Positions 1 through 64,000 of a DNA stretch of 64,000 nucleotides are shown here, in pieces; the first letter of the stretch is position 1, and every line of letters begins with the position of its first letter. The notes beneath the pieces were generated by a model. It searched no databases. It saw only the letters and a list, made by a program, of their open reading frames with translations, and was not told where the DNA came from. A program made the position numbers and the translations under genes. Location: the NCBI GenBank assembly GCA_044221725.1, contig JBGAON010000003.1, positions 224,001 to 288,000 on the forward strand, read 5' to 3'. Source of the stretch: Elusimicrobiota bacterium. GTDB lineage: Bacteria > Elusimicrobiota > Elusimicrobia > F11.

Positions 1-3000
1 GCGCCCAAATCGGCGGGAGCGACCGAATCGACCGTTGTTACGGGACTTCAACCGAATCAAACCTACTTTTTCGGAATAAAGGCCGTGGACGAGAACGGTC
101 ATGCCTCAGCGCTTAGCAACACACCCAGCGCCATGGCGGGTTTGTTTGAACTCGCGCAAGAATTGCCGGGGCTTCGCTACGGCGCTGCGGCGATGGGACG
201 CGTGTTCGATAACAACAATCAGTTTGTCGCGCTGGGATCGAGCGGGGCCGGCGTGGGCCAAGCGCTCGTTTATGGAATGACGAACGGCCAATTTGTTTTG
301 AAGCAAGATCTCAACAAGCAGCTTCTCTCCGGCACAGCAGCCTGGGGCGATTACAACGGTGACGGGAAATTGGATCTCGCGATCGGTGGAACCGAAAAGT
401 TTTTCTCATCCACACAAACGCGTCTGTATTTCTTCCGCAACAGCGGAACGCAACTCGTTGAAGACACGGCGCTCGCGCTTAGCTTTCAGCCGACGAGTCT
501 CGCGTGGCGCGACTACGATAACGACGGTGATCTTGATTTGCTCGTGAGCGGTCAGACGTCCGTGAGCACGAAATTCACGCGCGTGTACGAAAATCGCAAC
601 GGCACGTTTGTTCAAGTGTGGGAAAAACAAATCGCAGGAGCCGCGGCGTGGATCGATGAAGACAAAGACGGTTGGCCGGACATTTTGATTTCCGGAAACG
701 GATTCCAGGCGAACTCCAGCAAGACCTCCGTTTACAAAAACGTTCTTACCTCTCAGCCAACCGTGTATTTTTCGGAATCGCTTTCGACCGAAACCATTAG
801 CGCGACGCTCCAAGGCGCGGTGGCCGTTGGGGATGCGAATCGCGACGGAATGTCCGACATCGCGATGACGGGCACCGATCAGGCGGTGCCGTTGAAGATT
901 TTCCTAAACACATCGAACGGCTTTAGCGTGAACGCGCCGCTCGACCTCGGCATCAGTCTAAGTTCGGCCACCATGGCGTGGGCCGATTTGAATCACGATG
1001 GCTGGTCCGATCTTGTGGTGTCCGGTTTCGATGCAAACGTGAATCGCGCGCGTTTGCTTGTGTACCTGAACAACAACGGCGCGTTTGGCGTGCCGTTCGA
1101 GCCGCTCGGTGAGAATGCGTTTGCAGGCGGTCTCGCGCTCGGAAACGTGGACGGCGACGCCGACATCGATGTGGTGGCGTCTGGTGAAGCAGCCGGTGGC
1201 GCTGCGCGCCTCACGTATTTAAAAAATGTGTTGCTCGATCGCGGAGGGAGCACCAACGCGGCGCCCGGAACGATAACGACCTCCGCGCCGAACGTTAACG
1301 GCACGAATTTGATTCTTAACTGGAACATTCCGACCGATGATCACACGCTGAGCTCCGCGATAACGTACGGCGTGCGCGTGGCGACCATGCCGCTCGCAAC
1401 GGCAAATTCTTTCGTGAAGAGCTTCGTTGCCGCATCGCCGTTCGTCGGAAACGCCGATATCAATTCAGCGACCGTGCGCGTGAGGGATGGCCAGACGTAT
1501 TATTGGAGCGTGCGCGCGATCGACGGTTCGTTTGTCGAGGGACCGGAAGCGGTTGGTCAGTCAATCACAGTGAATGGCATTCCTCCGGGAAATATTTCGG
1601 ATCTCACGGCGACCACTGGCCTCCAAGCGAAGCTCAGTTGGACCGCGCCCGGCGCCGACGGAAATGCGGGCACAGCAACCTCGTACGATTTGCGTTATTG
1701 GCAAGACGGCGGCAGCTATGCGACCGGTACGCCCTATTCAATTCCGGCACCGAAGCCCGCCGGAACCGCGGAATCCGTCGGGATCAACGGACTTAAACCA
1801 AACGGTGTTTATTATTTCGCGCTGCGGGCGATTGACGATGGGGGGCTCGCATCGAGCGTCAGCAATATTTCGTCGGCCACCGCTTCGAGCTTTGGAATCG
1901 CCCAATCATTCTTCGGAAATGGCGTTGGTCTCGAGTCCGCCGGTTTGGCCGCGGGCGATGTGAACAACGACGGCAATCTCGACTTCGTGATGGTCGGTGC
2001 ATCGGGAACCGTGTCCCTCACGCGCGTGTACGAGTCGGATGGGAACGGTGGTTTCACGATCATCGACAAAGATAATCTTTCGAATAATTTTGTGGGGCTT
2101 CAAAACGCCGCGGTCGCTGTTGGTGACATGGACAATTCGTTTGGTTGGCTCGACTTCGCCATCGCCGGGCGCGGAACAAACGGCGAGTCGCTAAAAATTT
2201 ATCGGCAGGTAAGCGCGAATCAGTTCGCGAAAACGGATTTGGATCAATACGGTGTTGTTGATGGATCGTTGGCGTTCGGCGACGTTGACGGGGACGGCAA
2301 ACCGGATCTCGCGATCATGGGGCAGAACGCATCGGGCACGGTTTATCGTTTGCTGGTGCTTCGCAACAGCGGCACCGGTTTGGTCCACGATCCGAACTGG
2401 GACCTAAGCGCCAGTTCCGGTGTGGCCCAAGGACAAATCGCGCTGGCCGACATGGACAACGACGGAAAATTGGATCTTGTTGTGCTCGGTCGTCGCAACA
2501 CAGCGCCGTTCACTTCAAATCTGAGAATTTTCCCGAACACCGGAAATACGGCACAGCCATTTGCCGGCGGCATCAATGTCGAAGATATTAGTTTCTCGTA
2601 CGGAAGCATGGCCACTGGAGACGTCGACAACGATGGCGACCTGGACGTGATCGTCAATATTTCGGCGCAACCGCGGCTTTACAGAAACAAATTCTCTCAA
2701 ACGGGCGTGCTCGGTTTCGATATCAACAAACTCGGGTTGCCGTCCTTGCGTAACGGTCAAATCGCGTTCGCCGACTGGAACAACGACGGATTCCTGGACA
2801 TTGCGATGTCGGGCGTGTCGGGCAGCACGCGGAAGTTGATGGTGGTGCCACAATCCGTGGTGGGCGGACAAGCGTTTGGGTTCGACTTGGCTCAAGCCCA
2901 AGAAATTCTGGGGCCCAATCAAGGACTGGAAAATTCGTCTTTGATCTTTGGTGATTTCGACAACGATGGTGACGCCGATTTGCTCGTGACCGGAAAGGAC

Positions 3001-6000
3001 AACAGTTTCCCGGTGTCTCGCCAATTTTATTTGTTGAAAAATCTCGACATCGATTCGTCCATAAATCCGGGACGATCCAATCCGAAGCCGACGGCGCCCA
3101 ATTTGGCGAGCGTGGCTTACAATTACGATGGTTCCATCCTAAGAATTCGTTGGGACGCATCGAGCGATCAGAACGCAGCGGGAGCGTCATCGGCCGACTC
3201 TCTTTCGTACTCCATTGAAGTGAAGTCCGGCGATGGTTCGGCCACGTTCTTGTCCGGCGCGTACGGAACGCCGCTCTTCGGTGATTTCATTCGCCCGCAC
3301 AAAGTGGGGAACAAACTCGAATATCAAATGCGCGTGTTGCCGTTTGGTCAAACCAATTACAACGATCGTTCGGTTCGAATTCGCGCGATCGACACAAGCT
3401 TGCAAGCGGGGCCGTGGTCGTCCGTTTCCACGGTGGTCTTGAACAAAGTCAGCGCACCGCTTAACCCGCAGGGTGCGGCGAACAGCTTCGACAAAATCAC
3501 ATGGTCGTGGGATCCGCCGACGGTTACCGAAGGTTTGCTTGGTTACCGCGTCACGAAACTTGACGGCACTCCGGTGTCGCCAAACCTTCCTTCGGATGTG
3601 ACGTCGTGGCAAGAGTCGCAACTTCTTTCGAACACAAACTATTCCCGCCGCATCGAAGCGTTCAACGCCATCATGAGTTCCGCTTCCACGTCCGTTACCA
3701 CGAAAACATTGGACCGCGTGTTCGCCGGCGCGCCGGACGCGCCGACGAATCTTTCTGTCGCGTTGCCGACGGGTGCCACGATTTACGATCAGCTTGCCCT
3801 CGCATGGCAAGACGCGAGCCCATCGAGTCCCGATCGTCAGGCGGAAGGTTATAACGTCGAGCGTGCCACGGCGGCGACCGGGCCGTACACGCAAATAGCG
3901 ACGGTGATTCCCGCGGCGCTCACTTACGTGGATGGTGGCCTGACCGCAAACGCTTCTTATTATTACCGCGTGTTCGGTTTCAACGGCACCGGCGGTGGCG
4001 TCAGCAGCGCGTCCAGCGTGTCGGGCCGACGAACGCGGCAACAGAAACCGGTTACGCCGCTTTTCCAAAATGTTTATTCGAGCTCGATGACGATTCGCTG
4101 GAACACGGCGAACAGTGTCGGAACCCGTTTTGAAATATGGGTTTCGACGGACGCTGGTTTCTCGGAGTACGCGCCAACGATTGCGACGCAACTCACGAAC
4201 GCCCCGACCATGCAGGCCACCATTAACAATCTCACCGCGCTGACGACATTCTACGCACGAGTTCGCACGTTGAGCGACAGCAGCGATCTGCCGGCGGTTG
4301 ATGCCGATTTTGTTTTGGTGCCGGGCTTTGCGGTAACGCTCGCGCCGGTGATCACGCTCACGAAGCCCGCCCTTACATCGGTGGGCCCGCTTTTTGATCC
4401 GCAGCTGTATACGCAGTTGCAAGCAACGTGGACCGCTGTCACGAACGCGCTCGCTTACAGTTTGGAACGCAGCCTGACGCCCACAATCGGATTTTCTGTC
4501 GTCGCAACCGCGAACGCACCGGCGTTGACCGCGGTTGATCCGGGTCCGCTTTCGCCGGATAAGATCTATTACTACCGCGTGCGAGCAATCAATGGAGCGA
4601 ACGTGTCTCCGTATTCGGACGTTGTGAGCACCCGCACAAAATCGGCGCCCGTGGATGCGTGGTTGACGTACGACGTGAATATCTCGAGCCTCATCGCACG
4701 TTGGTCCCGCCACGGGAATCCGTCGTCGGTCTCGTATCAGTTGATCCGTTCCAGCCGCAATTTCACCGAGCCGCTGTTCACTTTGTTGCAAACATCCACC
4801 GACAACGCCACCATCAATTCGCTGACGCCGAACACCACCTACGCGTTCCGAATTCGGTCTGTGAACACAAACGGGATTCCTTCAACGTTGGACTACAGCG
4901 ATGTTCAAACGAAAACCGTGGTGACACTGGCGAAGATTCCGACACCACTGTCCTATCCGGCGGTTGGCGCGAATTTTGTGACGGCCGCCTGGGACGCCGG
5001 AAATCCAGCCAACCCGACAGGAACGGTTTATACGGTGCAGTTGGCGTTGGATGCCGGATTTACGAGCAGCGTCATTCAATCGACGACGGCGTTCACTCAA
5101 TTCACTTTCTCCAATCTTGCGAACGAAACTGTTTATTTCGGCCGAGTGAAAGCCACGAACCATGCGGGTATGGACACCGCGTGGGCTTTGCTGAACAGCA
5201 CGATGACGTTGTCGTCGGCGTATGAGATCAATCCGCCCACCAATCTCCTGCTTACCGTAATTTCGGCGCACGCGATGAATCTTGATTGGCAAGATAACTC
5301 CTCAAACGAAACAGCGTTTGCGATCGATCGAAGTCTAAACGGTTCGTTGTGGACGCTCGCCGCCACGTTGCCGGCCAACACACAAACCTATTTGGATCAA
5401 ACGGGGCTTTTGGCCGATACCTCCTATTATTACCGCGTGCGCGCGCTGAACGACGCCATCAGCTCGCAAGCCTCGAACGCACTGTTTGATGTGACACTCG
5501 CCGAGCCGCCGGCCTTCTTTACCGGCGGTCTCACGGTCACAACGACATCGCTCAACGCTGTGTGGGGGCCGGCCGGCAATCCGACGTCCACGCGTTACGA
5601 AGTGCGTTGGGCCAGCGCACCCTTCGCAAACTTTACGTTTGCTCCGCTCGTGACGAACACCGTTTACACGATCCCCAGTTTGCAAGTGAACACCACGTAT
5701 CAAGTTGACGTTCGCGCGTGGAATGGTGATGTCCCGTCCGTGCCAACCGCGTTCGTGAATCTCGGCACGCGCGCCACACTGGCCGTGTCTCCGAGCGCCA
5801 CGAGCATCACGCCGATTTACATCTCCAGTGTTGTCGCGAACTGCTCGCCGAACGAAAATCCGGCGGGCACGCGGTACGAGTTCGTCGCGTCGCTCAATTC
5901 CAATTTTTCGACCACCGATGCTTTCCTGAGCACGATGCCCGCTTCGAACGCTGTCGCGATCGACGGCTTGGCCGGGGGAACCACCTATTATTTCCGCATG

Positions 6001-9000
6001 CGAGCGATTAACCACGGTGGCGTTCCGACCAGTCCATGGGTGCTGTTTGGCACGCCGGATCTTGTTCGAACGAACGACGCTCCTATTTTGACGTCAACAT
6101 CACCCGCCAATCCTCATTTTGTTTTTGTGGCGAGCACCACTCTTAATTTGGCGTGGGACCCTACCAACAACGCCGATGATTATCGCCTGCGTCGCCGAAT
6201 GAACGGCGGATCGCCGGTGGAGTTTCTGACCGGAAGCGTTGCCACGAATTTTACCGATGGTCTTTCGTCGGTGCTTACGCCCAACGCGTCTTACAGTTAT
6301 CAGGTGACCGCGTTAAACGGCCCTTACAGCACGTTGCCGTCCGTCGAAATAACCACGGTCACGTTGGCCGCGATTCCTGGGGCGCTCCAAAGTTTGAGCG
6401 TGACGCCGACGAGTCTTATCGTCACGTGGGATCCCGCGAACAATTCTCAAGGGACCAAATACACGGTGCAGGTTGATCCGATCACGAACGGAACGCCGAG
6501 CACGACGTTCCGCGATGTCTTTTTGCCGAGCGCAACAATCAGCGGACTCACGCCGAACACGACCGTCGAAATTCGCGTGCAAGCGGTGAACATATTGGGA
6601 GCGCGCACATCGTTTGTGTTCGTGGTGTCAACGGTAACGCGTGCGAATCTGCCGATCAATGTCACGAACAACGTTTCGATCAACGTGGCGACCGTCACGT
6701 GGAACGCGAATTCAAACCCGACCGATACGCGTTACGAAATGAATGTGAGCGCTGGCGACACGATGAATCCGAACACGCAGATTTATTTCAACGTCTCGAC
6801 ATCCACGCGTGCGGTGTTGAACGGTTTGTCCGCGAATTCCACGTACACGTACACGATTACCTCGATCAATCGCGCGGGCGACCGAAACGCAAGCTTGCCG
6901 ATTACGTTTACGACGCAGCCATCGCCTGTGACCAGTGGATCGCTCACGGTATTCGTCACCTCGGCGACCGTGGACACGCTGACGGCCGGGTCCAATCCGC
7001 CCGACACCATTTACCGGTTTACCGCCCGCGATCTTTCGACGAATATTATTTCGCAAACGCAAAGTGCCTCGTTGCCGCTCACGATTCAAGGACTTCAATC
7101 GAACACGACGCACGCGTTCTCGCTGAACGCGATTGGTCGCACGGGATCCGTTTCAGCGGTGTACGCGTTCGCGAACCGAGCGACGCTCGCGAACGCACCA
7201 GGGGCGGGCGGTATTACGAACGTGGGAACGAATTTTGTGCAGAGCTCGTGGACCGCCAACGGCAATCCCGGTGGTACGATTTACGAATTGGAAGCGGTCC
7301 CGGTAGGCACGCAAACTGAAATTTTCGCGCCGCGCACCACTCAGCTGATCGCTCAAGTGTCGCCGCTCAATACGAACACGTCCTATGACATGTACGTGCG
7401 TGCCGTGAACCGCACCGGCATGCTGACCCCTTGGACGCTTTTGGGTACGACAACAACGCTGACGGCGAACGCCGTGGTGGGTGTACCGACGAACGTCGCG
7501 GTTCGTCCGCCGCTCGACCTTGTGACGACACCGGAACTCGATCTTTCGTGGTCAGCGCCCGTCGCGGTTCCAGGAGTTCCGGATCCGGTCGGTTATGATA
7601 TTTTCCGTGATAACAACGGCGTGCTCACGCAGATTGGTTCCGTTGCGGTCGCGGGGCCACTGACGTTTGTGGACACGGGATCGCCATCCGCGCCGATGCT
7701 TCCGAACTCTATTTATTCGTATCGCGTCGCGGCACGCAGCGCGGGCCAGAACCCGGTGCTCAATTTCTCGAATCTCGTTTCCTCGGCAACATACGCCGTG
7801 AAACCCACGGTGTCAGCGACGGTGTCATCGTCGACAATTACAACCGTTAAATTTTTCTGGGACGATAACGTTAACCCGAACACGCCAACGTATCGCGCGG
7901 AGCTTTCCGCGGACAACTTCCAGACGGTCCTCGCGCAACAAGCGGTTTCGCAAAAAACTGCAATATTTGTGGGGCTTCAACCGAACACATCCTATTACGC
8001 GCGCGTTCGCACGATCGGATTAATGAATATTGAAACTGCGAACACGGCGATCGGGATTCAAGTGACATTGGCGACGCGCGCGATCGCCGGTGTTCCGCCG
8101 TTCGGGACGGTCACATCGAATTCAATTCAGGCCAACTGGTCCAGCACGAATCCGTCGGAGACGAATTTCCTCGTTGAAACATCGTGGAGCAATGGCGTCG
8201 GCCCGTCGGTCACGACGTCGAACCCGAACACGGCAACGGTCGGATCGCTTTTCCCGAACACAAATTACACGGTCACCGTCACGGCGCTCAACCGCGTTGG
8301 TGTGCCATCGTTCCCTCCGACGTTGTTGGGTACCGTGAAAACTGGAGCAAGCGTCTTCATTTCTTCTCCAACGGATCTCATTGTTACGCGGCCCGCCGGT
8401 GGGGAAACCGATCGTTTGTTGTTGGCGTGGCAAGACAATTCCAGCGGCGCCGCCGAGGAAGATTCGTTTTCGATTTTCCGTTGGTCGGCGAACGAGTCCG
8501 TGACAGAAGTGGGGCAAGTGCCGGGCGTGGCGGGCGCTGGAAATCAGCTCACTTACACGTCCACAAATTTGTTGCCGAACAAAAATTATTTCTTCTTTGT
8601 CGTGGCGCGCAAAGGCGCCGAGTTGTCGTTGCCGTCCAATAATGCGAACGCTACGACCTGGGCCGCCGTGCCGCAATGGGCACCGGTTGCGCTGTCGCGC
8701 ACCGACAAATCGATCACGGCAACCTGGACCCCGGATACGAACCCACTCGGTACGCGTTATCGCCTCGAAGTTTCATCGGACAATTTTGCGACGCCGTTTG
8801 TGATTGCATCGAGCCAAACGGTTGGCTTTACGGCCACGATCAATGGGCTTTTGTCGAATGCGGTTTATTCGGTTCGCGTGTCAGCGATTGATCCGGTTCA
8901 AGGATCGTTCGCTATTCCGGTGTTGAGCACCAACACGCTGGCCGCCGTGCCGTTGCCGGTGCTCGTCGGCGACGCGTTTGAAGATTTTGTGAGTTCGATC

Positions 9001-12000
9001 ACGGCGCACTGGTTCTCGAATGAAAATGTAACTGACACGGCCTACACGCTAAAGGCGTATTCGGATGCTGCGCTTGCGAACCAAGCGGGATCGGTTGTCG
9101 TTAATCAAACGCAAGGAACGATTAACGGTCTCGCGGCCAACACGACGTATTGGTTCACCGTGAAAGCCGCGAACCGCGACGGCGGTTTCTCGCCAATTTT
9201 CAACCTGGGCCCGAGCGTCACGTTGCCGAGCGCGTTTTTGTTGTCCGCCACCCCTCCGGCGGATAACGTTTTGTGGCGTGGACGCAATGTGCCGGTCGGT
9301 AGTTCGTTTGCGTTCGCAACAGACGCGTTTGGCAATCCGTCGCACGCGGCGTATTTGCGGTATTTATGGATAAAAGATCAGCCGTCGTTCACGTGGCCTT
9401 CCGACGATAACCAGGACCTCGTTCCAAATATCTGGCGCGCTGGTGACGGCGACCGCGTGATCGTTGCGTCGGAGACCGGCGTGTATTACCTGCAGGTAAA
9501 AGCCTACAGCTGGGCGAACGAAGGAAATCCCGAAACGGAAAAATCGTATGGTCCGTTCAATGTCGATGTTGATACGCCGACGCCGAACCCCGAAGTGATC
9601 GCCAATGTGGTTCGCGCGACAAACGCGTTGACTTGGGTTGGCTCGGTGGCGAGCGATCCAACGCCGCCCACGGGAGCCGGCTTGGCGTCACAAGCGTATG
9701 GCTGGACGTTCGGTAACGGCGCAGAAAAATTCCAAACGGAAAGCTCTTCGGTGACCGCCGGATTGTCGGCGAACACGGCGTACACGATGGCGTTGCGAGC
9801 GCGCGACAACGCGGTGCCGGCAAATATCACTGAGCCGGCCGCGATAACCGCCGCCACGAGCCAAAATCTGCCGACCGGAATTGTGGCCAACGAAATTCAA
9901 ATGACGAGCGCGACATTTACGGTGCAAGGCACCTTCCCCAACGTGACGGTCGGGCGTTCTGGAATTCAGGTGAAGATGGTTTCGAATGGCAACGAAATAT
10001 TCTCGAGCACGGTTCAATCGACGGTCGTAACGGTGGAAGGTTTGCGCGGCAATGTGACGTACGATGTTTTCGCGCGTGCCTTCAATCAAGACGGTTTCCC
10101 GACGGATTGGACAACTCCGATTAGCACGACCACGCGCGGCACGCGGCCGGATATCACGGCCGACAAACCGCCGTATCCGCCGGCGGTGTACCCGGGTAAC
10201 ACGTTGGTTCGCTTCGCCGACAAAGGCGCGTTCCAACGCGGCGAAGTCGCCTACTACAAATTCCTCGTGACACCGTACAATTACGAGCCGGACTCGCTGA
10301 CGTTCTCGACCGGCGCCACGCGCGTGGACGCGGGATCGTGGGCGTATCTGTTTGTGCGCAGTCAGGTTTCGTACGTTCATATTCGTAGTTACGACGTATC
10401 GAACCGGTCCTTGCCCGGCGATTATTTGATGCTGGGCCCCTGGGTCATTGATGCCGATGCACCGCGCATTCTTGGTGTGTCGTCGGCCACCGTCACGGGC
10501 ACGACGAGCATGACGTTCACGATTGGTGAATCCGAAGATGTGGGGCTGGCCGGTTTCCCAGCAAATCCGTTTTCGTTTGATAACGGTGCCACGTGGGTTT
10601 CTCAAAATGTTTTGGTGCGCGAGGATTTAACAGCGAACACCTCGTACTTTGCGGACATTCTCGTACGGGATGCGGTGGGGAACGTTTCATCTCCGGCGAT
10701 TCATTTGGCCGCGTACACATTCCAGAATATTCCCACCGGTGTCACGGTGACGAGCCGTTCCGGAAATCACGTTGTGGTGGCGGCGCAAGGCGCATTCCCG
10801 AATGTGGAAACCGCACTTTCCGGATTGCAGTTTGACACGATGCCGCCCGGTCCGACCCAGCCGTGGTTGCAAGTAAATTCGGCCACGTTTTCGTTCCTGT
10901 CGTTTAATAGCTCGTATTCGGTGACCGCCAAAGCGCGCAACGCCGATGGAACCGAAACGGCGCTCAGCCCCGAAACTGTTGTGTGGACGTTGGCGAAACC
11001 GCCGCGCCTTGTCGCTGTGCAAGGCGTTGAACGCGAGTGGGCAAAAAATCCTCTGTTCAAATTCCGAGCGCTCGAACTTCCCGGTCTGTCCACGTACGAT
11101 CACTTCCGCATCGCATGGAGCACGAATCCGACCTACGCGTTCAATGGAACGCTCCGGGAACAGGATTGGGCGCCGCGCGCGTTAACGGACGAATTTGTTA
11201 CGACCGCGACGGTATCGGGTCGTTGGTATTTGCACTTTGTATCGGTGAATCGCACCGGTGACATAGCGTTCGCTGACCCGGCCGACCGACTTTCGTGGTT
11301 TGGATACGATGTGGAAGCGCCGTCCCCGAACCCGGCACAATTTGGAACACCGGTTCCGAGTTCCAATTTGATCACGTGGTTCGCGTCGAACGTGACGACG
11401 GACACGCTGTCCGGTTTGAACAGCTCTCCTTATATTTGGAATTTCATCGGCGGTGCGAACGGCGGCGATACGTTCACGGCGGATCCGAGCTCAACGACGT
11501 TCGCGCTCACACCAAACAAACTTTATACGCAAATGTTGCGTGTGCGCGATGCGCTGGGCAACACGGCCGATGCGGTGCAGCAATCCACCTACACGCTCGC
11601 CGCCACACCGAGCACGTTCAATTCGTTCCGCGTGTACAAAACATCGGTCACCGCGGAGTGGTTAACGAATCTAAATCCGGCCGGCACGATCTTTACGTCC
11701 CAGATTTCCGTCGATGGTGCGTTCGCGTCGGTGTTTGAGACCTCGCGCACGGTGGCGAACGCGGCCACGTTTGGAGCGGCACCGGCGCCCGGAGCGCTCA
11801 ACGCGAACACAACCTATTACGTGCGTGTGCGCGCCGAAAACTTTGCGAATATTCCGACCGCCTGGATCGTGCTTGGAACCGTGACCACGCGGCCCGACGC
11901 GCCGTCGGTCGTCGTATCAACGAACAGCGCGGCGCCGTACAACCCCGCGCTCATCGGTGGCGCGTTCGCGGTGGGAACAACATTTACCGGTGTGAGCGAG

Positions 12001-15000
12001 ATTCCTCTGGGGACGTCCATCGAATATTACCGCTGGGTGTGGGATAGAAATCCGACGTACGGATCCTTCTCCGGTCTCGAAGACCGCGTTGATGCGTCGC
12101 GACCGCTGATCAGCACCTCGCCGGCCGCCGGCGGCGATTACTATTTGCACGTCGGATCGTTCCATGGCGGAACAATACCGTTCGATGAAGTCATTCAGAG
12201 CGTGAACATTGGTCCGTTCCACGTATTTGGTCAAACCGGAAGCAATCCGGTCGCGCAGGCGGTGGAAATTTCCTCGACTAGTGTTCGGTGGCGCCAAAAT
12301 CACGCGAACGGTTCGAATTTCGTGGATGCGAATTGTGCGACGAGCGGTGGGTACTACGGATTCCAACTCGAATCGGGCACCACGTTTTGGACGTGCCCCG
12401 ATCCGGTGAATCCTTCGATTATCGATTACGTGACGACGGCGTTGATGCCGAACACGACCTACACGATGAACGCTTACTTGCGCGACAGTTTGGGGAATAT
12501 TACGGGGCCCGCTTCCGCCACTGCCGCAACGTTGCAAACAACACCAACCGGGGTGACCGCTTCCAATATTTGGACGTCGAGTATGTCGCTCACGGCGCAG
12601 GGAAATTTCTTTAACACGGGCGCCGGCACCGGAGAATTTCAATTTACGATCGCGCGCGGACTTTCGGTGATTCAGTCGCCGTGGTTGCCGACACCTTCCT
12701 GGAATGTGCCGGGCGGCACATTGGAAGCAAACTCCCGTTACAGCGTGACCGTCAAAGCGCGCAATCGCACCGGGAACGAAACCAACACCTCCGCTCCTAT
12801 TATTGTGGTGACGCTGGCCGAAATTCCGGACGCCCAAAAAGTGCGACCGGCGCTCGATGCGGACGGAAACCCGTTGTTTGTTGCTGGCGGTTATTATCCG
12901 CTCGGAACGAATTTTACTTTCGTGAACAATGCCGGCTGGGCGAGCCCCGAAGGCAAAGTTCAGTATTACCAAGTGATCGCGGACACGAATCCCACCGTTG
13001 CAGATCTCAACCTATTCAATAATTCCAACATCACGACGCGCTGGGACAGCGTCGACTATTCCACGCGGCCCACGGTTTCTGGCAGTTATTACGTGCACGT
13101 CCGTTCGTATAACAGTGCCAATGTTGGCGGTCCGGTTTATAACTTCGGTTTCTTGTCGCTCGATGGAATCGCTCCGACGCCGAACCCGATGCAGCTGGAT
13201 CACGTGGACGTGTACACGACGAGCGTGACGTGGGTCGCTGCGGCCGCACAAGATGAAGTGGGCGGTTCTGGGCTCTCGGCGTCGCCGTACAATTTCGATT
13301 ATCCGAACGATGTTTGGCGCACGTCGCCGTCCTTCACGAGCAATCTGAACCTTTTAAATTTGCCAATCGATCCGAACACGCAAGTGTCCATCAACTTGGC
13401 CGCGCGTGATAACGCCGGCAATGCGACCACGCCGCTATTCGCTTCGACATTCACATACGCGGTGCGCCCGCAACTCGTGGGAGGCGTCAGTATCTTCACC
13501 TCGTCGGCCACGCTGACATGGGACGGTTTGCGAAATTCGAGCTTCACCGTCTATCAGATGGGCGCTTCGCAATCGGCCGATATGTCGAACGCCACGATTC
13601 AAACAATCGGCACGAACGTGAGCTCTGGCACGATCACCGGCCTGCAAGCGGCGACGGCGTATTACATTGGCGTGCGCGCCGTGAATTTCTATGGACACGC
13701 GACCGAATGGCGCGTGGCGCAAGCGGGCATGACCGACGACACGATTCTTCCACCGGCGATCACATCGCTCAACCTGTTCGACACAAAGGCCGACATGACA
13801 TGGGTTTCGTTAAGCCCAGCGGGTTCGACGTTTGAGGTTTTGTCGAACACAGGCACGATACTTGACACGACCCCGGCCCCTCAGAATATTGGCTCTGTGC
13901 TCACGTACCGGTTCCAGCCGCTCACGGCCAACACAACGTACACGTTCGGCGTGCGCGCGCACACGCCGAACAATTTGATCAGTGTTTACAGTTCGTCCGT
14001 TGGTGTGACGCTCGCGACCGCTCCGGTGAACGGATCGTTGACGATTTTTGTCTCCTCGGCGTCCGCATCGTGGACCGAAGGACCGAATTTGATTCCTGGT
14101 GAAACGCTCTATGAGCTGCGCGCGTCGCTCGCGAGCACGCTGGATCAGCCGGCCGACAAAAAAGTTTTTGTTCGCGGAACGAGTGGAATGGTGACGGGCC
14201 TCTCGCCCGACACTTCCTATTATTTCGCGGTGCGCGCGATCAATCACGCTGGCGTGCCAACCGCGTGGCTGAATTTGGGATTTGCTCCGACACCGGTGTC
14301 GCCGCCGGTCGCACCGTTTAGTTACACGGGCCTCACGCCGTCCGCCGTGAACGTTGGTTGGGGCGACGGTGGAAATCCGGCCACGGTTCATTATGTTATC
14401 CAACGTTCGCGCGACAATTTCCAAACCGTGGACGACTCTTCCGACACGTTCGTGACGCCATGGGCCAACACGGGTCTCATGTTTAATACCACGTATTATT
14501 TCCGCGGAAAATCGATCGGTCGCTTGTCGTCGACGAATTTCGTGAGTTTCGGTTCGGTCGTCACGTTGGCAACCGCGCCGGTGCCGGGCACGCTCACGCC
14601 GTTTGTGAATCGAATTGATGTGACGTGGACATCCAACAACAATCCGGCGGGAACCGTTTATTTTGCCGAAGCATCGGAGACGCCGAGCTTCACGTCGGGG
14701 CTCCGAAGCTCGAGCACCACCGGCTTGCAAACCACCATTGAAGGCTTGGCCCCCGACACGACCTATTATGTTCGCGTGACCGCCGTCAACTTTGCTGGCG
14801 CAGCAACAACACCGTCGGTATTTGGTGCGCCCACAGCAACTCTTGCGTACACGCCGGTACAGCCGTCACTGCTCGCGAAATGGACCGCTGGCGCCCTGAA
14901 AAACAATGTGATTGTCACGATCAGCGCCGGCGATTTGAATCCGATCCAAACGCTCTACGCGATTTACAACGCCAACGCGAACGTTTATTTGTCCGGCGAT

Positions 15001-18000
15001 GGAAACGGCGGAACGTCGGCGTCACCGGTGTGGTTCTCGCGCGACGATTGGAGTCGCGATTTGAACGGCACGACAACTGGTGTGTTGCGGGGCACGCATG
15101 GAAACGTGCCGGCGTGGACGGATTACAGCTACCGCGTGCTCGCGAAAAATCAAAATGGAGTTTTGACCGCGCTCTCGAGCACGAGCACCGTTCGAACCGT
15201 GCCACAAAAACCGGCGCTCGCGGCGGCGGTACTTAACAACGACGAAGTGCAGCTCAGCTGGGGCGCTATGGGCTCCATCGGTTTCCAGGCGTACGTGTCG
15301 CTCGACGGCGTAAACTTTGTTCCATACTTCGATTCGGTGCCGGTCGGAACCACGGTTCATTACATGATTCCGCCCGCGAACGGAACGACCACGTACATTC
15401 CGGCGGGTCTTACCGAAACGCGTCATGACGTTGATGGCGGCACGCCCGCGGATGCGTCACCGCTCGCGTACGTCAGTGCGACCTCGACGACGATAAAATT
15501 CCAGTGGACGCCGGTCGCGAATCCCGAGGCCGCCACGATTCGTTACTACAAATTGGCCGGTGTGGGCGTGTTCGATCAACAAGGCGAACCGTCGGATATT
15601 CTCCCGGCGCAAGTGCAACCCATCATTAAGAGCTATGACATCTTTGGAGAAAAAGGCAACGTGCCGGGCTACGTCTATCCGGCGTTGCCGCCGGGCCCCA
15701 CCGGGGATGTGACGGGCCTCACACCAAACACAAAGCTAAACGTGCGCGTGCGCGCTCGCTCGTCGGACGATATTACGGGTCAGGTTTCGGCGGCGGTGGT
15801 TGCGTACTCGTTGGCGAACATTCCCAATCAGCTCGTGGTCGCCCCGGGCTTTGATGAATCGCACGGCGCTTTCTTAAACATCGATTTCTCGTCGAACGGC
15901 AACTCGACGCCGACCGAGTACGCGGTGCGGATGGTGCAACGCGACTACGAAGTGCTTTCGTCGAGCTGGGTCGACAATGTGGGTGGCGTTCTCGGCACGC
16001 CGACATGGTTGCCACAAACGCATTGGATCCACACGCATCTGCGCACAGCGACAACCTATTATTACGAGGTTTACGCGCGCAACGGGTCCGGCATTCAGGC
16101 TGGACCGTCCACGATGGGTTCCGGCGTAACGGTTTCGTTGCCACCGCCAAGCTTGCTGCGTGGAAAAGGCTTTTCACCGACGGAAATTAACTGGATGTGG
16201 AAAGACAACGCGACCGACGAAGCCGGCTTCCGCGTGATCGCGAATGTTAACGGCACGCCAACCGTGATGGCCGAACGGTTGTTCTCCGATCCGCAGAACG
16301 GAACTCCCGACGGAGTAAATGTTGTCGAAACCGGACTCGCGGGCCCGAACCGTCCGTACACGCGCACCGTGGTCGCGTTCACGGCGCGAGGCAACAGTTT
16401 GCCGTCAAACGAATTTACCGCGTACACAATGGCCACCACGCCGGACGTCGAGTCGACGAACCACCAAGCGAGCGTGCTCAGTCAGGAAATCAAATTCAAA
16501 TTTAAAAACAACCTGCCGTTTGGTGAAGGCACCGCGGCCTACTACCGCGTGAAATTTACGACGGCGACGACCTACACGTTCATCGGCAACGAAGAGCGTT
16601 GGGACGACCCGGCGCAGGTGAAAGAATTTACGCGCGACATCGTGGCCAGTTACACCACGTGGTACCTGCACGTGATGAGCTACAACCAAAACAACGATCC
16701 GTCGATCGCGAAACCGTTTGGTCCGTATCCGCTGTTCCAAGACGTTGTTCCACCGGAAGTGAGCGACCTCACGCAAGATGGTTCCAGTGCGTTTAACGGA
16801 GCGCGCCCCGTGTCGGAAGCGCCGATTGGTCAGCGGCAGTATCCGCTCCAGGACGTGTCGTTTGCCGCCTCCATTCCGTGGGCGCCCGTCGTGAACAGCG
16901 TGCACGTCATTGTGACGAAGCGTTTGGAGCCGACAACGTTAACTCCGGCAAACGTGGTCGTGACCGCAATCCAAGACAATCACAGTCAGCCGGTCGTGAC
17001 GCAGCCTGTGATCACTTACACGGTTACTTACGACGATGCGTCGAAGCAGGTTCATGTGCTTTTCTCGCAATTGCCGGCGGGTTATTTGCTTGATCTCACG
17101 TTCAACGCCGGCGTAAAAGATTTGGCCGGCAATTCGTTCGCGAAAGATTTCCATTACCTGTTCCGCACGTTCTACGACAAAGACAAAGAAAACGTGTTTG
17201 TGTTGAACGATGTGCCAGGCCAGCAGAAAACCACTCTCACGTTTGCGCCGAAGGCGCTCGGTGAATCGGGCTCCATCGGCGGCGAAGGAAGTCCCAAAGA
17301 TTTTGCGTACGGTTACGACGTGGGCGCATTAAACATCGCCACGCAAAAACTCGTTCGCGCGGGCGGCGATCAAGCGTTGCCGTTGTCGCTGCGCTATGTC
17401 GGCGGGTTTGGTCCGTCGCGCGCTCGAATGAGCGGCGAGCTTCAGAGTGGTATGACGATCAGCATTCCGTACCGCGACGATAACAACGATGGAATCATCG
17501 ATTCGGTCGCGAACGCGCCGGTTTCGGAGGGGGGGCCGCAAAGCCAAGATGGTTACGCGACCGCATCCGCGCCGATTCGCGTGGCCACGCTGCAACTGAT
17601 GGTGTTTGACGAAGACCATCAGATCTGGGTGAAGGTGCCGGGCGCCATCGTCGACAAACAAAACAAAGTTGTGCGCGGCACCGTATATCGAATGGGTGTG
17701 TTCGGCGTCGTTGGATCGCCGTCAAACGATGTTTCAAATTCGTACGCGTACCCGGTTCCGTTTGTGGCCTCGAAAGACAGCACGATCAAATTTATCAACC
17801 TACCGGATGATGGAACGATCCGCGTCTACACGGCCGAAACGGGTCAGCTTGCGAAAGAAATTCAATTCGCGCCGGGCCACCCGGACCCGATCGAGTGGGA
17901 CGTGAGGAACGAAAGCGGCGAAGCGCTTGGTTCCGGTGTTTATCTGTATCAGATCAAGTCCGGTGGGAACACGAAGAAGGAGAAAATTGTTATCGTCAGG

Positions 18001-18003
18001 TGA
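1..18003 (+). CDS. Giant secreted/surface protein (at least 6000 aa, 5'-truncated): FG-GAP/VCBS beta-propellers, many fibronectin type III/Ig-like domains, C-terminal T9SS-type (FlgD-Ig-like) sorting domain
   Basis: Frame +1 is open from base 1 (APKSAGATESTVVTGLQPNQTYFFGIKAVDENG, the end of an FN3 domain), so the GTG at 85 is internal. FG-GAP repeats (WGDYNGDGKLDLAIGG, AWRDYDNDGDLDLLVSG, FGDVDGDGKPDLAIMG) form two blocks at about 130-1240 and 1890-3050. Dozens of GL.PNT.Y...V.A.N FN3 units follow. The protein ends in YAYPVPF...IKFINLPDDGTIRVYT...WDVRNESGEALGSGVYLYQIKSGG...KIVIVR. Confidence 0.92.
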   Translation, partial: APKSAGATESTVVTGLQPNQTYFFGIKAVDENGHASALSNTPSAMAGLFELAQELPGLRYGAAAMGRVFDNNNQFVALGSSGAGVGQALVYGMTNGQFVLKQDLNKQLLSGTAAWGDYNGDGKLDLAIGGTEKFFSSTQTRLYFFRNSGTQLVEDTALALSFQPTSLAWRDYDNDGDLDLLVSGQTSVSTKFTRVYENRNGTFVQVWEKQIAGAAAWIDEDKDGWPDILISGNGFQANSSKTSVYKNVLTSQPTVYFSESLSTETISATLQGAVAVGDANRDGMSDIAMTGTDQAVPLKIFLNTSNGFSVNAPLDLGISLSSATMAWADLNHDGWSDLVVSGFDANVNRARLLVYLNNNGAFGVPFEPLGENAFAGGLALGNVDGDADIDVVASGEAAGGAARLTYLKNVLLDRGGSTNAAPGTITTSAPNVNGTNLILNWNIPTDDHTLSSAITYGVRVATMPLATANSFVKSFVAASPFVGNADINSATVRVRDGQTYYWSVRAIDGSFVEGPEAVGQSITVNGIPPGNISDLTATTGLQAKLSWTAPGADGNAGTATSYDLRYWQDGGSYATGTPYSIPAPKPAGTAESVGINGLKPNGVYYFALRAIDDGGLASSVSNISSATASSFGIAQSFFGNGVGLESAGLAAGDVNNDGNLDFVMVGASGTVSLTRVYESDGNGGFTIIDKDNLSNNFVGLQNAAVAVGDMDNSFGWLDFAIAGRGTNGESLKIYRQVSANQFAKTDLDQYGVVDGSLAFGDVDGDGKPDLAIMGQNASGTVYRLLVLRNSGTGLVHDPNWDLSASSGVAQGQIALADMDNDGKLDLVVLGRRNTAPFTSNLRIFPNTGNTAQPFAGGINVEDISFSYGSMATGDVDNDGDLDVIVNISAQPRLYRNKFSQTGVLGFDINKLGLPSLRNGQIAFADWNNDGFLDIAMSGVSGSTRKLMVVPQSVVGGQAFGFDLAQAQEILGPNQGLENSSLIFGDFDNDGDADLLVTGKDNSFPVSRQFYLLKNLDIDSSINPGRSNPKPTAPNLASVAYNYDGSILRIRWDASSDQNAAGASSADSLSYSIEVKSGDGSATFLSGAYGTPLFGDFIRPHKVGNKLEYQMRVLPFGQTNYNDRSVRIRAIDTSLQAGPWSSVSTVVLNKVSAPLNPQGAANSFDKITWSWDPPTVTEGLLGYRVTKLDGTPVSPNLPSDVTSWQESQLLSNTNYSRRIEAFNAIMSSASTSVTTKTLDRVFAGAPDAPTNLSVALPTGATIYDQLALAWQDASPSSPDRQAEGYNVERATAATGPYTQIATVIPAALTYVDGGLTANASYYYRVFGFNGTGGGVSSASSVSGRRTRQQKPVTPLFQNVYSSSMTIRWNTANSVGTRFEIWVSTDAGFSEYAPTIATQLTNAPTMQATINNLTALTTFYARVRTLSDSSDLPAVDADFVLVPGFAVTLAPVITLTKPALTSVGPLFDPQLYTQLQATWTAVTNALAYSLERSLTPTIGFSVVATANAPALTAVDPGPLSPDKIYYYRVRAINGANVSPYSDVVSTRTKSAPVDAWLTYDVNISSLIARWSRHGNPSSVSYQLIRSSRNFTEPLFTLLQTSTDNATINSLTPNTTYAFRIRSVNTNGIPSTLDYSDVQTKTVVTLAKIPTPLSYPAVGANFVTAAWDAGNPANPTGTVYTVQLALDAGFTSSVIQSTTAFTQFTFSNLANETVYFGRVKATNHAGMDTAWALLNSTMTLSSAYEINPPTNLLLTVISAHAMNLDWQDNSSNETAFAIDRSLNGSLWTLAATLPANTQTYLDQTGLLADTSYYYRVRALNDAISSQASNALFDVTLAEPPAFFTGGLTVTTTSLNAVWGPAGNPTSTRYEVRWASAPFANFTFAPLVTNTVYTIPSLQVNTTYQVDVRAWNGDVPSVPTAFVNLGTRATLAVSPSATSITPIYISSVVANCSPNENPAGTRYEFVASLNSNFSTTDAFLSTMPASNAVAIDGLAGGTTYYFRMRAINHGGVPTSPWVLFGTPDLVRTNDAPILTSTSPANPHFVFVASTTLNLAWDPTNNADDYRLRRRMNGGSPVEFLTGSVATNFTDGLSSVLTPNASYSYQVTALNGPYSTLPSVEITTVTLAAIPGALQSLSVTPTSLIVTWDPANNSQGTKYTVQVDPITNGTPSTTFRDVFLPSATISGLTPNTTVEIRVQAVNILGARTSFVFVVSTVTRANLPINVTNNVSINVATVTWNANSNPTDTRYEMNVSAGDTMNPNTQIYFNVSTSTRAVLNGLSANSTYTYTITSINRAGDRNASLPITFTTQPSPVTSGSLTVFVTSATVDTLTAGSNPPDTIYRFTARDLSTNIISQTQSASLPLTIQGLQSNTTHAFSLNAIGRTGSVSAVYAFANRATLANAPGAGGITNVGTNFVQSSWTANGNPGGTIYELEAVPVGTQTEIFAPRTTQLIAQVSPLNTNTSYDMYVRAVNRTGMLTPWTLLGTTTTLTANAVVGVPTNVAVRPPLDLVTTPELDLSWSAPVAVPGVPDPVGYDIFRDNNGVLTQIGSVAVAGPLTFVDTGSPSAPMLPNSIYSYRVAARSAGQNPVLNFSNLVSSATYAVKPTVSATVSSSTITTVKFFWDDNVNPNTPTYRAELSADNFQTVLAQQAVSQKTAIFVGLQPNTSYYARVRTIGLMNIETANTAIGIQVTLATRAIAGVPPFGTVTSNSIQANWSSTNPSETNFLVETSWSNGVGPSVTTSNPNTATVGSLFPNTNYTVTVTALNRVGVPSFPPTLLGTVKTGASVFISSPTDLIVTRPAGGETDRLLLAWQDNSSGAAEEDSFSIFRWSANESVTEVGQVPGVAGAGNQLTYTSTNLLPNKNYFFFVVARKGAELSLPSNNANATTWAAVPQWAPVALSRTDKSITATWTPDTNPLGTRYRLEVSSDNFATPFVIASSQTVGFTATINGLLSNAVYSVRVSAIDPVQGSFAIPVLSTNTLAAVPLPVLVGDAFEDFVSSITAHWFSNENVTDTAYTLKAYSDAALANQAGSVVVNQTQGTINGLAANTTYWFTVKAANRDGGFSPIFNLGPSVTLPSAFLLSATPPADNVLWRGRNVPVGSSFAFATDAFGNPSHAAYLRYLWIKDQPSFTWPSDDNQDLVPNIWRAGDGDRVIVASETGVYYLQVKAYSWANEGNPETEKSYGPFNVDVDTPTPNPEVIANVVRATNALTWVGSVASDPTPPTGAGLASQAYGWTFGNGAEKFQTESSSVTAGLSANTAYTMALRARDNAVPANITEPAAITAATSQNLPTGIVANEIQMTSATFTVQGTFPNVTVGRSGIQVKMVSNGNEIFSSTVQSTVVTVEGLRGNVTYDVFARAFNQDGFPTDWTTPISTTTRGTRPDITADKPPYPPAVYPGNTLVRFADKGAFQRGEVAYYKFLVTPYNYEPDSLTFSTGATRVDAGSWAYLFVRSQVSYVHIRSYDVSNRSLPGDYLMLGPWVIDADAPRILGVSSATVTGTTSMTFTIGESEDVGLAGFPANPFSFDNGATWVSQNVLVREDLTANTSYFADILVRDAVGNVSSPAIHLAAYTFQNIPTGVTVTSRSGNHVVVAAQGAFPNVETALSGLQFDTMPPGPTQPWLQVNSATFSFLSFNSSYSVTAKARNADGTETALSPETVVWTLAKPPRLVAVQGVEREWAKNPLFKFRALELPGLSTYDHFRIAWSTNPTYAFNGTLREQDWAPRALTDEFVTTATVSGRWYLHFVSVNRTGDIAFADPADRLSWFGYDVEAPSPNPAQFGTPVPSSNLITWFASNVTTDTLSGLNSSPYIWNFIGGANGGDTFTADPSSTTFALTPNKLYTQMLRVRDALGNTADAVQQSTYTLAATPSTFNSFRVYKTSVTAEWLTNLNPAGTIFTSQISVDGAFASVFETSRTVANAATFGAAPAPGALNANTTYYVRVRAENFANIPTAWIVLGTVTTRPDAPSVVVSTNSAAPYNPALIGGAFAVGTTFTGVSEIPLGTSIEYYRWVWDRNPTYGSFSGLEDRVDASRPLISTSPAAGGDYYLHVGSFHGGTIPFDEVIQSVNIGPFHVFGQTGSNPVAQAVEISSTSVRWRQNHANGSNFVDANCATSGGYYGFQLESGTTFWTCPDPVNPSIIDYVTTALMPNTTYTMNAYLRDSLGNITGPASATAATLQTTPTGVTASNIWTSSMSLTAQGNFFNTGAGTGEFQFTIARGLSVIQSPWLPTPSWNVPGGTLEANSRYSVTVKARNRTGNETNTSAPIIVVTLAEIPDAQKVRPALDADGNPLFVAGGYYPLGTNFTFVNNAGWASPEGKVQYYQVIADTNPTVADLNLFNNSNITTRWDSVDYSTRPTVSGSYYVHVRSYNSANVGGPVYNFGFLSLDGIAPTPNPMQLDHVDVYTTSVTWVAAAAQDEVGGSGLSASPYNFDYPNDVWRTSPSFTSNLNLLNLPIDPNTQVSINLAARDNAGNATTPLFASTFTYAVRPQLVGGVSIFTSSATLTWDGLRNSSFTVYQMGASQSADMSNATIQTIGTNVSSGTITGLQAATAYYIGVRAVNFYGHATEWRVAQAGMTDDTILPPAITSLNLFDTKADMTWVSLSPAGSTFEVLSNTGTILDTTPAPQNIGSVLTYRFQPLTANTTYTFGVRAHTPNNLISVYSSSVGVTLATAPVNGSLTIFVSSASASWTEGPNLIPGETLYELRASLASTLDQPADKKVFVRGTSGMVTGLSPDTSYYFAVRAINHAGVPTAWLNLGFAPTPVSPPVAPFSYTGLTPSAVNVGWGDGGNPATVHYVIQRSRDNFQTVDDSSDTFVTPWANTGLMFNTTYYFRGKSIGRLSSTNFVSFGSVVTLATAPVPGTLTPFVNRIDVTWTSNNNPAGTVYFAEASETPSFTSGLRSSSTTGLQTTIEGLAPDTTYYVRVTAVNFAGAATTPSVFGAPTATLAYTPVQPSLLAKWTAGALKNNVIVTISAGDLNPIQTLYAIYNANANVYLSGDGNGGTSASPVWFSRDDWSRDLNGTTTGVLRGTHGNVPAWTDYSYRVLAKNQNGVLTALSSTSTVRTVPQKPALAAAVLNNDEVQLSWGAMGSIGFQAYVSLDGVNFVPYFDSVPVGTTVHYMIPPANGTTTYIPAGLTETRHDVDGGTPADASPLAYVSATSTTIKFQWTPVANPEAATIRYYKLAGVGVFDQQGEPSDILPAQVQPIIKSYDIFGEKGNVPGYVYPALPPGPTGDVTGLTPNTKLNVRVRARSSDDITGQVSAAVVAYSLANIPNQLVVAPGFDESHGAFLNIDFSSNGNSTPTEYAVRMVQRDYEVLSSSWVDNVGGVLGTPTWLPQTHWIHTHLRTATTYYYEVYARNGSGIQAGPSTMGSGVTVSLPPPSLLRGKGFSPTEINWMWKDNATDEAGFRVIANVNGTPTVMAERLFSDPQNGTPDGVNVVETGLAGPNRPYTRTVVAFTARGNSLPSNEFTAYTMATTPDVESTNHQASVLSQEIKFKFKNNLPFGEGTAAYYRVKFTTATTYTFIGNEERWDDPAQVKEFTRDIVASYTTWYLHVMSYNQNNDPSIAKPFGPYPLFQDVVPPEVSDLTQDGSSAFNGARPVSEAPIGQRQYPLQDVSFAASIPWAPVVNSVHVIVTKRLEPTTLTPANVVVTAIQDNHSQPVVTQPVITYTVTYDDASKQVHVLFSQLPAGYLLDLTFNAGVKDLAGNSFAKDFHYLFRTFYDKDKENVFVLNDVPGQQKTTLTFAPKALGESGSIGGEGSPKDFAYGYDVGALNIATQKLVRAGGDQALPLSLRYVGGFGPSRARMSGELQSGMTISIPYRDDNNDGIIDSVANAPVSEGGPQSQDGYATASAPIRVATLQLMVFDEDHQIWVKVPGAIVDKQNKVVRGTVYRMGVFGVVGSPSNDVSNSYAYPVPFVASKDSTIKFINLPDDGTIRVYTAETGQLAKEIQFAPGHPDPIEWDVRNESGEALGSGVYLYQIKSGGNTKKEKIVIVR

Positions 18004-18007
18004 CGCT

Positions 18008-18334
18008 ATGAAAAAAATTACACTCGCATTTGCTGCTCTTGCCTTAAATTCGCTGGTTTTTGCGGAGCCCCATCCGTATCCGGTTCCTTTCACTCCGAGT
18101 CGAAACGCGGCCCACACCGCCATCACGTTCACCGATCTCGCGGGGGATGGTCGTATCCGGATTTACACCATCGACGGAAAATTGGTGAATGAGATCGGTA
18201 TCGCCCAGGGGCAACTCACCGTGGATTGGCCCGCCACAAATTCCAAAGGGGAAAAGGTGGCCACCGGCGTCTACATCTACAACATCGAGACGGGCGGCAG
18301 CTCCACGCAAGGGAAACTCGTCGTTATTCGCTAG
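18008..18334 (+). CDS. Small exported protein made only of a signal peptide plus a T9SS-type C-terminal sorting domain (108 aa)
   Basis: ATG 4 nt after the giant gene stop. MKKITLAFAALALNSLVFA is a typical signal peptide. The mature part PYPVPF...ITFTDLAGDGRIRIYTIDGKLV...WPATNSKGEKVATGVYIY...GKLVVIR aligns by eye with the CTD of the giant protein. Confidence 0.88.
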   Translation: MKKITLAFAALALNSLVFAEPHPYPVPFTPSRNAAHTAITFTDLAGDGRIRIYTIDGKLVNEIGIAQGQLTVDWPATNSKGEKVATGVYIYNIETGGSSTQGKLVVIR

Positions 18335-18719
18335 GTTGGCTAAGTTTCTTTAAAAGTTGTCCGAATTCCTTTTTGGTCATTCTGTGTTCTGCGATTTTTA
18401 TCATTGCTTCATAAAGCATTCGTTTCGGATCTTCGACATCGATTTCATTTAATTCCAGAAAGACCAGTGCAGCAGCAAGCGCTGTCCTTTTGTTTCCGTC
18501 AAGAAAAGGCTGATTTTGTGCTATGTGAAACGCGTAGGCGGCCGCCATGTCCTGTAGCGAGTCATGTAGAAATACGCCAGTGGACGTGGCTTGCGGAACC
18601 ATCATCGCCGATTCAAGAAGTCCCAGATCACGAATTCCGGCGCTTCCGCCGAAAACCTCGAGCTGTTGTTCGTGAAGATCCAGAATCTCGGCGAGCGTAA
18701 GAAAGAGCGGCTCGTTCAC
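18324..18719 (-). CDS. doc: Doc (death-on-curing)/Fic family toxin
   Basis: Contains LHEQQLEVFGGSAGIRDLGLLESA and AAAYAFHIAQNQPFLDGNKRTA (Fic motif). Its GTG start overlaps the antitoxin stop (GTGA). Confidence 0.92.
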   Translation of the reverse strand: MNEPLFLTLAEILDLHEQQLEVFGGSAGIRDLGLLESAMMVPQATSTGVFLHDSLQDMAAAYAFHIAQNQPFLDGNKRTALAAALVFLELNEIDVEDPKRMLYEAMIKIAEHRMTKKEFGQLLKKLSQPSE

Positions 18720-18943
18720 TTAGCCAGATCCTCAAATGTTTTGTGATGGCGCTTCATGATTTTTGCCGCGGCCTTTTTGAATTTCTCTTCCCGCTGGGCA
18801 TCCTTAATGGGTGAAACGATGAGATTTTTCCCGTCGGTGCTCAGTTCCAGGGGCGTGTCCATTGATATCTTCAATATATCGAGAATTGGTTTATCAATGA
18901 TAAGCGCTGCGCTGTTGCCATGTGCCGTTAAATGCTTGACCAT
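18716..18943 (-). CDS. AbrB/MazE/SpoVT family antitoxin (75 aa)
   Basis: MVKHLTAHGNSAALIIDKPILDILKISMDTPLELSTDGKNLIVSP is an AbrB fold pattern. A GGAGG RBS precedes the ATG at 18943, and the gene lies directly upstream of doc. Confidence 0.9.
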   Translation of the reverse strand: MVKHLTAHGNSAALIIDKPILDILKISMDTPLELSTDGKNLIVSPIKDAQREEKFKKAAAKIMKRHHKTFEDLAK

Positions 18944-18974
18944 AAAACCTCCCAAATGAAGTCCTTCGGATGGA

Positions 18975-19012
18975 AGTATATAGGATACACAAAGGATATA
19001 CAATGGATACAC
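18975..19012 (-). promoter_or_regulatory. Sigma70-type promoter of the AbrB-Doc operon with three overlapping 11-bp-period direct repeats (probable autorepression operator)
   Basis: On the minus strand: TTGTAT (19003-18998), 17 bp, TATACT (18980-18975). GGATAYAC occurs at 18983, 18994 and 19005. Confidence 0.7.
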
Positions 19013-19222
19013 CCAGGGAAGGGCGGCTGCTTCGTAATATCGGCGGGAACCTGTAGATGGTCTCAAAAGGACTGGCGCTGCCGGCGAATCTCCAGACTTT
19101 CTTGCGGTTAGACGAGCTGCCGAGATTCAATTAAGGTATTTTGAAGCGGCCGAGATATCGTTCGAATGATCCTCAGTGCTGCATAATAAGCTGTCTTTTC
19201 AGGCTATTTTTGGTGGCCTTTT

Positions 19223-19285
19223 TTAAGCCCTTCTTAACCTCGTCTTAAAGCGCCCTTAATCCAGCCTTGTTACAGTTTGGTTACA
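19223..19285 (+). promoter_or_regulatory. Putative PhoB/OmpR-type activated promoter of the PorV-TolC-RND operon
   Basis: TTAA at 19223, 19234, 19245 and 19256 (11-bp period). TTAAT (19256-60) is followed by 10 bp and TACAGT (19271-76). GTTACA occurs at 19269 and 19280. Confidence 0.55.
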
Positions 19286-19286
19286 T

Positions 19287-21266
19287 ATGAACCGGACCGC
19301 GCGCATGCCTCTTATTCCTAATCTCATCGTCCTTTTGTTGGCTGTCTGTTTTCTCGCAGGCTCGGCGAACGCCGGGGCGGGAAGCACCACAGCCAATTTC
19401 TTGAAGATTGGAACCGGCGCGCGTGGCGCGGCCATGGGCGATGCGCACGTGGCGCTCACCGACGACGTTAACTCGCTCTACTGGAACCCCGCCGGACTCT
19501 CCGCCATGCGTTATCAAGAAGTGACGTTCATGCATTACGACCTCGTTGAGAGCATTCGCTACAACCAGGCCGCCTACGCGCGGCCCAGCGCATACGGAAC
19601 GTTTGCCGGTGGCGTGAACATTTTGGACTACGGAAATATCAAAGGCTACGACTCGGGTGGCGTGCAGGCGTCGGATGTAAACGCGAAAAATATGCTCTTC
19701 ACGGGGTCGTGGGGAAAACGGTTCATGGAAAAGTCGCCGCTTGCCGGCGGCGTGAACGTGAAATATCTCAGCTCGGATTTGGCGGGCTACAAAGCCTCAG
19801 GTGCGATGGTCGACCTGGGGCTTCTTTATCCCATTGAGAGTGGAAAATTGCGGGGCCTCCGGCTTGGTGCGAATTTGAGAAACGTCGGTCCGTCGATCAA
19901 ATACGATCAGACGGGTTCGCCACTTCCGCGTCAATTTGTGCTCGGCGCCGGTTTTCTCGCGCTCGGCGGAAATCTCGCGGTGGATTTGGACATGATCTCG
20001 CCGAAGGGCGAAAACGCTTATGTGGCGACGGGCCTTGAATACGCGCTTTTTCAAATTCTCCGTTTGCGTGTGGGTTACAACGGCGCCACGAACTTTGTCG
20101 GAAACGGAATCACCTACGGAATGGGCTTGCGGTTCACGCAGTGGAACATCGATTACGCGTTCGTTCCGTTTGGAGATTTGGGGAACACGAATCGCATCAG
20201 CGTCGGCGTGCGATTCGGTCACGCGATGCAAATCCAGGCGGCCGATGTGCAAGTCGAAAATTCGTACCGCTTGGCGGAGCGTCAGTACGCGTCCGGTCAA
20301 GGCGTGCAAGCCTACAGCACGTTGAACGAGCTGCTGTTGATTGCGCCGTGGCACAAGCCGTCGGTTGAGCTCAAAGCCAAGATCGAGAAACAATTTGAGG
20401 AAATGTCGGCGTCGAAAAATCAAGCGCGCATGGAATCTGAAATCGCCGAAGCGTTCACTGACGCAAAAGCGGCGTTTGATCGCGACGAACTCGTTGAAGC
20501 GAAGAAAGGTTTCGAAACAATACTCCGGTTGCAACCGAACCATGTGGGATCGAAAGTGTATCTCGAACGCATCCAAAACCGTTACACGAGTTTGGCTCAA
20601 GAATCCTTCAAGCAGGGCATGAACTATTACGCGGTGGGCGACTACGTAAAAGCGATCGCCGCGTTCGAAAAAACGCTCACGATTGACCCGTCGCACGCCG
20701 ACGCGAAGGCTCAACTTGAAAAGACGAAACAAGTGCAGGTCGACACGAACAAACGGCAACAGGAGCTTGAACTTCTCGCCGGCGCAGGGGAAGCTTACAA
20801 GGAGGGCCTCGCGGCCTACCAGAAGAACGATCTCGAAACGGCTCTCGTGAAATTCGAAGAGGTGCAAACGAAAGTTCCGCAATACGAGGAAGTGGGACGT
20901 TACTTGACGCTGACGAAAACCACGTTGGCGGGTGTCTTGTACGAACAGTCGCAAGTCCACATGGACAACGGCCAGCTGGACGAAGCCGTGAAGAAACTCA
21001 AACGAGCGAACGAATTGTCGCCGGAGGATCAAAAGATAAAGACCGGTCTCGATGCGGCGCAGCGCGATCTCGGTATCAAACGCGCCGAAGAATCAAAGAA
21101 ACTTTACAAAGATGGTTTGGAGGCGTACTTGAGCGGCCAAACGAAGAAGGCGGAAGAACTCTGGAAAAAATCACTCGAGCTCGACTCGACGAACGAGGAA
21201 GCGTTGCAGGCCATCTCAAAACTTGAGGAACAAAAGAAGTACACGAAGCCCGACGAGGGGAAGTGA
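19287..21266 (+). CDS. PorV/PorQ (UPF0164, FadL-like) outer-membrane beta-barrel protein fused to C-terminal TPR repeats
   Basis: Signal peptide ending ...LAGSANA, then the family signature TTANFLKIGTGARGAAMGDAHVALTDDVNSLYWNPAGL. The barrel ends IDYAFVPFGDLGNTNRISVGVRFG and is followed by about 340 aa of TPRs (e.g. FKQGMNYYAVGDYVKAIAAFEKTLTIDPSHADA). The start could be 19305. Confidence 0.88.
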   Translation: MNRTARMPLIPNLIVLLLAVCFLAGSANAGAGSTTANFLKIGTGARGAAMGDAHVALTDDVNSLYWNPAGLSAMRYQEVTFMHYDLVESIRYNQAAYARPSAYGTFAGGVNILDYGNIKGYDSGGVQASDVNAKNMLFTGSWGKRFMEKSPLAGGVNVKYLSSDLAGYKASGAMVDLGLLYPIESGKLRGLRLGANLRNVGPSIKYDQTGSPLPRQFVLGAGFLALGGNLAVDLDMISPKGENAYVATGLEYALFQILRLRVGYNGATNFVGNGITYGMGLRFTQWNIDYAFVPFGDLGNTNRISVGVRFGHAMQIQAADVQVENSYRLAERQYASGQGVQAYSTLNELLLIAPWHKPSVELKAKIEKQFEEMSASKNQARMESEIAEAFTDAKAAFDRDELVEAKKGFETILRLQPNHVGSKVYLERIQNRYTSLAQESFKQGMNYYAVGDYVKAIAAFEKTLTIDPSHADAKAQLEKTKQVQVDTNKRQQELELLAGAGEAYKEGLAAYQKNDLETALVKFEEVQTKVPQYEEVGRYLTLTKTTLAGVLYEQSQVHMDNGQLDEAVKKLKRANELSPEDQKIKTGLDAAQRDLGIKRAEESKKLYKDGLEAYLSGQTKKAEELWKKSLELDSTNEEALQAISKLEEQKKYTKPDEGK

Positions 21267-21267
21267 T

Positions 21268-22695
21268 GTGGCGAACCGTTTTAAGATTATCGTCGTTCCC
21301 GCGAAAGCGGGAACCCCGGTCTCAAACTCTGGAATAAGGTTTAAAGCCTGGATTCCCGCTTTCGCGGGAATGACGGTTGTTTCGATAGTGAGTTTGCTCC
21401 TCTTATTCTCACTATCTCTCCCGTTGCGAGCCTCGCTGCAAACTCCCGAAGATAAAGTTCTCGGCAAAGCGTTTGCCGCGTACATGGATGGTGCGAACAA
21501 ACAAGCGCAGAGCTACTTTGAAGAAGCGCTGCGAATTAATCCGAAAAACAAAGCGGCGCAACAGGGGCTTGAGAAAGTAAAAATCCGACTGAAGAAAGCC
21601 GAAGATGAGAAAAAGGCCCGCGCGATCCAGCTCTCAAAATCGAAATTAAAAGAAGGCCGCGAGCTCATGAAAACCGGAGACGTCGTTGCGGCCATCGATT
21701 CGTTTCACTCCGCGCTCGACGCGTCACCCGATTTCAAACCCGCCAAGTCCGAGCTTGAATCAGTCAAAAAGAAAATGACCGCGCTCGCCGAGAAAAAGAA
21801 ACTGAATCTTTCTTCGTGGTCATACGCGCGCGGCGTGATGGCCTATATGGACCGCGATTGGGCGAAGGCCTATCGCATTTGGTCCGAACGCTCCCAATTG
21901 GAACCGAACAACGTCGCGCTCGCGAACGCCACAGCACGCGCCGAAAACAATTTCAAGAAGATGATGATCGCCGAACAAGAAGATTTTTTCCGCCGCGGCG
22001 CGCGCGCGTTTTATGAGCAAGGCTTGTACAAGGAAGCGCAAACCTCGTGGTCAAAGGTGCTCGTGTTGCGCCCGGATGATCAGGAGGCGCTCGAGGGCAC
22101 CGCGCGTTCGCAAGAAGCGATCCTTCGAGCCACCGGGAAAGGCCGGGCCGACGAGTCGCATGATCTGTTGGAGCAAGGGTTGCAGGCTTATGCTTCGCAA
22201 GATTGGCGAAAGGCGCTCACGATTTTTGAACAGTTGGCGGCGCTCGACCCGGATTTCACGACCGCGAACGACTACATAACAAAGGTTAAAGCACAGTTGA
22301 ATTCGAACACGTACGCACCGACGTATGTTTCGTCAGGAGAAAGCCTGTTCCGAAACAAGCGCGCGTCCAATCAAGGAAACGAAGCGGTGAAAGTGCCAGA
22401 CAAACTTGAAAATTATGCGGACAGCAAACGCGAACTTGAGTCGCAATTGAAACGCGACCCGTCGAACATCAACATTCAGCGCGAATTGGACCGCGTGAGC
22501 AAAGAACAAGAAGACCAAAGCGAAAAAATTTACAAGGAAGGGCTGATCGCGTACTCCCAAGGGAACCGTTCGGCCGCAATCCAACAATGGAAGCAAGTGC
22601 TCGTAATTAATCCCGATCATAAAAAAGCGCTGGCCGCTCTGAAGAAAGCGCGTGCCGAGGAAGAACGCACGACGGAACCGGAGACCGCGCAGTGA
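21268..22695 (+). CDS. Exported tetratricopeptide-repeat protein
   Basis: GTG at 21268 follows a GAGGGG RBS (alternative start ATG 21370). Hydrophobic signal VSIVSLLLLFSLSLPLRA, then multiple TPRs (YFEEALRINPKNKAA; YKEGLIAYSQGNRSAAIQQWKQVLVINPDH). Confidence 0.85.
   Translation: MANRFKIIVVPAKAGTPVSNSGIRFKAWIPAFAGMTVVSIVSLLLLFSLSLPLRASLQTPEDKVLGKAFAAYMDGANKQAQSYFEEALRINPKNKAAQQGLEKVKIRLKKAEDEKKARAIQLSKSKLKEGRELMKTGDVVAAIDSFHSALDASPDFKPAKSELESVKKKMTALAEKKKLNLSSWSYARGVMAYMDRDWAKAYRIWSERSQLEPNNVALANATARAENNFKKMMIAEQEDFFRRGARAFYEQGLYKEAQTSWSKVLVLRPDDQEALEGTARSQEAILRATGKGRADESHDLLEQGLQAYASQDWRKALTIFEQLAALDPDFTTANDYITKVKAQLNSNTYAPTYVSSGESLFRNKRASNQGNEAVKVPDKLENYADSKRELESQLKRDPSNINIQRELDRVSKEQEDQSEKIYKEGLIAYSQGNRSAAIQQWKQVLVINPDHKKALAALKKARAEEERTTEPETAQ
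21291..21375. repeat. Palindromic REP/RPE-like element (GTC.TTCCCGCGAAAGCGGGAA...TTCCCGCTTTCGCGGGAATGAC) inside the 5' end of the TPR gene
   Basis: The left arm CGTCGTTCCCGCGAAAGCGGGAAC and the right arm GATTCCCGCTTTCGCGGGAATGACG are near-perfect inverted repeats, and each is itself a hairpin. Read in frame they give VVPAKAGT...WIPAFAGMT. Confidence 0.85.
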
Positions 22696-24689
22696 GAATT
22701 CGATTCGCAATCGTCGGTTTCTTTTTGGCCGCGCCGGTGTTCGCTCAAGATGTGGCCGTTCAGTCGTCGACGCCGACGACTTCCGCTGCTGTTGTGTCGT
22801 CCTCTCCTACGGTTTCCGCGCCTCGTTCCACGGATTTGCAGGAGTCCACGCCCACCGCGATTGCCACACCGCCCGTGTTAACCGTTTTACCTTCGTCCAC
22901 ACAAAACGCGGCCGGACCGGCCATCCTTGAAAAGGTTTCAATCGACGACGCCGGTAACCGGCTTCTCGTGTTAATTCAGACAAACAAACCGGTGCAGTGT
23001 TTTGTGTTTGAGAAAAAAGATCCGCCGGCGCTCTTTGTGCAATTTGTGGACACGGCCGTGTACGCGTCGGGCGACCCGATTCAAGTGGTGGGAACCGATC
23101 CGCTTTCCGAAATTCGCTACGGTTACGCGAGTTTTCACGATGCGACGTCGGCCAACCGCAATCGCAACGACAAATTTCCGCTTGAGTACTTGGAATTGAA
23201 ATTGAACCGTTCGGTTTTCTATCACGTGCAACAAGAGGGCTGGGTGGTGGTTGTCGGGCTCGATCGCACGACGTCGAAAGTGGATGTGCCGGATTTGGAT
23301 TTCCGTTTTGAAAAAGCGAAATACGAAGGCGCGTCGAATTTGCCGCCGAACCCGCGCATCGATGATTTTGTGACGACGTCGCAAGCGAACAGTCAGCTGC
23401 TGACCGTGTCGCGCGGGGAAGTTGAATTGGCGAAGTTCCGTGTCTCGGAAGCGCGCCGCGCTCTTTTTCCGGCGCTCACCGCGCGCGCGAGCGACACGCA
23501 TGGAAAAGAAGCCAATCCGTTTCCGAGCCAAATTTTCGAAGGATTCGAAGCCACCACCTACAAGCGCGAAGAATACGGAGTTCAGGCGACGCAGCCGTTG
23601 TACGAATCCGGTCGCGTGTACGGCGCGTACAAGCAAGCGAAGCTAAACCGGCTTATGGCAACCGAGAATCTGCGAAAGCAAGCGCAGGATCTCACCTACG
23701 AAATGAAAAAAGCGTACAACACGCTCTTGAAAAATCAGGCGATACTGCGCGTTCGCCGCGAACTCGTGGCGCAAGGCGAGCAATTGAAAGACATGGTGCG
23801 CAAAAAACATCAGCTTGATCTCACGTCAAAATCCGAAGTGTTGAACGTGACCGCGCAAGCCGATCAAGCGGTGTACCAATTGACTTCGGACGAGCAAGAT
23901 GTGGCGCTCGCGCGACTCGTGGTCATTTCGCTTTTGAATCAAGCGGAGCCCGTTCCCGATCCGGTGCCTGGCGCGCTGTCGTTCGCGCGGCTCAGCTTCA
24001 ATATCGAGTCCATCATCAATTGGGCGCAAGAGCACCGGCCCGATGTGCGTATCGCGACGCTGAACGCCGAGCTCGCCAAGTACAACATGAAAGCCGCCAA
24101 AGGTGACAACCGATTGAAAGTGGATGCGTCGGGATTTTTAGGGAAAGCCGGTGCCGCGTTTGAAGGTGACGATTTCCAGCTCGAAACCGCTTGGAACGTG
24201 GGACTGAAAATTTCTCAGCCGTTCGCTGGCAACACATTGCGCGGTTCGTTTACGAAGGAGCACACGGCGCCGGACCTTGGCCAAACGTTTGTCACCGATT
24301 CGCAGCAGCGCACGGTGGAGCTCGGAATCTTGGACGCCATTCCTCAAGTGTCCAACGCGCAACAGTCGCAACTTCAGTACGCGCGCGCGAAAGCGGAGTT
24401 GGTCGAAGCCAGCCGCAAAGCCGAATTTGAAGTGCGCCAAACTTATTACAATCTCGAAAAATCAGCGCGGCAGTTGGATGCGGTGCGCCAAGATTTGAAA
24501 TACCGTCAAAAGGATCTCGAAATTACACGGGAGAAAGTGAAACTCGGTCTGTCCGAACTGTCGCAGCTCATGGCGGCAGAAGTTGCGTACGCGCAAGCAC
24601 AAATCACCGAACAGGACGCGCTGTCGGCCTATAATATTGCGCTCGCCGATATGGACCGTGTCGCTGGCGCTGAAGTCGTGCGAGAATGA
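22692..24689 (+). CDS. TolC-family outer-membrane efflux channel with an N-terminal S/T/P-rich linker and AMIN-like domain
   Basis: Signal peptide ...APVFA, then an S/T/P-rich linker and ILEKVSIDDAGNRLLVLIQTNKPVQCFVFEKKDPPALFVQFVDT (AMIN pattern). Two OEP repeats follow (ARRALFPAL...QPLYESG; HRPDVRIA...EFEVRQTYYNL...YNIALADMDRVAG). The GTG start overlaps the upstream stop. Confidence 0.85.
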   Translation: MRIRFAIVGFFLAAPVFAQDVAVQSSTPTTSAAVVSSSPTVSAPRSTDLQESTPTAIATPPVLTVLPSSTQNAAGPAILEKVSIDDAGNRLLVLIQTNKPVQCFVFEKKDPPALFVQFVDTAVYASGDPIQVVGTDPLSEIRYGYASFHDATSANRNRNDKFPLEYLELKLNRSVFYHVQQEGWVVVVGLDRTTSKVDVPDLDFRFEKAKYEGASNLPPNPRIDDFVTTSQANSQLLTVSRGEVELAKFRVSEARRALFPALTARASDTHGKEANPFPSQIFEGFEATTYKREEYGVQATQPLYESGRVYGAYKQAKLNRLMATENLRKQAQDLTYEMKKAYNTLLKNQAILRVRRELVAQGEQLKDMVRKKHQLDLTSKSEVLNVTAQADQAVYQLTSDEQDVALARLVVISLLNQAEPVPDPVPGALSFARLSFNIESIINWAQEHRPDVRIATLNAELAKYNMKAAKGDNRLKVDASGFLGKAGAAFEGDDFQLETAWNVGLKISQPFAGNTLRGSFTKEHTAPDLGQTFVTDSQQRTVELGILDAIPQVSNAQQSQLQYARAKAELVEASRKAEFEVRQTYYNLEKSARQLDAVRQDLKYRQKDLEITREKVKLGLSELSQLMAAEVAYAQAQITEQDALSAYNIALADMDRVAGAEVVRE

Positions 24690-27600
24690 AACTCGGAACA
24701 TTGTTCGTTAAGCGCCCAGTGATGACTTCCATGGTCTTCCTGGGCATTGTCATTTTTGGACTCATCTCCTGGATGAATCTCCCTCAAGAATTGTTCCCGA
24801 ATATTTCCGTGCCGCAACTCGTGATCATCACAAAATATCCGAACGCGGCGCCCGAAGAAATCGAAAACCTGATCACGAAGCCAATCGAAGAAGGTGTCGG
24901 TACGGTGCCGAATTTGCGGCGTGTGCGGTCGATCTCGAAAGAAGGTATCTCGGCCGTGAAAATGGAATTCGCTTGGGGCACCGACATGGGCTTTGCCCAT
25001 TTGGCCACGCGCGAAAAATTGGATCGCATGAAAGACCGGCTTCCCCAAGAAGCCGAGGAACCGATCATTAAGCGCGTGAACCCGTTCTCTCATCCGGTCA
25101 TGATCATTAGCGTCACGGGAAAACTTGATTTGCCGGTCATGACGAAGTTATCCGAAGACATCGTGAAAAAGAAGCTGGAGAAAACCGATGGCGTTGCCTC
25201 GGTTATGATTTCCGGCGGACAGAAACGCGAAATTCTCGTTGAAGTGGACCGCGGCCGTTTGGACGCGAGTCACGTATCGTTGCCAATGGTTGTCGAATCC
25301 ATTAAGAACGCGAACTACGATTATCCGGCTGGCACCACGCAGGGGAAGGTCGTCGAGTATCTCGTTCGCACGCACGGCCGATACACGAAGATCGAAGACA
25401 TCGGAAAAACCATCGTGCAAGTCGAAAACCCCGAGATCGATCCGGTGTACAAATGGAAAAGGCGCGAAGACAAAGACCACAGCAGCGCGCCGATGGACCA
25501 ACGGCTAATTCCGCTCGCCAACATTGCCGAGGTAAAGGATTCGCTGCAAGACAAAACCAGTTATTCGCGTTACAATGGAAACGAAAACATTTCGATCTCG
25601 ATTCAAAAGCAAGCGGAAGCGAACACCGTTGTGGTTTCGGACGCCGTGCGCGAAGCGCTTGCCGAGTTAAAAAATTCGCTGCCGAGCGATTTCAATATGC
25701 AAGTGATTTACGACGAATCGACGTACATCACCGACGCGCTCGCGAACATGCGAAACAACATTATCGCCGGCGGTATTTTGGCGTTCATTGTGTTGTTTGT
25801 TTTTCTCGGCGATTTGCGCGACGCGTTGTTCGCGGGTCTCGCTATCCCGATTGCGATCCTTGTCACGCTCATCACGATGTATCTGACGGGCTTCTCTATC
25901 AACATGCTCACGTTGGCCGGGTTGGCGCTTTCGGTCGGAAGCATGTCCGACTGTTCGATCTGTATGACCGATAACATTACGCGACATCACCGCGAGTTTA
26001 AAAAGCCGCTGGTGGAAGCTGCCGTCGACGGCTCGAACGAAATGGTGGGCGCGATGCTGTCATCCACGCTCACGAATATCGCCGTGTTCCTGCCGCTGTT
26101 GTTTGTGAGTGGCATCGCTCAACAGTTGTTCCAAGGGCTTTTTATGGTCACGATTTTCACGAACTTTGCGTCGTTGTTCGTGTCGATCACGTTCATTCCA
26201 CGCATGGCCGCTTATCCGTGGGATTTGTCGCCTATCATGCGCCGCTTCCCGTGGCTTGGAAAAATTATTTTGACCGATGACAAACAGAAAAAAATCAACT
26301 CGCAATACGAACGGCTGCTCGGATACTCGCTTGATCATCCGAAAGCGGTTTTTAAAATTGTGCTTATGGGCCTCGCACTTTCGGTGTTGATGCTGGTTTG
26401 GACGCCGCGCGTGTTCATGCCGAAAATGGACCAAGGTCAATTTATGTTGCAGCTCAACATGCCGATCGGCACCAGGCTCGAAGTAACAAACGGCGTCGCG
26501 CGGAAAATTGAATCGATTCTCGGAAACTTTACGAACGTGAACATGTCGGTCACGGTCGGTTCCGCACAAGAAGACGAAGAGATCGATGCGCTGCAATCGC
26601 ACCAGGCGCAGGTGGCCGTGACCGTTGATCTCAACAAAGGTTTGACCACGAACGACGTGATCGATAAATTTAAAGCGCTCGCGAAACGCGAAAATTTGGA
26701 AGGCGGGCAGCTTACGTATTTGTTGCAAGACAGCCCGCTGCGCTCGGCGCTCGCCGGGGGTGCGCCGGTCGAAGTGGAAGTAAAGGGAAACGATCTGGCG
26801 CGACTTAAAATGCTGTCGGACGAGCTTGTTAAGAAATTGGATGACGATCCTTATTTGTTTGGTGTGCAGACGTCGTTCGCTTTGCCATCGCGGGAAACGC
26901 AGGTGCTCGTCGATAAAGACCGCGCGTCGGCGTACCAGTTGTCCGTGGCGGACATCGCCAAAACGGCGCTCATCGCGATCAAGGGAATGGTGGCCACCAA
27001 ATTTAAGGATGGCGGAGATGACATCGATATCCGCGTGCGCTTACGGAAAGTGGACCGCGAGAACAACGAAAGCATTCGCCAGCTTGCTTTGCGCTCGCCG
27101 CAACGCAACGTCATGGTTCCGTTGAACGACGTGGCCCAAATTCTGCCCGGCACCGGCGCCAGCGAAATCCGCCATTTGGATCAACAGCGCGCGTTCGTTG
27201 TGACGGCCGAAGTGACGGGAGCCAGCTCAGCAAAAGCCATCGAACACGTTCAAAAGATTATCAGCGGGTATCGTGGTTACAAAGATTATGTGATCGAGCT
27301 CGGCGGCGAGAGCCGTCGCATCGCCGAATCTTTCTCGAGTCTTAAATACACCTTCGTATTGGCTATATTTCTCATCTATATGATCATGGCCGCGCAGTTC
27401 GAATCGGTGGCTCAACCGATTATCATCATGACGACGGTTCCGTTATCCGTCGTGGGCGTGGCGGTAACGCTCTTCATCACGAACATGCCGCTGTCGTCGG
27501 TGGCCGCGCTCGGTGTCGTTATCTTGGCCGGTATCGTGGTGAACAACGGTATTGTGCTCATCGATTACATCAACGGCCTCATCGCCGATGGCATGGACGT

Positions 27601-27862
27601 GCGCGAGGCGATTATTCGCGGGAGCTTGGGTCGCATTCGCCCCATTTTGATGACGATGTTCACCGCGGTTCTCGGTTCGGCGCCGCTCGCGCTTGGGCTC
27701 GGTCAAGGCGATGAACTTGCACAGCCATTGGCCGTTGTAACGTTCGGAGGGTTGTTCATATCGACATTTTTAACGCTGTTCATCATTCCATTGCTCTACT
27801 ATTTGCTCGAACAATGGCAAGCCAAACGCGCGCAGATGCAGGGAGAAGGGGTGGCCGCGTGA
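24686..27862 (+). CDS. RND (AcrB/AcrD/AcrF family) transporter subunit 1
   Basis: Contains FVKRPV, LPQELFPNISVP, YPNAAPEEIENLITKPIEE, MAAQFES, GIVVNNGIVLID, RIRPILMT and PLAVVTFGGL; 1058 aa. Confidence 0.95.
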   Translation: MKLGTLFVKRPVMTSMVFLGIVIFGLISWMNLPQELFPNISVPQLVIITKYPNAAPEEIENLITKPIEEGVGTVPNLRRVRSISKEGISAVKMEFAWGTDMGFAHLATREKLDRMKDRLPQEAEEPIIKRVNPFSHPVMIISVTGKLDLPVMTKLSEDIVKKKLEKTDGVASVMISGGQKREILVEVDRGRLDASHVSLPMVVESIKNANYDYPAGTTQGKVVEYLVRTHGRYTKIEDIGKTIVQVENPEIDPVYKWKRREDKDHSSAPMDQRLIPLANIAEVKDSLQDKTSYSRYNGNENISISIQKQAEANTVVVSDAVREALAELKNSLPSDFNMQVIYDESTYITDALANMRNNIIAGGILAFIVLFVFLGDLRDALFAGLAIPIAILVTLITMYLTGFSINMLTLAGLALSVGSMSDCSICMTDNITRHHREFKKPLVEAAVDGSNEMVGAMLSSTLTNIAVFLPLLFVSGIAQQLFQGLFMVTIFTNFASLFVSITFIPRMAAYPWDLSPIMRRFPWLGKIILTDDKQKKINSQYERLLGYSLDHPKAVFKIVLMGLALSVLMLVWTPRVFMPKMDQGQFMLQLNMPIGTRLEVTNGVARKIESILGNFTNVNMSVTVGSAQEDEEIDALQSHQAQVAVTVDLNKGLTTNDVIDKFKALAKRENLEGGQLTYLLQDSPLRSALAGGAPVEVEVKGNDLARLKMLSDELVKKLDDDPYLFGVQTSFALPSRETQVLVDKDRASAYQLSVADIAKTALIAIKGMVATKFKDGGDDIDIRVRLRKVDRENNESIRQLALRSPQRNVMVPLNDVAQILPGTGASEIRHLDQQRAFVVTAEVTGASSAKAIEHVQKIISGYRGYKDYVIELGGESRRIAESFSSLKYTFVLAIFLIYMIMAAQFESVAQPIIIMTTVPLSVVGVAVTLFITNMPLSSVAALGVVILAGIVVNNGIVLIDYINGLIADGMDVREAIIRGSLGRIRPILMTMFTAVLGSAPLALGLGQGDELAQPLAVVTFGGLFISTFLTLFIIPLLYYLLEQWQAKRAQMQGEGVAA

Positions 27863-28728
27863 AATACCTCGTTTTGCTGGGCCTACTAGCCTTTTCGCCC
27901 GGCTGCAAACCGACCTACAAACAGGAAACGCTCCGCGAAAGCGTAAAGATGCTCGCTCAAAAAGAATACGGTTTGGATGTGGAAGTGAAACAAATCGGAA
28001 AAACGCTCGGCCTCCGCTTCAAAGTTAAGAATTTGCTAAGCGAACTCTATTCCGGTGACGACGACATTTATAAGAAGATGAACGGACTTTTTACGGTGCT
28101 CGTTCGTGTCGTGTTGTCGTCCGACGTCGCTCCCGACTTTATCGTGCTCGATGTGACCGACGAAGACAATCCGCAGTTCCATTTGGTGTTCACGCGCTAC
28201 GAGGAAGACTTGCGCAAGGCCATGGCCGAAGCCTTATCGTACACGCAATCCCAGGACCGTTTGCTCGAGGAATTTGTGATCGGCGGCCGCCATGTTCCGT
28301 TCGATCCGCAAGAAATGGATTTGGTGCGGCTTATGATGATGGCCATGGATTCCGGCCAAGGCAAAATGACCGACACGTCTTCGTTTGAGCTGGAAGAAGT
28401 TCGATTTAATGATTTCGTCGCGCGCGTGGTGGAAAACACGATGCGCCGAACGTTGCGCGAACAAAAAGAAGTGAACAAGCAAGCGGTCGTGCGCGAAGTG
28501 AAAGCGTCGTTTGACGAAATGCCGGGCCGCCGCGGTCAGTTTAAAGTTCTGCTTGATATGGTGTCCAAACCGAGTACGCCGCTTTCGCCGCTGTTTCTTG
28601 AGGAAACAGTTTTTCCAATGGTCACAAAAGAAGTTACGGCGCTTTTTAAAAGTTACCGCTTTAGCGATTTTTCAGGCATTGCGGTGATCGAGAAGAATTC
28701 GGGAAAAATATTGACGACAGGTACTTAG
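27859..28728 (+). CDS. Uncharacterised lipoprotein (289 aa)
   Basis: GTG overlaps the RND-1 stop (GTGA). MKYLVLLGLLAFSPGC is a lipoprotein-like signal ending in Cys. It shows no biotinyl-lipoyl or alpha-hairpin pattern of a membrane-fusion protein. Confidence 0.8.
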   Translation: MKYLVLLGLLAFSPGCKPTYKQETLRESVKMLAQKEYGLDVEVKQIGKTLGLRFKVKNLLSELYSGDDDIYKKMNGLFTVLVRVVLSSDVAPDFIVLDVTDEDNPQFHLVFTRYEEDLRKAMAEALSYTQSQDRLLEEFVIGGRHVPFDPQEMDLVRLMMMAMDSGQGKMTDTSSFELEEVRFNDFVARVVENTMRRTLREQKEVNKQAVVREVKASFDEMPGRRGQFKVLLDMVSKPSTPLSPLFLEETVFPMVTKEVTALFKSYRFSDFSGIAVIEKNSGKILTTGT

Positions 28729-28750
28729 TACTTCGTACGCCGTACCTTTT

Positions 28751-31700
28751 ATGTTCTTAACAACTCAATCCATCAACCGCCCCATCGGAACGCTCATGGT
28801 CGTTCTCGGCGTTTGTCTGGGGGGCGTCGTCGGCATGTTTTATTTGCCGGTCGACATGATGCCGAACGCCGAGTCGTCGCAAGTGACCATTTACGTGGGT
28901 GTGCGTGGCGGCATGCCCTCCGAAGACATTGAGCATCTGGTGACCGAACCCATTGAAGAAGCGGTGGCCACGATGTCGGGGCTCAAAGAAATTCTTTCCA
29001 CGTCGAAAAAAGACCGCAGCACGATCACGCTCATGTTCGAAGATTCGGACAACGTGAAGCGCGCGCAACTCGAAGTATCCGAACGGCTTGCGCGCATCAA
29101 GGGCAAGTTGCCGCGCGAAATCGAAAAACCCATCGTCGCGCGCTACAATGAAAATGACCATCCAATTGTAATTCTCAGCGCCACGTCGTCCGTGAAAACG
29201 CCCGAAGTGATTCGCTCGCTCATTGAAAAAGATTTGAAACCCTTGCTCGCGCGAGTGCCCGGTGTTGGCAACGTCGAGATCACCGGTGGCCGTCAGCGCA
29301 AAATTCTTGTGGAGTTCGAAAAATCAAAACTGGAAATGCACACGCTGTCGATTCTTGATGTGATCCGTGAGCTCGGCCAATCGAACGTGTCATTGTCCTC
29401 CGGAAAATTTGATTCGGGGCGTGACGCGTGGTCCGTGCAGTTGATTGGTGATTTCAAATCGCTGGACGAAATGCGCGAGCTTGGCGTTTCGATTACGAAA
29501 CAAGGTTCTCGGATTCGGTTAAAAGACATCGCGACGGTGCGCGACTACTACCTGGAACCCGAATCGTACGCGCGCATCAACAACCAGCCGTCTGTGTCCA
29601 TTTACGTTCAAAAAGAGAGCGGCGCGAACACCATCAAGTCGGCGCAAGAAGTTTTGCGCACGGTGGGCGAATACCAAAAGACGCTTCCGAAAGATATCGG
29701 CATCGGCGTCTCGATTGATCAGTCGGTGGCGATCAAGCAAGCCATTTCCGATGTGCGCGGAGCGTTGACCGAAGGAGCGCTCCTCACGGCGTTTATTTTG
29801 TGGCTGTTCTTGCGCCGCATGAAACAGGTGGGCGTGATCATTCTTTCGATTCCGGTCGCTGTGCTCGGCACCTTCTTCGTGATGTTGTTGCACGGCGTGT
29901 TCATGGAAAAAATGGGCAACCCGCCGATGTTCACGATCAACGTGATGTCGCTTTTGGGTGTGGCGCTCGGTATTGGGCGCATGGTGGACGACTCGATCGT
30001 CGTGTTCGAAAATATTTTGCACCGGTATCAACAACACGTGCGCGAAGGTACCGCGTTTAACAAAGTCGAAGTGGCCATCGATGCGACGCGCGAGATGGCG
30101 CTCGCGGTGGCGTCGTCCACGCTAATCCTGGTTGTGATCTTTGTGCCGATTGTGCTTTTTAGTGAAGACATTCGGCGGCAGTTTGCCGACGTGGCGTTTA
30201 CCGTGATCGTTTCGTTGTTGTGCTCGCTCGTGATGGCAATCACGATCATTCCGCTGCTGGCTGCGCAACTTAAGGTCACATCAGGCAAGTCCGATACGTC
30301 CGACATGTTCGAGTGGGAACGGAAGTTCGGGGAATGGCGAGCCACCAAATGGGCCGCATTTCGAGCGAATATGGAATCGCCACCGCCCGACGGGAAAGGA
30401 ATGGCGCTGCGCATCGCCAAGATCGCCCGAACAATCATGAATTCGAGTCTTGTTCGCAACACGCGCCGTCTTTTTCATAGAGGGAAAGGCGATTTTTCGT
30501 GGTCACGATTGATTCGTCACTCCGAGGCGTGGGCTGTACGAAACAGAAGGTACGTGATGCTCGGCGTGGTCGCATCGCTCGTGATCTCTGTCGCGATCTA
30601 CATGAAGTTGCCCAAGGAATTTTTGGGCAGCGGCGGCAAAGACGAATTCATTATCTTCGTCGAACTGCCTTCCGGTTCAAAACTCGATGTGTCGGACAAG
30701 GTGGTCACCGCGGTCGAAAACGAAATCAACGCGTTGCCCGAGGTGAAGCAGGTCGTGAAAACCGTGTCGTCGCGCGTCGAAGGGTGGTCGTCCAAAATCT
30801 ACGTGACACTGAACAAGGGATTTGAGCGCACGCGGACCGCTGAAGACATTATCGGGGCGCTTCGCCCCAAATTGAAAACCATCGGCGCGCAATACGAGGC
30901 GTTCATTTATTTCTCGGAAGCGTCGAGCGCCAAAGAATTGACCGTCGATTTGTTTGGCAAAGACTATTTGCAGCTGCGCGATTTGGCGGTTGAAACCGCT
31001 AAGCGCATGCAGCAAGTGCAGGGCCTGCGCGACGTAAAATTGCGTTACAAACCGGGGCAACCCGAAATCCGTATGGACGTCGATCACGAACGCGCGGCGC
31101 TCTTCGGGCTCAACTCCAAAGACATTGCGGACACGCTGCACGCCGAAATCCGCGGCTTGCGAGCGACGTACTTCAATGCGGGCAACGAACAAGTGGAAAC
31201 GGTGGGCCGGCTTTCCGAGGAAGACCGGCGCACCGTCGACAATTTAAGCAATCTCACGCTTCTGTCGAACACGCGGCGTCGGAATGTGGTGCCGGTCATG
31301 CAAGTGGTGGAAGTCGGTCACGGGTTTACTCCGAGCGAAGTGTGGCGCCGGAACAAGGAGCGCGTGATTCAAGTGTCGGGCAATCGCGACAAATTGGCGC
31401 TCTCAACGGCTGTCGAAAAAGTCCAACGCGCGCTCAAAGACATGCACGTGCCCGTCGGTTACCATTACGAATTCGGTGGCGACTATCAGAAACTCGTGAA
31501 AAGCGAAAAAGAATTTCTGTACGCGTTCATTGTGATGATGACGCTCGTGTACATGGTGCTCGCGTGTTTCTTTGAGTCCTATTCACAGCCGTTCCTGATG
31601 TTGCTCACGTTGCCGCTCGCCACCGCCGGATCCATGCCGGCACTTTTGCTGACAAAAACGTCGGTCAACATGGGCGTGTACATCGGACTCCTGATGTTGG

Positions 31701-32038
31701 GGGGAACCGTGACGTCGAACGGGGTCATTCTTATCGATCGACTTAATTCCGTGCGGAAAACGCGCAGTCTTTACCGCGCCGTTCTTAAATCCGGAATCGA
31801 ACGGTCGCGCCCGATTTTTATGACGTCTCTCTCGACGATCGCGGCAATGCTGCCGCTCACATTTGAAAAAGGCGAATCCGCCGATTTGTGGGCGCCGCTG
31901 GCTCTAACCGTCGTCACCGGCATCGCGCTCTCGTCGGTGCTAACGCTGCTCGTGATCCCCGCGGCGTATGTCATGTTGGAAGACATCAAGAAGTACTTCG
32001 CGAAAGAAAACGTTTCCCCGATCCCAAACGAAGTGTAA
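28751..32038 (+). CDS. RND (AcrB/AcrD/AcrF family) transporter subunit 2
   Basis: Contains SINRPI, LPVDMMPN, IEHLVTEPIEEAV, GRMVDDSIVVFENI, LACFFESYSQPF, RSRPIFMTS and WAPLALTVVTG; 1095 aa. Confidence 0.95.
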   Translation: MFLTTQSINRPIGTLMVVLGVCLGGVVGMFYLPVDMMPNAESSQVTIYVGVRGGMPSEDIEHLVTEPIEEAVATMSGLKEILSTSKKDRSTITLMFEDSDNVKRAQLEVSERLARIKGKLPREIEKPIVARYNENDHPIVILSATSSVKTPEVIRSLIEKDLKPLLARVPGVGNVEITGGRQRKILVEFEKSKLEMHTLSILDVIRELGQSNVSLSSGKFDSGRDAWSVQLIGDFKSLDEMRELGVSITKQGSRIRLKDIATVRDYYLEPESYARINNQPSVSIYVQKESGANTIKSAQEVLRTVGEYQKTLPKDIGIGVSIDQSVAIKQAISDVRGALTEGALLTAFILWLFLRRMKQVGVIILSIPVAVLGTFFVMLLHGVFMEKMGNPPMFTINVMSLLGVALGIGRMVDDSIVVFENILHRYQQHVREGTAFNKVEVAIDATREMALAVASSTLILVVIFVPIVLFSEDIRRQFADVAFTVIVSLLCSLVMAITIIPLLAAQLKVTSGKSDTSDMFEWERKFGEWRATKWAAFRANMESPPPDGKGMALRIAKIARTIMNSSLVRNTRRLFHRGKGDFSWSRLIRHSEAWAVRNRRYVMLGVVASLVISVAIYMKLPKEFLGSGGKDEFIIFVELPSGSKLDVSDKVVTAVENEINALPEVKQVVKTVSSRVEGWSSKIYVTLNKGFERTRTAEDIIGALRPKLKTIGAQYEAFIYFSEASSAKELTVDLFGKDYLQLRDLAVETAKRMQQVQGLRDVKLRYKPGQPEIRMDVDHERAALFGLNSKDIADTLHAEIRGLRATYFNAGNEQVETVGRLSEEDRRTVDNLSNLTLLSNTRRRNVVPVMQVVEVGHGFTPSEVWRRNKERVIQVSGNRDKLALSTAVEKVQRALKDMHVPVGYHYEFGGDYQKLVKSEKEFLYAFIVMMTLVYMVLACFFESYSQPFLMLLTLPLATAGSMPALLLTKTSVNMGVYIGLLMLGGTVTSNGVILIDRLNSVRKTRSLYRAVLKSGIERSRPIFMTSLSTIAAMLPLTFEKGESADLWAPLALTVVTGIALSSVLTLLVIPAAYVMLEDIKKYFAKENVSPIPNEV

Positions 32039-32040
32039 AC

Positions 32041-32095
32041 CCCTCACCCTGGCTCTCTCCCCTCACTTCGTTCGGAGGGAGGGCCAGGGTGAGGG
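32041..32095. terminator. GC-rich palindromic REP-like hairpin between convergent genes (possible bidirectional terminator)
   Basis: CCCTCACCCTGGC (32041-53) is the exact reverse complement of GCCAGGGTGAGGG (32083-95). It begins 3 nt after the RND-2 stop and is followed by TTTATTTATT. Confidence 0.7.
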
Positions 32096-32101
32096 CCTCC
32101 T

Positions 32102-32491
32102 TTATTTATTCTGGCGCTGCATCCTTTGTTGCTGATCCTGCAGGCGTTGGTTCAGTTCGTTGATGCGGTTGATTTCCTGGAGCGTTTGCAATTGGCGCTG
32201 GATGGCTGCGTCGTTCGCGGTGGTGGATTGCGGTGGAGTGTACGGCTGTCCCGGCAGACGCTGGCCTTTTCTCCGCGCTTCCTCGATGTCTTTTTGCGTG
32301 TAGGTTTTTGTTGCGCGTCCGTCGGTGGTCGTGCGCTCCGCGAGATTTGGTGGTGGCATTTCTCTGAAATTCATGGCCGACGCGCGGTCGCGTTCAAATT
32401 TTCGGAACAGAAAATATCCACCGGCGGCGACCGAAACCGCTGCAACCGTTACTCCGGTCCATAACGCCATCCGTTTCCATCCAAAACTCAT
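32102..32491 (-). CDS. Small membrane-anchored hypothetical protein with Gln-rich C-terminus (129 aa)
   Basis: GGAGG RBS before the ATG at 32491. N-terminal TM LWTGVTVAAVSVAAGGYFLF; C-terminus QRQLQTLQEINRINELNQRLQDQQQRMQRQ. Confidence 0.75.
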   Translation of the reverse strand: MSFGWKRMALWTGVTVAAVSVAAGGYFLFRKFERDRASAMNFREMPPPNLAERTTTDGRATKTYTQKDIEEARRKGQRLPGQPYTPPQSTTANDAAIQRQLQTLQEINRINELNQRLQDQQQRMQRQNK

Positions 32492-32550
32492 TTTTATCCT
32501 CCAAAAAAGCAATTCCCATCGTGAAATCAATATGAAACAAGCGCTTGAAT

Positions 32551-32699
32551 TTCACAGGTTTTTAACCTGATTTTAATGAGATTTTAATGCATTTCGCCCA
32601 TAATCAAAGAGTGATTTTTCGCGCCAAAAACACTGTTACAACACTGTTACAACTAATTTACAACTCGTTAATGCGATCTTAATCGCCTCTCGATAAACT
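32551..32699 (+). promoter_or_regulatory. Two tandem putative PhoB/OmpR-type promoters upstream of the 8369-aa giant gene
   Basis: First set: TTAA at 32562, 32573 and 32584, then TTAAT-N10-CATAAT (32599). Second set: ACACTGTTACA twice (32630-32651), ACTAATTTACA, TTAAT at 32668 and 32679, then N10-TAAACT (32694), 5 nt before the ATG. Confidence 0.6.
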
Positions 32700-32704
32700 A
32701 ACTT

Positions 32705-35700
32705 ATGATGCGTCGAATACCGTCGAAAAACGTGAGCATTTTAAAAAAATTCACAGCGGTTGCTGTGTCGGCTATTTATTTGCAGGTGAACATTGTTTGG
32801 GCCACTCCCACGCAAAATCCTGCCACGCTTCTCACGCATTCTCCGACGATTTCACAATTCTTCACGCACTTCTCCAAACCTGCCGATAACACTCCGATTG
32901 TTTTCCACGCGAATCCCGCCGACGATCCGAACCGGTTCCTCCGCAATCAACGTAACGAACAAGCGTTCATGAACCCCGCCGACGTGGCGACACGCGAAGC
33001 GCGCGCGAACGACGCGCAAGTCGGGCTGGGATTCACGGGCCGAAACCCCGCGGGCCAGATAACACAACGGTTGGGGCTGCCCGTAGAAAATTTGACGGTC
33101 GGCGACCTGTTAAGAGTGGTTCCAGTTCGAACACGCGAAGCAATTCTCGATGCATTCAAGAAAGACGACGGCGCTGCGCTGAAGCTCGACGTGCAAAACG
33201 GAAGGATCGTGATCACCGGAAAAGAAGGCAACAACACGGTCACGATCAAAGCGGACATCAAGCACGAAGGTGGCCGGCAAATTCTCGCGGTGAATCGGAT
33301 CGACAAGTCTGTTACGCAAGAGCGCCGACCGGAGAACGCCGCCGACAAACAGGAAAAAGGAAAAGTCACCGAGCAAGATGTGCTCGGCAAGCAGCACACG
33401 ATTGACGGCCAGAAATTTGACGTGAAGAAAAACGAAGCCGGTCAGTTGGTGCCGGTCGACCCGGCGACGGGCAAACAGATCAAGCCGGTCGTCGAGAACA
33501 AAATGAAAGACGTGTACGGCCGAATCCACAACGTGAAGATGGAAGTGGATCATTTCGAGCTGCGCGACGGCCAGCTGTTGGCGGTGGGACGAAACCTGAA
33601 CCTGAAAGGCGGTGTGGATTTCCGTTTCGGTGGTGCTGACGACGGCGCGGGCGACGGAAAAGGTTTCGGTAACGTTCCGGGCAGTCACAATATTACAGCG
33701 ACGATTCGCGACGGCGGCGTCGGCGTGTTCCAAGTGACGGACCCGAAAAAAGAGTCGGCGGTGGGTGTGATTGTGCGCGTGAACTTGGAAAACGGAAACG
33801 CACGGCTTGATCACGCGGCGGTTACGTACCAGCCCATCAATCCGACATCGACCGATGTGAAAATTCAATTTCAAGCGAACAACGGCGCGATCACGCAACT
33901 CGCGACATCGAAAGACGCCGGCACAACCGCGGTGGGTAATCAACAGCTCCACATGACCACCTGGAATGTGGAAAGCGGCGCCGAGACAGTGAAGATGAAC
34001 GTGAAAGGCAAAGAAGTCGGTGTGCTCGCGTACCTGAACATTCAACGCGGCACAATTTTATCCGATCAAAAGGGCGGACTCGTTGGGCACGCGGTTGTCG
34101 ACGAGAAAACAAACACGGCGACACAAATCTATTTTGCGGGGAACGCCCGCGGGCAAGAACTTGCGGCGCTCGCGGTCACGGACAAACAAAACGGCAAGCT
34201 TGAAAAAGTGGACGTGATTCTGCAGAGCGAAAGCGGAAAGATGAACAAAACGCTGAACAAAGATTCGGACGTGAAAGTCGAAGCTGCTACGCTCGCGAAG
34301 CTTGAGAAGTTGGATTTCAACGGGATGGACCGCGCCGCGATAAAACAAGCGATCACGGCCGTCGTCGGCACCGGCAAAGAATCGTCGGGTTACGAAGTGA
34401 ACACGAAGGTGAAGGTGAACGGCGCCGAAGCCGATTTGAGAATCACGACCGGAAAAGACAAAGACGGAAAAATGGTCATCCTGATCGGAACGAACAACCG
34501 TGACCTGGCGATAAAAATCTTTGGCTCAGAAACGGTGGCGAAAGCCGAGAACAAAGTCAAAGAACAATTCGACAGCGTGAAGAAGGAGCTTCCCGCCGAC
34601 GCAAAATTCACCTACCTCGAAGCGAACGGCCGCATGCAGGCGCAAGTGGTGTTCAAAGTTCCAGGAACGGACCGCTTGGCGTCCATTCTCGTCGACGTGA
34701 ATCTCGAAAAAGCGGACGAGCCGACGACAGTCGTGCGCGACGGAAATGCCACCGAATATCTTTTTGGCGCTGGGCGCGCTCCCGGCATATCCGTGGAAGG
34801 ATTGCGCACCAACATTCGCGAATCGATTGGCAATCTGGACAGGCAGATCGCGGCCGAAACGACGCCGAGCAAGAGACTCGACGAACTAAAAGCAACGCGC
34901 GCGAATTTCGCGGAAAGCCTGAAGAAGCTTGATTCTCCTGAAACAAGAATCAAAGTCACGCAAAGCACATCGATTGGTGCGCTGAATTTCAATCACCTGA
35001 GCATCACTTACAAAGACGGCGGGGAAGAAAAAACGATTTCTGCCGTTTCTATCTCGCAAGGCGAAAACCCCGGCGTGTTGCGGTTTTCCGTTGAAGCGAT
35101 GCAAACGCTGGCTGGAAAATCGGCAATGGATTCACTCGAAAATCGCGTTGTTGGCAACGCACTGCCGCTTTTCGAAGCACTGGGCATTTCAAAAGCAAAC
35201 GTGAGTGTGAAGTTGGAAGGCGTCACTGTTGGGGCGGACATCCAATTTAATTCGCTAGCGACGGTCACGCGGGGAACCGAAAAAATTGCGGTGCCGGTGA
35301 ATGGTTCCATCGCGAACCCCACGATTGACGTGGACTCCGCCGTGCGCCTCGTTGGCAAAGACAAAATCCAAGGGTTCGAAAATGCGCTTCGTCAGGACGC
35401 TCTTGGCGGCGTGCAGCTCGCCATCGCGCAGGCGCCCACCCCGCAAGCAAAAGCGGAAGCTGAAAAAGTGCTCGCTGTGATGAAAGCGGCGTTGGCGGAC
35501 CCCAACACAAAGGCCATGCAATTTTCTGTGGGCGACAACGGCCAGTTAACAATGACGATGCGCGGTAAAGATTCGAACCAGCAAGATTTGCTGATCGTCG
35601 GCACCATGGGCTACAAGGGATTTGAAATAGCGGCCGCGCGCGGCGCCAATTGGCTGCTGTCGCAGACAACGATGACAGACCCATCGACGAGAGCGGTGGT

Positions 35701-38700
35701 GCAGCAAACGTTTATCACGGTCTCACGACCAACCGAGGCGCTCGCGTCTGTTATCGGCGCCGTCTTCACGCCCGCATCAACATCAATCGAAGTCATGCGG
35801 GTGACGGCCGATCGTGGGCTGGTCTCGCGCGATTCTGTGAGATCCATCGAGCGCATCGCCGGCCGAGAAATTGTGTCAGAGAAAATAATTTCGAGCGATC
35901 AATCGACCGGTCAGCGCATTGAAGATCTTTATACACCAGGTTCCCACACAACCCGCTATTTCGAGAACGGCGTTGAAGCGGCCCAGCCAATCCGCGGCAT
36001 TTGGGGCGCCGTGAGTGGGATTACTTACCAGTTCAACGGACGCGACCTGGCCGCCTCGTGGACCAACTTGGAAAGCCGCGCCGGCGATGGCACCAGCATT
36101 TTGTTCCTCACACGAAATGGTGTGCGCGAAGGGCACGTAGAGAAATCAGCGGAAAGAAATTCGCTCGATTTCATTTACACGAACGCTTCCTCGAACGGCG
36201 CTGTTTCGTTCGTCGGCCAAAGAATTGAACGCACGAGCGATTCTTCGCTGACCGCGCAGTCTGTCGGACAATTGGTTCACTTAAAAATGGACGACGGAAA
36301 AATTGTGTTGGGTATTTACGGGGAGGGCCGGGGCCTCACGCTTGAGCGAAATTTAACCGACAACAAAAAAATCGGACTTGGAGATTCGTTCCGGTTTGAT
36401 GGAAACCAAGTTACGATCATCGCGAAGCCCGGCTCGCGTACCGGTGAAACTCAGATTGATACGGCGATCGAAGGTCAAATTGGTCGTTTGACAACAGTTC
36501 TCTCGCCCGACGGTCTAAAAACCGGCGTCGTCACAAAAATCGAAAACGAAACAAAGTTGACGCACACATCCAACGGACGAACGAGCGAGTTTACGCTTCC
36601 CGCCGGCACGGTTGGCCTCACCATTGGAAACGAATTCGTGGTGACCTCACAAACTCGAGCAACCGTGGTATCGGATGGCCGGACAAATAACGTTTTGATT
36701 GATCCCGGATCGAAATTTTCGTTCGCGGTCACGCCGACCAACAATGTCGGCGGTCAACTCGGAAGTATGGTGAGCGGAAGTTACTACGTCGAAAATGGTC
36801 ACCTGAACGCCGGAAAAATTTCCAACGAATCGAGTGTCCTTCAAATGCAGGGTGGTGGTCGTGGTGCGCAAGCAAATGAGGTGGTCGACCGCGAAGTGGA
36901 TGCTGAAGGCAACACCGTGGTGGTTCGTGGACGAATTTATGTGCAAGACAATCAGCTGAAGTTCAGGGAAGGAACGCTGTTCAATAACGTCGCCGTTGAT
37001 GAGCGGTACGTGCGAAGTTTTGATTACCGCGTCGGCGCCGGCGACAAATACGCGGTGCTTCAAAAAGATGGATCGTTTCAGGCGGCGTTCCGTTCGCGCT
37101 TCTCGTTAAACAATGAAATTCGCGCCGACATGGAAAAATTTATCGACAAAGCCGAAATTCGCGCTCAATACATCAAAGAAAATGTTGCGAAGGTTGTCGT
37201 TTTCGACTCTCAGGGACAGCGCGTCGGAGAGTATTCGGTTAACTACAAAGATGACATGCAGCGCGTCCAAGAGGCGCACGGCGTATCCGGAGGTTCCGGG
37301 GGCGCCGGAGTTTATTTCACAGATACGAATCGCGTTCGAATCAAAAATGGTGCACTTCAATTTGACAGCGAGAAAAATGACGAGAAAGAGGTTTTTCACG
37401 TCCTCGATGGCAACGGAAAATTCCAGCAGCGAAACGAAATCTCAATCATCCCGAAATTCGAGATCCAAGTTGGCAATCAAAAGGCAACGGTAAAAATTAC
37501 CGAGCTGCAAGACGCCGGCGGAAAAACCATTGTTAAGTCGATCAAGTTGTTCGATGGCGCCGGCAAACTGTTAAGAGACGTTAGCGAGGTTTCCAATCTA
37601 AGACTCGCGAAGGCCGAACAAGGCAAAGATCAGCAAACCAAATACGACGCCCGAGAAAATCTCGAGCGTGAGATTCAAGACTGGAAGTCGTACGCGGAAA
37701 CCAAAAAGGTGCCGGGTCAGGAAAATGCGCTCGGCTATCTGTTACGTGACCGATCGGCTGACATGTTTGCTGTGCAACGCAATGACATCGGCCGCCCCAG
37801 TTTCATCGGACTTCTGCAAGTAGCCGTTCAAGGAGTTGTTGTTCAGCCCCTCGAAGCTCTGTATTCACTGACGATTTCTCGCACGACAACTGTTTCCGAT
37901 TGGATGGCGCGCAACAATCTGTCGATTCAAGGGATCGAGGCCAAAGGCAACGCGGCCGACTGGTCCGCTTTTACGAGGCAGATCGAACGCGGAGAAAAGC
38001 CGTCGTCGGATATTTTGAAAGCGGTGGGCCTGCAGAAAAACGGATTTGCGCTCGATACGTTCATCAGCGTCGATTCGTTTTTGGGACATATGTTCGCCGC
38101 TGACAAAGCGATGAACATGGTAGATGCGAGGGGAAATGTCAGCATTAAGAATATTGGACTCGCGGGAGGAATTTGGGTCGCCACCGTATTGTCGGGTGGG
38201 AGCGCAAGCGCGGCGACAAGCGTTGCGGCGAACGGCGTTCGTGCCGGTTGGTTGTCACGTGTGGTTTGGGGTGGCGCCAGCAGCACCCGAGCTGCCATCG
38301 GTGCGCAGCTTGCGCGCTACAACGTTGTGGGTGCGGTGAGGGGCGCGGGTTTTTGGGGCACAGCGAGGGGTATAACACTCGGTGGTTTTCAACTTATGTT
38401 GCGCGCCGAAGCCGTTAACGCAATCGATCAGGTGCTCACCTCCTACAACATAGAAGGATTTTCCGATAACACCTCAAAATTAACGGTGACCGCCATCTGG
38501 AAAGTTGCGCTCAGCGAAATTTATTTTGCGGCACCGTTGCTCGCTCCTTTGTTCGGATCGTCGCGGGCCGCGACGTTTGGAGTTACGGCAAATTGGCTAA
38601 CCACGGCGAAAAATTTTTCGGAATCGTCCGCAGCGGGTACGTTGCTCGTCCTTCGTTATACATCCACGGCACTTGTCGGCGCAGCAATCGGAGCTGGCTC

Positions 38701-41700
38701 GCAAATTTTGGAAAACCAAGGAAAGTTGACCTGGGATACTGGATGGGCGGCTGTGAAAGGGGCGTTGACAGCTGTTGTGGTGCGCGCGGTATTTACCGGT
38801 ACGACAATCGCCATCAATAAGATTGGAAATAAGATTGAACAAAAAGCCGCTGCCGGCAATCCATCCTTAACAAAAGAATCATTCTCTCTTGATAAACGAA
38901 CTGAGAAGCTGGTGGAACATTCTCAGACCGGAAAAAATCTCGCGGGACAGAAAGCGGAGTCCTTCCGCGAATCCAGCAATGTTCATATTCGAATCGCCGG
39001 ACTACGGTCGCTTCAAATTGGCCGTGACTTGGTGACGGGGATTAGCGGATCGATCACCTTTCAAATTCTGTCCGGTAAGAATGTGCTCGAACGTCAAAAC
39101 GCAATTGATGCGCTGAGGCAGGGCGCGTTTATGGGCTTTATCTTCGGTGGCGCGCGCATGGCCGTTACGAATTGGGCGACGGCTTTTAAAAATATGAGCA
39201 CGGTCGGCGGGTTGGCCGCGTTCAACGCGCAACGCATTCAATCGGGTGTGATGATGGGTGTTTGGGAAGTGAGCGTGGCGCCGTTCACCGGTTTTATTTC
39301 TGAAGCGTTTTACGCGGCGACAGATTATCTCGGCCTCACGACCGACAAGGACAGAGCGGACCGCAACGAACAAAAAGAACAACAGCAAAAAGAACGCGCG
39401 GCGCTCAAAGAAAATTTTGGGGCAACGCTCGGTGAGGTTCGCTTTCAGTTCAATAAATTCTGGGGCACGTTCCAGAATATTTCAGGTCTGCATCCGTTCT
39501 TCTCTCTCGGTCGCCCGGGTGTCAACATTTTCTCGAAACCTGTCGAGGGAATTGTCGGACGCTACACGAACGCGACCTTCAATCAGATTTCCAGTGCCCT
39601 CACCAAAGTTCGGATCACGGGGACCGCAAACAATGTTCTCTCTAATATCTTGTGGCAAGCGCGCGGCACGGTGCAGTTCTTGTCAACGAACGCGATTGTT
39701 AACCCGATTAACATCAACACATTCTTCATTTATGAAACGGTGGGCTTAAAGGGCGCGATGGCTATCGGACTCGTTACGCCGATGAAAGAAGTGAATGGCC
39801 AGTTGGTTCTCGTCGACAAAAATGGCGATGCGATTAAGGGGGACGCCGGCAAGCCGAGTTTCTTCCAAGAAACTGTTGCGACTGTTTTTCGAGTGGCGGG
39901 GTTTATTAGTGCGCCGATTCATGCGAGCCCAGATAAGAGTGCCGAAGGGGCGTATGCTCGTGGACAGATCGGTTCGTTGAGTGCACCGGAGACCTTTATC
40001 GGCAAAAGCGTGCGAGCGGTGGAAGAAACCGTCGGCATCGTGGACAGACGAAACCCACAAGCCTTTACACTAGCGAACAACCTGAAAGAACACTTGGAAA
40101 GCGGAAAAGGCGGCGATTTCGAATTCACGGCGACGGACGGACGTCGTTACACGTTGAGCGGCCAAGAAGCGCGCGACCTTGGAAACCAGGCACGCGTGGC
40201 GGTTTTGTCGACGCCGGAAATTGCGAAGGCCGCGGAGAAGGCGGGCGTGTTGCCGGAACATATCGCATACAACCCAGTGACCGGAGAAGCGCGCGTGCTA
40301 ACGCCGAACCACTCCGCGCCCGCAGGATTTTTTGAAGTTCGTCTGCCAAATCGAGCCGCTGAAACAGCAGCGAAAGAAACCGCTTCGGCGAAAACCGGTG
40401 CTGATGTTGCGGGTTCCGCCGATACGTCAAAGCCCGCGACCAACGATTCCACGAAAGCGCCGTTGGCGGAAACGAAACCCCAGGAGCCTACGAAACCCGC
40501 GAACCGCGCGGACATCGGAAAAATTAACGGAGTAAAAGTCGAAGCTGTCGAAGACGTGGACGGCAACATCCGCATAAAGATTGCCGAGCCTGTGACCGAT
40601 GACGTGGCCCGCGATCTCGAGAGCAGAGTTTTTGTTGTTGAGAACGGTAACGCAAAAGAAGTGGCCGTGGGGCGCTTGGGCGACATTGTCGTCAAGAACG
40701 AAGACCGAGCCAACAACGCGCCGCTGAAAGTAACCGAACTGACGCCCGAAACAGCACTCGATCGTGCCGCCCGGTCCGATGCGAGCCCTGATGTGCGTTC
40801 GGTCGCCGGACTTCGACCAGGGGAAGTTGTCGTAAAAATGGGTGTCGAAAATTTTGTGGTTGCCGTGAAAGCGAGAGCCGAAGGCGCGTTGGCAAACAGC
40901 CCAGCGCAGGATACCAGCGTCAAAGCCCGAGCGAAAGAAGAGGTGAACGCAAAACCAGAAGATGCGGTGAAGAACGTCGCGGGTTGGGACAAGCTCGCTC
41001 CGGAAACACAAGCCGCGGTCCAACGTTTGATGGCGGATCCAACGATTGGCGCAAAAGTTCGCGGCATGCTGGCCGAGATGGGTGGGCGCGGTCTTGAAAT
41101 GTTGGGCGCTCTTTACGATGCAGCGGGTCACGATACCTTCACCCGCGTTATCGAAAGCTTATCGCCGGAGCAGGTAAAAAGTTTGGCGAAAACAATGAAC
41201 GAACTGTCGCCGCTCGCGAAATCCAATTTTGTTTCCATGGTGAAAGATCTAGCGCGTAATGGCGAAGCGGCGCTGCGCACGTTTCTCGCTGTTGTCTCAA
41301 CGCTTGGACCGAAAGTATCGAACGCTTTATTTGAGGGCCTGAAGCCCGCCGGCCGGGAAGCGTTTCAAAAAATCATTTCCATTTTTTCGGATGCGACAAA
41401 AGCGACCGCGCTGCAAGGTTTCAAAAATGTTTTGGCCGAACTAACGCCAACGGGTGCGCAGGCCTTGGCTTCTTTCTTCAACGAAATTGGCGGCAAAGAC
41501 GGAAAAGGGGTGACGACGTTCGCAAAATTTTTGGAGATCGCCGGGCAAAAAGGCAACGAGAATATCGCGAAGACCTTCGGTAAGCTATTAAATGGCCTTA
41601 CGCTTCTCGGTGGCGCCGCGCTCGGCGCCGCGTTCACTCAACTGGGCCGTGCCCGCGAACAAACGTTTGCGCAACTGATGCGCACGTTGAGCAAATCCGA

Positions 41701-44700
41701 TTTGCAGGGCTTCGCAGCGTTCGTGAACACGCTGGGTGAAAAAGGTCAAGGCGCAATTCTCGGGAAAATTTTGAATCTGCTTCCGAACGCGAACGGTATT
41801 CCGAAACAAGTGATTACGCTTGGCAACCTGTTTGCGCAATTGAACAAAACCGCCGGTCAGCGCTTGGCCGATATGTTCATGCGTGCCGACGCTAAAAATG
41901 AACTGGTTAATCTTGTTAGTTCCGTGACGAAGCTGGAACCGAAAGCGGCGGCCGCGTTCGCCGAGGTGCTGAACAACGGGGCGGCTGCAACGGTCATCGC
42001 GCTCGGCATCTTGTTGGGATCAAACGATAAGGATGTTCGTTTCGGCGCGGCCGAATTGCTTGCAAGCGCCGGCAAAGAAGGTGCCCTTGGACTGAAAAAT
42101 GTTTTGGATGCGTTCGCGAATCTCATTGAGCGCGGCATTGGTCATCCCGATGCCAAAAGTGATACGGCGCTCGAGAATGTCGCGAAGCTCGCGGCGGCGC
42201 AACTTTCAAAATTTGTGAAAGAGTCCGACAGCGCTCAGAAACAAACGTTTGGCCAGGCGCTGCGCGAATTGTCGAGAAATGCGAACGGACCCAAAGATGC
42301 GGCCGACATCATGGCTCATTTCCTAGCGAGCGATGTTGGTCACGCAGCGCTCGGTCGCGCGCTCACTTCGTTTGCGGAACACGGCGGGATGTTGGGACGC
42401 GTCCTGATGACGGTCACCCAAAACGCACCAAAAAAAATTGTGGATCCAATATCGGGTCGCGAAACAGATACAACCAACAGTTGGGTTGCGAACCTCCTTA
42501 TTAATTCCATTGAAGTGAGCCAGGTGGGCGGTGCTCGCGATGTGTCGCCGGGAGAGATGGCTGGCCGCATGCTGCGCCCCGCGTTCTTCGACGTCCGTGG
42601 GAAACCGCGCACCGCGGACGAAACCACAAAATTCACCGAAGGTGTGTTGGGCAGCGTTTTCAACAAACCACCCGAAGCGTTCAACGATCGCGAGAAACAA
42701 ATGGCGGGCGACATGCTCGAACATTTGGCGGCAACGATGTCCGATACCCAGAAAGTCGCCGCGCGAGCGCTTGCCGACAAATTCGGAATCGAAGTGGACT
42801 TCGGTGCCTCGCCCGAGGCGCTTGCCGCAAAAACCGAAGGCAAAGATGCCGAAGCGAAAGAAGACGCCGCGGTATCAAACAATTCCGTTGCCGACGGAGA
42901 AGAACCTCACCCAGACACCGGACGCGCCGCTGTGGAGCGGAGCGCGGTCGGACGCGTCTTAAAAGCGGTCAAAGACTTTTTCCGATCCGACTATGGCGAC
43001 GAGTTCATGACGCACGAAGACGTCATGGCGAAAATTGCTTACGTGGAACAGAAACTTTTTGGTGAAGACAGCGAACATAAAAAAGTGGAAGCGGGAACGT
43101 TCGGTTCCCAATCGGGAAAAGATTGGTTTGACAGCATTCGGTGGACCGATAAACAAGTCATCAAAGAGAACAAGCTTGGCCAAGAGGACGACGTCATCAT
43201 TCTGCGTGCCACCACCGGCGGAAAGACGGTGTTCCTAATGCTCCGCGATGGAAAAGTTTGGATTTCGAAAACGACGCTAAGGAAAAATGCGTCGGACGTT
43301 ACGTTCTTCCTGGTTTCGGACGCGGCACGCACCAAGGAGCTAAAGAAGAGCCTACAGGGAGCGGAAGGACTGGCGGAAACCAGCAACATAAAAAAGGTCT
43401 TTTATAAACCGTGGATTGATTCAAAGGAAGACAAAGCCCAGTTCCTCGACGCGCTAAAGAACGATCCGGCGATTCTATCGATGCTTCATTTCTGGTTGGA
43501 GCGCGGCGTCACACCAAAAATAATGGGCCGATTAATCGTCGGCGACAACGCGCGCAACATGGGCTACATGCACAATGGGAGTATCCATCGCGGAATAGAA
43601 ACGACCGATATCGATGTGTTCATTCACGAAGTGTTTCATCTGGCGTTCGATACGAAACTAACGCCCGCACAAAAAGAAGCCATTCGAAAACGTTATGTGG
43701 ATGCCAACGGAGAACGTTCCGCAGAATACATGAAACTTTTTGATGAAGGGATTTATGACGCTGCGAAATACAAATCCGGAATTCAGAAAGCGGACGAGGC
43801 TTTTGCGCAGTACATGGAAATGATTGCGGCAGGCACCACGTTCCTCGAATACAAGCGCAAAGGGGACGTTGTTGTACGTCTTGAACTAACGAAAGGCGAC
43901 GTAGAGTTTTTCCTTTCTCAGGGCCTCATCACAAAGGCGGTAGCCGATCGCGCGATGAAGTTGCTCGATGCCGGGGCCGCGTCCAAAGAGTCGGAAGCGA
44001 CAAAGGATTCAAAGCCGAAAGAATCAACGTTCGAGCGGGCCACGAGCGCGCTTCGTCCTATTATTACCGCGGTTGGAGTGGCTGTCGGTGTCACCGAAAG
44101 GGCAGCAGAGGCTCCCCATGGCGCTCAAGTTGTTCGCACGGAGCCAGCCGGTGAGGCGAAGCCCGTAGAGCCTGCTGCCGAAACCGAATCTCGACCGGCC
44201 GCAGGTCGCAGCGAAGCCGAACCTGCGAAACCCGGTGAAAAGCCGCTGCCACAAGACGGATTTGATTTCACCGAAACAAAAAGCGATTCAAACCCGACGC
44301 GCCTGACCGACACTCCGGTCAACATTTTACGTAAAGCGGCGTATGTGGAAGCGTTGCACGGCCGCGAAGCGAAGCTCGTGTTCGAAGCTCTCTATCGAGA
44401 AAGTGCGGGTGTCGACGCAAAGTCCCTCAAAGCGGCGCTGGAAAAGATTATCGACAACGGTGTCAAAGAAGGCACCGGTTCTGACGCCGATTATTGGCGC
44501 CGTTCGGACGGAACGATTGTAACGCGGCGCGGCACTGTGATCAAAGAGACCGGGAAGTCTTACATTGAACGCCGTGAAAATTCCGGTGATCCGGGAAAAA
44601 CGAACACTATTGTTCGATTGTTTGATTTCGATGGAAACCAAATCGGTGAGCAAATTGCGATCCGCGGCGACGCGGCCACCGCGCGTAAGCAAGCCGAAGA

Positions 44701-47700
44701 CCTGAAGATGACCAAGACCGACATCGAGATCGTTACGAAAATTGCCAAACAATACAAAGGCAAGGCCGAATTCCGATTTGAAAAAGATGACGCGACGGGT
44801 GTCTATAAGATTGTGGAAATAATTTTCCCGCACGGTGCGAAGAACGTCGCCCGGTTCAATAAGACCTTTTATGCAGCGTGGCTTAATCTCGGTGCTGTCG
44901 ATGAAAAAGACAAACTGCCGGAAGCAACGAATCAAGTAAAGGCGCTCGCAAAAGATGTGGCGGACAAATTGGTCGACGCGAACGGCAAAACCAAGAATTT
45001 TGATCTCCTCGCTCAGGAGTTGGACCGCGTTTTGGAACAAGTCAAAACTCCGGCCGACAAAAAAGTCCTTATTAACGAAGTCGTTAAGGCCCTGCAGGCG
45101 CGAGACGATATTTCCGCCAGCACAAAGGGTGCCCATGTTCGGGAACTCGAAAAGGCGGGCGGAAAACAATTGGACAAAAAAGACTTTTATCGCGATCTCG
45201 TGACGCAAGTGGATTTAAACGCGTGCAGCAATTGTGCGGTGAATTACAACGGTCCGATGCGCGACGACGCATTTGCCCGCGTTCGCAGCGATGTTCAACG
45301 GGAATATCCTGGAATGTCGCCGGCTCGTCGCGAACGTTTCGCGATGGGTCGCATTGACGCGTCCCTGTCGCCCGCCCAACGATCGGAGCTCGGGAGAAAA
45401 GAAATTGCGAACGGATTCGAAAACTACGCGAACGGACTTTCGCCGGATCGTTTGAGCGATGCCCTTTTCTATCGCAACATGGCCGACGCGATTCGTAACG
45501 GGGACACGCGGCCATCAACAACTGCCCGCGGTGCCGAAGAGTCAGTATGGGCGCAAAACCGCGTTGACGTTGCTCGCGCGCGCGTGAATTACACGCTGAA
45601 CCGCACCTCCGGCGCCCTCGATTGGATCCTCGGGAAACTGGAAATCAATGTTGATGCCGCGCGTGTTCTCACTTCTAGCGGATGGGCATTGGACCGCGCC
45701 GAAAATACGTACATGAGTCTTCAAATGAGAGACAAATTAGACGTTGATCAGGGAAAACTTATTGAACTCGTATCCCAACTTCCTTCCATCGAGAACGGAG
45801 ATGCTCGCAAGAGTGCCGCTGAGGACGTTGCTGCTGCAAAACTGCACTTTGAACAAGAAAAGCGGCGTTTGGACCGAGGTGAATTACCGAACGCCTCAGA
45901 TTTCTTGGATTTCCAGAACATATTGGTTGACCAGGAAAAAGAGAGCCGCACTCCGCTTGATTTGGCCGAGAAGAGTGTAAAAGAGGCCAAAGAGCTTTCC
46001 GCCGGAGAGAAATTTTACGGTCCGGGCTTACGCGAAGCAATTGTGGAATCCAAAAAAGGAGAGGACGCTCGTTTTTCACTGATTTATGACCGAGTTCAAA
46101 CTGTCATGAAGGATCTGCTGATAGCACCTGATGTGTACCGCGTGGAAAAGGATGGTACACGCACAAAGTTGACGGAACTCGATAAAGTAAACCCACAAGA
46201 CGTTATCGTACTTCAGCTGCCGCGAAGCGTTGCGGCAAAAATTGATCGTCTGAAAAGGCGAGAAAATACTCAGGCTGACTGGGAAGCTGCCGTGGTTGAT
46301 CTGTTGGCCGTGGGTAAGAACGCCGCTGATAAACCAATCGACAACAAAGGTGCCGTGGTTAATGCTGCGGAACTTAATATTCATCAACGCACCGCTCTGC
46401 TATGGGCCGTTAGTCAACGAACCTTCGAAGACCAAAGTCAGCCGATGACCCGCGAGGACATTGCTATGGACCAAGGAAAACGCATGGCCTTCTTCTTTGG
46501 TTTGGTTCGCGGCAACGAAGTGGTCGCTTTGCCCGCGGCGGGCGGAAAAACCGGCGCGTTTATTTTGGCGCAGGCGGATTTTGTGCTTCGAAATCGTTCG
46601 AAGAAAAACGGCGAAAAGTTTGTTTTGGAATTGGACGTGTTCAATTCGGCAGAAGCCGAAAAATATATTAGCGAACGAGAAAGATATGAGGGAATGGCCA
46701 TCGGGGCCGCCCTCATTCGTCCGGTGGATGGCCGCGATTTTCATCAGAACATTAAAAAAGCGGAAGAGGCGTACGACGTTAACAAGTCCGTGATAAGCGA
46801 CAGGGGTATTAAGCTCGAGGGTGTGAAAATGATTGTTCACGACCTCAATAGTTTCGGTTTCTTAATGCTGCATATGGGAGAAAATCTGACCGCGCGCGTT
46901 TCTACACTGGTCAGAGAAAATGTGAAAAGCGTCATGATGGATGAGGTTGACGCGATCCTCATGTCCATGATGTCTTTTATTAACAGCAAAACAGAATTAC
47001 ACGCTTCGGATGATGACCTTTCCCGCGGTGCCGTTACGGTTCGTGCGATCCTCAAAACGTTGGAGTTAAATCACACAAAAGTCGACGTCGCGCGTTACAA
47101 AGAACGAAGTGAGGAAAAAGACGCCGCCGACCACCCCAATTACCGCTATTTCCCCAGTGGAAGAGTGTCGGACGAGGACAGAAAAGACGGTGTTTGGTTT
47201 ACGATTACCGCGGCGGGTAAGGTTGAATACTCCGACAAATTTCTGGAAAAAGTCCGCTCGAATCTAGAAGAAAAGAGCATTTCAAATAGAGAAATCCAAA
47301 ACGCGTTGCGTGCTTTTGCTGATACCGGGGACGGAAATCGGTCCACAATTAGTCGTGTCGATGGGAAGTTGAAAATTGTTCCTGTCACGCGGCACGGGCC
47401 ACAGAAGGGGCTCGTTGATTCCTACCGCATGTACAACGTAGCCCGTACGCTTTTTGAAAACATGTCGCGTCGGTTACGCAACGAAGAAGAACTGGACGAG
47501 AAGCAGGTTCCGATTTCAAAATCTTCGGCGACCGCTACGTTAATTCAAGCAATCGCATTTCGCATAAACGCGATCAAAGCGGCTGCTACCGGAACGAAGG
47601 ATGATATTGATTCCGCCGATCCGTCGTTGGCTCCGTTTGCACAATTGTTGACCGGAATGGGTGTGTCGGTTGTCAGTCAGTCGTCCTACGCCGACCTCAA

Positions 47701-50700
47701 ATATTTCGAGGCGATCTCCGCGAGGGAAGGATTATTGAAGCAGCAAAATTATCGCTCAGATGCGGGCGATCGTAAAGCTTTACGCACGATTGCCCTCGTC
47801 GGAGCCAACGGCGATGCTCGCTACCGCGTGGCCGCGGAGGGGATCAATCTCATGCGTGGGCGTGGACCGGACGGCGGATCTTGGAATTCCATCGATCGCG
47901 ATGCGGCGGTTCTCATCTACTCGGCCGATCAGCGATACCATGTGAAGGCGTTCTACGAACTTCTTGAGATCAACGGAGCCTCCGGCGTTGTGGCGGCACT
48001 AAAAAAGAAAAACGTTAGTGGCATTCAAGATGCGATCGATAAAGCGAAAAGTATTATTGATAGCAAAGAAGCAAATGCGAGTGCGTGGTTGCGCGCCGAA
48101 CTTGATACGCATAGGGTGATTGATGGTAATCGTCCGGACCTTGCAGAGTTTATTGCAAAAACGGCCGCGGAGCGAAAAAGCATTGTTTGGTCGACGATAG
48201 GCCGAGCGCTCAGCTTCAACGCAATTGGCAAAAACCGCATGGACGAGATCATCCTCGGAACGGACACATCGTTTACGGAGGCCGCTGAGTTCCATCAGAT
48301 AGTTAATCGGGTGGATCGTAACTTCACTGGTGAAAACCGCAGTTACCGTTTGCAGATCGTGGACCCGACTAATGTCGACGCGCGGTTTTCAGAAGTGGTT
48401 AGCCTGAACGACGACGTGAGGCGGTTTGGTCGCCAAGGTTTATTCACCGACGATTACTTCGGCAAAATTTGGGAATCACATAAAAATGGCGACACTCTGA
48501 CGCTCGAACAGAAGGTGAAGCTCAATTCGCAGCTCGCGTCGTTAGAGAACCGGTCTCGAAACGGACAGCATCATTTGCACGAACAGGTTGGCGCAAAGTT
48601 AACAAACGAAATTGTAACGCTAATTGGTGCGGAACTTATCCGTCGCGGGAATTCTCTCGGGGCCGAGGCTCTCGAAAAAATCAAAGGTGAAATGTTGGAT
48701 CATGACGAGCGCGGCAACGATGATGGTGGCACTTACAATCAAAGTCCGAACGAAATTGCCTACAGGATTGTGAAACGAGAGGTTGAGAAGGCCGAAATTT
48801 TTTATTCAAAAATCATTAATTCCGAACACGTGGATCTTGATCTTGTTCAATTCGCTCGATCGCGCTTAACGGAAATTCAGACCGAATTCTTGGGTTTTTC
48901 AAAACGGGTTATTAACGACGTCGATAAGAAAACCGGGTACCACGTTGGCGAAAACTATCGGAATGCGAGTTTTGCAACGGCGAACACGGTTCGCAAAGTT
49001 TTTGACGCTGCGATTGCAACCTCGGACTTTTTGTTACCGAACGTGGAGCTAAGCCATGCGCCGACAGCATTTACGGCGGCAGTGACACATATGGCTTTTG
49101 GCAACGTGCGCGCGCCGCGCGATGCGTTGCCTGCTGTTGCAAACGATAACGTTTCGAAAGTCGCGTTTGTGAACGCAATTAATCCGCACGCTCCGGAATC
49201 CGTATCCGCAGAGAAACCCACCACGATTGACGGGAAACCCGTCGCTCTTCCGCCTCTCCAAAATTTAACGCTTTGGCAACAAGCCGCGTACAGCGTGTAC
49301 TCTTATTTCTCACCGGCGCGGCAAAGTATTGACGATGAAAAGCGCCGCGCCGACGCGATGTTGCTCGCGCGAGCGGGCTTCGTTAGCCAGGCTGTCGCTG
49401 ACAACGTGGCAAGCAACGATCCGGTTGTCGCGGGTCGCGCGCTGCGCCAGATGGCCATGGAAGTGGCGGACCGATGGGAACGGTCGGGTCAGCGCATGGA
49501 AAGGTTTGATTTGCCGACTCTTATGTTGGTAGCGGAGAACGTTGTGACGCAGATGGATCAGGTTCGCGCGGCGATTGCGCCAAATATTCTTCCGAAAGTT
49601 GATGCGGACTGGGCGGGCCCGGCGCAACTTAATCGAATCGTGGCGATGGCCGCCGCAAGCCCAAACACGCCTGCTGTTGGCAGTTGGGAGTCGGACAGCG
49701 AAAAAACCGCGAAACGACGCGACTTGCCTTCGGTTCGTCAGGAAGTGATCGCCCAAGGGATTAGTGATTTAGCGGCGCTTCTTCCGGTCGATACGCGCGC
49801 CACGGTAGTGCCTATTGTGCGCAACGCGCGCGCGATGCTTACGACCATAAACCAAGCGCGCGACTACGAAGCGCAGCAGAGAAATATTGCGTTGGGTGCC
49901 GGAGGCATCGGTGCCATGATCATGCTTCAACTCTCTATGCTCTATTACTCACCGCCGCGGCAATACAATCGCGTGCTCGATCAATCGTTGGCGACCCTTG
50001 CGGGCAAAGGCGAACCTGCGAACCGTGCGGCTATTGTGGTTGGCGTGATGGCGCTCTTCCACCTGAACACTCCGGTTTTGCGGCAACGTTTGCGCGACGC
50101 CGTGGACGTGATTGCGAACACCGACCCGGGTTTGTTGGATCATGTGACCGCGCGGGAACTCGCGAACGTGGTACGGGCAAAAGATCCACAAAAGGAACTC
50201 GAGAATCTTCTCTATAAAAATATTGGTTTTGCGTTGCCGCTTCCGACGGCCGTCACGCAAACGCTGAAGGTTGCCGGTGTAGCGGGGAGCGTGGTCGCCG
50301 GTCTGGGCACAATGTTCGGATTCCTATCGCTGAATTCAGCGCTCACCATTTTCTCGATCGCGTTCGGTTTGAATTTCTTGTCCGCCGAGCGACCCACCGG
50401 AGATGGACCCAGCGTTTGGGCGCGTCTGCAATCGTTCGGCACCGGCGTAAAAAATGTCGGTGGTGAAATCGGTCGATGGGTGTGGAACAACAAAGTGAAA
50501 TCCACAATCGCTGTTTCGCTGGTGGTCGGAACGGTCGCGACCGGCGGAATGACGGGCGCGTTTGGCTCCGTTGCTGACCTCGGAAGTTATTTTACGGCCG
50601 CCAATTTGAGCAGCGCTTTGGAAACCGTGTTGCCCTTCGCGCTGCCGCTTTTGGGTGGCCTCGCCGGAAAGATGTTTAAGAAGTACGAACTCGAGATCGC

Positions 50701-53700
50701 GATCCGCGAAGGACGAATCCTACCGTTCACCAATATCCGAATTCCTGGCTTTGATCGCGTGTTTCGTCAACCGTCGCCCGCGTTGTACGCGTTGATCGCG
50801 TTGCGCACCGCGCGTGAAGCGAAGGAGAAAGATTTAAAGAGCCGTGACACTGCCGTGGCGGAAAATCCCGAATATCAAAAATTAAAAAACCAGCTCGATA
50901 ATTTTGATGCGGATCTCGAAAAGAAGTTGGACAAGATGCCCGAACAATACCGCGGCACGATGCGCCAATTTTCTCAGCAGCAGAAGAAAGAGATTGAAAA
51001 ACAAATGAACGATTTGCGCGACAAAACACCGGTGCCCGGATTAACTGTGGGACGCCTTGTCGATGCGATCGAAACGCGCCATGGGAAAAAGAGCAACGAC
51101 GACAAAAACGAAATTTTGCGCTTGGCGCTGATAACGTTGGGTGTTTCACCGGACAAAGCGCTGCGCGCCGTAGCGGCCGTCGACGTGTTGCGCGAAGCAA
51201 CGGCCGAAGATTCCGATTACGATCCGAAAGAAGTGGCGGCCGTCAAAGAAGCTTATCACGAACTCGATACCGACGTGCTGAAAGGAAAGGGTTCGTTATC
51301 GCTGGACCTGCGAATGGATTTTGCACGCTTCGGAGCACAGATGAAAGCCGACGGAAAAGAAGTGACGCCGGATGCGCTGCGCGGCGAATACAACGGCGCC
51401 GAATTCAAGCAGGCGATCCGCTACTTCGCGCAGCAAAAAAATATCACCGATGATGAGGTTGCTCTGATCGCGCAGTTCCATGACGACCGAAATATTCCTG
51501 TCAAAGATTTGGCCGCGGCCATCCGCAAAGACAATTTGAATTCGTTGCGCGCCGACAAATTGGCGAGCGAACACGAGAAAGAAAATCCCGATTTGGCGAA
51601 GGCGCTTAAGAAAGTGGGCGCGACTTATGACGCGGTTTCTGCGCACGTGCGCACGTATCTCAAAGAAGAAGCACGCATGACCGACGACGAAGCAACGCAA
51701 GTTCTTACACTTATCCACGGTTCGTTCGGCACGAATACAACCATTGATTTTGCCGCGCGGGTGGCCGAGCCGATTCTCTCGAATCCACTCGTTCAAAATC
51801 CGGAAGCGGTGGTAGCGGGGCTTTTGAGGATTTTGATTGACCACGCCTATTCTGATTACGGCGTTCAGCTCGCCGCGATTGAACATAACTTGCCGGTCGA
51901 AAGAGATGCCGACACCATGAATTTGCTGCGCCGTGTGCAACACCCGAACGCGCCGCGCAACACGACGCTCGATTTGGGTTTTGCGCGTGCGCTCACCACA
52001 ATTTATGGATTCCAGCTGCCGCTTGACGTGCAAGCGAGCGGCATGCGTCAGACCGGTTACGAGCTGCGAAACAGTAACGGGACGGTCGCGCGCGTTGCGC
52101 TCAGTGGAAACACCGGAATTCAAGTTCGCGTGAACGTGGCTCCAAACGGCGAGGCACCAATTTATGGCGAATTGAATTATCGGCTCGCGAACAATCAAAT
52201 TGTGGATGTTGATGTGCAATCACCGCTTGGTTATCAGGCGCGCGTCGGCGGATCCGTTACTACCTCGGGACACGCCAACAATATTGCGGGCCAAGCGATT
52301 CAATTTGAAAAAGTAGAAGTGGGAGAGAAGCCGCTCAAAACGTCGCTGTTCGCATCGTCCCTCGAGAGACCCGTCACCGAGACGCCCGTCGGTCTCAAGA
52401 TCGAGACACCGGCGCAGTTGGTGGCCCCAAGCGCGGTGGCGCACCTGATGGGAGACAGCCTTCCTGCGAAGCCAGCGCAAACGACGCCGCAAAAACTCGT
52501 TAACCGACCCGTGGATATGAAACTCGATGATTTGTTCGGCCTTCCGGTCGTGGGTGTGTTGCTTGAGAGTGCGTACAAAGCCGTGTTTGGCCGGGCTCCA
52601 ACCGACGCGGATAAACAACAGTTAGCGCAGTTGAATAGCGACCATAAGAGTTTGGCGGAATCGCTGTTTGGAACAAACAAGGTGCCCGATCAATACCGTT
52701 CGCTTCCGTTGCCGATCGCAATGAAAGGGGAGGCGGCCGTTCGTTCGTTCCAATCCGAAATGATTTTGGCCGCAATCAAAAACGGAACCGTGTCGCCGAC
52801 GTTCCAAGCGTTGCGATTCATTCCGAACGACATGTTGCCGCAAAATGGCGGCACGCTGATCGTGCTTGATCGAAACAATTCCAATGGGTGGGACATCCGC
52901 GTCGGAGAAAATACCATCGGCACGATTTCGAAATCCAATAATGTCGTCACGTTGACGCTGATTTCACGCCAAGAGATTCCCGCGCAGATTATCGAACCGA
53001 CGCCGCCCACGAATATGACCGAGTGGGGACACTATTTCTACGACGGGAAACCGGCGCCCAAGGTGATCGCGGCGCGAAGCGTGGAGGTGCGCAACGAAAT
53101 TATCCTGACGGTCGACGAATCTCCGACGGCTCCGTATGTTGTCACCGACATTCAAGCGAAAGCGGGTGGCGAGAATGGTCGGATCGTGCGCGAAGGGGAG
53201 AAGCCGCTCATGGAAACCAGCGGGTTCACATTCGCTGCATCGCCGGCTGGTTTTAAGACGATGGAAACGGAAATAACAATCCCCGGAGATCTGCGGGCCG
53301 TCGAAGAAGATGATTTCAAATCGGCAAAAACCGTAGTGATGGAAAATGTGACGGCCGCCATGGAAGAACGTTTCGGATACGACCGCGTCTCCAACATGGA
53401 CGGCATGGAAGCCGTTGTCGATTTGTTGTTCGCGCTTCACCCGGATTTGCCGGAATCTTTATCGGCCGATGAAATTATTGATTTGGCTTTTAGTGCGAAC
53501 CCGTCAAAAGATTTGACCGATATCATTTCCGAAAAAGACGGTTCGGTGTTCGCGCGTCTCGCGTCCGATGGCGCGGAAAATCCCGACGCGGTCAAACAAG
53601 CGTGGGAGTTGGTGTCGTCTGGAAAAGCGGAAACCGTTGGTGGCCTCGTCCAAGCGTTAATGGCGGACAATCGTATCGGTGACCGGCTGGGCGTTTTTCG

Positions 53701-56700
53701 TTTGGCCGCCGTGATGTCGGGCTTTTCCATCTCAGAGGCGATTGCGTTAGCGAACATCATGAAATCAACCGACGCTCGGTTCTTCTCCGGTTTTTCCATG
53801 AATTTCTTGGCGACCGTTGGTGTGCCGGTGCAAACGGTCCTCGAGGTGAGACAGTGGCAAGACAAGCAAAGCCAAGCCGGCGCGATTATGTACGAAAACG
53901 TGCGCGCGCAGTGGGGAACAACAAGCATTGGCACGAATCGCGCGCTTGATATTTTGAAAGGTGCACCGCTCTCGAGCGTGGAACGCACTTCGCTTGAAAC
54001 ACAGAGCCAGCTGAACGAAACTTACGCGGTCGTGAACGCGGGTCCAAACGCAAATCTAAGATCGCAAATTTTGGCGAGCGCCCAGACCCTGCTGGAGCTT
54101 GCTGGTGTGAGCGCTCCGGTTGTTGCTTCGTATCTGCGGTCCGTTGTTTCTGCGCGCAGCGCTGAAGATATTCACACGCTGAAAGTGCAGACGTCGCAGC
54201 AACTTCCTGACCGTCAAACCGCGACGTTGCTGCACAATTTGATCGATGCGTTCCACGCCCCGACCGCCAATTCAGCGACGATGGTCGTGTTTCGTGCGGT
54301 CAAGCAACTTAATGTTGACGATTCGTTTGTCCTGCTGCTCAACCAAACGAATGCCTCAAATGGTACGTGGCAGGTAACCGGCGTGGTGCCCGCGGGTCCA
54401 AACGCCGGACAAAAAATAAACGTTGCGGTTGTGACAGTTTCGCCGCAATCACCGCGCACCACCATCGCGATTCAAATCGGCGTAGCGGAAGGTAAGAACG
54501 GCCCGGTTGTCGAATTACCGACCACCCATGCGAACGGTTCGACGTTGCTCCTTATTAATAGTGGCGATTACCAGGTGGTCACCAGCGGTTTTGGTCCGCA
54601 GCCCAAAGCGCAAGCGCTGAATGGAAACCTTGGGAATGCTGCGCCGACCGCGCAGTCCGTGCAATTCACCGATGGAAAGAATACGTTGCCGGTGCGCATT
54701 GCGGTTCCGACGGCGATCACGAACGAAGCCATTCGTTCGTCGCGCGCGCAAGCGGCGATGGTGTTTGGCCGCCTCAATCAATTGGCCACGGCCAACGATG
54801 CAAGTCCGATGGATCCACTCGTGTTTCAACAAGTGGAGCGATTCTTATCACCGGCGATGCTGCCGCTTTTGCGCGGTAACGGTTCGAACGAGGGAAGCGA
54901 GCCCGATCTTTTCGTGGTGCGCGGCACGAACAATCAAATCGAAAGCATGTATGTGCTGAACGCGAACGGTTCCTATGGCGTGTTTCGACGCACGACAGTG
55001 GACGGACAACAAACCGTAACGCGCGGCGAACCCACGCACGTTCCGCCGATGAACGCCGACGCCTACGAGATGGCGCAAATGCCAAACGGTCAATGGTCGG
55101 TTGTGCCGGTGCTCACGCCCCTTTCAACGATTCCTCGCTCGGTCGCCCGCGAACGTCGCGATCACGGCGTTACAAATGCCGGTGTGGCGATGCGCGTGCT
55201 GGGTGGGATGCTGGCGGCTCCCTTCGCGATGTTCCGGGGTGTTGCCAATCAAGCAAGTCGTCACCGCATGGCGTCCGCGTTGGTGTTAATGTTGGTCGCG
55301 GTGGTGTCGGCAAACGCGCAAGAGCCAATGATGCATCAAACGGTTTCCACCGCGAAAGATTTGGTGGCGCAACCGATTCCCCACATGTCGGTCGGCGCGG
55401 TGGCGGCCGTGACCGCGATGGGGTCTGCGCTCCTCGGCTTCATGGGCGTTCGGTCGTACCTTGCGATACGCCGTGAAGCACCACCGGCGAATATACCGAT
55501 CGTCATGTCCGCGAAAGATTTCAACACAAGGGTGAACGAACAAAAACTTTCCTCACCGGACGGAATCTATTTTGCGTCTCAAGAATTGCTCGGCGTGCCG
55601 TACAACGGCGCCGAAAACGCGGTGGCCGTGAAGGTTCAGGAAGTTCGAATCGCCGGCGACGGACAAAGCCGTTACGTGCTGTCGTTGCTCCCCGCAAACA
55701 CGGATTCCGCTAGCACCGCGCCACTGCAGTTGGCAAATTTCAGTGGGTATATGCCGAACGCGGTGGTGCGAATGTTCACGAAGTTGCCAACCAATGCCGC
55801 GCAAATTTCCGCTTTCTTGAAATCGGATGATGGTCGTCTCGCTAATTACATCAGCGTGCCCGCATTGTTCGGAACAAATCCATCGTTATTGAGCGGTCTC
55901 AACCTTGGATTGGATGACGTTCAGGTCCATTTCAAAACACTAAAAGACGTATTTGAACCGTCGACGCCCGAAGCGCAACGATTGGCGTCCAGAGAATTCA
56001 AAGCGTTGGTGGCGAAACTTGTAGCGGAGGCGAGCGCGTTTGCGTCATCCGAAAGCGTTCAATTGCGGCCCACCTACGTGGACGCCATCATGAAAAAATT
56101 TGGTCCAAACGTTTCGTTCTTGCAACGCGATCCGAGTGGCCGTGCGTTCGTGTCGAGCGGTTACGATTATTCAGCGGCGCTCGCGTTGTGGCGAAAGGGC
56201 GTTGTGCACCCGGTTCTCGTGTCGAACGGCCAGCAAATCTATTTTGTGTTTTCGAGCGGCGAAAGCGCGCTCAGCAAACTTAATTACGACGGTACGAAAG
56301 GCAAGACCGAGCGCGGCAACGAAAAGCGCTATCTGAGTTCGGAACCGGACGGAAGTTTGCTCGCGGTCGCGGGCAAACCCTACTTGAACGAAGGGCAGAA
56401 GGCGATTGCGCGACGCGCCGTCGAAATCTTGTCGGACATTTTGGTGGGCGACGGCCGCGCACCGCTCGTCTTGACCGACAGGCAAGTGGCCCAGCTTTTT
56501 AACTCCATCGGCGACTTTGTGCGTGGTGGCACGCCGAAGGTCAACGTGCGGGGTTCCGATCTCGGATTGCCCGGCACCGATGTCGACAAATTGATTCAGG
56601 AGCTCGGCGAACAGATGCGTTCGCTCGCGCAATCCAACGCGCAGATTCTTGATCTCGCGCAGCGTGGACAGATGAGCGCTGTCGGTGTGTCGGCGGTGCA

Positions 56701-57814
56701 CCATTTGGGTCTCGTTGTCGGCCTGACTCGGAGCGGAATCTCGATTCAAGACTTGTCGGCGGATGTGGTTCGCGGCATGGACGCGGATTTGAGCGCGTCT
56801 TTGGTGCGCGGTGCGCAGGCGAAGAAACGTCTTTCGGTGCTCACGAAAATGGATCCGCAACAATCACAGAAACAGATGCTGCACGAATTCTTGGCGCTTA
56901 CCGGCTTTGATCAGAATTATGTTCTCAAGAACGAGCGCGGTTATTTCACGCGAGATTGGTTTGAGAAAGCTCTTTTTGCTGATGCGTCGGAGAATCGAGA
57001 GGAAGCGGTGCGCGCGATTGTGGTCGCATTCGCAAAAGATATTGCGAACCAGCAAGGTTTGTCGGCGTACAAAAACCAAATTGAAAATGTTGAAGTTAGG
57101 CTGCTGCCCAAAGCCGCGTTTGAAGAAAAATATGGCGTGGGTCCGGCCGCGTTTGAATCGAACACGATTATCATTCAATACAACGAAGGCTTAACCGGTG
57201 ACGCGATGAAACAACAAATGTTGCTCGCGGTCGCCGCGGGTCTGCACGAAGTATTTCACCCGGTGTTGGATGCGGTGGCGCCGGAATCCATGGCGCCGGT
57301 TTTGGCAGAAGCGATCATCAATAATTGGGTGCTGCAGGCGTTGCGCGGTGAAGGGGGGCATCAATTGCCGGAGCTCGCGCGGCTGTTTGAAATTTTTGTG
57401 ATTCAACGCATCGTGAAGCAAGAAGAAACGCCGGTGCTCGTGATTCCCGAAAATATTGCGCTCGCGATGGCAAAGTCGAAAATGCTCAACGATTTGGCGA
57501 CCGCGAACGCTATCGCGGTTCTGGCGGGCAATTCTGCCAATCATAATCCTTTGCTCGCGCGGTTCCGCCATGTGACCGAAGCCGAACTTTTGAAGAAGAA
57601 AGTGGGCGAGACGCGCAATTCAATCGTGTCGTGGGCGTTCGATAACTTTGGAACATCCAAAATCATCGTGCTTCAAAACGACGAAGCGAAAGCCACCTTC
57701 GCTCAAGTGTTCAACAATTTGCCACCCGAATACATTCTGCCGCTGGCGAACAATCTGTCCGACATCGCCGCTCTGCAACAGAAAATCGCCGAACTCGTTA
57801 AATCCCAAGCCTAA
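32705..57814 (+). CDS. Giant multidomain membrane-associated protein (8369 aa) with an internal SecA-like ATPase, two zincin HExxH motifs and several hydrophobic helix clusters
   Basis: Uninterrupted 25.1-kb ORF with a signal-like N-terminus (KKFTAVAVSAIYLQVNIVWA). SecA/SF2 motifs: LPAAGGKT (46529), NSFGF, MMDEVDAIL (46934), ATGT (47585), STIGR (48191), QIVNRVDR (48296). HEVFH at 43625 and 57245. Confidence 0.9.
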   Translation: MMRRIPSKNVSILKKFTAVAVSAIYLQVNIVWATPTQNPATLLTHSPTISQFFTHFSKPADNTPIVFHANPADDPNRFLRNQRNEQAFMNPADVATREARANDAQVGLGFTGRNPAGQITQRLGLPVENLTVGDLLRVVPVRTREAILDAFKKDDGAALKLDVQNGRIVITGKEGNNTVTIKADIKHEGGRQILAVNRIDKSVTQERRPENAADKQEKGKVTEQDVLGKQHTIDGQKFDVKKNEAGQLVPVDPATGKQIKPVVENKMKDVYGRIHNVKMEVDHFELRDGQLLAVGRNLNLKGGVDFRFGGADDGAGDGKGFGNVPGSHNITATIRDGGVGVFQVTDPKKESAVGVIVRVNLENGNARLDHAAVTYQPINPTSTDVKIQFQANNGAITQLATSKDAGTTAVGNQQLHMTTWNVESGAETVKMNVKGKEVGVLAYLNIQRGTILSDQKGGLVGHAVVDEKTNTATQIYFAGNARGQELAALAVTDKQNGKLEKVDVILQSESGKMNKTLNKDSDVKVEAATLAKLEKLDFNGMDRAAIKQAITAVVGTGKESSGYEVNTKVKVNGAEADLRITTGKDKDGKMVILIGTNNRDLAIKIFGSETVAKAENKVKEQFDSVKKELPADAKFTYLEANGRMQAQVVFKVPGTDRLASILVDVNLEKADEPTTVVRDGNATEYLFGAGRAPGISVEGLRTNIRESIGNLDRQIAAETTPSKRLDELKATRANFAESLKKLDSPETRIKVTQSTSIGALNFNHLSITYKDGGEEKTISAVSISQGENPGVLRFSVEAMQTLAGKSAMDSLENRVVGNALPLFEALGISKANVSVKLEGVTVGADIQFNSLATVTRGTEKIAVPVNGSIANPTIDVDSAVRLVGKDKIQGFENALRQDALGGVQLAIAQAPTPQAKAEAEKVLAVMKAALADPNTKAMQFSVGDNGQLTMTMRGKDSNQQDLLIVGTMGYKGFEIAAARGANWLLSQTTMTDPSTRAVVQQTFITVSRPTEALASVIGAVFTPASTSIEVMRVTADRGLVSRDSVRSIERIAGREIVSEKIISSDQSTGQRIEDLYTPGSHTTRYFENGVEAAQPIRGIWGAVSGITYQFNGRDLAASWTNLESRAGDGTSILFLTRNGVREGHVEKSAERNSLDFIYTNASSNGAVSFVGQRIERTSDSSLTAQSVGQLVHLKMDDGKIVLGIYGEGRGLTLERNLTDNKKIGLGDSFRFDGNQVTIIAKPGSRTGETQIDTAIEGQIGRLTTVLSPDGLKTGVVTKIENETKLTHTSNGRTSEFTLPAGTVGLTIGNEFVVTSQTRATVVSDGRTNNVLIDPGSKFSFAVTPTNNVGGQLGSMVSGSYYVENGHLNAGKISNESSVLQMQGGGRGAQANEVVDREVDAEGNTVVVRGRIYVQDNQLKFREGTLFNNVAVDERYVRSFDYRVGAGDKYAVLQKDGSFQAAFRSRFSLNNEIRADMEKFIDKAEIRAQYIKENVAKVVVFDSQGQRVGEYSVNYKDDMQRVQEAHGVSGGSGGAGVYFTDTNRVRIKNGALQFDSEKNDEKEVFHVLDGNGKFQQRNEISIIPKFEIQVGNQKATVKITELQDAGGKTIVKSIKLFDGAGKLLRDVSEVSNLRLAKAEQGKDQQTKYDARENLEREIQDWKSYAETKKVPGQENALGYLLRDRSADMFAVQRNDIGRPSFIGLLQVAVQGVVVQPLEALYSLTISRTTTVSDWMARNNLSIQGIEAKGNAADWSAFTRQIERGEKPSSDILKAVGLQKNGFALDTFISVDSFLGHMFAADKAMNMVDARGNVSIKNIGLAGGIWVATVLSGGSASAATSVAANGVRAGWLSRVVWGGASSTRAAIGAQLARYNVVGAVRGAGFWGTARGITLGGFQLMLRAEAVNAIDQVLTSYNIEGFSDNTSKLTVTAIWKVALSEIYFAAPLLAPLFGSSRAATFGVTANWLTTAKNFSESSAAGTLLVLRYTSTALVGAAIGAGSQILENQGKLTWDTGWAAVKGALTAVVVRAVFTGTTIAINKIGNKIEQKAAAGNPSLTKESFSLDKRTEKLVEHSQTGKNLAGQKAESFRESSNVHIRIAGLRSLQIGRDLVTGISGSITFQILSGKNVLERQNAIDALRQGAFMGFIFGGARMAVTNWATAFKNMSTVGGLAAFNAQRIQSGVMMGVWEVSVAPFTGFISEAFYAATDYLGLTTDKDRADRNEQKEQQQKERAALKENFGATLGEVRFQFNKFWGTFQNISGLHPFFSLGRPGVNIFSKPVEGIVGRYTNATFNQISSALTKVRITGTANNVLSNILWQARGTVQFLSTNAIVNPININTFFIYETVGLKGAMAIGLVTPMKEVNGQLVLVDKNGDAIKGDAGKPSFFQETVATVFRVAGFISAPIHASPDKSAEGAYARGQIGSLSAPETFIGKSVRAVEETVGIVDRRNPQAFTLANNLKEHLESGKGGDFEFTATDGRRYTLSGQEARDLGNQARVAVLSTPEIAKAAEKAGVLPEHIAYNPVTGEARVLTPNHSAPAGFFEVRLPNRAAETAAKETASAKTGADVAGSADTSKPATNDSTKAPLAETKPQEPTKPANRADIGKINGVKVEAVEDVDGNIRIKIAEPVTDDVARDLESRVFVVENGNAKEVAVGRLGDIVVKNEDRANNAPLKVTELTPETALDRAARSDASPDVRSVAGLRPGEVVVKMGVENFVVAVKARAEGALANSPAQDTSVKARAKEEVNAKPEDAVKNVAGWDKLAPETQAAVQRLMADPTIGAKVRGMLAEMGGRGLEMLGALYDAAGHDTFTRVIESLSPEQVKSLAKTMNELSPLAKSNFVSMVKDLARNGEAALRTFLAVVSTLGPKVSNALFEGLKPAGREAFQKIISIFSDATKATALQGFKNVLAELTPTGAQALASFFNEIGGKDGKGVTTFAKFLEIAGQKGNENIAKTFGKLLNGLTLLGGAALGAAFTQLGRAREQTFAQLMRTLSKSDLQGFAAFVNTLGEKGQGAILGKILNLLPNANGIPKQVITLGNLFAQLNKTAGQRLADMFMRADAKNELVNLVSSVTKLEPKAAAAFAEVLNNGAAATVIALGILLGSNDKDVRFGAAELLASAGKEGALGLKNVLDAFANLIERGIGHPDAKSDTALENVAKLAAAQLSKFVKESDSAQKQTFGQALRELSRNANGPKDAADIMAHFLASDVGHAALGRALTSFAEHGGMLGRVLMTVTQNAPKKIVDPISGRETDTTNSWVANLLINSIEVSQVGGARDVSPGEMAGRMLRPAFFDVRGKPRTADETTKFTEGVLGSVFNKPPEAFNDREKQMAGDMLEHLAATMSDTQKVAARALADKFGIEVDFGASPEALAAKTEGKDAEAKEDAAVSNNSVADGEEPHPDTGRAAVERSAVGRVLKAVKDFFRSDYGDEFMTHEDVMAKIAYVEQKLFGEDSEHKKVEAGTFGSQSGKDWFDSIRWTDKQVIKENKLGQEDDVIILRATTGGKTVFLMLRDGKVWISKTTLRKNASDVTFFLVSDAARTKELKKSLQGAEGLAETSNIKKVFYKPWIDSKEDKAQFLDALKNDPAILSMLHFWLERGVTPKIMGRLIVGDNARNMGYMHNGSIHRGIETTDIDVFIHEVFHLAFDTKLTPAQKEAIRKRYVDANGERSAEYMKLFDEGIYDAAKYKSGIQKADEAFAQYMEMIAAGTTFLEYKRKGDVVVRLELTKGDVEFFLSQGLITKAVADRAMKLLDAGAASKESEATKDSKPKESTFERATSALRPIITAVGVAVGVTERAAEAPHGAQVVRTEPAGEAKPVEPAAETESRPAAGRSEAEPAKPGEKPLPQDGFDFTETKSDSNPTRLTDTPVNILRKAAYVEALHGREAKLVFEALYRESAGVDAKSLKAALEKIIDNGVKEGTGSDADYWRRSDGTIVTRRGTVIKETGKSYIERRENSGDPGKTNTIVRLFDFDGNQIGEQIAIRGDAATARKQAEDLKMTKTDIEIVTKIAKQYKGKAEFRFEKDDATGVYKIVEIIFPHGAKNVARFNKTFYAAWLNLGAVDEKDKLPEATNQVKALAKDVADKLVDANGKTKNFDLLAQELDRVLEQVKTPADKKVLINEVVKALQARDDISASTKGAHVRELEKAGGKQLDKKDFYRDLVTQVDLNACSNCAVNYNGPMRDDAFARVRSDVQREYPGMSPARRERFAMGRIDASLSPAQRSELGRKEIANGFENYANGLSPDRLSDALFYRNMADAIRNGDTRPSTTARGAEESVWAQNRVDVARARVNYTLNRTSGALDWILGKLEINVDAARVLTSSGWALDRAENTYMSLQMRDKLDVDQGKLIELVSQLPSIENGDARKSAAEDVAAAKLHFEQEKRRLDRGELPNASDFLDFQNILVDQEKESRTPLDLAEKSVKEAKELSAGEKFYGPGLREAIVESKKGEDARFSLIYDRVQTVMKDLLIAPDVYRVEKDGTRTKLTELDKVNPQDVIVLQLPRSVAAKIDRLKRRENTQADWEAAVVDLLAVGKNAADKPIDNKGAVVNAAELNIHQRTALLWAVSQRTFEDQSQPMTREDIAMDQGKRMAFFFGLVRGNEVVALPAAGGKTGAFILAQADFVLRNRSKKNGEKFVLELDVFNSAEAEKYISERERYEGMAIGAALIRPVDGRDFHQNIKKAEEAYDVNKSVISDRGIKLEGVKMIVHDLNSFGFLMLHMGENLTARVSTLVRENVKSVMMDEVDAILMSMMSFINSKTELHASDDDLSRGAVTVRAILKTLELNHTKVDVARYKERSEEKDAADHPNYRYFPSGRVSDEDRKDGVWFTITAAGKVEYSDKFLEKVRSNLEEKSISNREIQNALRAFADTGDGNRSTISRVDGKLKIVPVTRHGPQKGLVDSYRMYNVARTLFENMSRRLRNEEELDEKQVPISKSSATATLIQAIAFRINAIKAAATGTKDDIDSADPSLAPFAQLLTGMGVSVVSQSSYADLKYFEAISAREGLLKQQNYRSDAGDRKALRTIALVGANGDARYRVAAEGINLMRGRGPDGGSWNSIDRDAAVLIYSADQRYHVKAFYELLEINGASGVVAALKKKNVSGIQDAIDKAKSIIDSKEANASAWLRAELDTHRVIDGNRPDLAEFIAKTAAERKSIVWSTIGRALSFNAIGKNRMDEIILGTDTSFTEAAEFHQIVNRVDRNFTGENRSYRLQIVDPTNVDARFSEVVSLNDDVRRFGRQGLFTDDYFGKIWESHKNGDTLTLEQKVKLNSQLASLENRSRNGQHHLHEQVGAKLTNEIVTLIGAELIRRGNSLGAEALEKIKGEMLDHDERGNDDGGTYNQSPNEIAYRIVKREVEKAEIFYSKIINSEHVDLDLVQFARSRLTEIQTEFLGFSKRVINDVDKKTGYHVGENYRNASFATANTVRKVFDAAIATSDFLLPNVELSHAPTAFTAAVTHMAFGNVRAPRDALPAVANDNVSKVAFVNAINPHAPESVSAEKPTTIDGKPVALPPLQNLTLWQQAAYSVYSYFSPARQSIDDEKRRADAMLLARAGFVSQAVADNVASNDPVVAGRALRQMAMEVADRWERSGQRMERFDLPTLMLVAENVVTQMDQVRAAIAPNILPKVDADWAGPAQLNRIVAMAAASPNTPAVGSWESDSEKTAKRRDLPSVRQEVIAQGISDLAALLPVDTRATVVPIVRNARAMLTTINQARDYEAQQRNIALGAGGIGAMIMLQLSMLYYSPPRQYNRVLDQSLATLAGKGEPANRAAIVVGVMALFHLNTPVLRQRLRDAVDVIANTDPGLLDHVTARELANVVRAKDPQKELENLLYKNIGFALPLPTAVTQTLKVAGVAGSVVAGLGTMFGFLSLNSALTIFSIAFGLNFLSAERPTGDGPSVWARLQSFGTGVKNVGGEIGRWVWNNKVKSTIAVSLVVGTVATGGMTGAFGSVADLGSYFTAANLSSALETVLPFALPLLGGLAGKMFKKYELEIAIREGRILPFTNIRIPGFDRVFRQPSPALYALIALRTAREAKEKDLKSRDTAVAENPEYQKLKNQLDNFDADLEKKLDKMPEQYRGTMRQFSQQQKKEIEKQMNDLRDKTPVPGLTVGRLVDAIETRHGKKSNDDKNEILRLALITLGVSPDKALRAVAAVDVLREATAEDSDYDPKEVAAVKEAYHELDTDVLKGKGSLSLDLRMDFARFGAQMKADGKEVTPDALRGEYNGAEFKQAIRYFAQQKNITDDEVALIAQFHDDRNIPVKDLAAAIRKDNLNSLRADKLASEHEKENPDLAKALKKVGATYDAVSAHVRTYLKEEARMTDDEATQVLTLIHGSFGTNTTIDFAARVAEPILSNPLVQNPEAVVAGLLRILIDHAYSDYGVQLAAIEHNLPVERDADTMNLLRRVQHPNAPRNTTLDLGFARALTTIYGFQLPLDVQASGMRQTGYELRNSNGTVARVALSGNTGIQVRVNVAPNGEAPIYGELNYRLANNQIVDVDVQSPLGYQARVGGSVTTSGHANNIAGQAIQFEKVEVGEKPLKTSLFASSLERPVTETPVGLKIETPAQLVAPSAVAHLMGDSLPAKPAQTTPQKLVNRPVDMKLDDLFGLPVVGVLLESAYKAVFGRAPTDADKQQLAQLNSDHKSLAESLFGTNKVPDQYRSLPLPIAMKGEAAVRSFQSEMILAAIKNGTVSPTFQALRFIPNDMLPQNGGTLIVLDRNNSNGWDIRVGENTIGTISKSNNVVTLTLISRQEIPAQIIEPTPPTNMTEWGHYFYDGKPAPKVIAARSVEVRNEIILTVDESPTAPYVVTDIQAKAGGENGRIVREGEKPLMETSGFTFAASPAGFKTMETEITIPGDLRAVEEDDFKSAKTVVMENVTAAMEERFGYDRVSNMDGMEAVVDLLFALHPDLPESLSADEIIDLAFSANPSKDLTDIISEKDGSVFARLASDGAENPDAVKQAWELVSSGKAETVGGLVQALMADNRIGDRLGVFRLAAVMSGFSISEAIALANIMKSTDARFFSGFSMNFLATVGVPVQTVLEVRQWQDKQSQAGAIMYENVRAQWGTTSIGTNRALDILKGAPLSSVERTSLETQSQLNETYAVVNAGPNANLRSQILASAQTLLELAGVSAPVVASYLRSVVSARSAEDIHTLKVQTSQQLPDRQTATLLHNLIDAFHAPTANSATMVVFRAVKQLNVDDSFVLLLNQTNASNGTWQVTGVVPAGPNAGQKINVAVVTVSPQSPRTTIAIQIGVAEGKNGPVVELPTTHANGSTLLLINSGDYQVVTSGFGPQPKAQALNGNLGNAAPTAQSVQFTDGKNTLPVRIAVPTAITNEAIRSSRAQAAMVFGRLNQLATANDASPMDPLVFQQVERFLSPAMLPLLRGNGSNEGSEPDLFVVRGTNNQIESMYVLNANGSYGVFRRTTVDGQQTVTRGEPTHVPPMNADAYEMAQMPNGQWSVVPVLTPLSTIPRSVARERRDHGVTNAGVAMRVLGGMLAAPFAMFRGVANQASRHRMASALVLMLVAVVSANAQEPMMHQTVSTAKDLVAQPIPHMSVGAVAAVTAMGSALLGFMGVRSYLAIRREAPPANIPIVMSAKDFNTRVNEQKLSSPDGIYFASQELLGVPYNGAENAVAVKVQEVRIAGDGQSRYVLSLLPANTDSASTAPLQLANFSGYMPNAVVRMFTKLPTNAAQISAFLKSDDGRLANYISVPALFGTNPSLLSGLNLGLDDVQVHFKTLKDVFEPSTPEAQRLASREFKALVAKLVAEASAFASSESVQLRPTYVDAIMKKFGPNVSFLQRDPSGRAFVSSGYDYSAALALWRKGVVHPVLVSNGQQIYFVFSSGESALSKLNYDGTKGKTERGNEKRYLSSEPDGSLLAVAGKPYLNEGQKAIARRAVEILSDILVGDGRAPLVLTDRQVAQLFNSIGDFVRGGTPKVNVRGSDLGLPGTDVDKLIQELGEQMRSLAQSNAQILDLAQRGQMSAVGVSAVHHLGLVVGLTRSGISIQDLSADVVRGMDADLSASLVRGAQAKKRLSVLTKMDPQQSQKQMLHEFLALTGFDQNYVLKNERGYFTRDWFEKALFADASENREEAVRAIVVAFAKDIANQQGLSAYKNQIENVEVRLLPKAAFEEKYGVGPAAFESNTIIIQYNEGLTGDAMKQQMLLAVAAGLHEVFHPVLDAVAPESMAPVLAEAIINNWVLQALRGEGGHQLPELARLFEIFVIQRIVKQEETPVLVIPENIALAMAKSKMLNDLATANAIAVLAGNSANHNPLLARFRHVTEAELLKKKVGETRNSIVSWAFDNFGTSKIIVLQNDEAKATFAQVFNNLPPEYILPLANNLSDIAALQQKIAELVKSQA

Positions 57815-57877
57815 GCGCTTCGCTTGCGCGTTGAAGTATAATTTCGCCGCCTGATGTCTCACCCCTCTGGAGAACAC

Positions 57878-58075
57878 ATGCAGAAGAGGTCAAAAATGAA
57901 ATTGCTAAAAAGATCGTCTCCAGCAAGAATTGCGACGAACGAACTGATGTCCGATCCTCTGTGGAAAGTCCGATTGTCTGCCGCCAAGAGAGAATCAAAA
58001 GAAGGAAAAGGCATTTCCTTGGAAGCCTATCTCAAGAAACGATCAAAGGTATTACCCCGCCAAAAAGCCGCTTAA
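57878..58075 (+). CDS. Probable type II antitoxin (small protein upstream of the ParE/RelE toxin)
   Basis: Short ORF 3 nt before the toxin gene. Its C-terminus DPLWKVRLSAAKRESKEGKGISLEAYLK resembles toxin-neutralising tails. Start uncertain (57854, 57878 or 57896). TATAAT at 57837. Confidence 0.6.
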   Translation: MQKRSKMKLLKRSSPARIATNELMSDPLWKVRLSAAKRESKEGKGISLEAYLKKRSKVLPRQKAA

Positions 58076-58078
58076 GTT

Positions 58079-58333
58079 GTGCGGCACATCATCATATTGC
58101 CGCTGGCTCAAGCGGATCTTAATACGATTTCCGATCCACTGTTCTCGATTCTCATAGATCAGATTGAAAACCTGCGATCGTTTCCTCATTTGGGCCAGCG
58201 GCTCGAAAGTCCGTTCGTCGGTTACAGGCGGCTCGTTATAGGCATTTTTCGAATCATTTACCGAGAGTTGGGGAATTCGATCGAAATAGCTTACGTCTGG
58301 CACGTTCGGCGACAACTTCCCGCGAGACGTTAG
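58079..58333 (+). CDS. RelE/ParE family toxin
   Basis: IIILPLAQADL...IENLRSFPHLG...GYRRLVIGIFRIIYR...IEIAYVWHVRR matches the ParE pattern; 84 aa. Confidence 0.88.
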   Translation: MRHIIILPLAQADLNTISDPLFSILIDQIENLRSFPHLGQRLESPFVGYRRLVIGIFRIIYRELGNSIEIAYVWHVRRQLPARR

Positions 58334-58377
58334 CCGCATCGACGACAACGGTCGCGTTAAATGCTGAAATGCGCGTC

Positions 58378-58878
58378 ATGGAAATTTATTTGATGCGGCA
58401 TGGCGAAGCGGTTTCGGCAAATCATTGGAGAAAATCGGATGCGGAACGTCCGCTGGCCCCGATCGGCATCGCGAAGCTGGAAGCCGGCCTCAAAGAAATG
58501 AAGCGCGCCGGTTTTTCCGTGCCGGTGATCTTCACGAGCCCGTTCCTTCGGGCCAAAGAAACCGCCAATCTCGTCTCGAAAGTCCTCGATCTTTCTGCCC
58601 CAATCGTGAAAGCCGATCTCGCTTCCGGGGCGTCCATGGACACATTGAAAAAACTCGTTTTGTCGCACACCACGCCGGCGCCGGTGCTGTATGTCGGTCA
58701 TATGCCCGAACTCGCGCTTTTTGGATCGCGTATGACATTTGAGCCCAAGTTGTTGGATGGCGGACTTGAGCCGGCCGATATTTTGGCCGTCGAAACCGGT
58801 CCGCTCGAAAAGAACTGGGGGGAAGGAAAAATTCTCTGGTGGCGAAAGATTTCGGATTGGAAAGAAGTGACGGCATGA
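58378..58878 (+). CDS. sixA: Phosphohistidine phosphatase SixA
   Basis: Histidine-phosphatase motifs MEIYLMRHGEA, ERPLAPIG, IFTSPFLRAKETA and VLYVGHMP. Confidence 0.88.
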   Translation: MEIYLMRHGEAVSANHWRKSDAERPLAPIGIAKLEAGLKEMKRAGFSVPVIFTSPFLRAKETANLVSKVLDLSAPIVKADLASGASMDTLKKLVLSHTTPAPVLYVGHMPELALFGSRMTFEPKLLDGGLEPADILAVETGPLEKNWGEGKILWWRKISDWKEVTA

Positions 58879-59618
58879 AAGACCCTTTAATTCCATCGGC
58901 CGCGCTGGAAGGCCTCATGAAAAAAGCATTCCAAGAACAGGCCGTGAGCCCGGGTCTGTTTTGGGACGCGCTCCTCAATTCCAATTTGGTGGCGCCGCTT
59001 TCGCCGTCAACGGAGGACAGAGAAAATCAGGTGCCCATTTTGCTCGGTGTGGATTCGCAGGGCAAACACGTGATCTGGCTTTTCACATCGCCGCAAGCGA
59101 TGGTTGAATACGTCGAACAAGATTTGAAGTTCCTTACCATGGCGTCGCGCGATTTGTTTAAGAAACTGGCGGGCAGTACGCACGAAATTGTTCTCATCGG
59201 TCCGGAAGGGATTACTCTTAATCTTCACCCGGAATTTGTGGCGTCGCTTGCCGAAGGTCGCGTTCCGGAAATACCCACCGAGGAGATTCGCCACATTCCG
59301 AAAGATACCGCGGTACAGGTCGGGAAACCAACCGACGATCCGAGCAAGCTCGAGTCGCGTTTTAAAGAACTTTTCACAAAACTGCCCGAAGTTCTTGAAG
59401 CGACATTCATTCAGATTGCCGATGATTCCGGATCGCGTCTTCTGCTGGGGGTTCGCCTGCAAGACGAATCACGTGAGCGTTTCAAACACATTGCGGGCCT
59501 GGTCGCGCACGCGGCCGAAGGTGTGCTTGAGAAGGGCAAAACGATGGACATCACGCTGCTGGATCGCTCCATGAAGGGTGCGTTCGAAAAATTCGGCGTT
59601 GCATTCTTCAAACGATGA
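58875..59618 (+). CDS. sseB: SseB family protein (SseB N-terminal plus SseB_C domains)
   Basis: ATG overlaps the sixA stop. Contains FWDALLNSNLVAP, IWLFTS, TAVQVGKP and SRLLLGV, typical of enhanced-serine-sensitivity SseB. Confidence 0.7.
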   Translation: MKDPLIPSAALEGLMKKAFQEQAVSPGLFWDALLNSNLVAPLSPSTEDRENQVPILLGVDSQGKHVIWLFTSPQAMVEYVEQDLKFLTMASRDLFKKLAGSTHEIVLIGPEGITLNLHPEFVASLAEGRVPEIPTEEIRHIPKDTAVQVGKPTDDPSKLESRFKELFTKLPEVLEATFIQIADDSGSRLLLGVRLQDESRERFKHIAGLVAHAAEGVLEKGKTMDITLLDRSMKGAFEKFGVAFFKR

Positions 59619-61072
59619 AAATTTCCCGCATTTCGTTCTTACTTTTCTTTTTTGTTGCAACCGTTCCGTTACACGCCGCTGATCCCATCGCAGAATTTCC
59701 GCAGCGCGTCCACAAGATAACGTTGAAAAACGGAATGCGTGTGCTCACTGTTGAGCGTCCTTCCTCTCAGACCGTTTCGTTTGCGATGTACATCCGCACC
59801 GGCGGCCTGGATGATGAGTCCGGAAAGTCCGGGCTTGCCCATATGTTCGAGCACATGCTCTTCAAAGGCACAAAAACCATTGGCACGAAGAATTATTCCA
59901 AAGAATCGGCGTTGCTCGATGAAATCGATAAAGCGGAAGCCGCTGGAGACACGAAGCGCGTTGAAGAATTGGATAAGCAACACGAAGCGTTGCTTGAGCC
60001 CGAAGAATATTGGCGTATCTATGAGCGCGCCGGTGGCCGCGAGTTGAACGCTTCGACCGGATACGATTTCACGGATTACACGGTTTCGCTTCCGCTGAAT
60101 GCTATTCCGTTGTGGTTTGCGATGGAATCCGACCGCATAAGAAATCCCGTGTTGCGTGAGTTTTATAAAGAGCGATCGGTCGTGCTCGAAGAGCGTCGCC
60201 TGCGCATCGATACGTCTGCTCAGGGAAAACTTTGGGAGAATTTTCTCGCAGCGGCGTTCATGGCGCATCCGTACGGTCGTCCCATCGTCGGATGGGAAAG
60301 CGATATTTCCAAAGTAACGCGGGCCGACGCGGAGGATTACTTCAAGCGCCACTACGATGTGAGCCGCTTGGTGGTGAGCGTTGTGGGCGGCGTGAAAGCG
60401 AGCGACATCGAAGCGATGTGCCGCAAATATCTCGAACCGATCCCGTCCTTGGCACCGTCTTCTAACGAACGCATCTCCGTTGAACCGCCGCAAGAAGGCG
60501 AACGCCGCGTGAAAGTGGAATTCGACGCCGAGCCTTCCATTATGATTGGGTTTCATCGGCCCGATATGAAAGACGCGGACGAACCGGTGTTCAACGTGAT
60601 CGAAGATATTCTTACCTCCGGCCGCACATCGCGCTTCAACCGCACGATTGTTGAGAAAAAACGGATTGCTGTTTCGATGTGGGCCTCGGCGTCCGCGCCG
60701 GGCGAACGCGATCCGAATCTTTTTGTTTTGGGCGGAACGCCGCGCGCGCCGCACACAGTAGCGGAGTTGGAAGCGTCGATGCTCGAGGAACTGGACACGC
60801 TGAAGAAAGTGGGGCCGTCGGATATTGAGCTCGAAAAAGTGAAAAACAATCTTGAGTCCGGTGTCATCCGCGGTTTGTCGTCCAATTCCGGGCTCGCGCA
60901 GCAACTGGCGTATCATGAGGCGGTCGCTGGCGACTGGGCGTACTTGCTGAGCCTCATCAAAGGCATACGCGAAGTAAAGCCGGCCGATGTGCAACGCGTG
61001 GCCACGAAATTTTTCACGGCGTCGAATCGCACGATCGCCGTGCTTCAGAAAAAAGGGATGCCACCCCAATGA
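59615..61072 (+). CDS. M16 family zinc peptidase, catalytic subunit (exported)
   Basis: Signal peptide, inverted zincin SGLAHMFEHMLFKGT, LNASTGYDFTDY, ERSVVLEERR and HPYGRPIVGW. Confidence 0.95.
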   Translation: MKISRISFLLFFFVATVPLHAADPIAEFPQRVHKITLKNGMRVLTVERPSSQTVSFAMYIRTGGLDDESGKSGLAHMFEHMLFKGTKTIGTKNYSKESALLDEIDKAEAAGDTKRVEELDKQHEALLEPEEYWRIYERAGGRELNASTGYDFTDYTVSLPLNAIPLWFAMESDRIRNPVLREFYKERSVVLEERRLRIDTSAQGKLWENFLAAAFMAHPYGRPIVGWESDISKVTRADAEDYFKRHYDVSRLVVSVVGGVKASDIEAMCRKYLEPIPSLAPSSNERISVEPPQEGERRVKVEFDAEPSIMIGFHRPDMKDADEPVFNVIEDILTSGRTSRFNRTIVEKKRIAVSMWASASAPGERDPNLFVLGGTPRAPHTVAELEASMLEELDTLKKVGPSDIELEKVKNNLESGVIRGLSSNSGLAQQLAYHEAVAGDWAYLLSLIKGIREVKPADVQRVATKFFTASNRTIAVLQKKGMPPQ

Positions 61073-62475
61073 CCGAAAGATTTTCGATTGCCGCGCTGGT
61101 GCTCGCTTTTCAGCTCGCCTCGTCGGTCTCGTTCGCGGCGCCGCCGGCGGTGAAGGTGCCGCCGGTTGATTTTAAGCCGGCGCAGGTTGAACGGCTTATG
61201 TTGTCGAATGGCGTTGTGGTCTATCTCAAAGAAGATCACGAATTGCCGACGTTCGATATGACCATGCGCATGAAGACAAGCCCTGCGGACACTCCGGAAT
61301 GGGACGCGTTTGGTTTTCTTGGCACCGTGTGGCGGGCGGGCGGAACAAAAACACGAAAACCGGAAGCGCTCAACGAAGAATTGGAACGCCGCGCCATTTC
61401 GATTGAAACAGGCGTCGACGAGGAAAGCGCCACGGTTTCGTTGTCCTGTCTCTCGAAGAATATTGGAGAAGGAATCGATGTGTTTTCGGACGTGCTGTTC
61501 AATCCAGCGCTCGACGAAACTCAGTTGGTTATTGCGAAAGGAAAAGCGCTCGAAGGAATTCGCCGCAAAAACGACACGCCGGCCCAAATTTCGCGACGGG
61601 CGTTTCGTGATGTCACTTACGGAAAAAGCCACATCTATGCTTACGAACCGACCGAAAAGTCTGTCGCGCGCGTGACACGAAAAACGTTGGCCGACTTGCA
61701 CCGCAAAATTTTGTCGCCCGAACAGGCCATGATCTGCGTGTCGGGCGATTTCAATAAGACGGATCTGTTGGCGCAGCTCGAGCAATATTTCTCGAGCTGG
61801 ACCGCCACGGGCCGCTCGGTGTTGCCGTACGATTACTCGGTTAAGAACGCATCGCCCAGTCGCATCTTCGTCGTTGATAAAGATTTTAACCAGTCGCGTG
61901 TCACGGTGGCGCGTGTTGGCGTGGCCCGTCACACGCCGGATCATTTTGCACTCGAACTCGGAGATTACATTCTCGGCGGAGGCGGCCCTTCGCGTTTGTT
62001 TGGAGAAGTGAGGTCACGCTTGGGGCTCGCGTATGTGGTGGGGAGCTTCGTGCAGGAACCGGCAGGGCCTGGACTTCTTGGTGTGGTTTGCCAGACCAAA
62101 TCCGCATCCACGGTGAAAGCAATTGAGGCGATCAATGCGGAGTTAACGAAGTTTTCGACCACGCTCGTGACGCCGGACGAATTGCGTTTGGCCAAAGACG
62201 CGTCGATTAACTCTTATGTGTTTGGTTTTGATTCGCCGTGGGATCTCGTCAATGCGCGTGCGTCAAACGAATTTTTTGGTTTTCCGCCCGACTATCCGGA
62301 CACCTACACGGAACGCCTCGATTCAATCGGTCGCGAAGATATTCAGCGCGTCGGAAAAAAATATTACGGGCCTGCAAATATGAAGATTTTGGTGGTGGGA
62401 AACGAAAAGAATTTCGATGCGCCGCTGGATTCTTTAGGGAATGTCGTTCACATCCCAATTTCGGAGATTGAGTAA
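61069..62475 (+). CDS. M16 family peptidase, non-catalytic partner subunit
   Basis: Has LSNGVVVYLKEDHELP and ILGGGGPSRLFGEVRSRLGLAY (R/Y pair) but no HxxEH. Overlaps the upstream M16 gene. Confidence 0.92.
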   Translation: MTERFSIAALVLAFQLASSVSFAAPPAVKVPPVDFKPAQVERLMLSNGVVVYLKEDHELPTFDMTMRMKTSPADTPEWDAFGFLGTVWRAGGTKTRKPEALNEELERRAISIETGVDEESATVSLSCLSKNIGEGIDVFSDVLFNPALDETQLVIAKGKALEGIRRKNDTPAQISRRAFRDVTYGKSHIYAYEPTEKSVARVTRKTLADLHRKILSPEQAMICVSGDFNKTDLLAQLEQYFSSWTATGRSVLPYDYSVKNASPSRIFVVDKDFNQSRVTVARVGVARHTPDHFALELGDYILGGGGPSRLFGEVRSRLGLAYVVGSFVQEPAGPGLLGVVCQTKSASTVKAIEAINAELTKFSTTLVTPDELRLAKDASINSYVFGFDSPWDLVNARASNEFFGFPPDYPDTYTERLDSIGREDIQRVGKKYYGPANMKILVVGNEKNFDAPLDSLGNVVHIPISEIE

Positions 62476-63129
62476 TTAGGAAATTTTTGAGCGGACGATA
62501 AAGCCAACAACACCAGCGGCGCTCATGACCATTCCTGTCCGCGCCATGCTGGACACTTGTTCCTTCGAAATTTTCCCTGCTTTTAAGAGGGCCGGAGAAG
62601 CGATCAACGTGCCGAGTCCCAAAAAAAGACAGATGAGCGAGGCAATCAGAAAAATTTTTCGTAGCGGGCTCGCGCCGCTGTCACCGACGCTTACGCCTTG
62701 CGGCATCATCGCCATCGAGAGCGTTATGATATTTTTGTTGCATTGCTGCAGCAGCGCGTTGTCCGGATTGTTTTTTGCGAGCGTGGCGTATTCCGCGTGA
62801 AGTTCGTCGAGAAGTCCCATCTGTTGGCCCACCATGATGTACTGGTTGTGGGCTGTTTCGTTTGTTCGGTCAAGCCGCGCCGCTTTGCGGAAGGCTTCGA
62901 GCGCGTAGCGAAGAAACGTGCGATCTGTTTTCGCTTTGACCCGGCACTGAAAACCAATTTCAAGCTGCGAATTAAAATGATTGGGGTCGAGAATGACGGC
63001 GCGCCGAAATTCCGTCAGCGCAGCGTCGGGTTGGCCATTGGCTTTTAATTCCATGCCGGACTTGTAATGCTTGTCGGCTTCAGAATTGGATGGTGGCTGC
63101 ATCGGTTCGGGTTTTGATTGCTCGTCCAT
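62476..63129 (-). CDS. TPR protein with two C-terminal transmembrane helices
   Basis: TPR HYKSGMELKANGQPDAALTEFRRAVILDPNH; hydrophobic segments IFLIASLICLFLGLGTLIA and GMVMSAAGVVGFIV. Confidence 0.75.
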   Translation of the reverse strand: MDEQSKPEPMQPPSNSEADKHYKSGMELKANGQPDAALTEFRRAVILDPNHFNSQLEIGFQCRVKAKTDRTFLRYALEAFRKAARLDRTNETAHNQYIMVGQQMGLLDELHAEYATLAKNNPDNALLQQCNKNIITLSMAMMPQGVSVGDSGASPLRKIFLIASLICLFLGLGTLIASPALLKAGKISKEQVSSMARTGMVMSAAGVVGFIVRSKIS

Positions 63130-63156
63130 CTTTTGTAATTCTGAAGGAAACTCAAC

Positions 63157-63639
63157 ATGAAGTCAAGAACTGATCTCCATATTGTGCTCGTTGAACCCGA
63201 AATTCCTCAGAACACCGGGAACATTGGGCGGACCTGCGTTGGTTTGGACGCTACGCTGCACCTTGTCGGTAAAATTGGTTTCTCGCTCGCTGACAAAGAC
63301 TTGAAACGAGCGGGATTGGATTATTGGCCAAAACTGAAAATCGAACGGCATCTGGCCTGGGAGGAGTTTCTCGCGCGGCGCAACCTTGAGAGTCAAATGG
63401 TTTTCTTCTCAACGCACGGGAAAAAATCTCTCTGGGACATTAAAATTCAATCGCCCTGTTATCTGGTTTTTGGTTCCGAGTCGCGTGGCTTTCCGCCGTC
63501 GTTCTATGAGCGTTACGCGGACGATCTCGTGCGAATCCCAATCAATGGCGAAATCCGGTCGTTGAACCTTTCCACGTCCGCCGGCGTCGCCGCGTTCGAG
63601 GCGATGCGCCAAATACTCAGTTATAATCGCGCCCCATGA
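63157..63639 (+). CDS. trmL: tRNA (cytidine/uridine(34)-2'-O)-methyltransferase TrmL (SPOUT)
   Basis: Contains IVLVEPEIPQNTGNIGRTC, LKRAGLDYW, LVFGSESRG and RSLNLS. Confidence 0.95.
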   Translation: MKSRTDLHIVLVEPEIPQNTGNIGRTCVGLDATLHLVGKIGFSLADKDLKRAGLDYWPKLKIERHLAWEEFLARRNLESQMVFFSTHGKKSLWDIKIQSPCYLVFGSESRGFPPSFYERYADDLVRIPINGEIRSLNLSTSAGVAAFEAMRQILSYNRAP

Positions 63640-64000
63640 TCGAATCACTGCTGGCTGAACTTCCAAAAAAATTCTCAAACGCGACCGTGCCCGCTAACGT
63701 TCGGGCGGAAGCAAAAAAGCGCGTCCTGGATACGCTGGGCTGTTTTTACGGGGCTTACGGGGAGAAGCCCGGCCGTGTGTTGCGCGCGGCGCTGCTCGAG
63801 AATGTCGAAGGAGACGTAGCGTTGTGGGGAACGCCCCGCACGGTGCCCGCTGAGCTAGCGGTGTGGGCAAACGGTACGTGCGTCCGAACGCTTGACTACA
63901 ACGATACCTATCTTTCCAAAGAACCCTGCCATCCAAGCGATTTGATTGCGGCGCTGTGGGCCGCGTGTGAACTTTCCGGCCGAAAGAATCAAGGGAGGTT
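63636..64000 (+). CDS. prpD: MmgE/PrpD family protein (2-methylcitrate dehydratase-like), 3'-truncated
   Basis: Not in the ORF track. The ATG overlaps the trmL stop and translates to MIESLLAELP...EAKKRVLDTLGC...WANGTCVRTLDYNDTYLSKEPCHPSD, the PrpD signature. Confidence 0.9.
   Translation, partial: MIESLLAELPKKFSNATVPANVRAEAKKRVLDTLGCFYGAYGEKPGRVLRAALLENVEGDVALWGTPRTVPAELAVWANGTCVRTLDYNDTYLSKEPCHPSDLIAALWAACELSGRKNQGR

Follow-up and report, generated by a model that had tools for sequence, protein, structure and literature searches.

The RND-type gene set described here, made up of a TolC-family channel, two permeases and an adaptor, forms a complete tripartite set of its own clade; its gene position, phyletic pattern and promoter link it to large signal-bearing proteins. 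Its architecture is known, the clade and the association are undescribed, and a new function is plausible. The cassette (TolC, RND1, RND2, adaptor and an FtsH-like protease) may serve the biogenesis of giant proteins that lack a type IX-like C-terminal domain (CTD), most likely by export through TolC driven by proton-motive force; judging from the sequences, we give this slightly less than an even chance. The window, i.e. the whole 64,000-nt stretch of DNA that was analysed (C5:224001-288000 of a 2.82-Mb genome, 94% complete), holds two machines joined and not one.

Gene organization of the locus

Two giant frames, at positions 1-18003 (5' end open) and 32705-57814 of the window, enclose a six-gene operon in which all genes have the same direction and genes 1-5 abut or overlap; these ORFs and junctions, taken from the preliminary description, held on rechecking. 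The operon opens with a 659-aa PorV/PorQ-family barrel with C-terminal TPR repeats (19287..21266, + strand), followed on the same strand by a TPR protein with an N-terminal hydrophobic segment (21268..22695, start most likely GTG 21268), a 665-aa TolC-family outer membrane channel with an N-terminal AMIN-like domain (22692..24689), the permease RND1 (1058 aa, 24686..27862), a lipoprotein of no known family (27859..28728, start GTG 27859) and the permease RND2 (1095 aa, 28751..32038). A small membrane protein encoded on the minus strand (32102..32491) is conserved after RND2 in the family. Upstream of the first giant lie genes for an FtsH-like protease, an RND adaptor, a HAMP kinase, an OmpR-type regulator, a hybrid kinase and a sigma-54 regulator, in a gene order identical in genomes G004 and G008. 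The stated lack of an ABC ATPase agrees with a domain search of the locus, which detected no ABC transporter in C5:196001-288000, and an Rfam search gave no match.

Composition and phylogeny of the TolC-adaptor-RND cassette

RND1 and RND2 matched the AcrB-type permease family PF00873 with 729 and 666 bits, respectively, and scored below every named NCBIfam cut-off. Trees were built from 82 sequences with FastTree and from 30 of the 82 with IQ-TREE, with four characterised references. The two permeases formed two clades (SH-aLRT 99.4 and 100 in IQ-TREE) and lay outside AcrB, MdtB/C and CusA in both trees, as expected if they do not nest in the characterised drug or metal efflux clades. By these sequence criteria RND1 and RND2 are two old clades of their own; their sister relation received 0.997 in FastTree and only 62 in IQ-TREE. 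The RND2 homologues include proteins labelled Omnitrophota by their source. At the positions of AcrB residues 407/408/940/971/978, RND1 reads D-C-N-R-T and RND2 D-D-S-R-T, the clade majority being D-N-N-R-T. The D407-D408-K940 relay is thus incomplete, and since Lys940 is missing in both RNDs and D408 in RND1, proton coupling is not assured.

The RND pair had been regarded as adaptor-less, a view that had to be abandoned. The lack of a membrane-fusion protein is true of the window only, as a cognate adaptor is encoded at C5:209510-210814, just upstream of the first giant (TIGR01730, 200 bits against a cut-off of 94.9). Its best matches are adaptors inside TolC-adaptor-RND1-RND2 operons, to which it shows 33-48% identity as against 22-30% to the other adaptors of the genome. 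The homologous operons have a standard adaptor too; it was identified in 56 of the 80 metagenome loci, and many loci without it are truncated.

The TolC assignment (PF02321, 151 bits) agrees with the structure model and with PDB relatives. The AMIN-like domain proposed for it was recovered in the ESM Atlas (0.91, with AMIN in 23 of 30 matches) and corresponds to an all-beta domain at residues 77-195 of the model (pLDDT 83), a Pfam search for AMIN on this protein being negative. TPR repeats were present in five of six long TolC proteins scanned, and TolC length reaches 1,679 aa. The fusion of TPR to TolC in Omnitrophota-type loci explains the TPR gene that stands before TolC here.

The FtsH-like protease lacks a periplasmic domain and is a paralogue of the normal FtsH of the genome (39% identity). 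The lipoprotein, with an invariant Cys and two alpha/beta domains, was matched in 101 of 301 Elusimicrobiota genomes, and its gene usually sits behind the FtsH-like gene. PrgK domain 2 gave the best fold match (Z 8.6, rmsd 3.3 over 85 residues), but it did no better than the OsmC-like and CDF C-terminal domains and lay close to background; ring building is therefore no more than a lead. In three metagenome loci (L171, L172, L176) the gene labelled FtsH is probably MgsA, like the gene at the same position in L170 and L182, and the FtsH linkage has been seen in Elusimicrobiota only.

Association with giant genes across Elusimicrobiota

Among 301 genomes RND2 was found in 68 and QDAH-type large secreted proteins in 82, and 217 had neither. 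QDAH proteins were present in 66 of the 68 RND2-positive genomes, and the remaining two carry a repeat-type giant beside the RND pair; these co-occurrence counts ignore kinship, and relatives are not independent. In family f17 (89 genomes), 50 genomes are QDAH-positive and all 42 RND2-positive ones fall among these, the RND genes being in decay in the reduced members G234 and G172. When all 16 QDAH-only genomes were retested, RND2-level matches were obtained in four (G163, G207, G179 and G234). No member of the RND1 or RND2 clade was found in G032, a complete genome, or in G015, which encode divergent QDAH giants of up to 12,935 aa; the other QDAH-only genomes are fragmentary, reduced or decayed. 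Besides, G072 has RND2 and no QDAH match, and G108, G157 and G262 have 1-4 QDAH matches and no RND2-level match.

Genes of 4,800-11,900 aa follow or flank the RND pair in G007, G002, G028 (twice), G025, G041, G035 (twice), G047 and G177. No giant stands directly after the pair in G024, G014, G031, G063, G064, G096, G163, G175, G282 and G156. Second, independent cassette copies in G002, G028, G025, G177 and G035 flank genes of the repeat-rich family (4,800-11,500 aa). The giant neighbours belong to at least three families, namely QDAH-domain proteins, repeat-rich proteins related to the 18,016-aa protein that is the largest of this genome, and the giant 2 type. A weak Tiki/ChaN match was seen in three of nine QDAH-domain proteins. 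The proposed tie between the RNDs and giants is thereby upheld by adjacency far above chance and by phylum-wide co-occurrence.

Association with giant genes in metagenome loci

The neighbourhood survey suggested in the preliminary description, with the RNDs as bait, gave the same picture. The query, built from 24 aligned RND2 relatives of which five bear the source label Omnitrophota, gave 274 metagenome matches, and 80 of these were examined; the loci are Omnitrophota-type relatives and carry no taxon label themselves. Their usual gene order is TolC-adaptor-RND1-RND2. The next same-strand ORF has at least 1,000 aa in 34 of the 44 loci that extend 3.3 kb or more beyond RND2 (L165 counted across a 1.3-kb gap, and L145, which ends at 914 aa, counted as negative), against a base rate of 3% in this genome, where 59 of 1992 genes are followed by such an ORF. 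The following giant is lacking in 10 of the 44 loci. Nearly all of the giant ORFs after RND2 are still open at the end of the locus. When RND2 was clustered at 90% identity the giant followed in 30 of 39 clusters, and at 65% identity the 44 loci fell into only 8 clusters (3 giant-only, 2 without and 3 mixed), so that the sample is not independent.

Giant 2, its SecA-like region and signals

Giant 2 (32705..57814, + strand) is a protein of 8369 aa with a basic signal peptide ending in QVNIVWA and the C-terminus KSQA. HExxH motifs occur at aa 3641 and 8181, and peaks of hydropathy at aa 5728, 5856 and 7563 mark hydrophobic helices near aa 5730-5990 and 7560; the protein has neither a CTD nor a QDAH domain. 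Its designation as a SecA-bearing giant refers to a divergent ATPase region at about aa 4580-5280 (46445..48544, + strand), for which the evidence is divided. In its favour are an ESM Atlas value of 0.93 to SecA_DEAD clusters, with all ten best named matches in the SecA family or clan, and GGK[TS], DE[VA]D and ATGT motifs common to this region and that of the G007 giant (27% identity). The recognition score of 2269 is slightly below the 2300 mark. On the other side, Pfam, PDB phmmer, shallow hhalign and a search of shorter proteins were negative for SecA, as was the ordered-motif score (104.5, against 93.2 +/- 5.6 and a maximum of 107 in 40 shuffles). A normal secA is present elsewhere in the genome.

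Both giants of the window start with signal-like peptides, as judged by eye and by our own profile. The signal peptide common to the giants is basic, with a polar residue ahead of a W/F-A end. The profile was trained on 20 peptides from metagenome giants only, and among 1732 proteins it placed giant 2 at rank 7 and the 18,016-aa giant at rank 11. Seven of 26 QDAH proteins came within the top 40, with a median near rank 290, and none of 22 CTD proteins ranked better than 238. A C-terminal Ala is found in 21 of 26 QDAH proteins as against 10.6% of all proteins, and giant 2 also ends in Ala; a 22-residue C-terminal QDAH profile ranked giant 2 158th of 1967, so only its last residues fit the QDAH C-terminus. 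We infer that giant 2 is cargo of the RND-TolC cassette.

Giant 1 and a predicted type IX-like route

The window covers the 3' two thirds of giant 1 (1..18003, + strand). Its full frame is C5:215673-242003 (8776 aa stop to stop), with a start near C5:215703, about 8.3 kb before the window, and a protein of about 8,770 aa. Giant 1 has a signal peptide, and the FN3 and FG-GAP repeats and the CTD attributed to it earlier were all recovered, the repeats by domain search and the CTD as a type A domain above the TIGR04183 cut-off; orthologues in genus relatives share 55-61% identity. A 108-aa CTD-only protein with a signal peptide (18008..18334, + strand; TIGR04183, 32.3 bits against a cut-off of 23) was missed in the preliminary description, and the position of its gene between giant 1 and PorV-TPR is conserved. 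The PorV-like barrel is likewise substantiated, with 171 bits to the PorV/PorQ family NF033709 (cut-off 90), its scores to the equivalog models NF033710 and NF033711 being below the cut-offs. The genome has five PorV matches, three over cut-off, and 24 C-terminal CTD matches among 25 rows.

The reported absence of SprA is correct for the window only, as the genome has an SprA-like gene at C4:344397-349817 encoding 1806 aa with three collinear TIGR04189 matches (best E 2.9e-16, below cut-off). Phylum-wide matches also speak against SprA absence, the SprA-like gene being near universal (260 of 301 genomes). It is present in 86/88, 26/26 and 22/22 genomes of families f7, f13 and f15, in which RND2, QDAH and the lipoprotein had no match, so the SprA/PorV/CTD route would be independent of the RND module. 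From five genomes of the f7/f13/f15 type, 11 of 19 RND matches were placed in the tree and all fell outside the RND1 and RND2 clades. Searches of this genome (94% complete) detected neither GldM nor GldL, in line with the statement that Gld genes are lacking; the 14 genomes used as controls contained no positive. Their domain matches assign giant 1, the small CTD protein and PorV-TPR to a predicted minimal type IX-like route, and giant 1 is likely a separate cargo leaving by this SprA/PorV route. A single dedicated envelope apparatus, as first proposed, is therefore unlikely, the PorV/CTD part having its own SprA-like translocon and occurring without the RND pair.

Shared promoter and regulators

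A common promoter layout had been noted for the operon and giant 2; it was found at both places and also before giant 1. Upstream of PorV-TPR (19222..19286, + strand) it comprises TTAA repeats with 11-bp spacing and then TGTTACA-N4-GGTTACA, and the second copy (32561..32662, + strand) has three TTAA and TGTTACA repeats. In the genome the TTAA triple has 14 matches and the TGTTACA repeat 5, and the two stand together ahead of the operon and of each giant. The layout upstream of PorV-TPR was kept in all four relatives inspected, and TGTTACA repeats also precede a giant in G001, G004, G007 and G008. The repeats are likely putative boxes of an OmpR-type regulator, a reading for which we take the spacing to be that of OmpR boxes. 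In four wastewater RNA runs from one study the locus was covered by short, low-depth contigs that span intergenic stretches, and these runs consequently show neither transcription nor co-expression.

Proposed function and alternatives

If the cassette exports giants, Sec would deliver the polypeptides to the periplasm, from where RND-adaptor-TolC would take the giants or cleaved pieces out through TolC by proton-motive force. MdtBC is a heterotrimer, and by analogy RND1 and RND2 may form one as well. The TPR modules and the AMIN domain would grip the polypeptide cargo and the cell wall, and the FtsH-like protease and lipoprotein would clear stalled or cleaved intermediates as quality control. 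Both routes, RND-TolC and SprA/PorV, would then be gathered in one co-regulated locus building a giant-protein surface. We put forward only tentatively, and as rather unlikely in its full extent, a general two-step RND-powered secretion in Omnitrophota and half of Elusimicrobiota, in which a heteromeric AcrB-type pump and a TPR/AMIN-decorated TolC would extrude proteins of 1,000 to >10,000 aa with a class-specific signal peptide, QDAH cargo having in addition a C-terminal helix with a final Ala; a type IX-like route lacking a motor would run in parallel. Protein handling by RND/TolC, an attack role and a predatory lifestyle, all envisaged in the preliminary description, are putative.

Several observations count against export. 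To our knowledge, no AcrB-type RND translocates large proteins. Giant 2 has predicted membrane helices, G032 and G015 carry QDAH giants without RND1/RND2 and G072 has RND2 without QDAH, a single cassette stands against 26 scattered QDAH genes, and the profile gives most QDAH signal peptides a middling rank. Besides, the accessible text of West-Roberts et al. (10.1101/2023.11.21.568195) links the largest Omnitrophota giants to type II/Tad-like genes.

The main rival, possible though we consider it unlikely, is that the cassette exports a small molecule or peptide needed together with the giants (a lipid anchor, a glycolipid, or cleaved signal or FtsH quality-control peptides), adjacency reflecting co-regulation. 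The permeases are full-length AcrB-type proteins with a standard adaptor and TolC, two-component genes flank the RND pair, an arrangement also known from mdtABCD-baeS and cusCFBA-cusRS, the genes for the FtsH-like protease and the lipoprotein lie next to the pair in eight genomes (G063, G064, G068, G116, G163, G282, G156 and G175), and G032 and G015 make giants without the cassette. Such an export would leave unaccounted for the TolC-TPR fusions and very long TolC proteins, which suit protein contacts, and an adjacency that holds across unrelated giant families and duplicate cassettes.

The cassette may instead act as a surface or envelope sensor, in which RND-TolC, the FtsH-like protease and the nearby kinases and regulators would control the expression of giants and not their export. 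In families f1, f10 and f14 the adaptor gene stands immediately before a HAMP kinase and regulators, the adaptor of G031 carries a fused receiver domain, the relay residues are degenerate, and direct-repeat boxes stand before all three units. We hold this to be improbable, as the metagenome loci keep the downstream giant with no kinase or receiver neighbour labelled in any of the 80, a ROK regulator being present in 30.

It is very improbable that a single apparatus is at work in which RND-TolC takes the place of the GldLM motor that the type IX-like route lacks, and deals with CTD cargo together with PorV. The genes for the CTD protein, PorV-TPR, TPR, TolC, RND1 and RND2 do form one gene run in f1, f10 and f14, SprA lies about 9 kb upstream of the CTD-to-RND2 run in G047, GldM and GldL were not found, and the promoter is shared; yet no PorV or CTD label occurs in the 80 metagenome loci, and the abundance of the SprA-like gene in three RND2-less families disfavours the RNDs as a required type IX motor. 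Least probable is an inherited accident, an ordinary efflux pump beside a giant-gene hot spot in the common ancestor, for although there are few deep clusters, relatives are not independent and giants are abundant (44 open frames of at least 1,300 aa in this genome), the link spans RND2 proteins <45% identical and two phyla by source labels, involves several unrelated giant families and duplicated cassettes, and is absent from the other four RND loci of this genome, none of which has a large neighbour.

Relation to known systems and significance

Export of giants would extend AcrB-type RND pumps, known for small molecules, to a role in protein secretion. How proteins of 5,000 to >100,000 aa cross two membranes in Omnitrophota and Elusimicrobiota is an open question in the literature, for which the cassette is a specific conserved candidate. 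With such a candidate, for which a cargo class is predicted and markers exist, and which occurs in genomes of Endomicrobiaceae size as well, the question becomes testable. The SprA/PorV/CTD set without detectable GldLM across Elusimicrobiota, in turn, widens the range of type IX-like secretion.

In type I secretion, giant RTX/MARTX-type proteins pass through TolC as very large unfolded chains, and SecDF is an RND-superfamily member that moves polypeptide with proton force. A Tiki/ChaN-like domain in the cargo, though a weak match, recalls RTX/MARTX-type cargo; unlike in type I secretion, the cassette has no ABC transporter and the cargo has an N-terminal signal peptide, and the RNDs are AcrB-type, not SecDF-type. 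Like the cassette, the MdtABC-TolC and MuxABC twin-RND pumps have an adaptor gene ahead of their two RND genes, together with a TolC-family channel and two-component neighbours. They differ in that the RNDs described here are separate clades, far below the NF007798/NF007905 cut-offs and without Lys940, with AMIN/TPR additions on TolC, FtsH-like and lipoprotein partners and downstream giants. With the type IX secretion system this genome has in common a barrel of the PorV/PorQ family and type A CTDs, both scoring above the curated cut-offs, and it has a candidate SprA-like gene; in contrast, GldM/GldL were not found, the SprA match is below cut-off, PorV is fused to TPR, and the phylum lies outside Bacteroidota/FCB, to which published abstracts confine the system.

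Elusimicrobiota are rich in huge proteins according to the accessible text of PMC11573180. SecA-bearing giants have already been published, as seen in the accessible parts of West-Roberts et al. (10.1101/2023.11.21.568195); like giant 2, these Omnitrophota giants have a signal peptide and membrane helices, with a normal secA elsewhere, and they carry a divergent SecA-like domain to which the putative one of giant 2 may correspond. The present giant has 8,369 aa and comes from Elusimicrobiota, whereas that paper connects its giants with type II/Tad genes and nowhere in its main text uses the words TolC, efflux, RND or PorV. Secondary SecA_DEAD proteins (Kamneva et al., PMC4452313) likewise combine a SecA-like domain with genes of adaptor or outer-membrane type and are related to type I secretion, but they are stand-alone proteins, and the accessible text does not mention RND, AcrB or Elusimicrobia. 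TolC, efflux, AcrB, RND and multidrug do not occur in the available portion of 10.64898/2026.06.07.730766, nor TolC, efflux and RND in that of PMC10066038. Among the best-ranked literature, excluding subscription papers and preprint supplements, neither a link of an RND pair with giants nor type IX genes in Elusimicrobiota were found; flanking-gene tables of two Omnitrophota preprints may list RND genes.

An uncharacterised Leptospira plasmid operon, with the order TolC-Ig-like protein-lipoprotein-TPR-adaptor-RND-RND, shares the twin RND, TolC, TPR and lipoprotein genes, but its lipoprotein family differs and no giant lies in the stretch seen. Its Ig-like gene encodes 1,216 aa, and its RNDs branch with RND1 (85.7) and with RND2 (99.3, on a long branch).

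Secretion-related loci elsewhere in the genome

The TTAA triple (TTAA repeats at 11-bp spacing), which belongs to the promoter layout before giant 1, the operon and giant 2, was also found elsewhere in the source genome, at C2:23152, C3:384582, C3:799297 and C5:499193 (contig:position). These copies lie upstream of the genes for a PorV-like protein and a QDAH giant and of the gene preceding a CTD protein; the triple possibly marks a broader secretion regulon. The QDAH (Tiki/ChaN-like) family of large secreted proteins is represented in this genome by 26 loci, encoding proteins of 775-8,881 aa with a W-x-E-R-R motif downstream of the signal peptide and C-termini that tend to R-x-[AL]-[VA]-L-x-[SA]-A, a terminal pattern that might serve as a sorting signal or degron. 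A QDAH protein of the relative G002 (L057:2797-13575) has a glutamate dehydrogenase-like segment starting at aa 730, a case of cytoplasmic-type enzyme domains within giants that carry a signal peptide.

A SprA-like gene (1806 aa, C4:344397-349817), head to head with LptF/LptG-like genes identified by eye, has matches in 260 of 301 Elusimicrobiota genomes. GldL and GldM were not found in the source genome (94% complete), and the SprA-like gene may belong to a motor-less type IX-like system.

Variation around the operon components

A Fic/Doc gene, preceded by a small antitoxin-like gene (together window 18333-18943, minus strand), forms with it an insertion separating the CTD gene from PorV-TPR. 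At this site the pair is absent from the relatives G003, G004 and G008, and three QDAH genes occupy it in G002. Within the TPR gene N-terminus lies an in-frame palindromic repeat of WIPAFAGMT type (window 21316-21381), which is also matched by RNA contigs of other origin than this locus.

The lipoprotein gene is directly 3' of an FtsH paralogue lacking the periplasmic domain (C5:207924-209594 in the source genome; also L039-L050) in most relatives, and 24 genomes retain the lipoprotein though they have neither an RND2 nor a QDAH match. In the relative G031 a receiver domain forms the N-terminus of an RND adaptor (L053:12889-14601), whose gene is followed downstream by those for a kinase, a TPR protein, a PPIase and RND1. 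On a Leptospira plasmid (L119) the operon order is TolC-Ig-like-lipoprotein-TPR-adaptor-RND-RND; its RNDs group in the tree with RND1 and RND2, and several relay residues are lost in both RNDa and RNDb.

The 3' end of the window (58369-64000) is a housekeeping tail encoding a histidine phosphatase, SseB, two M16 peptidase subunits, a TPR protein, a SpoU methylase and MmgE/PrpD.
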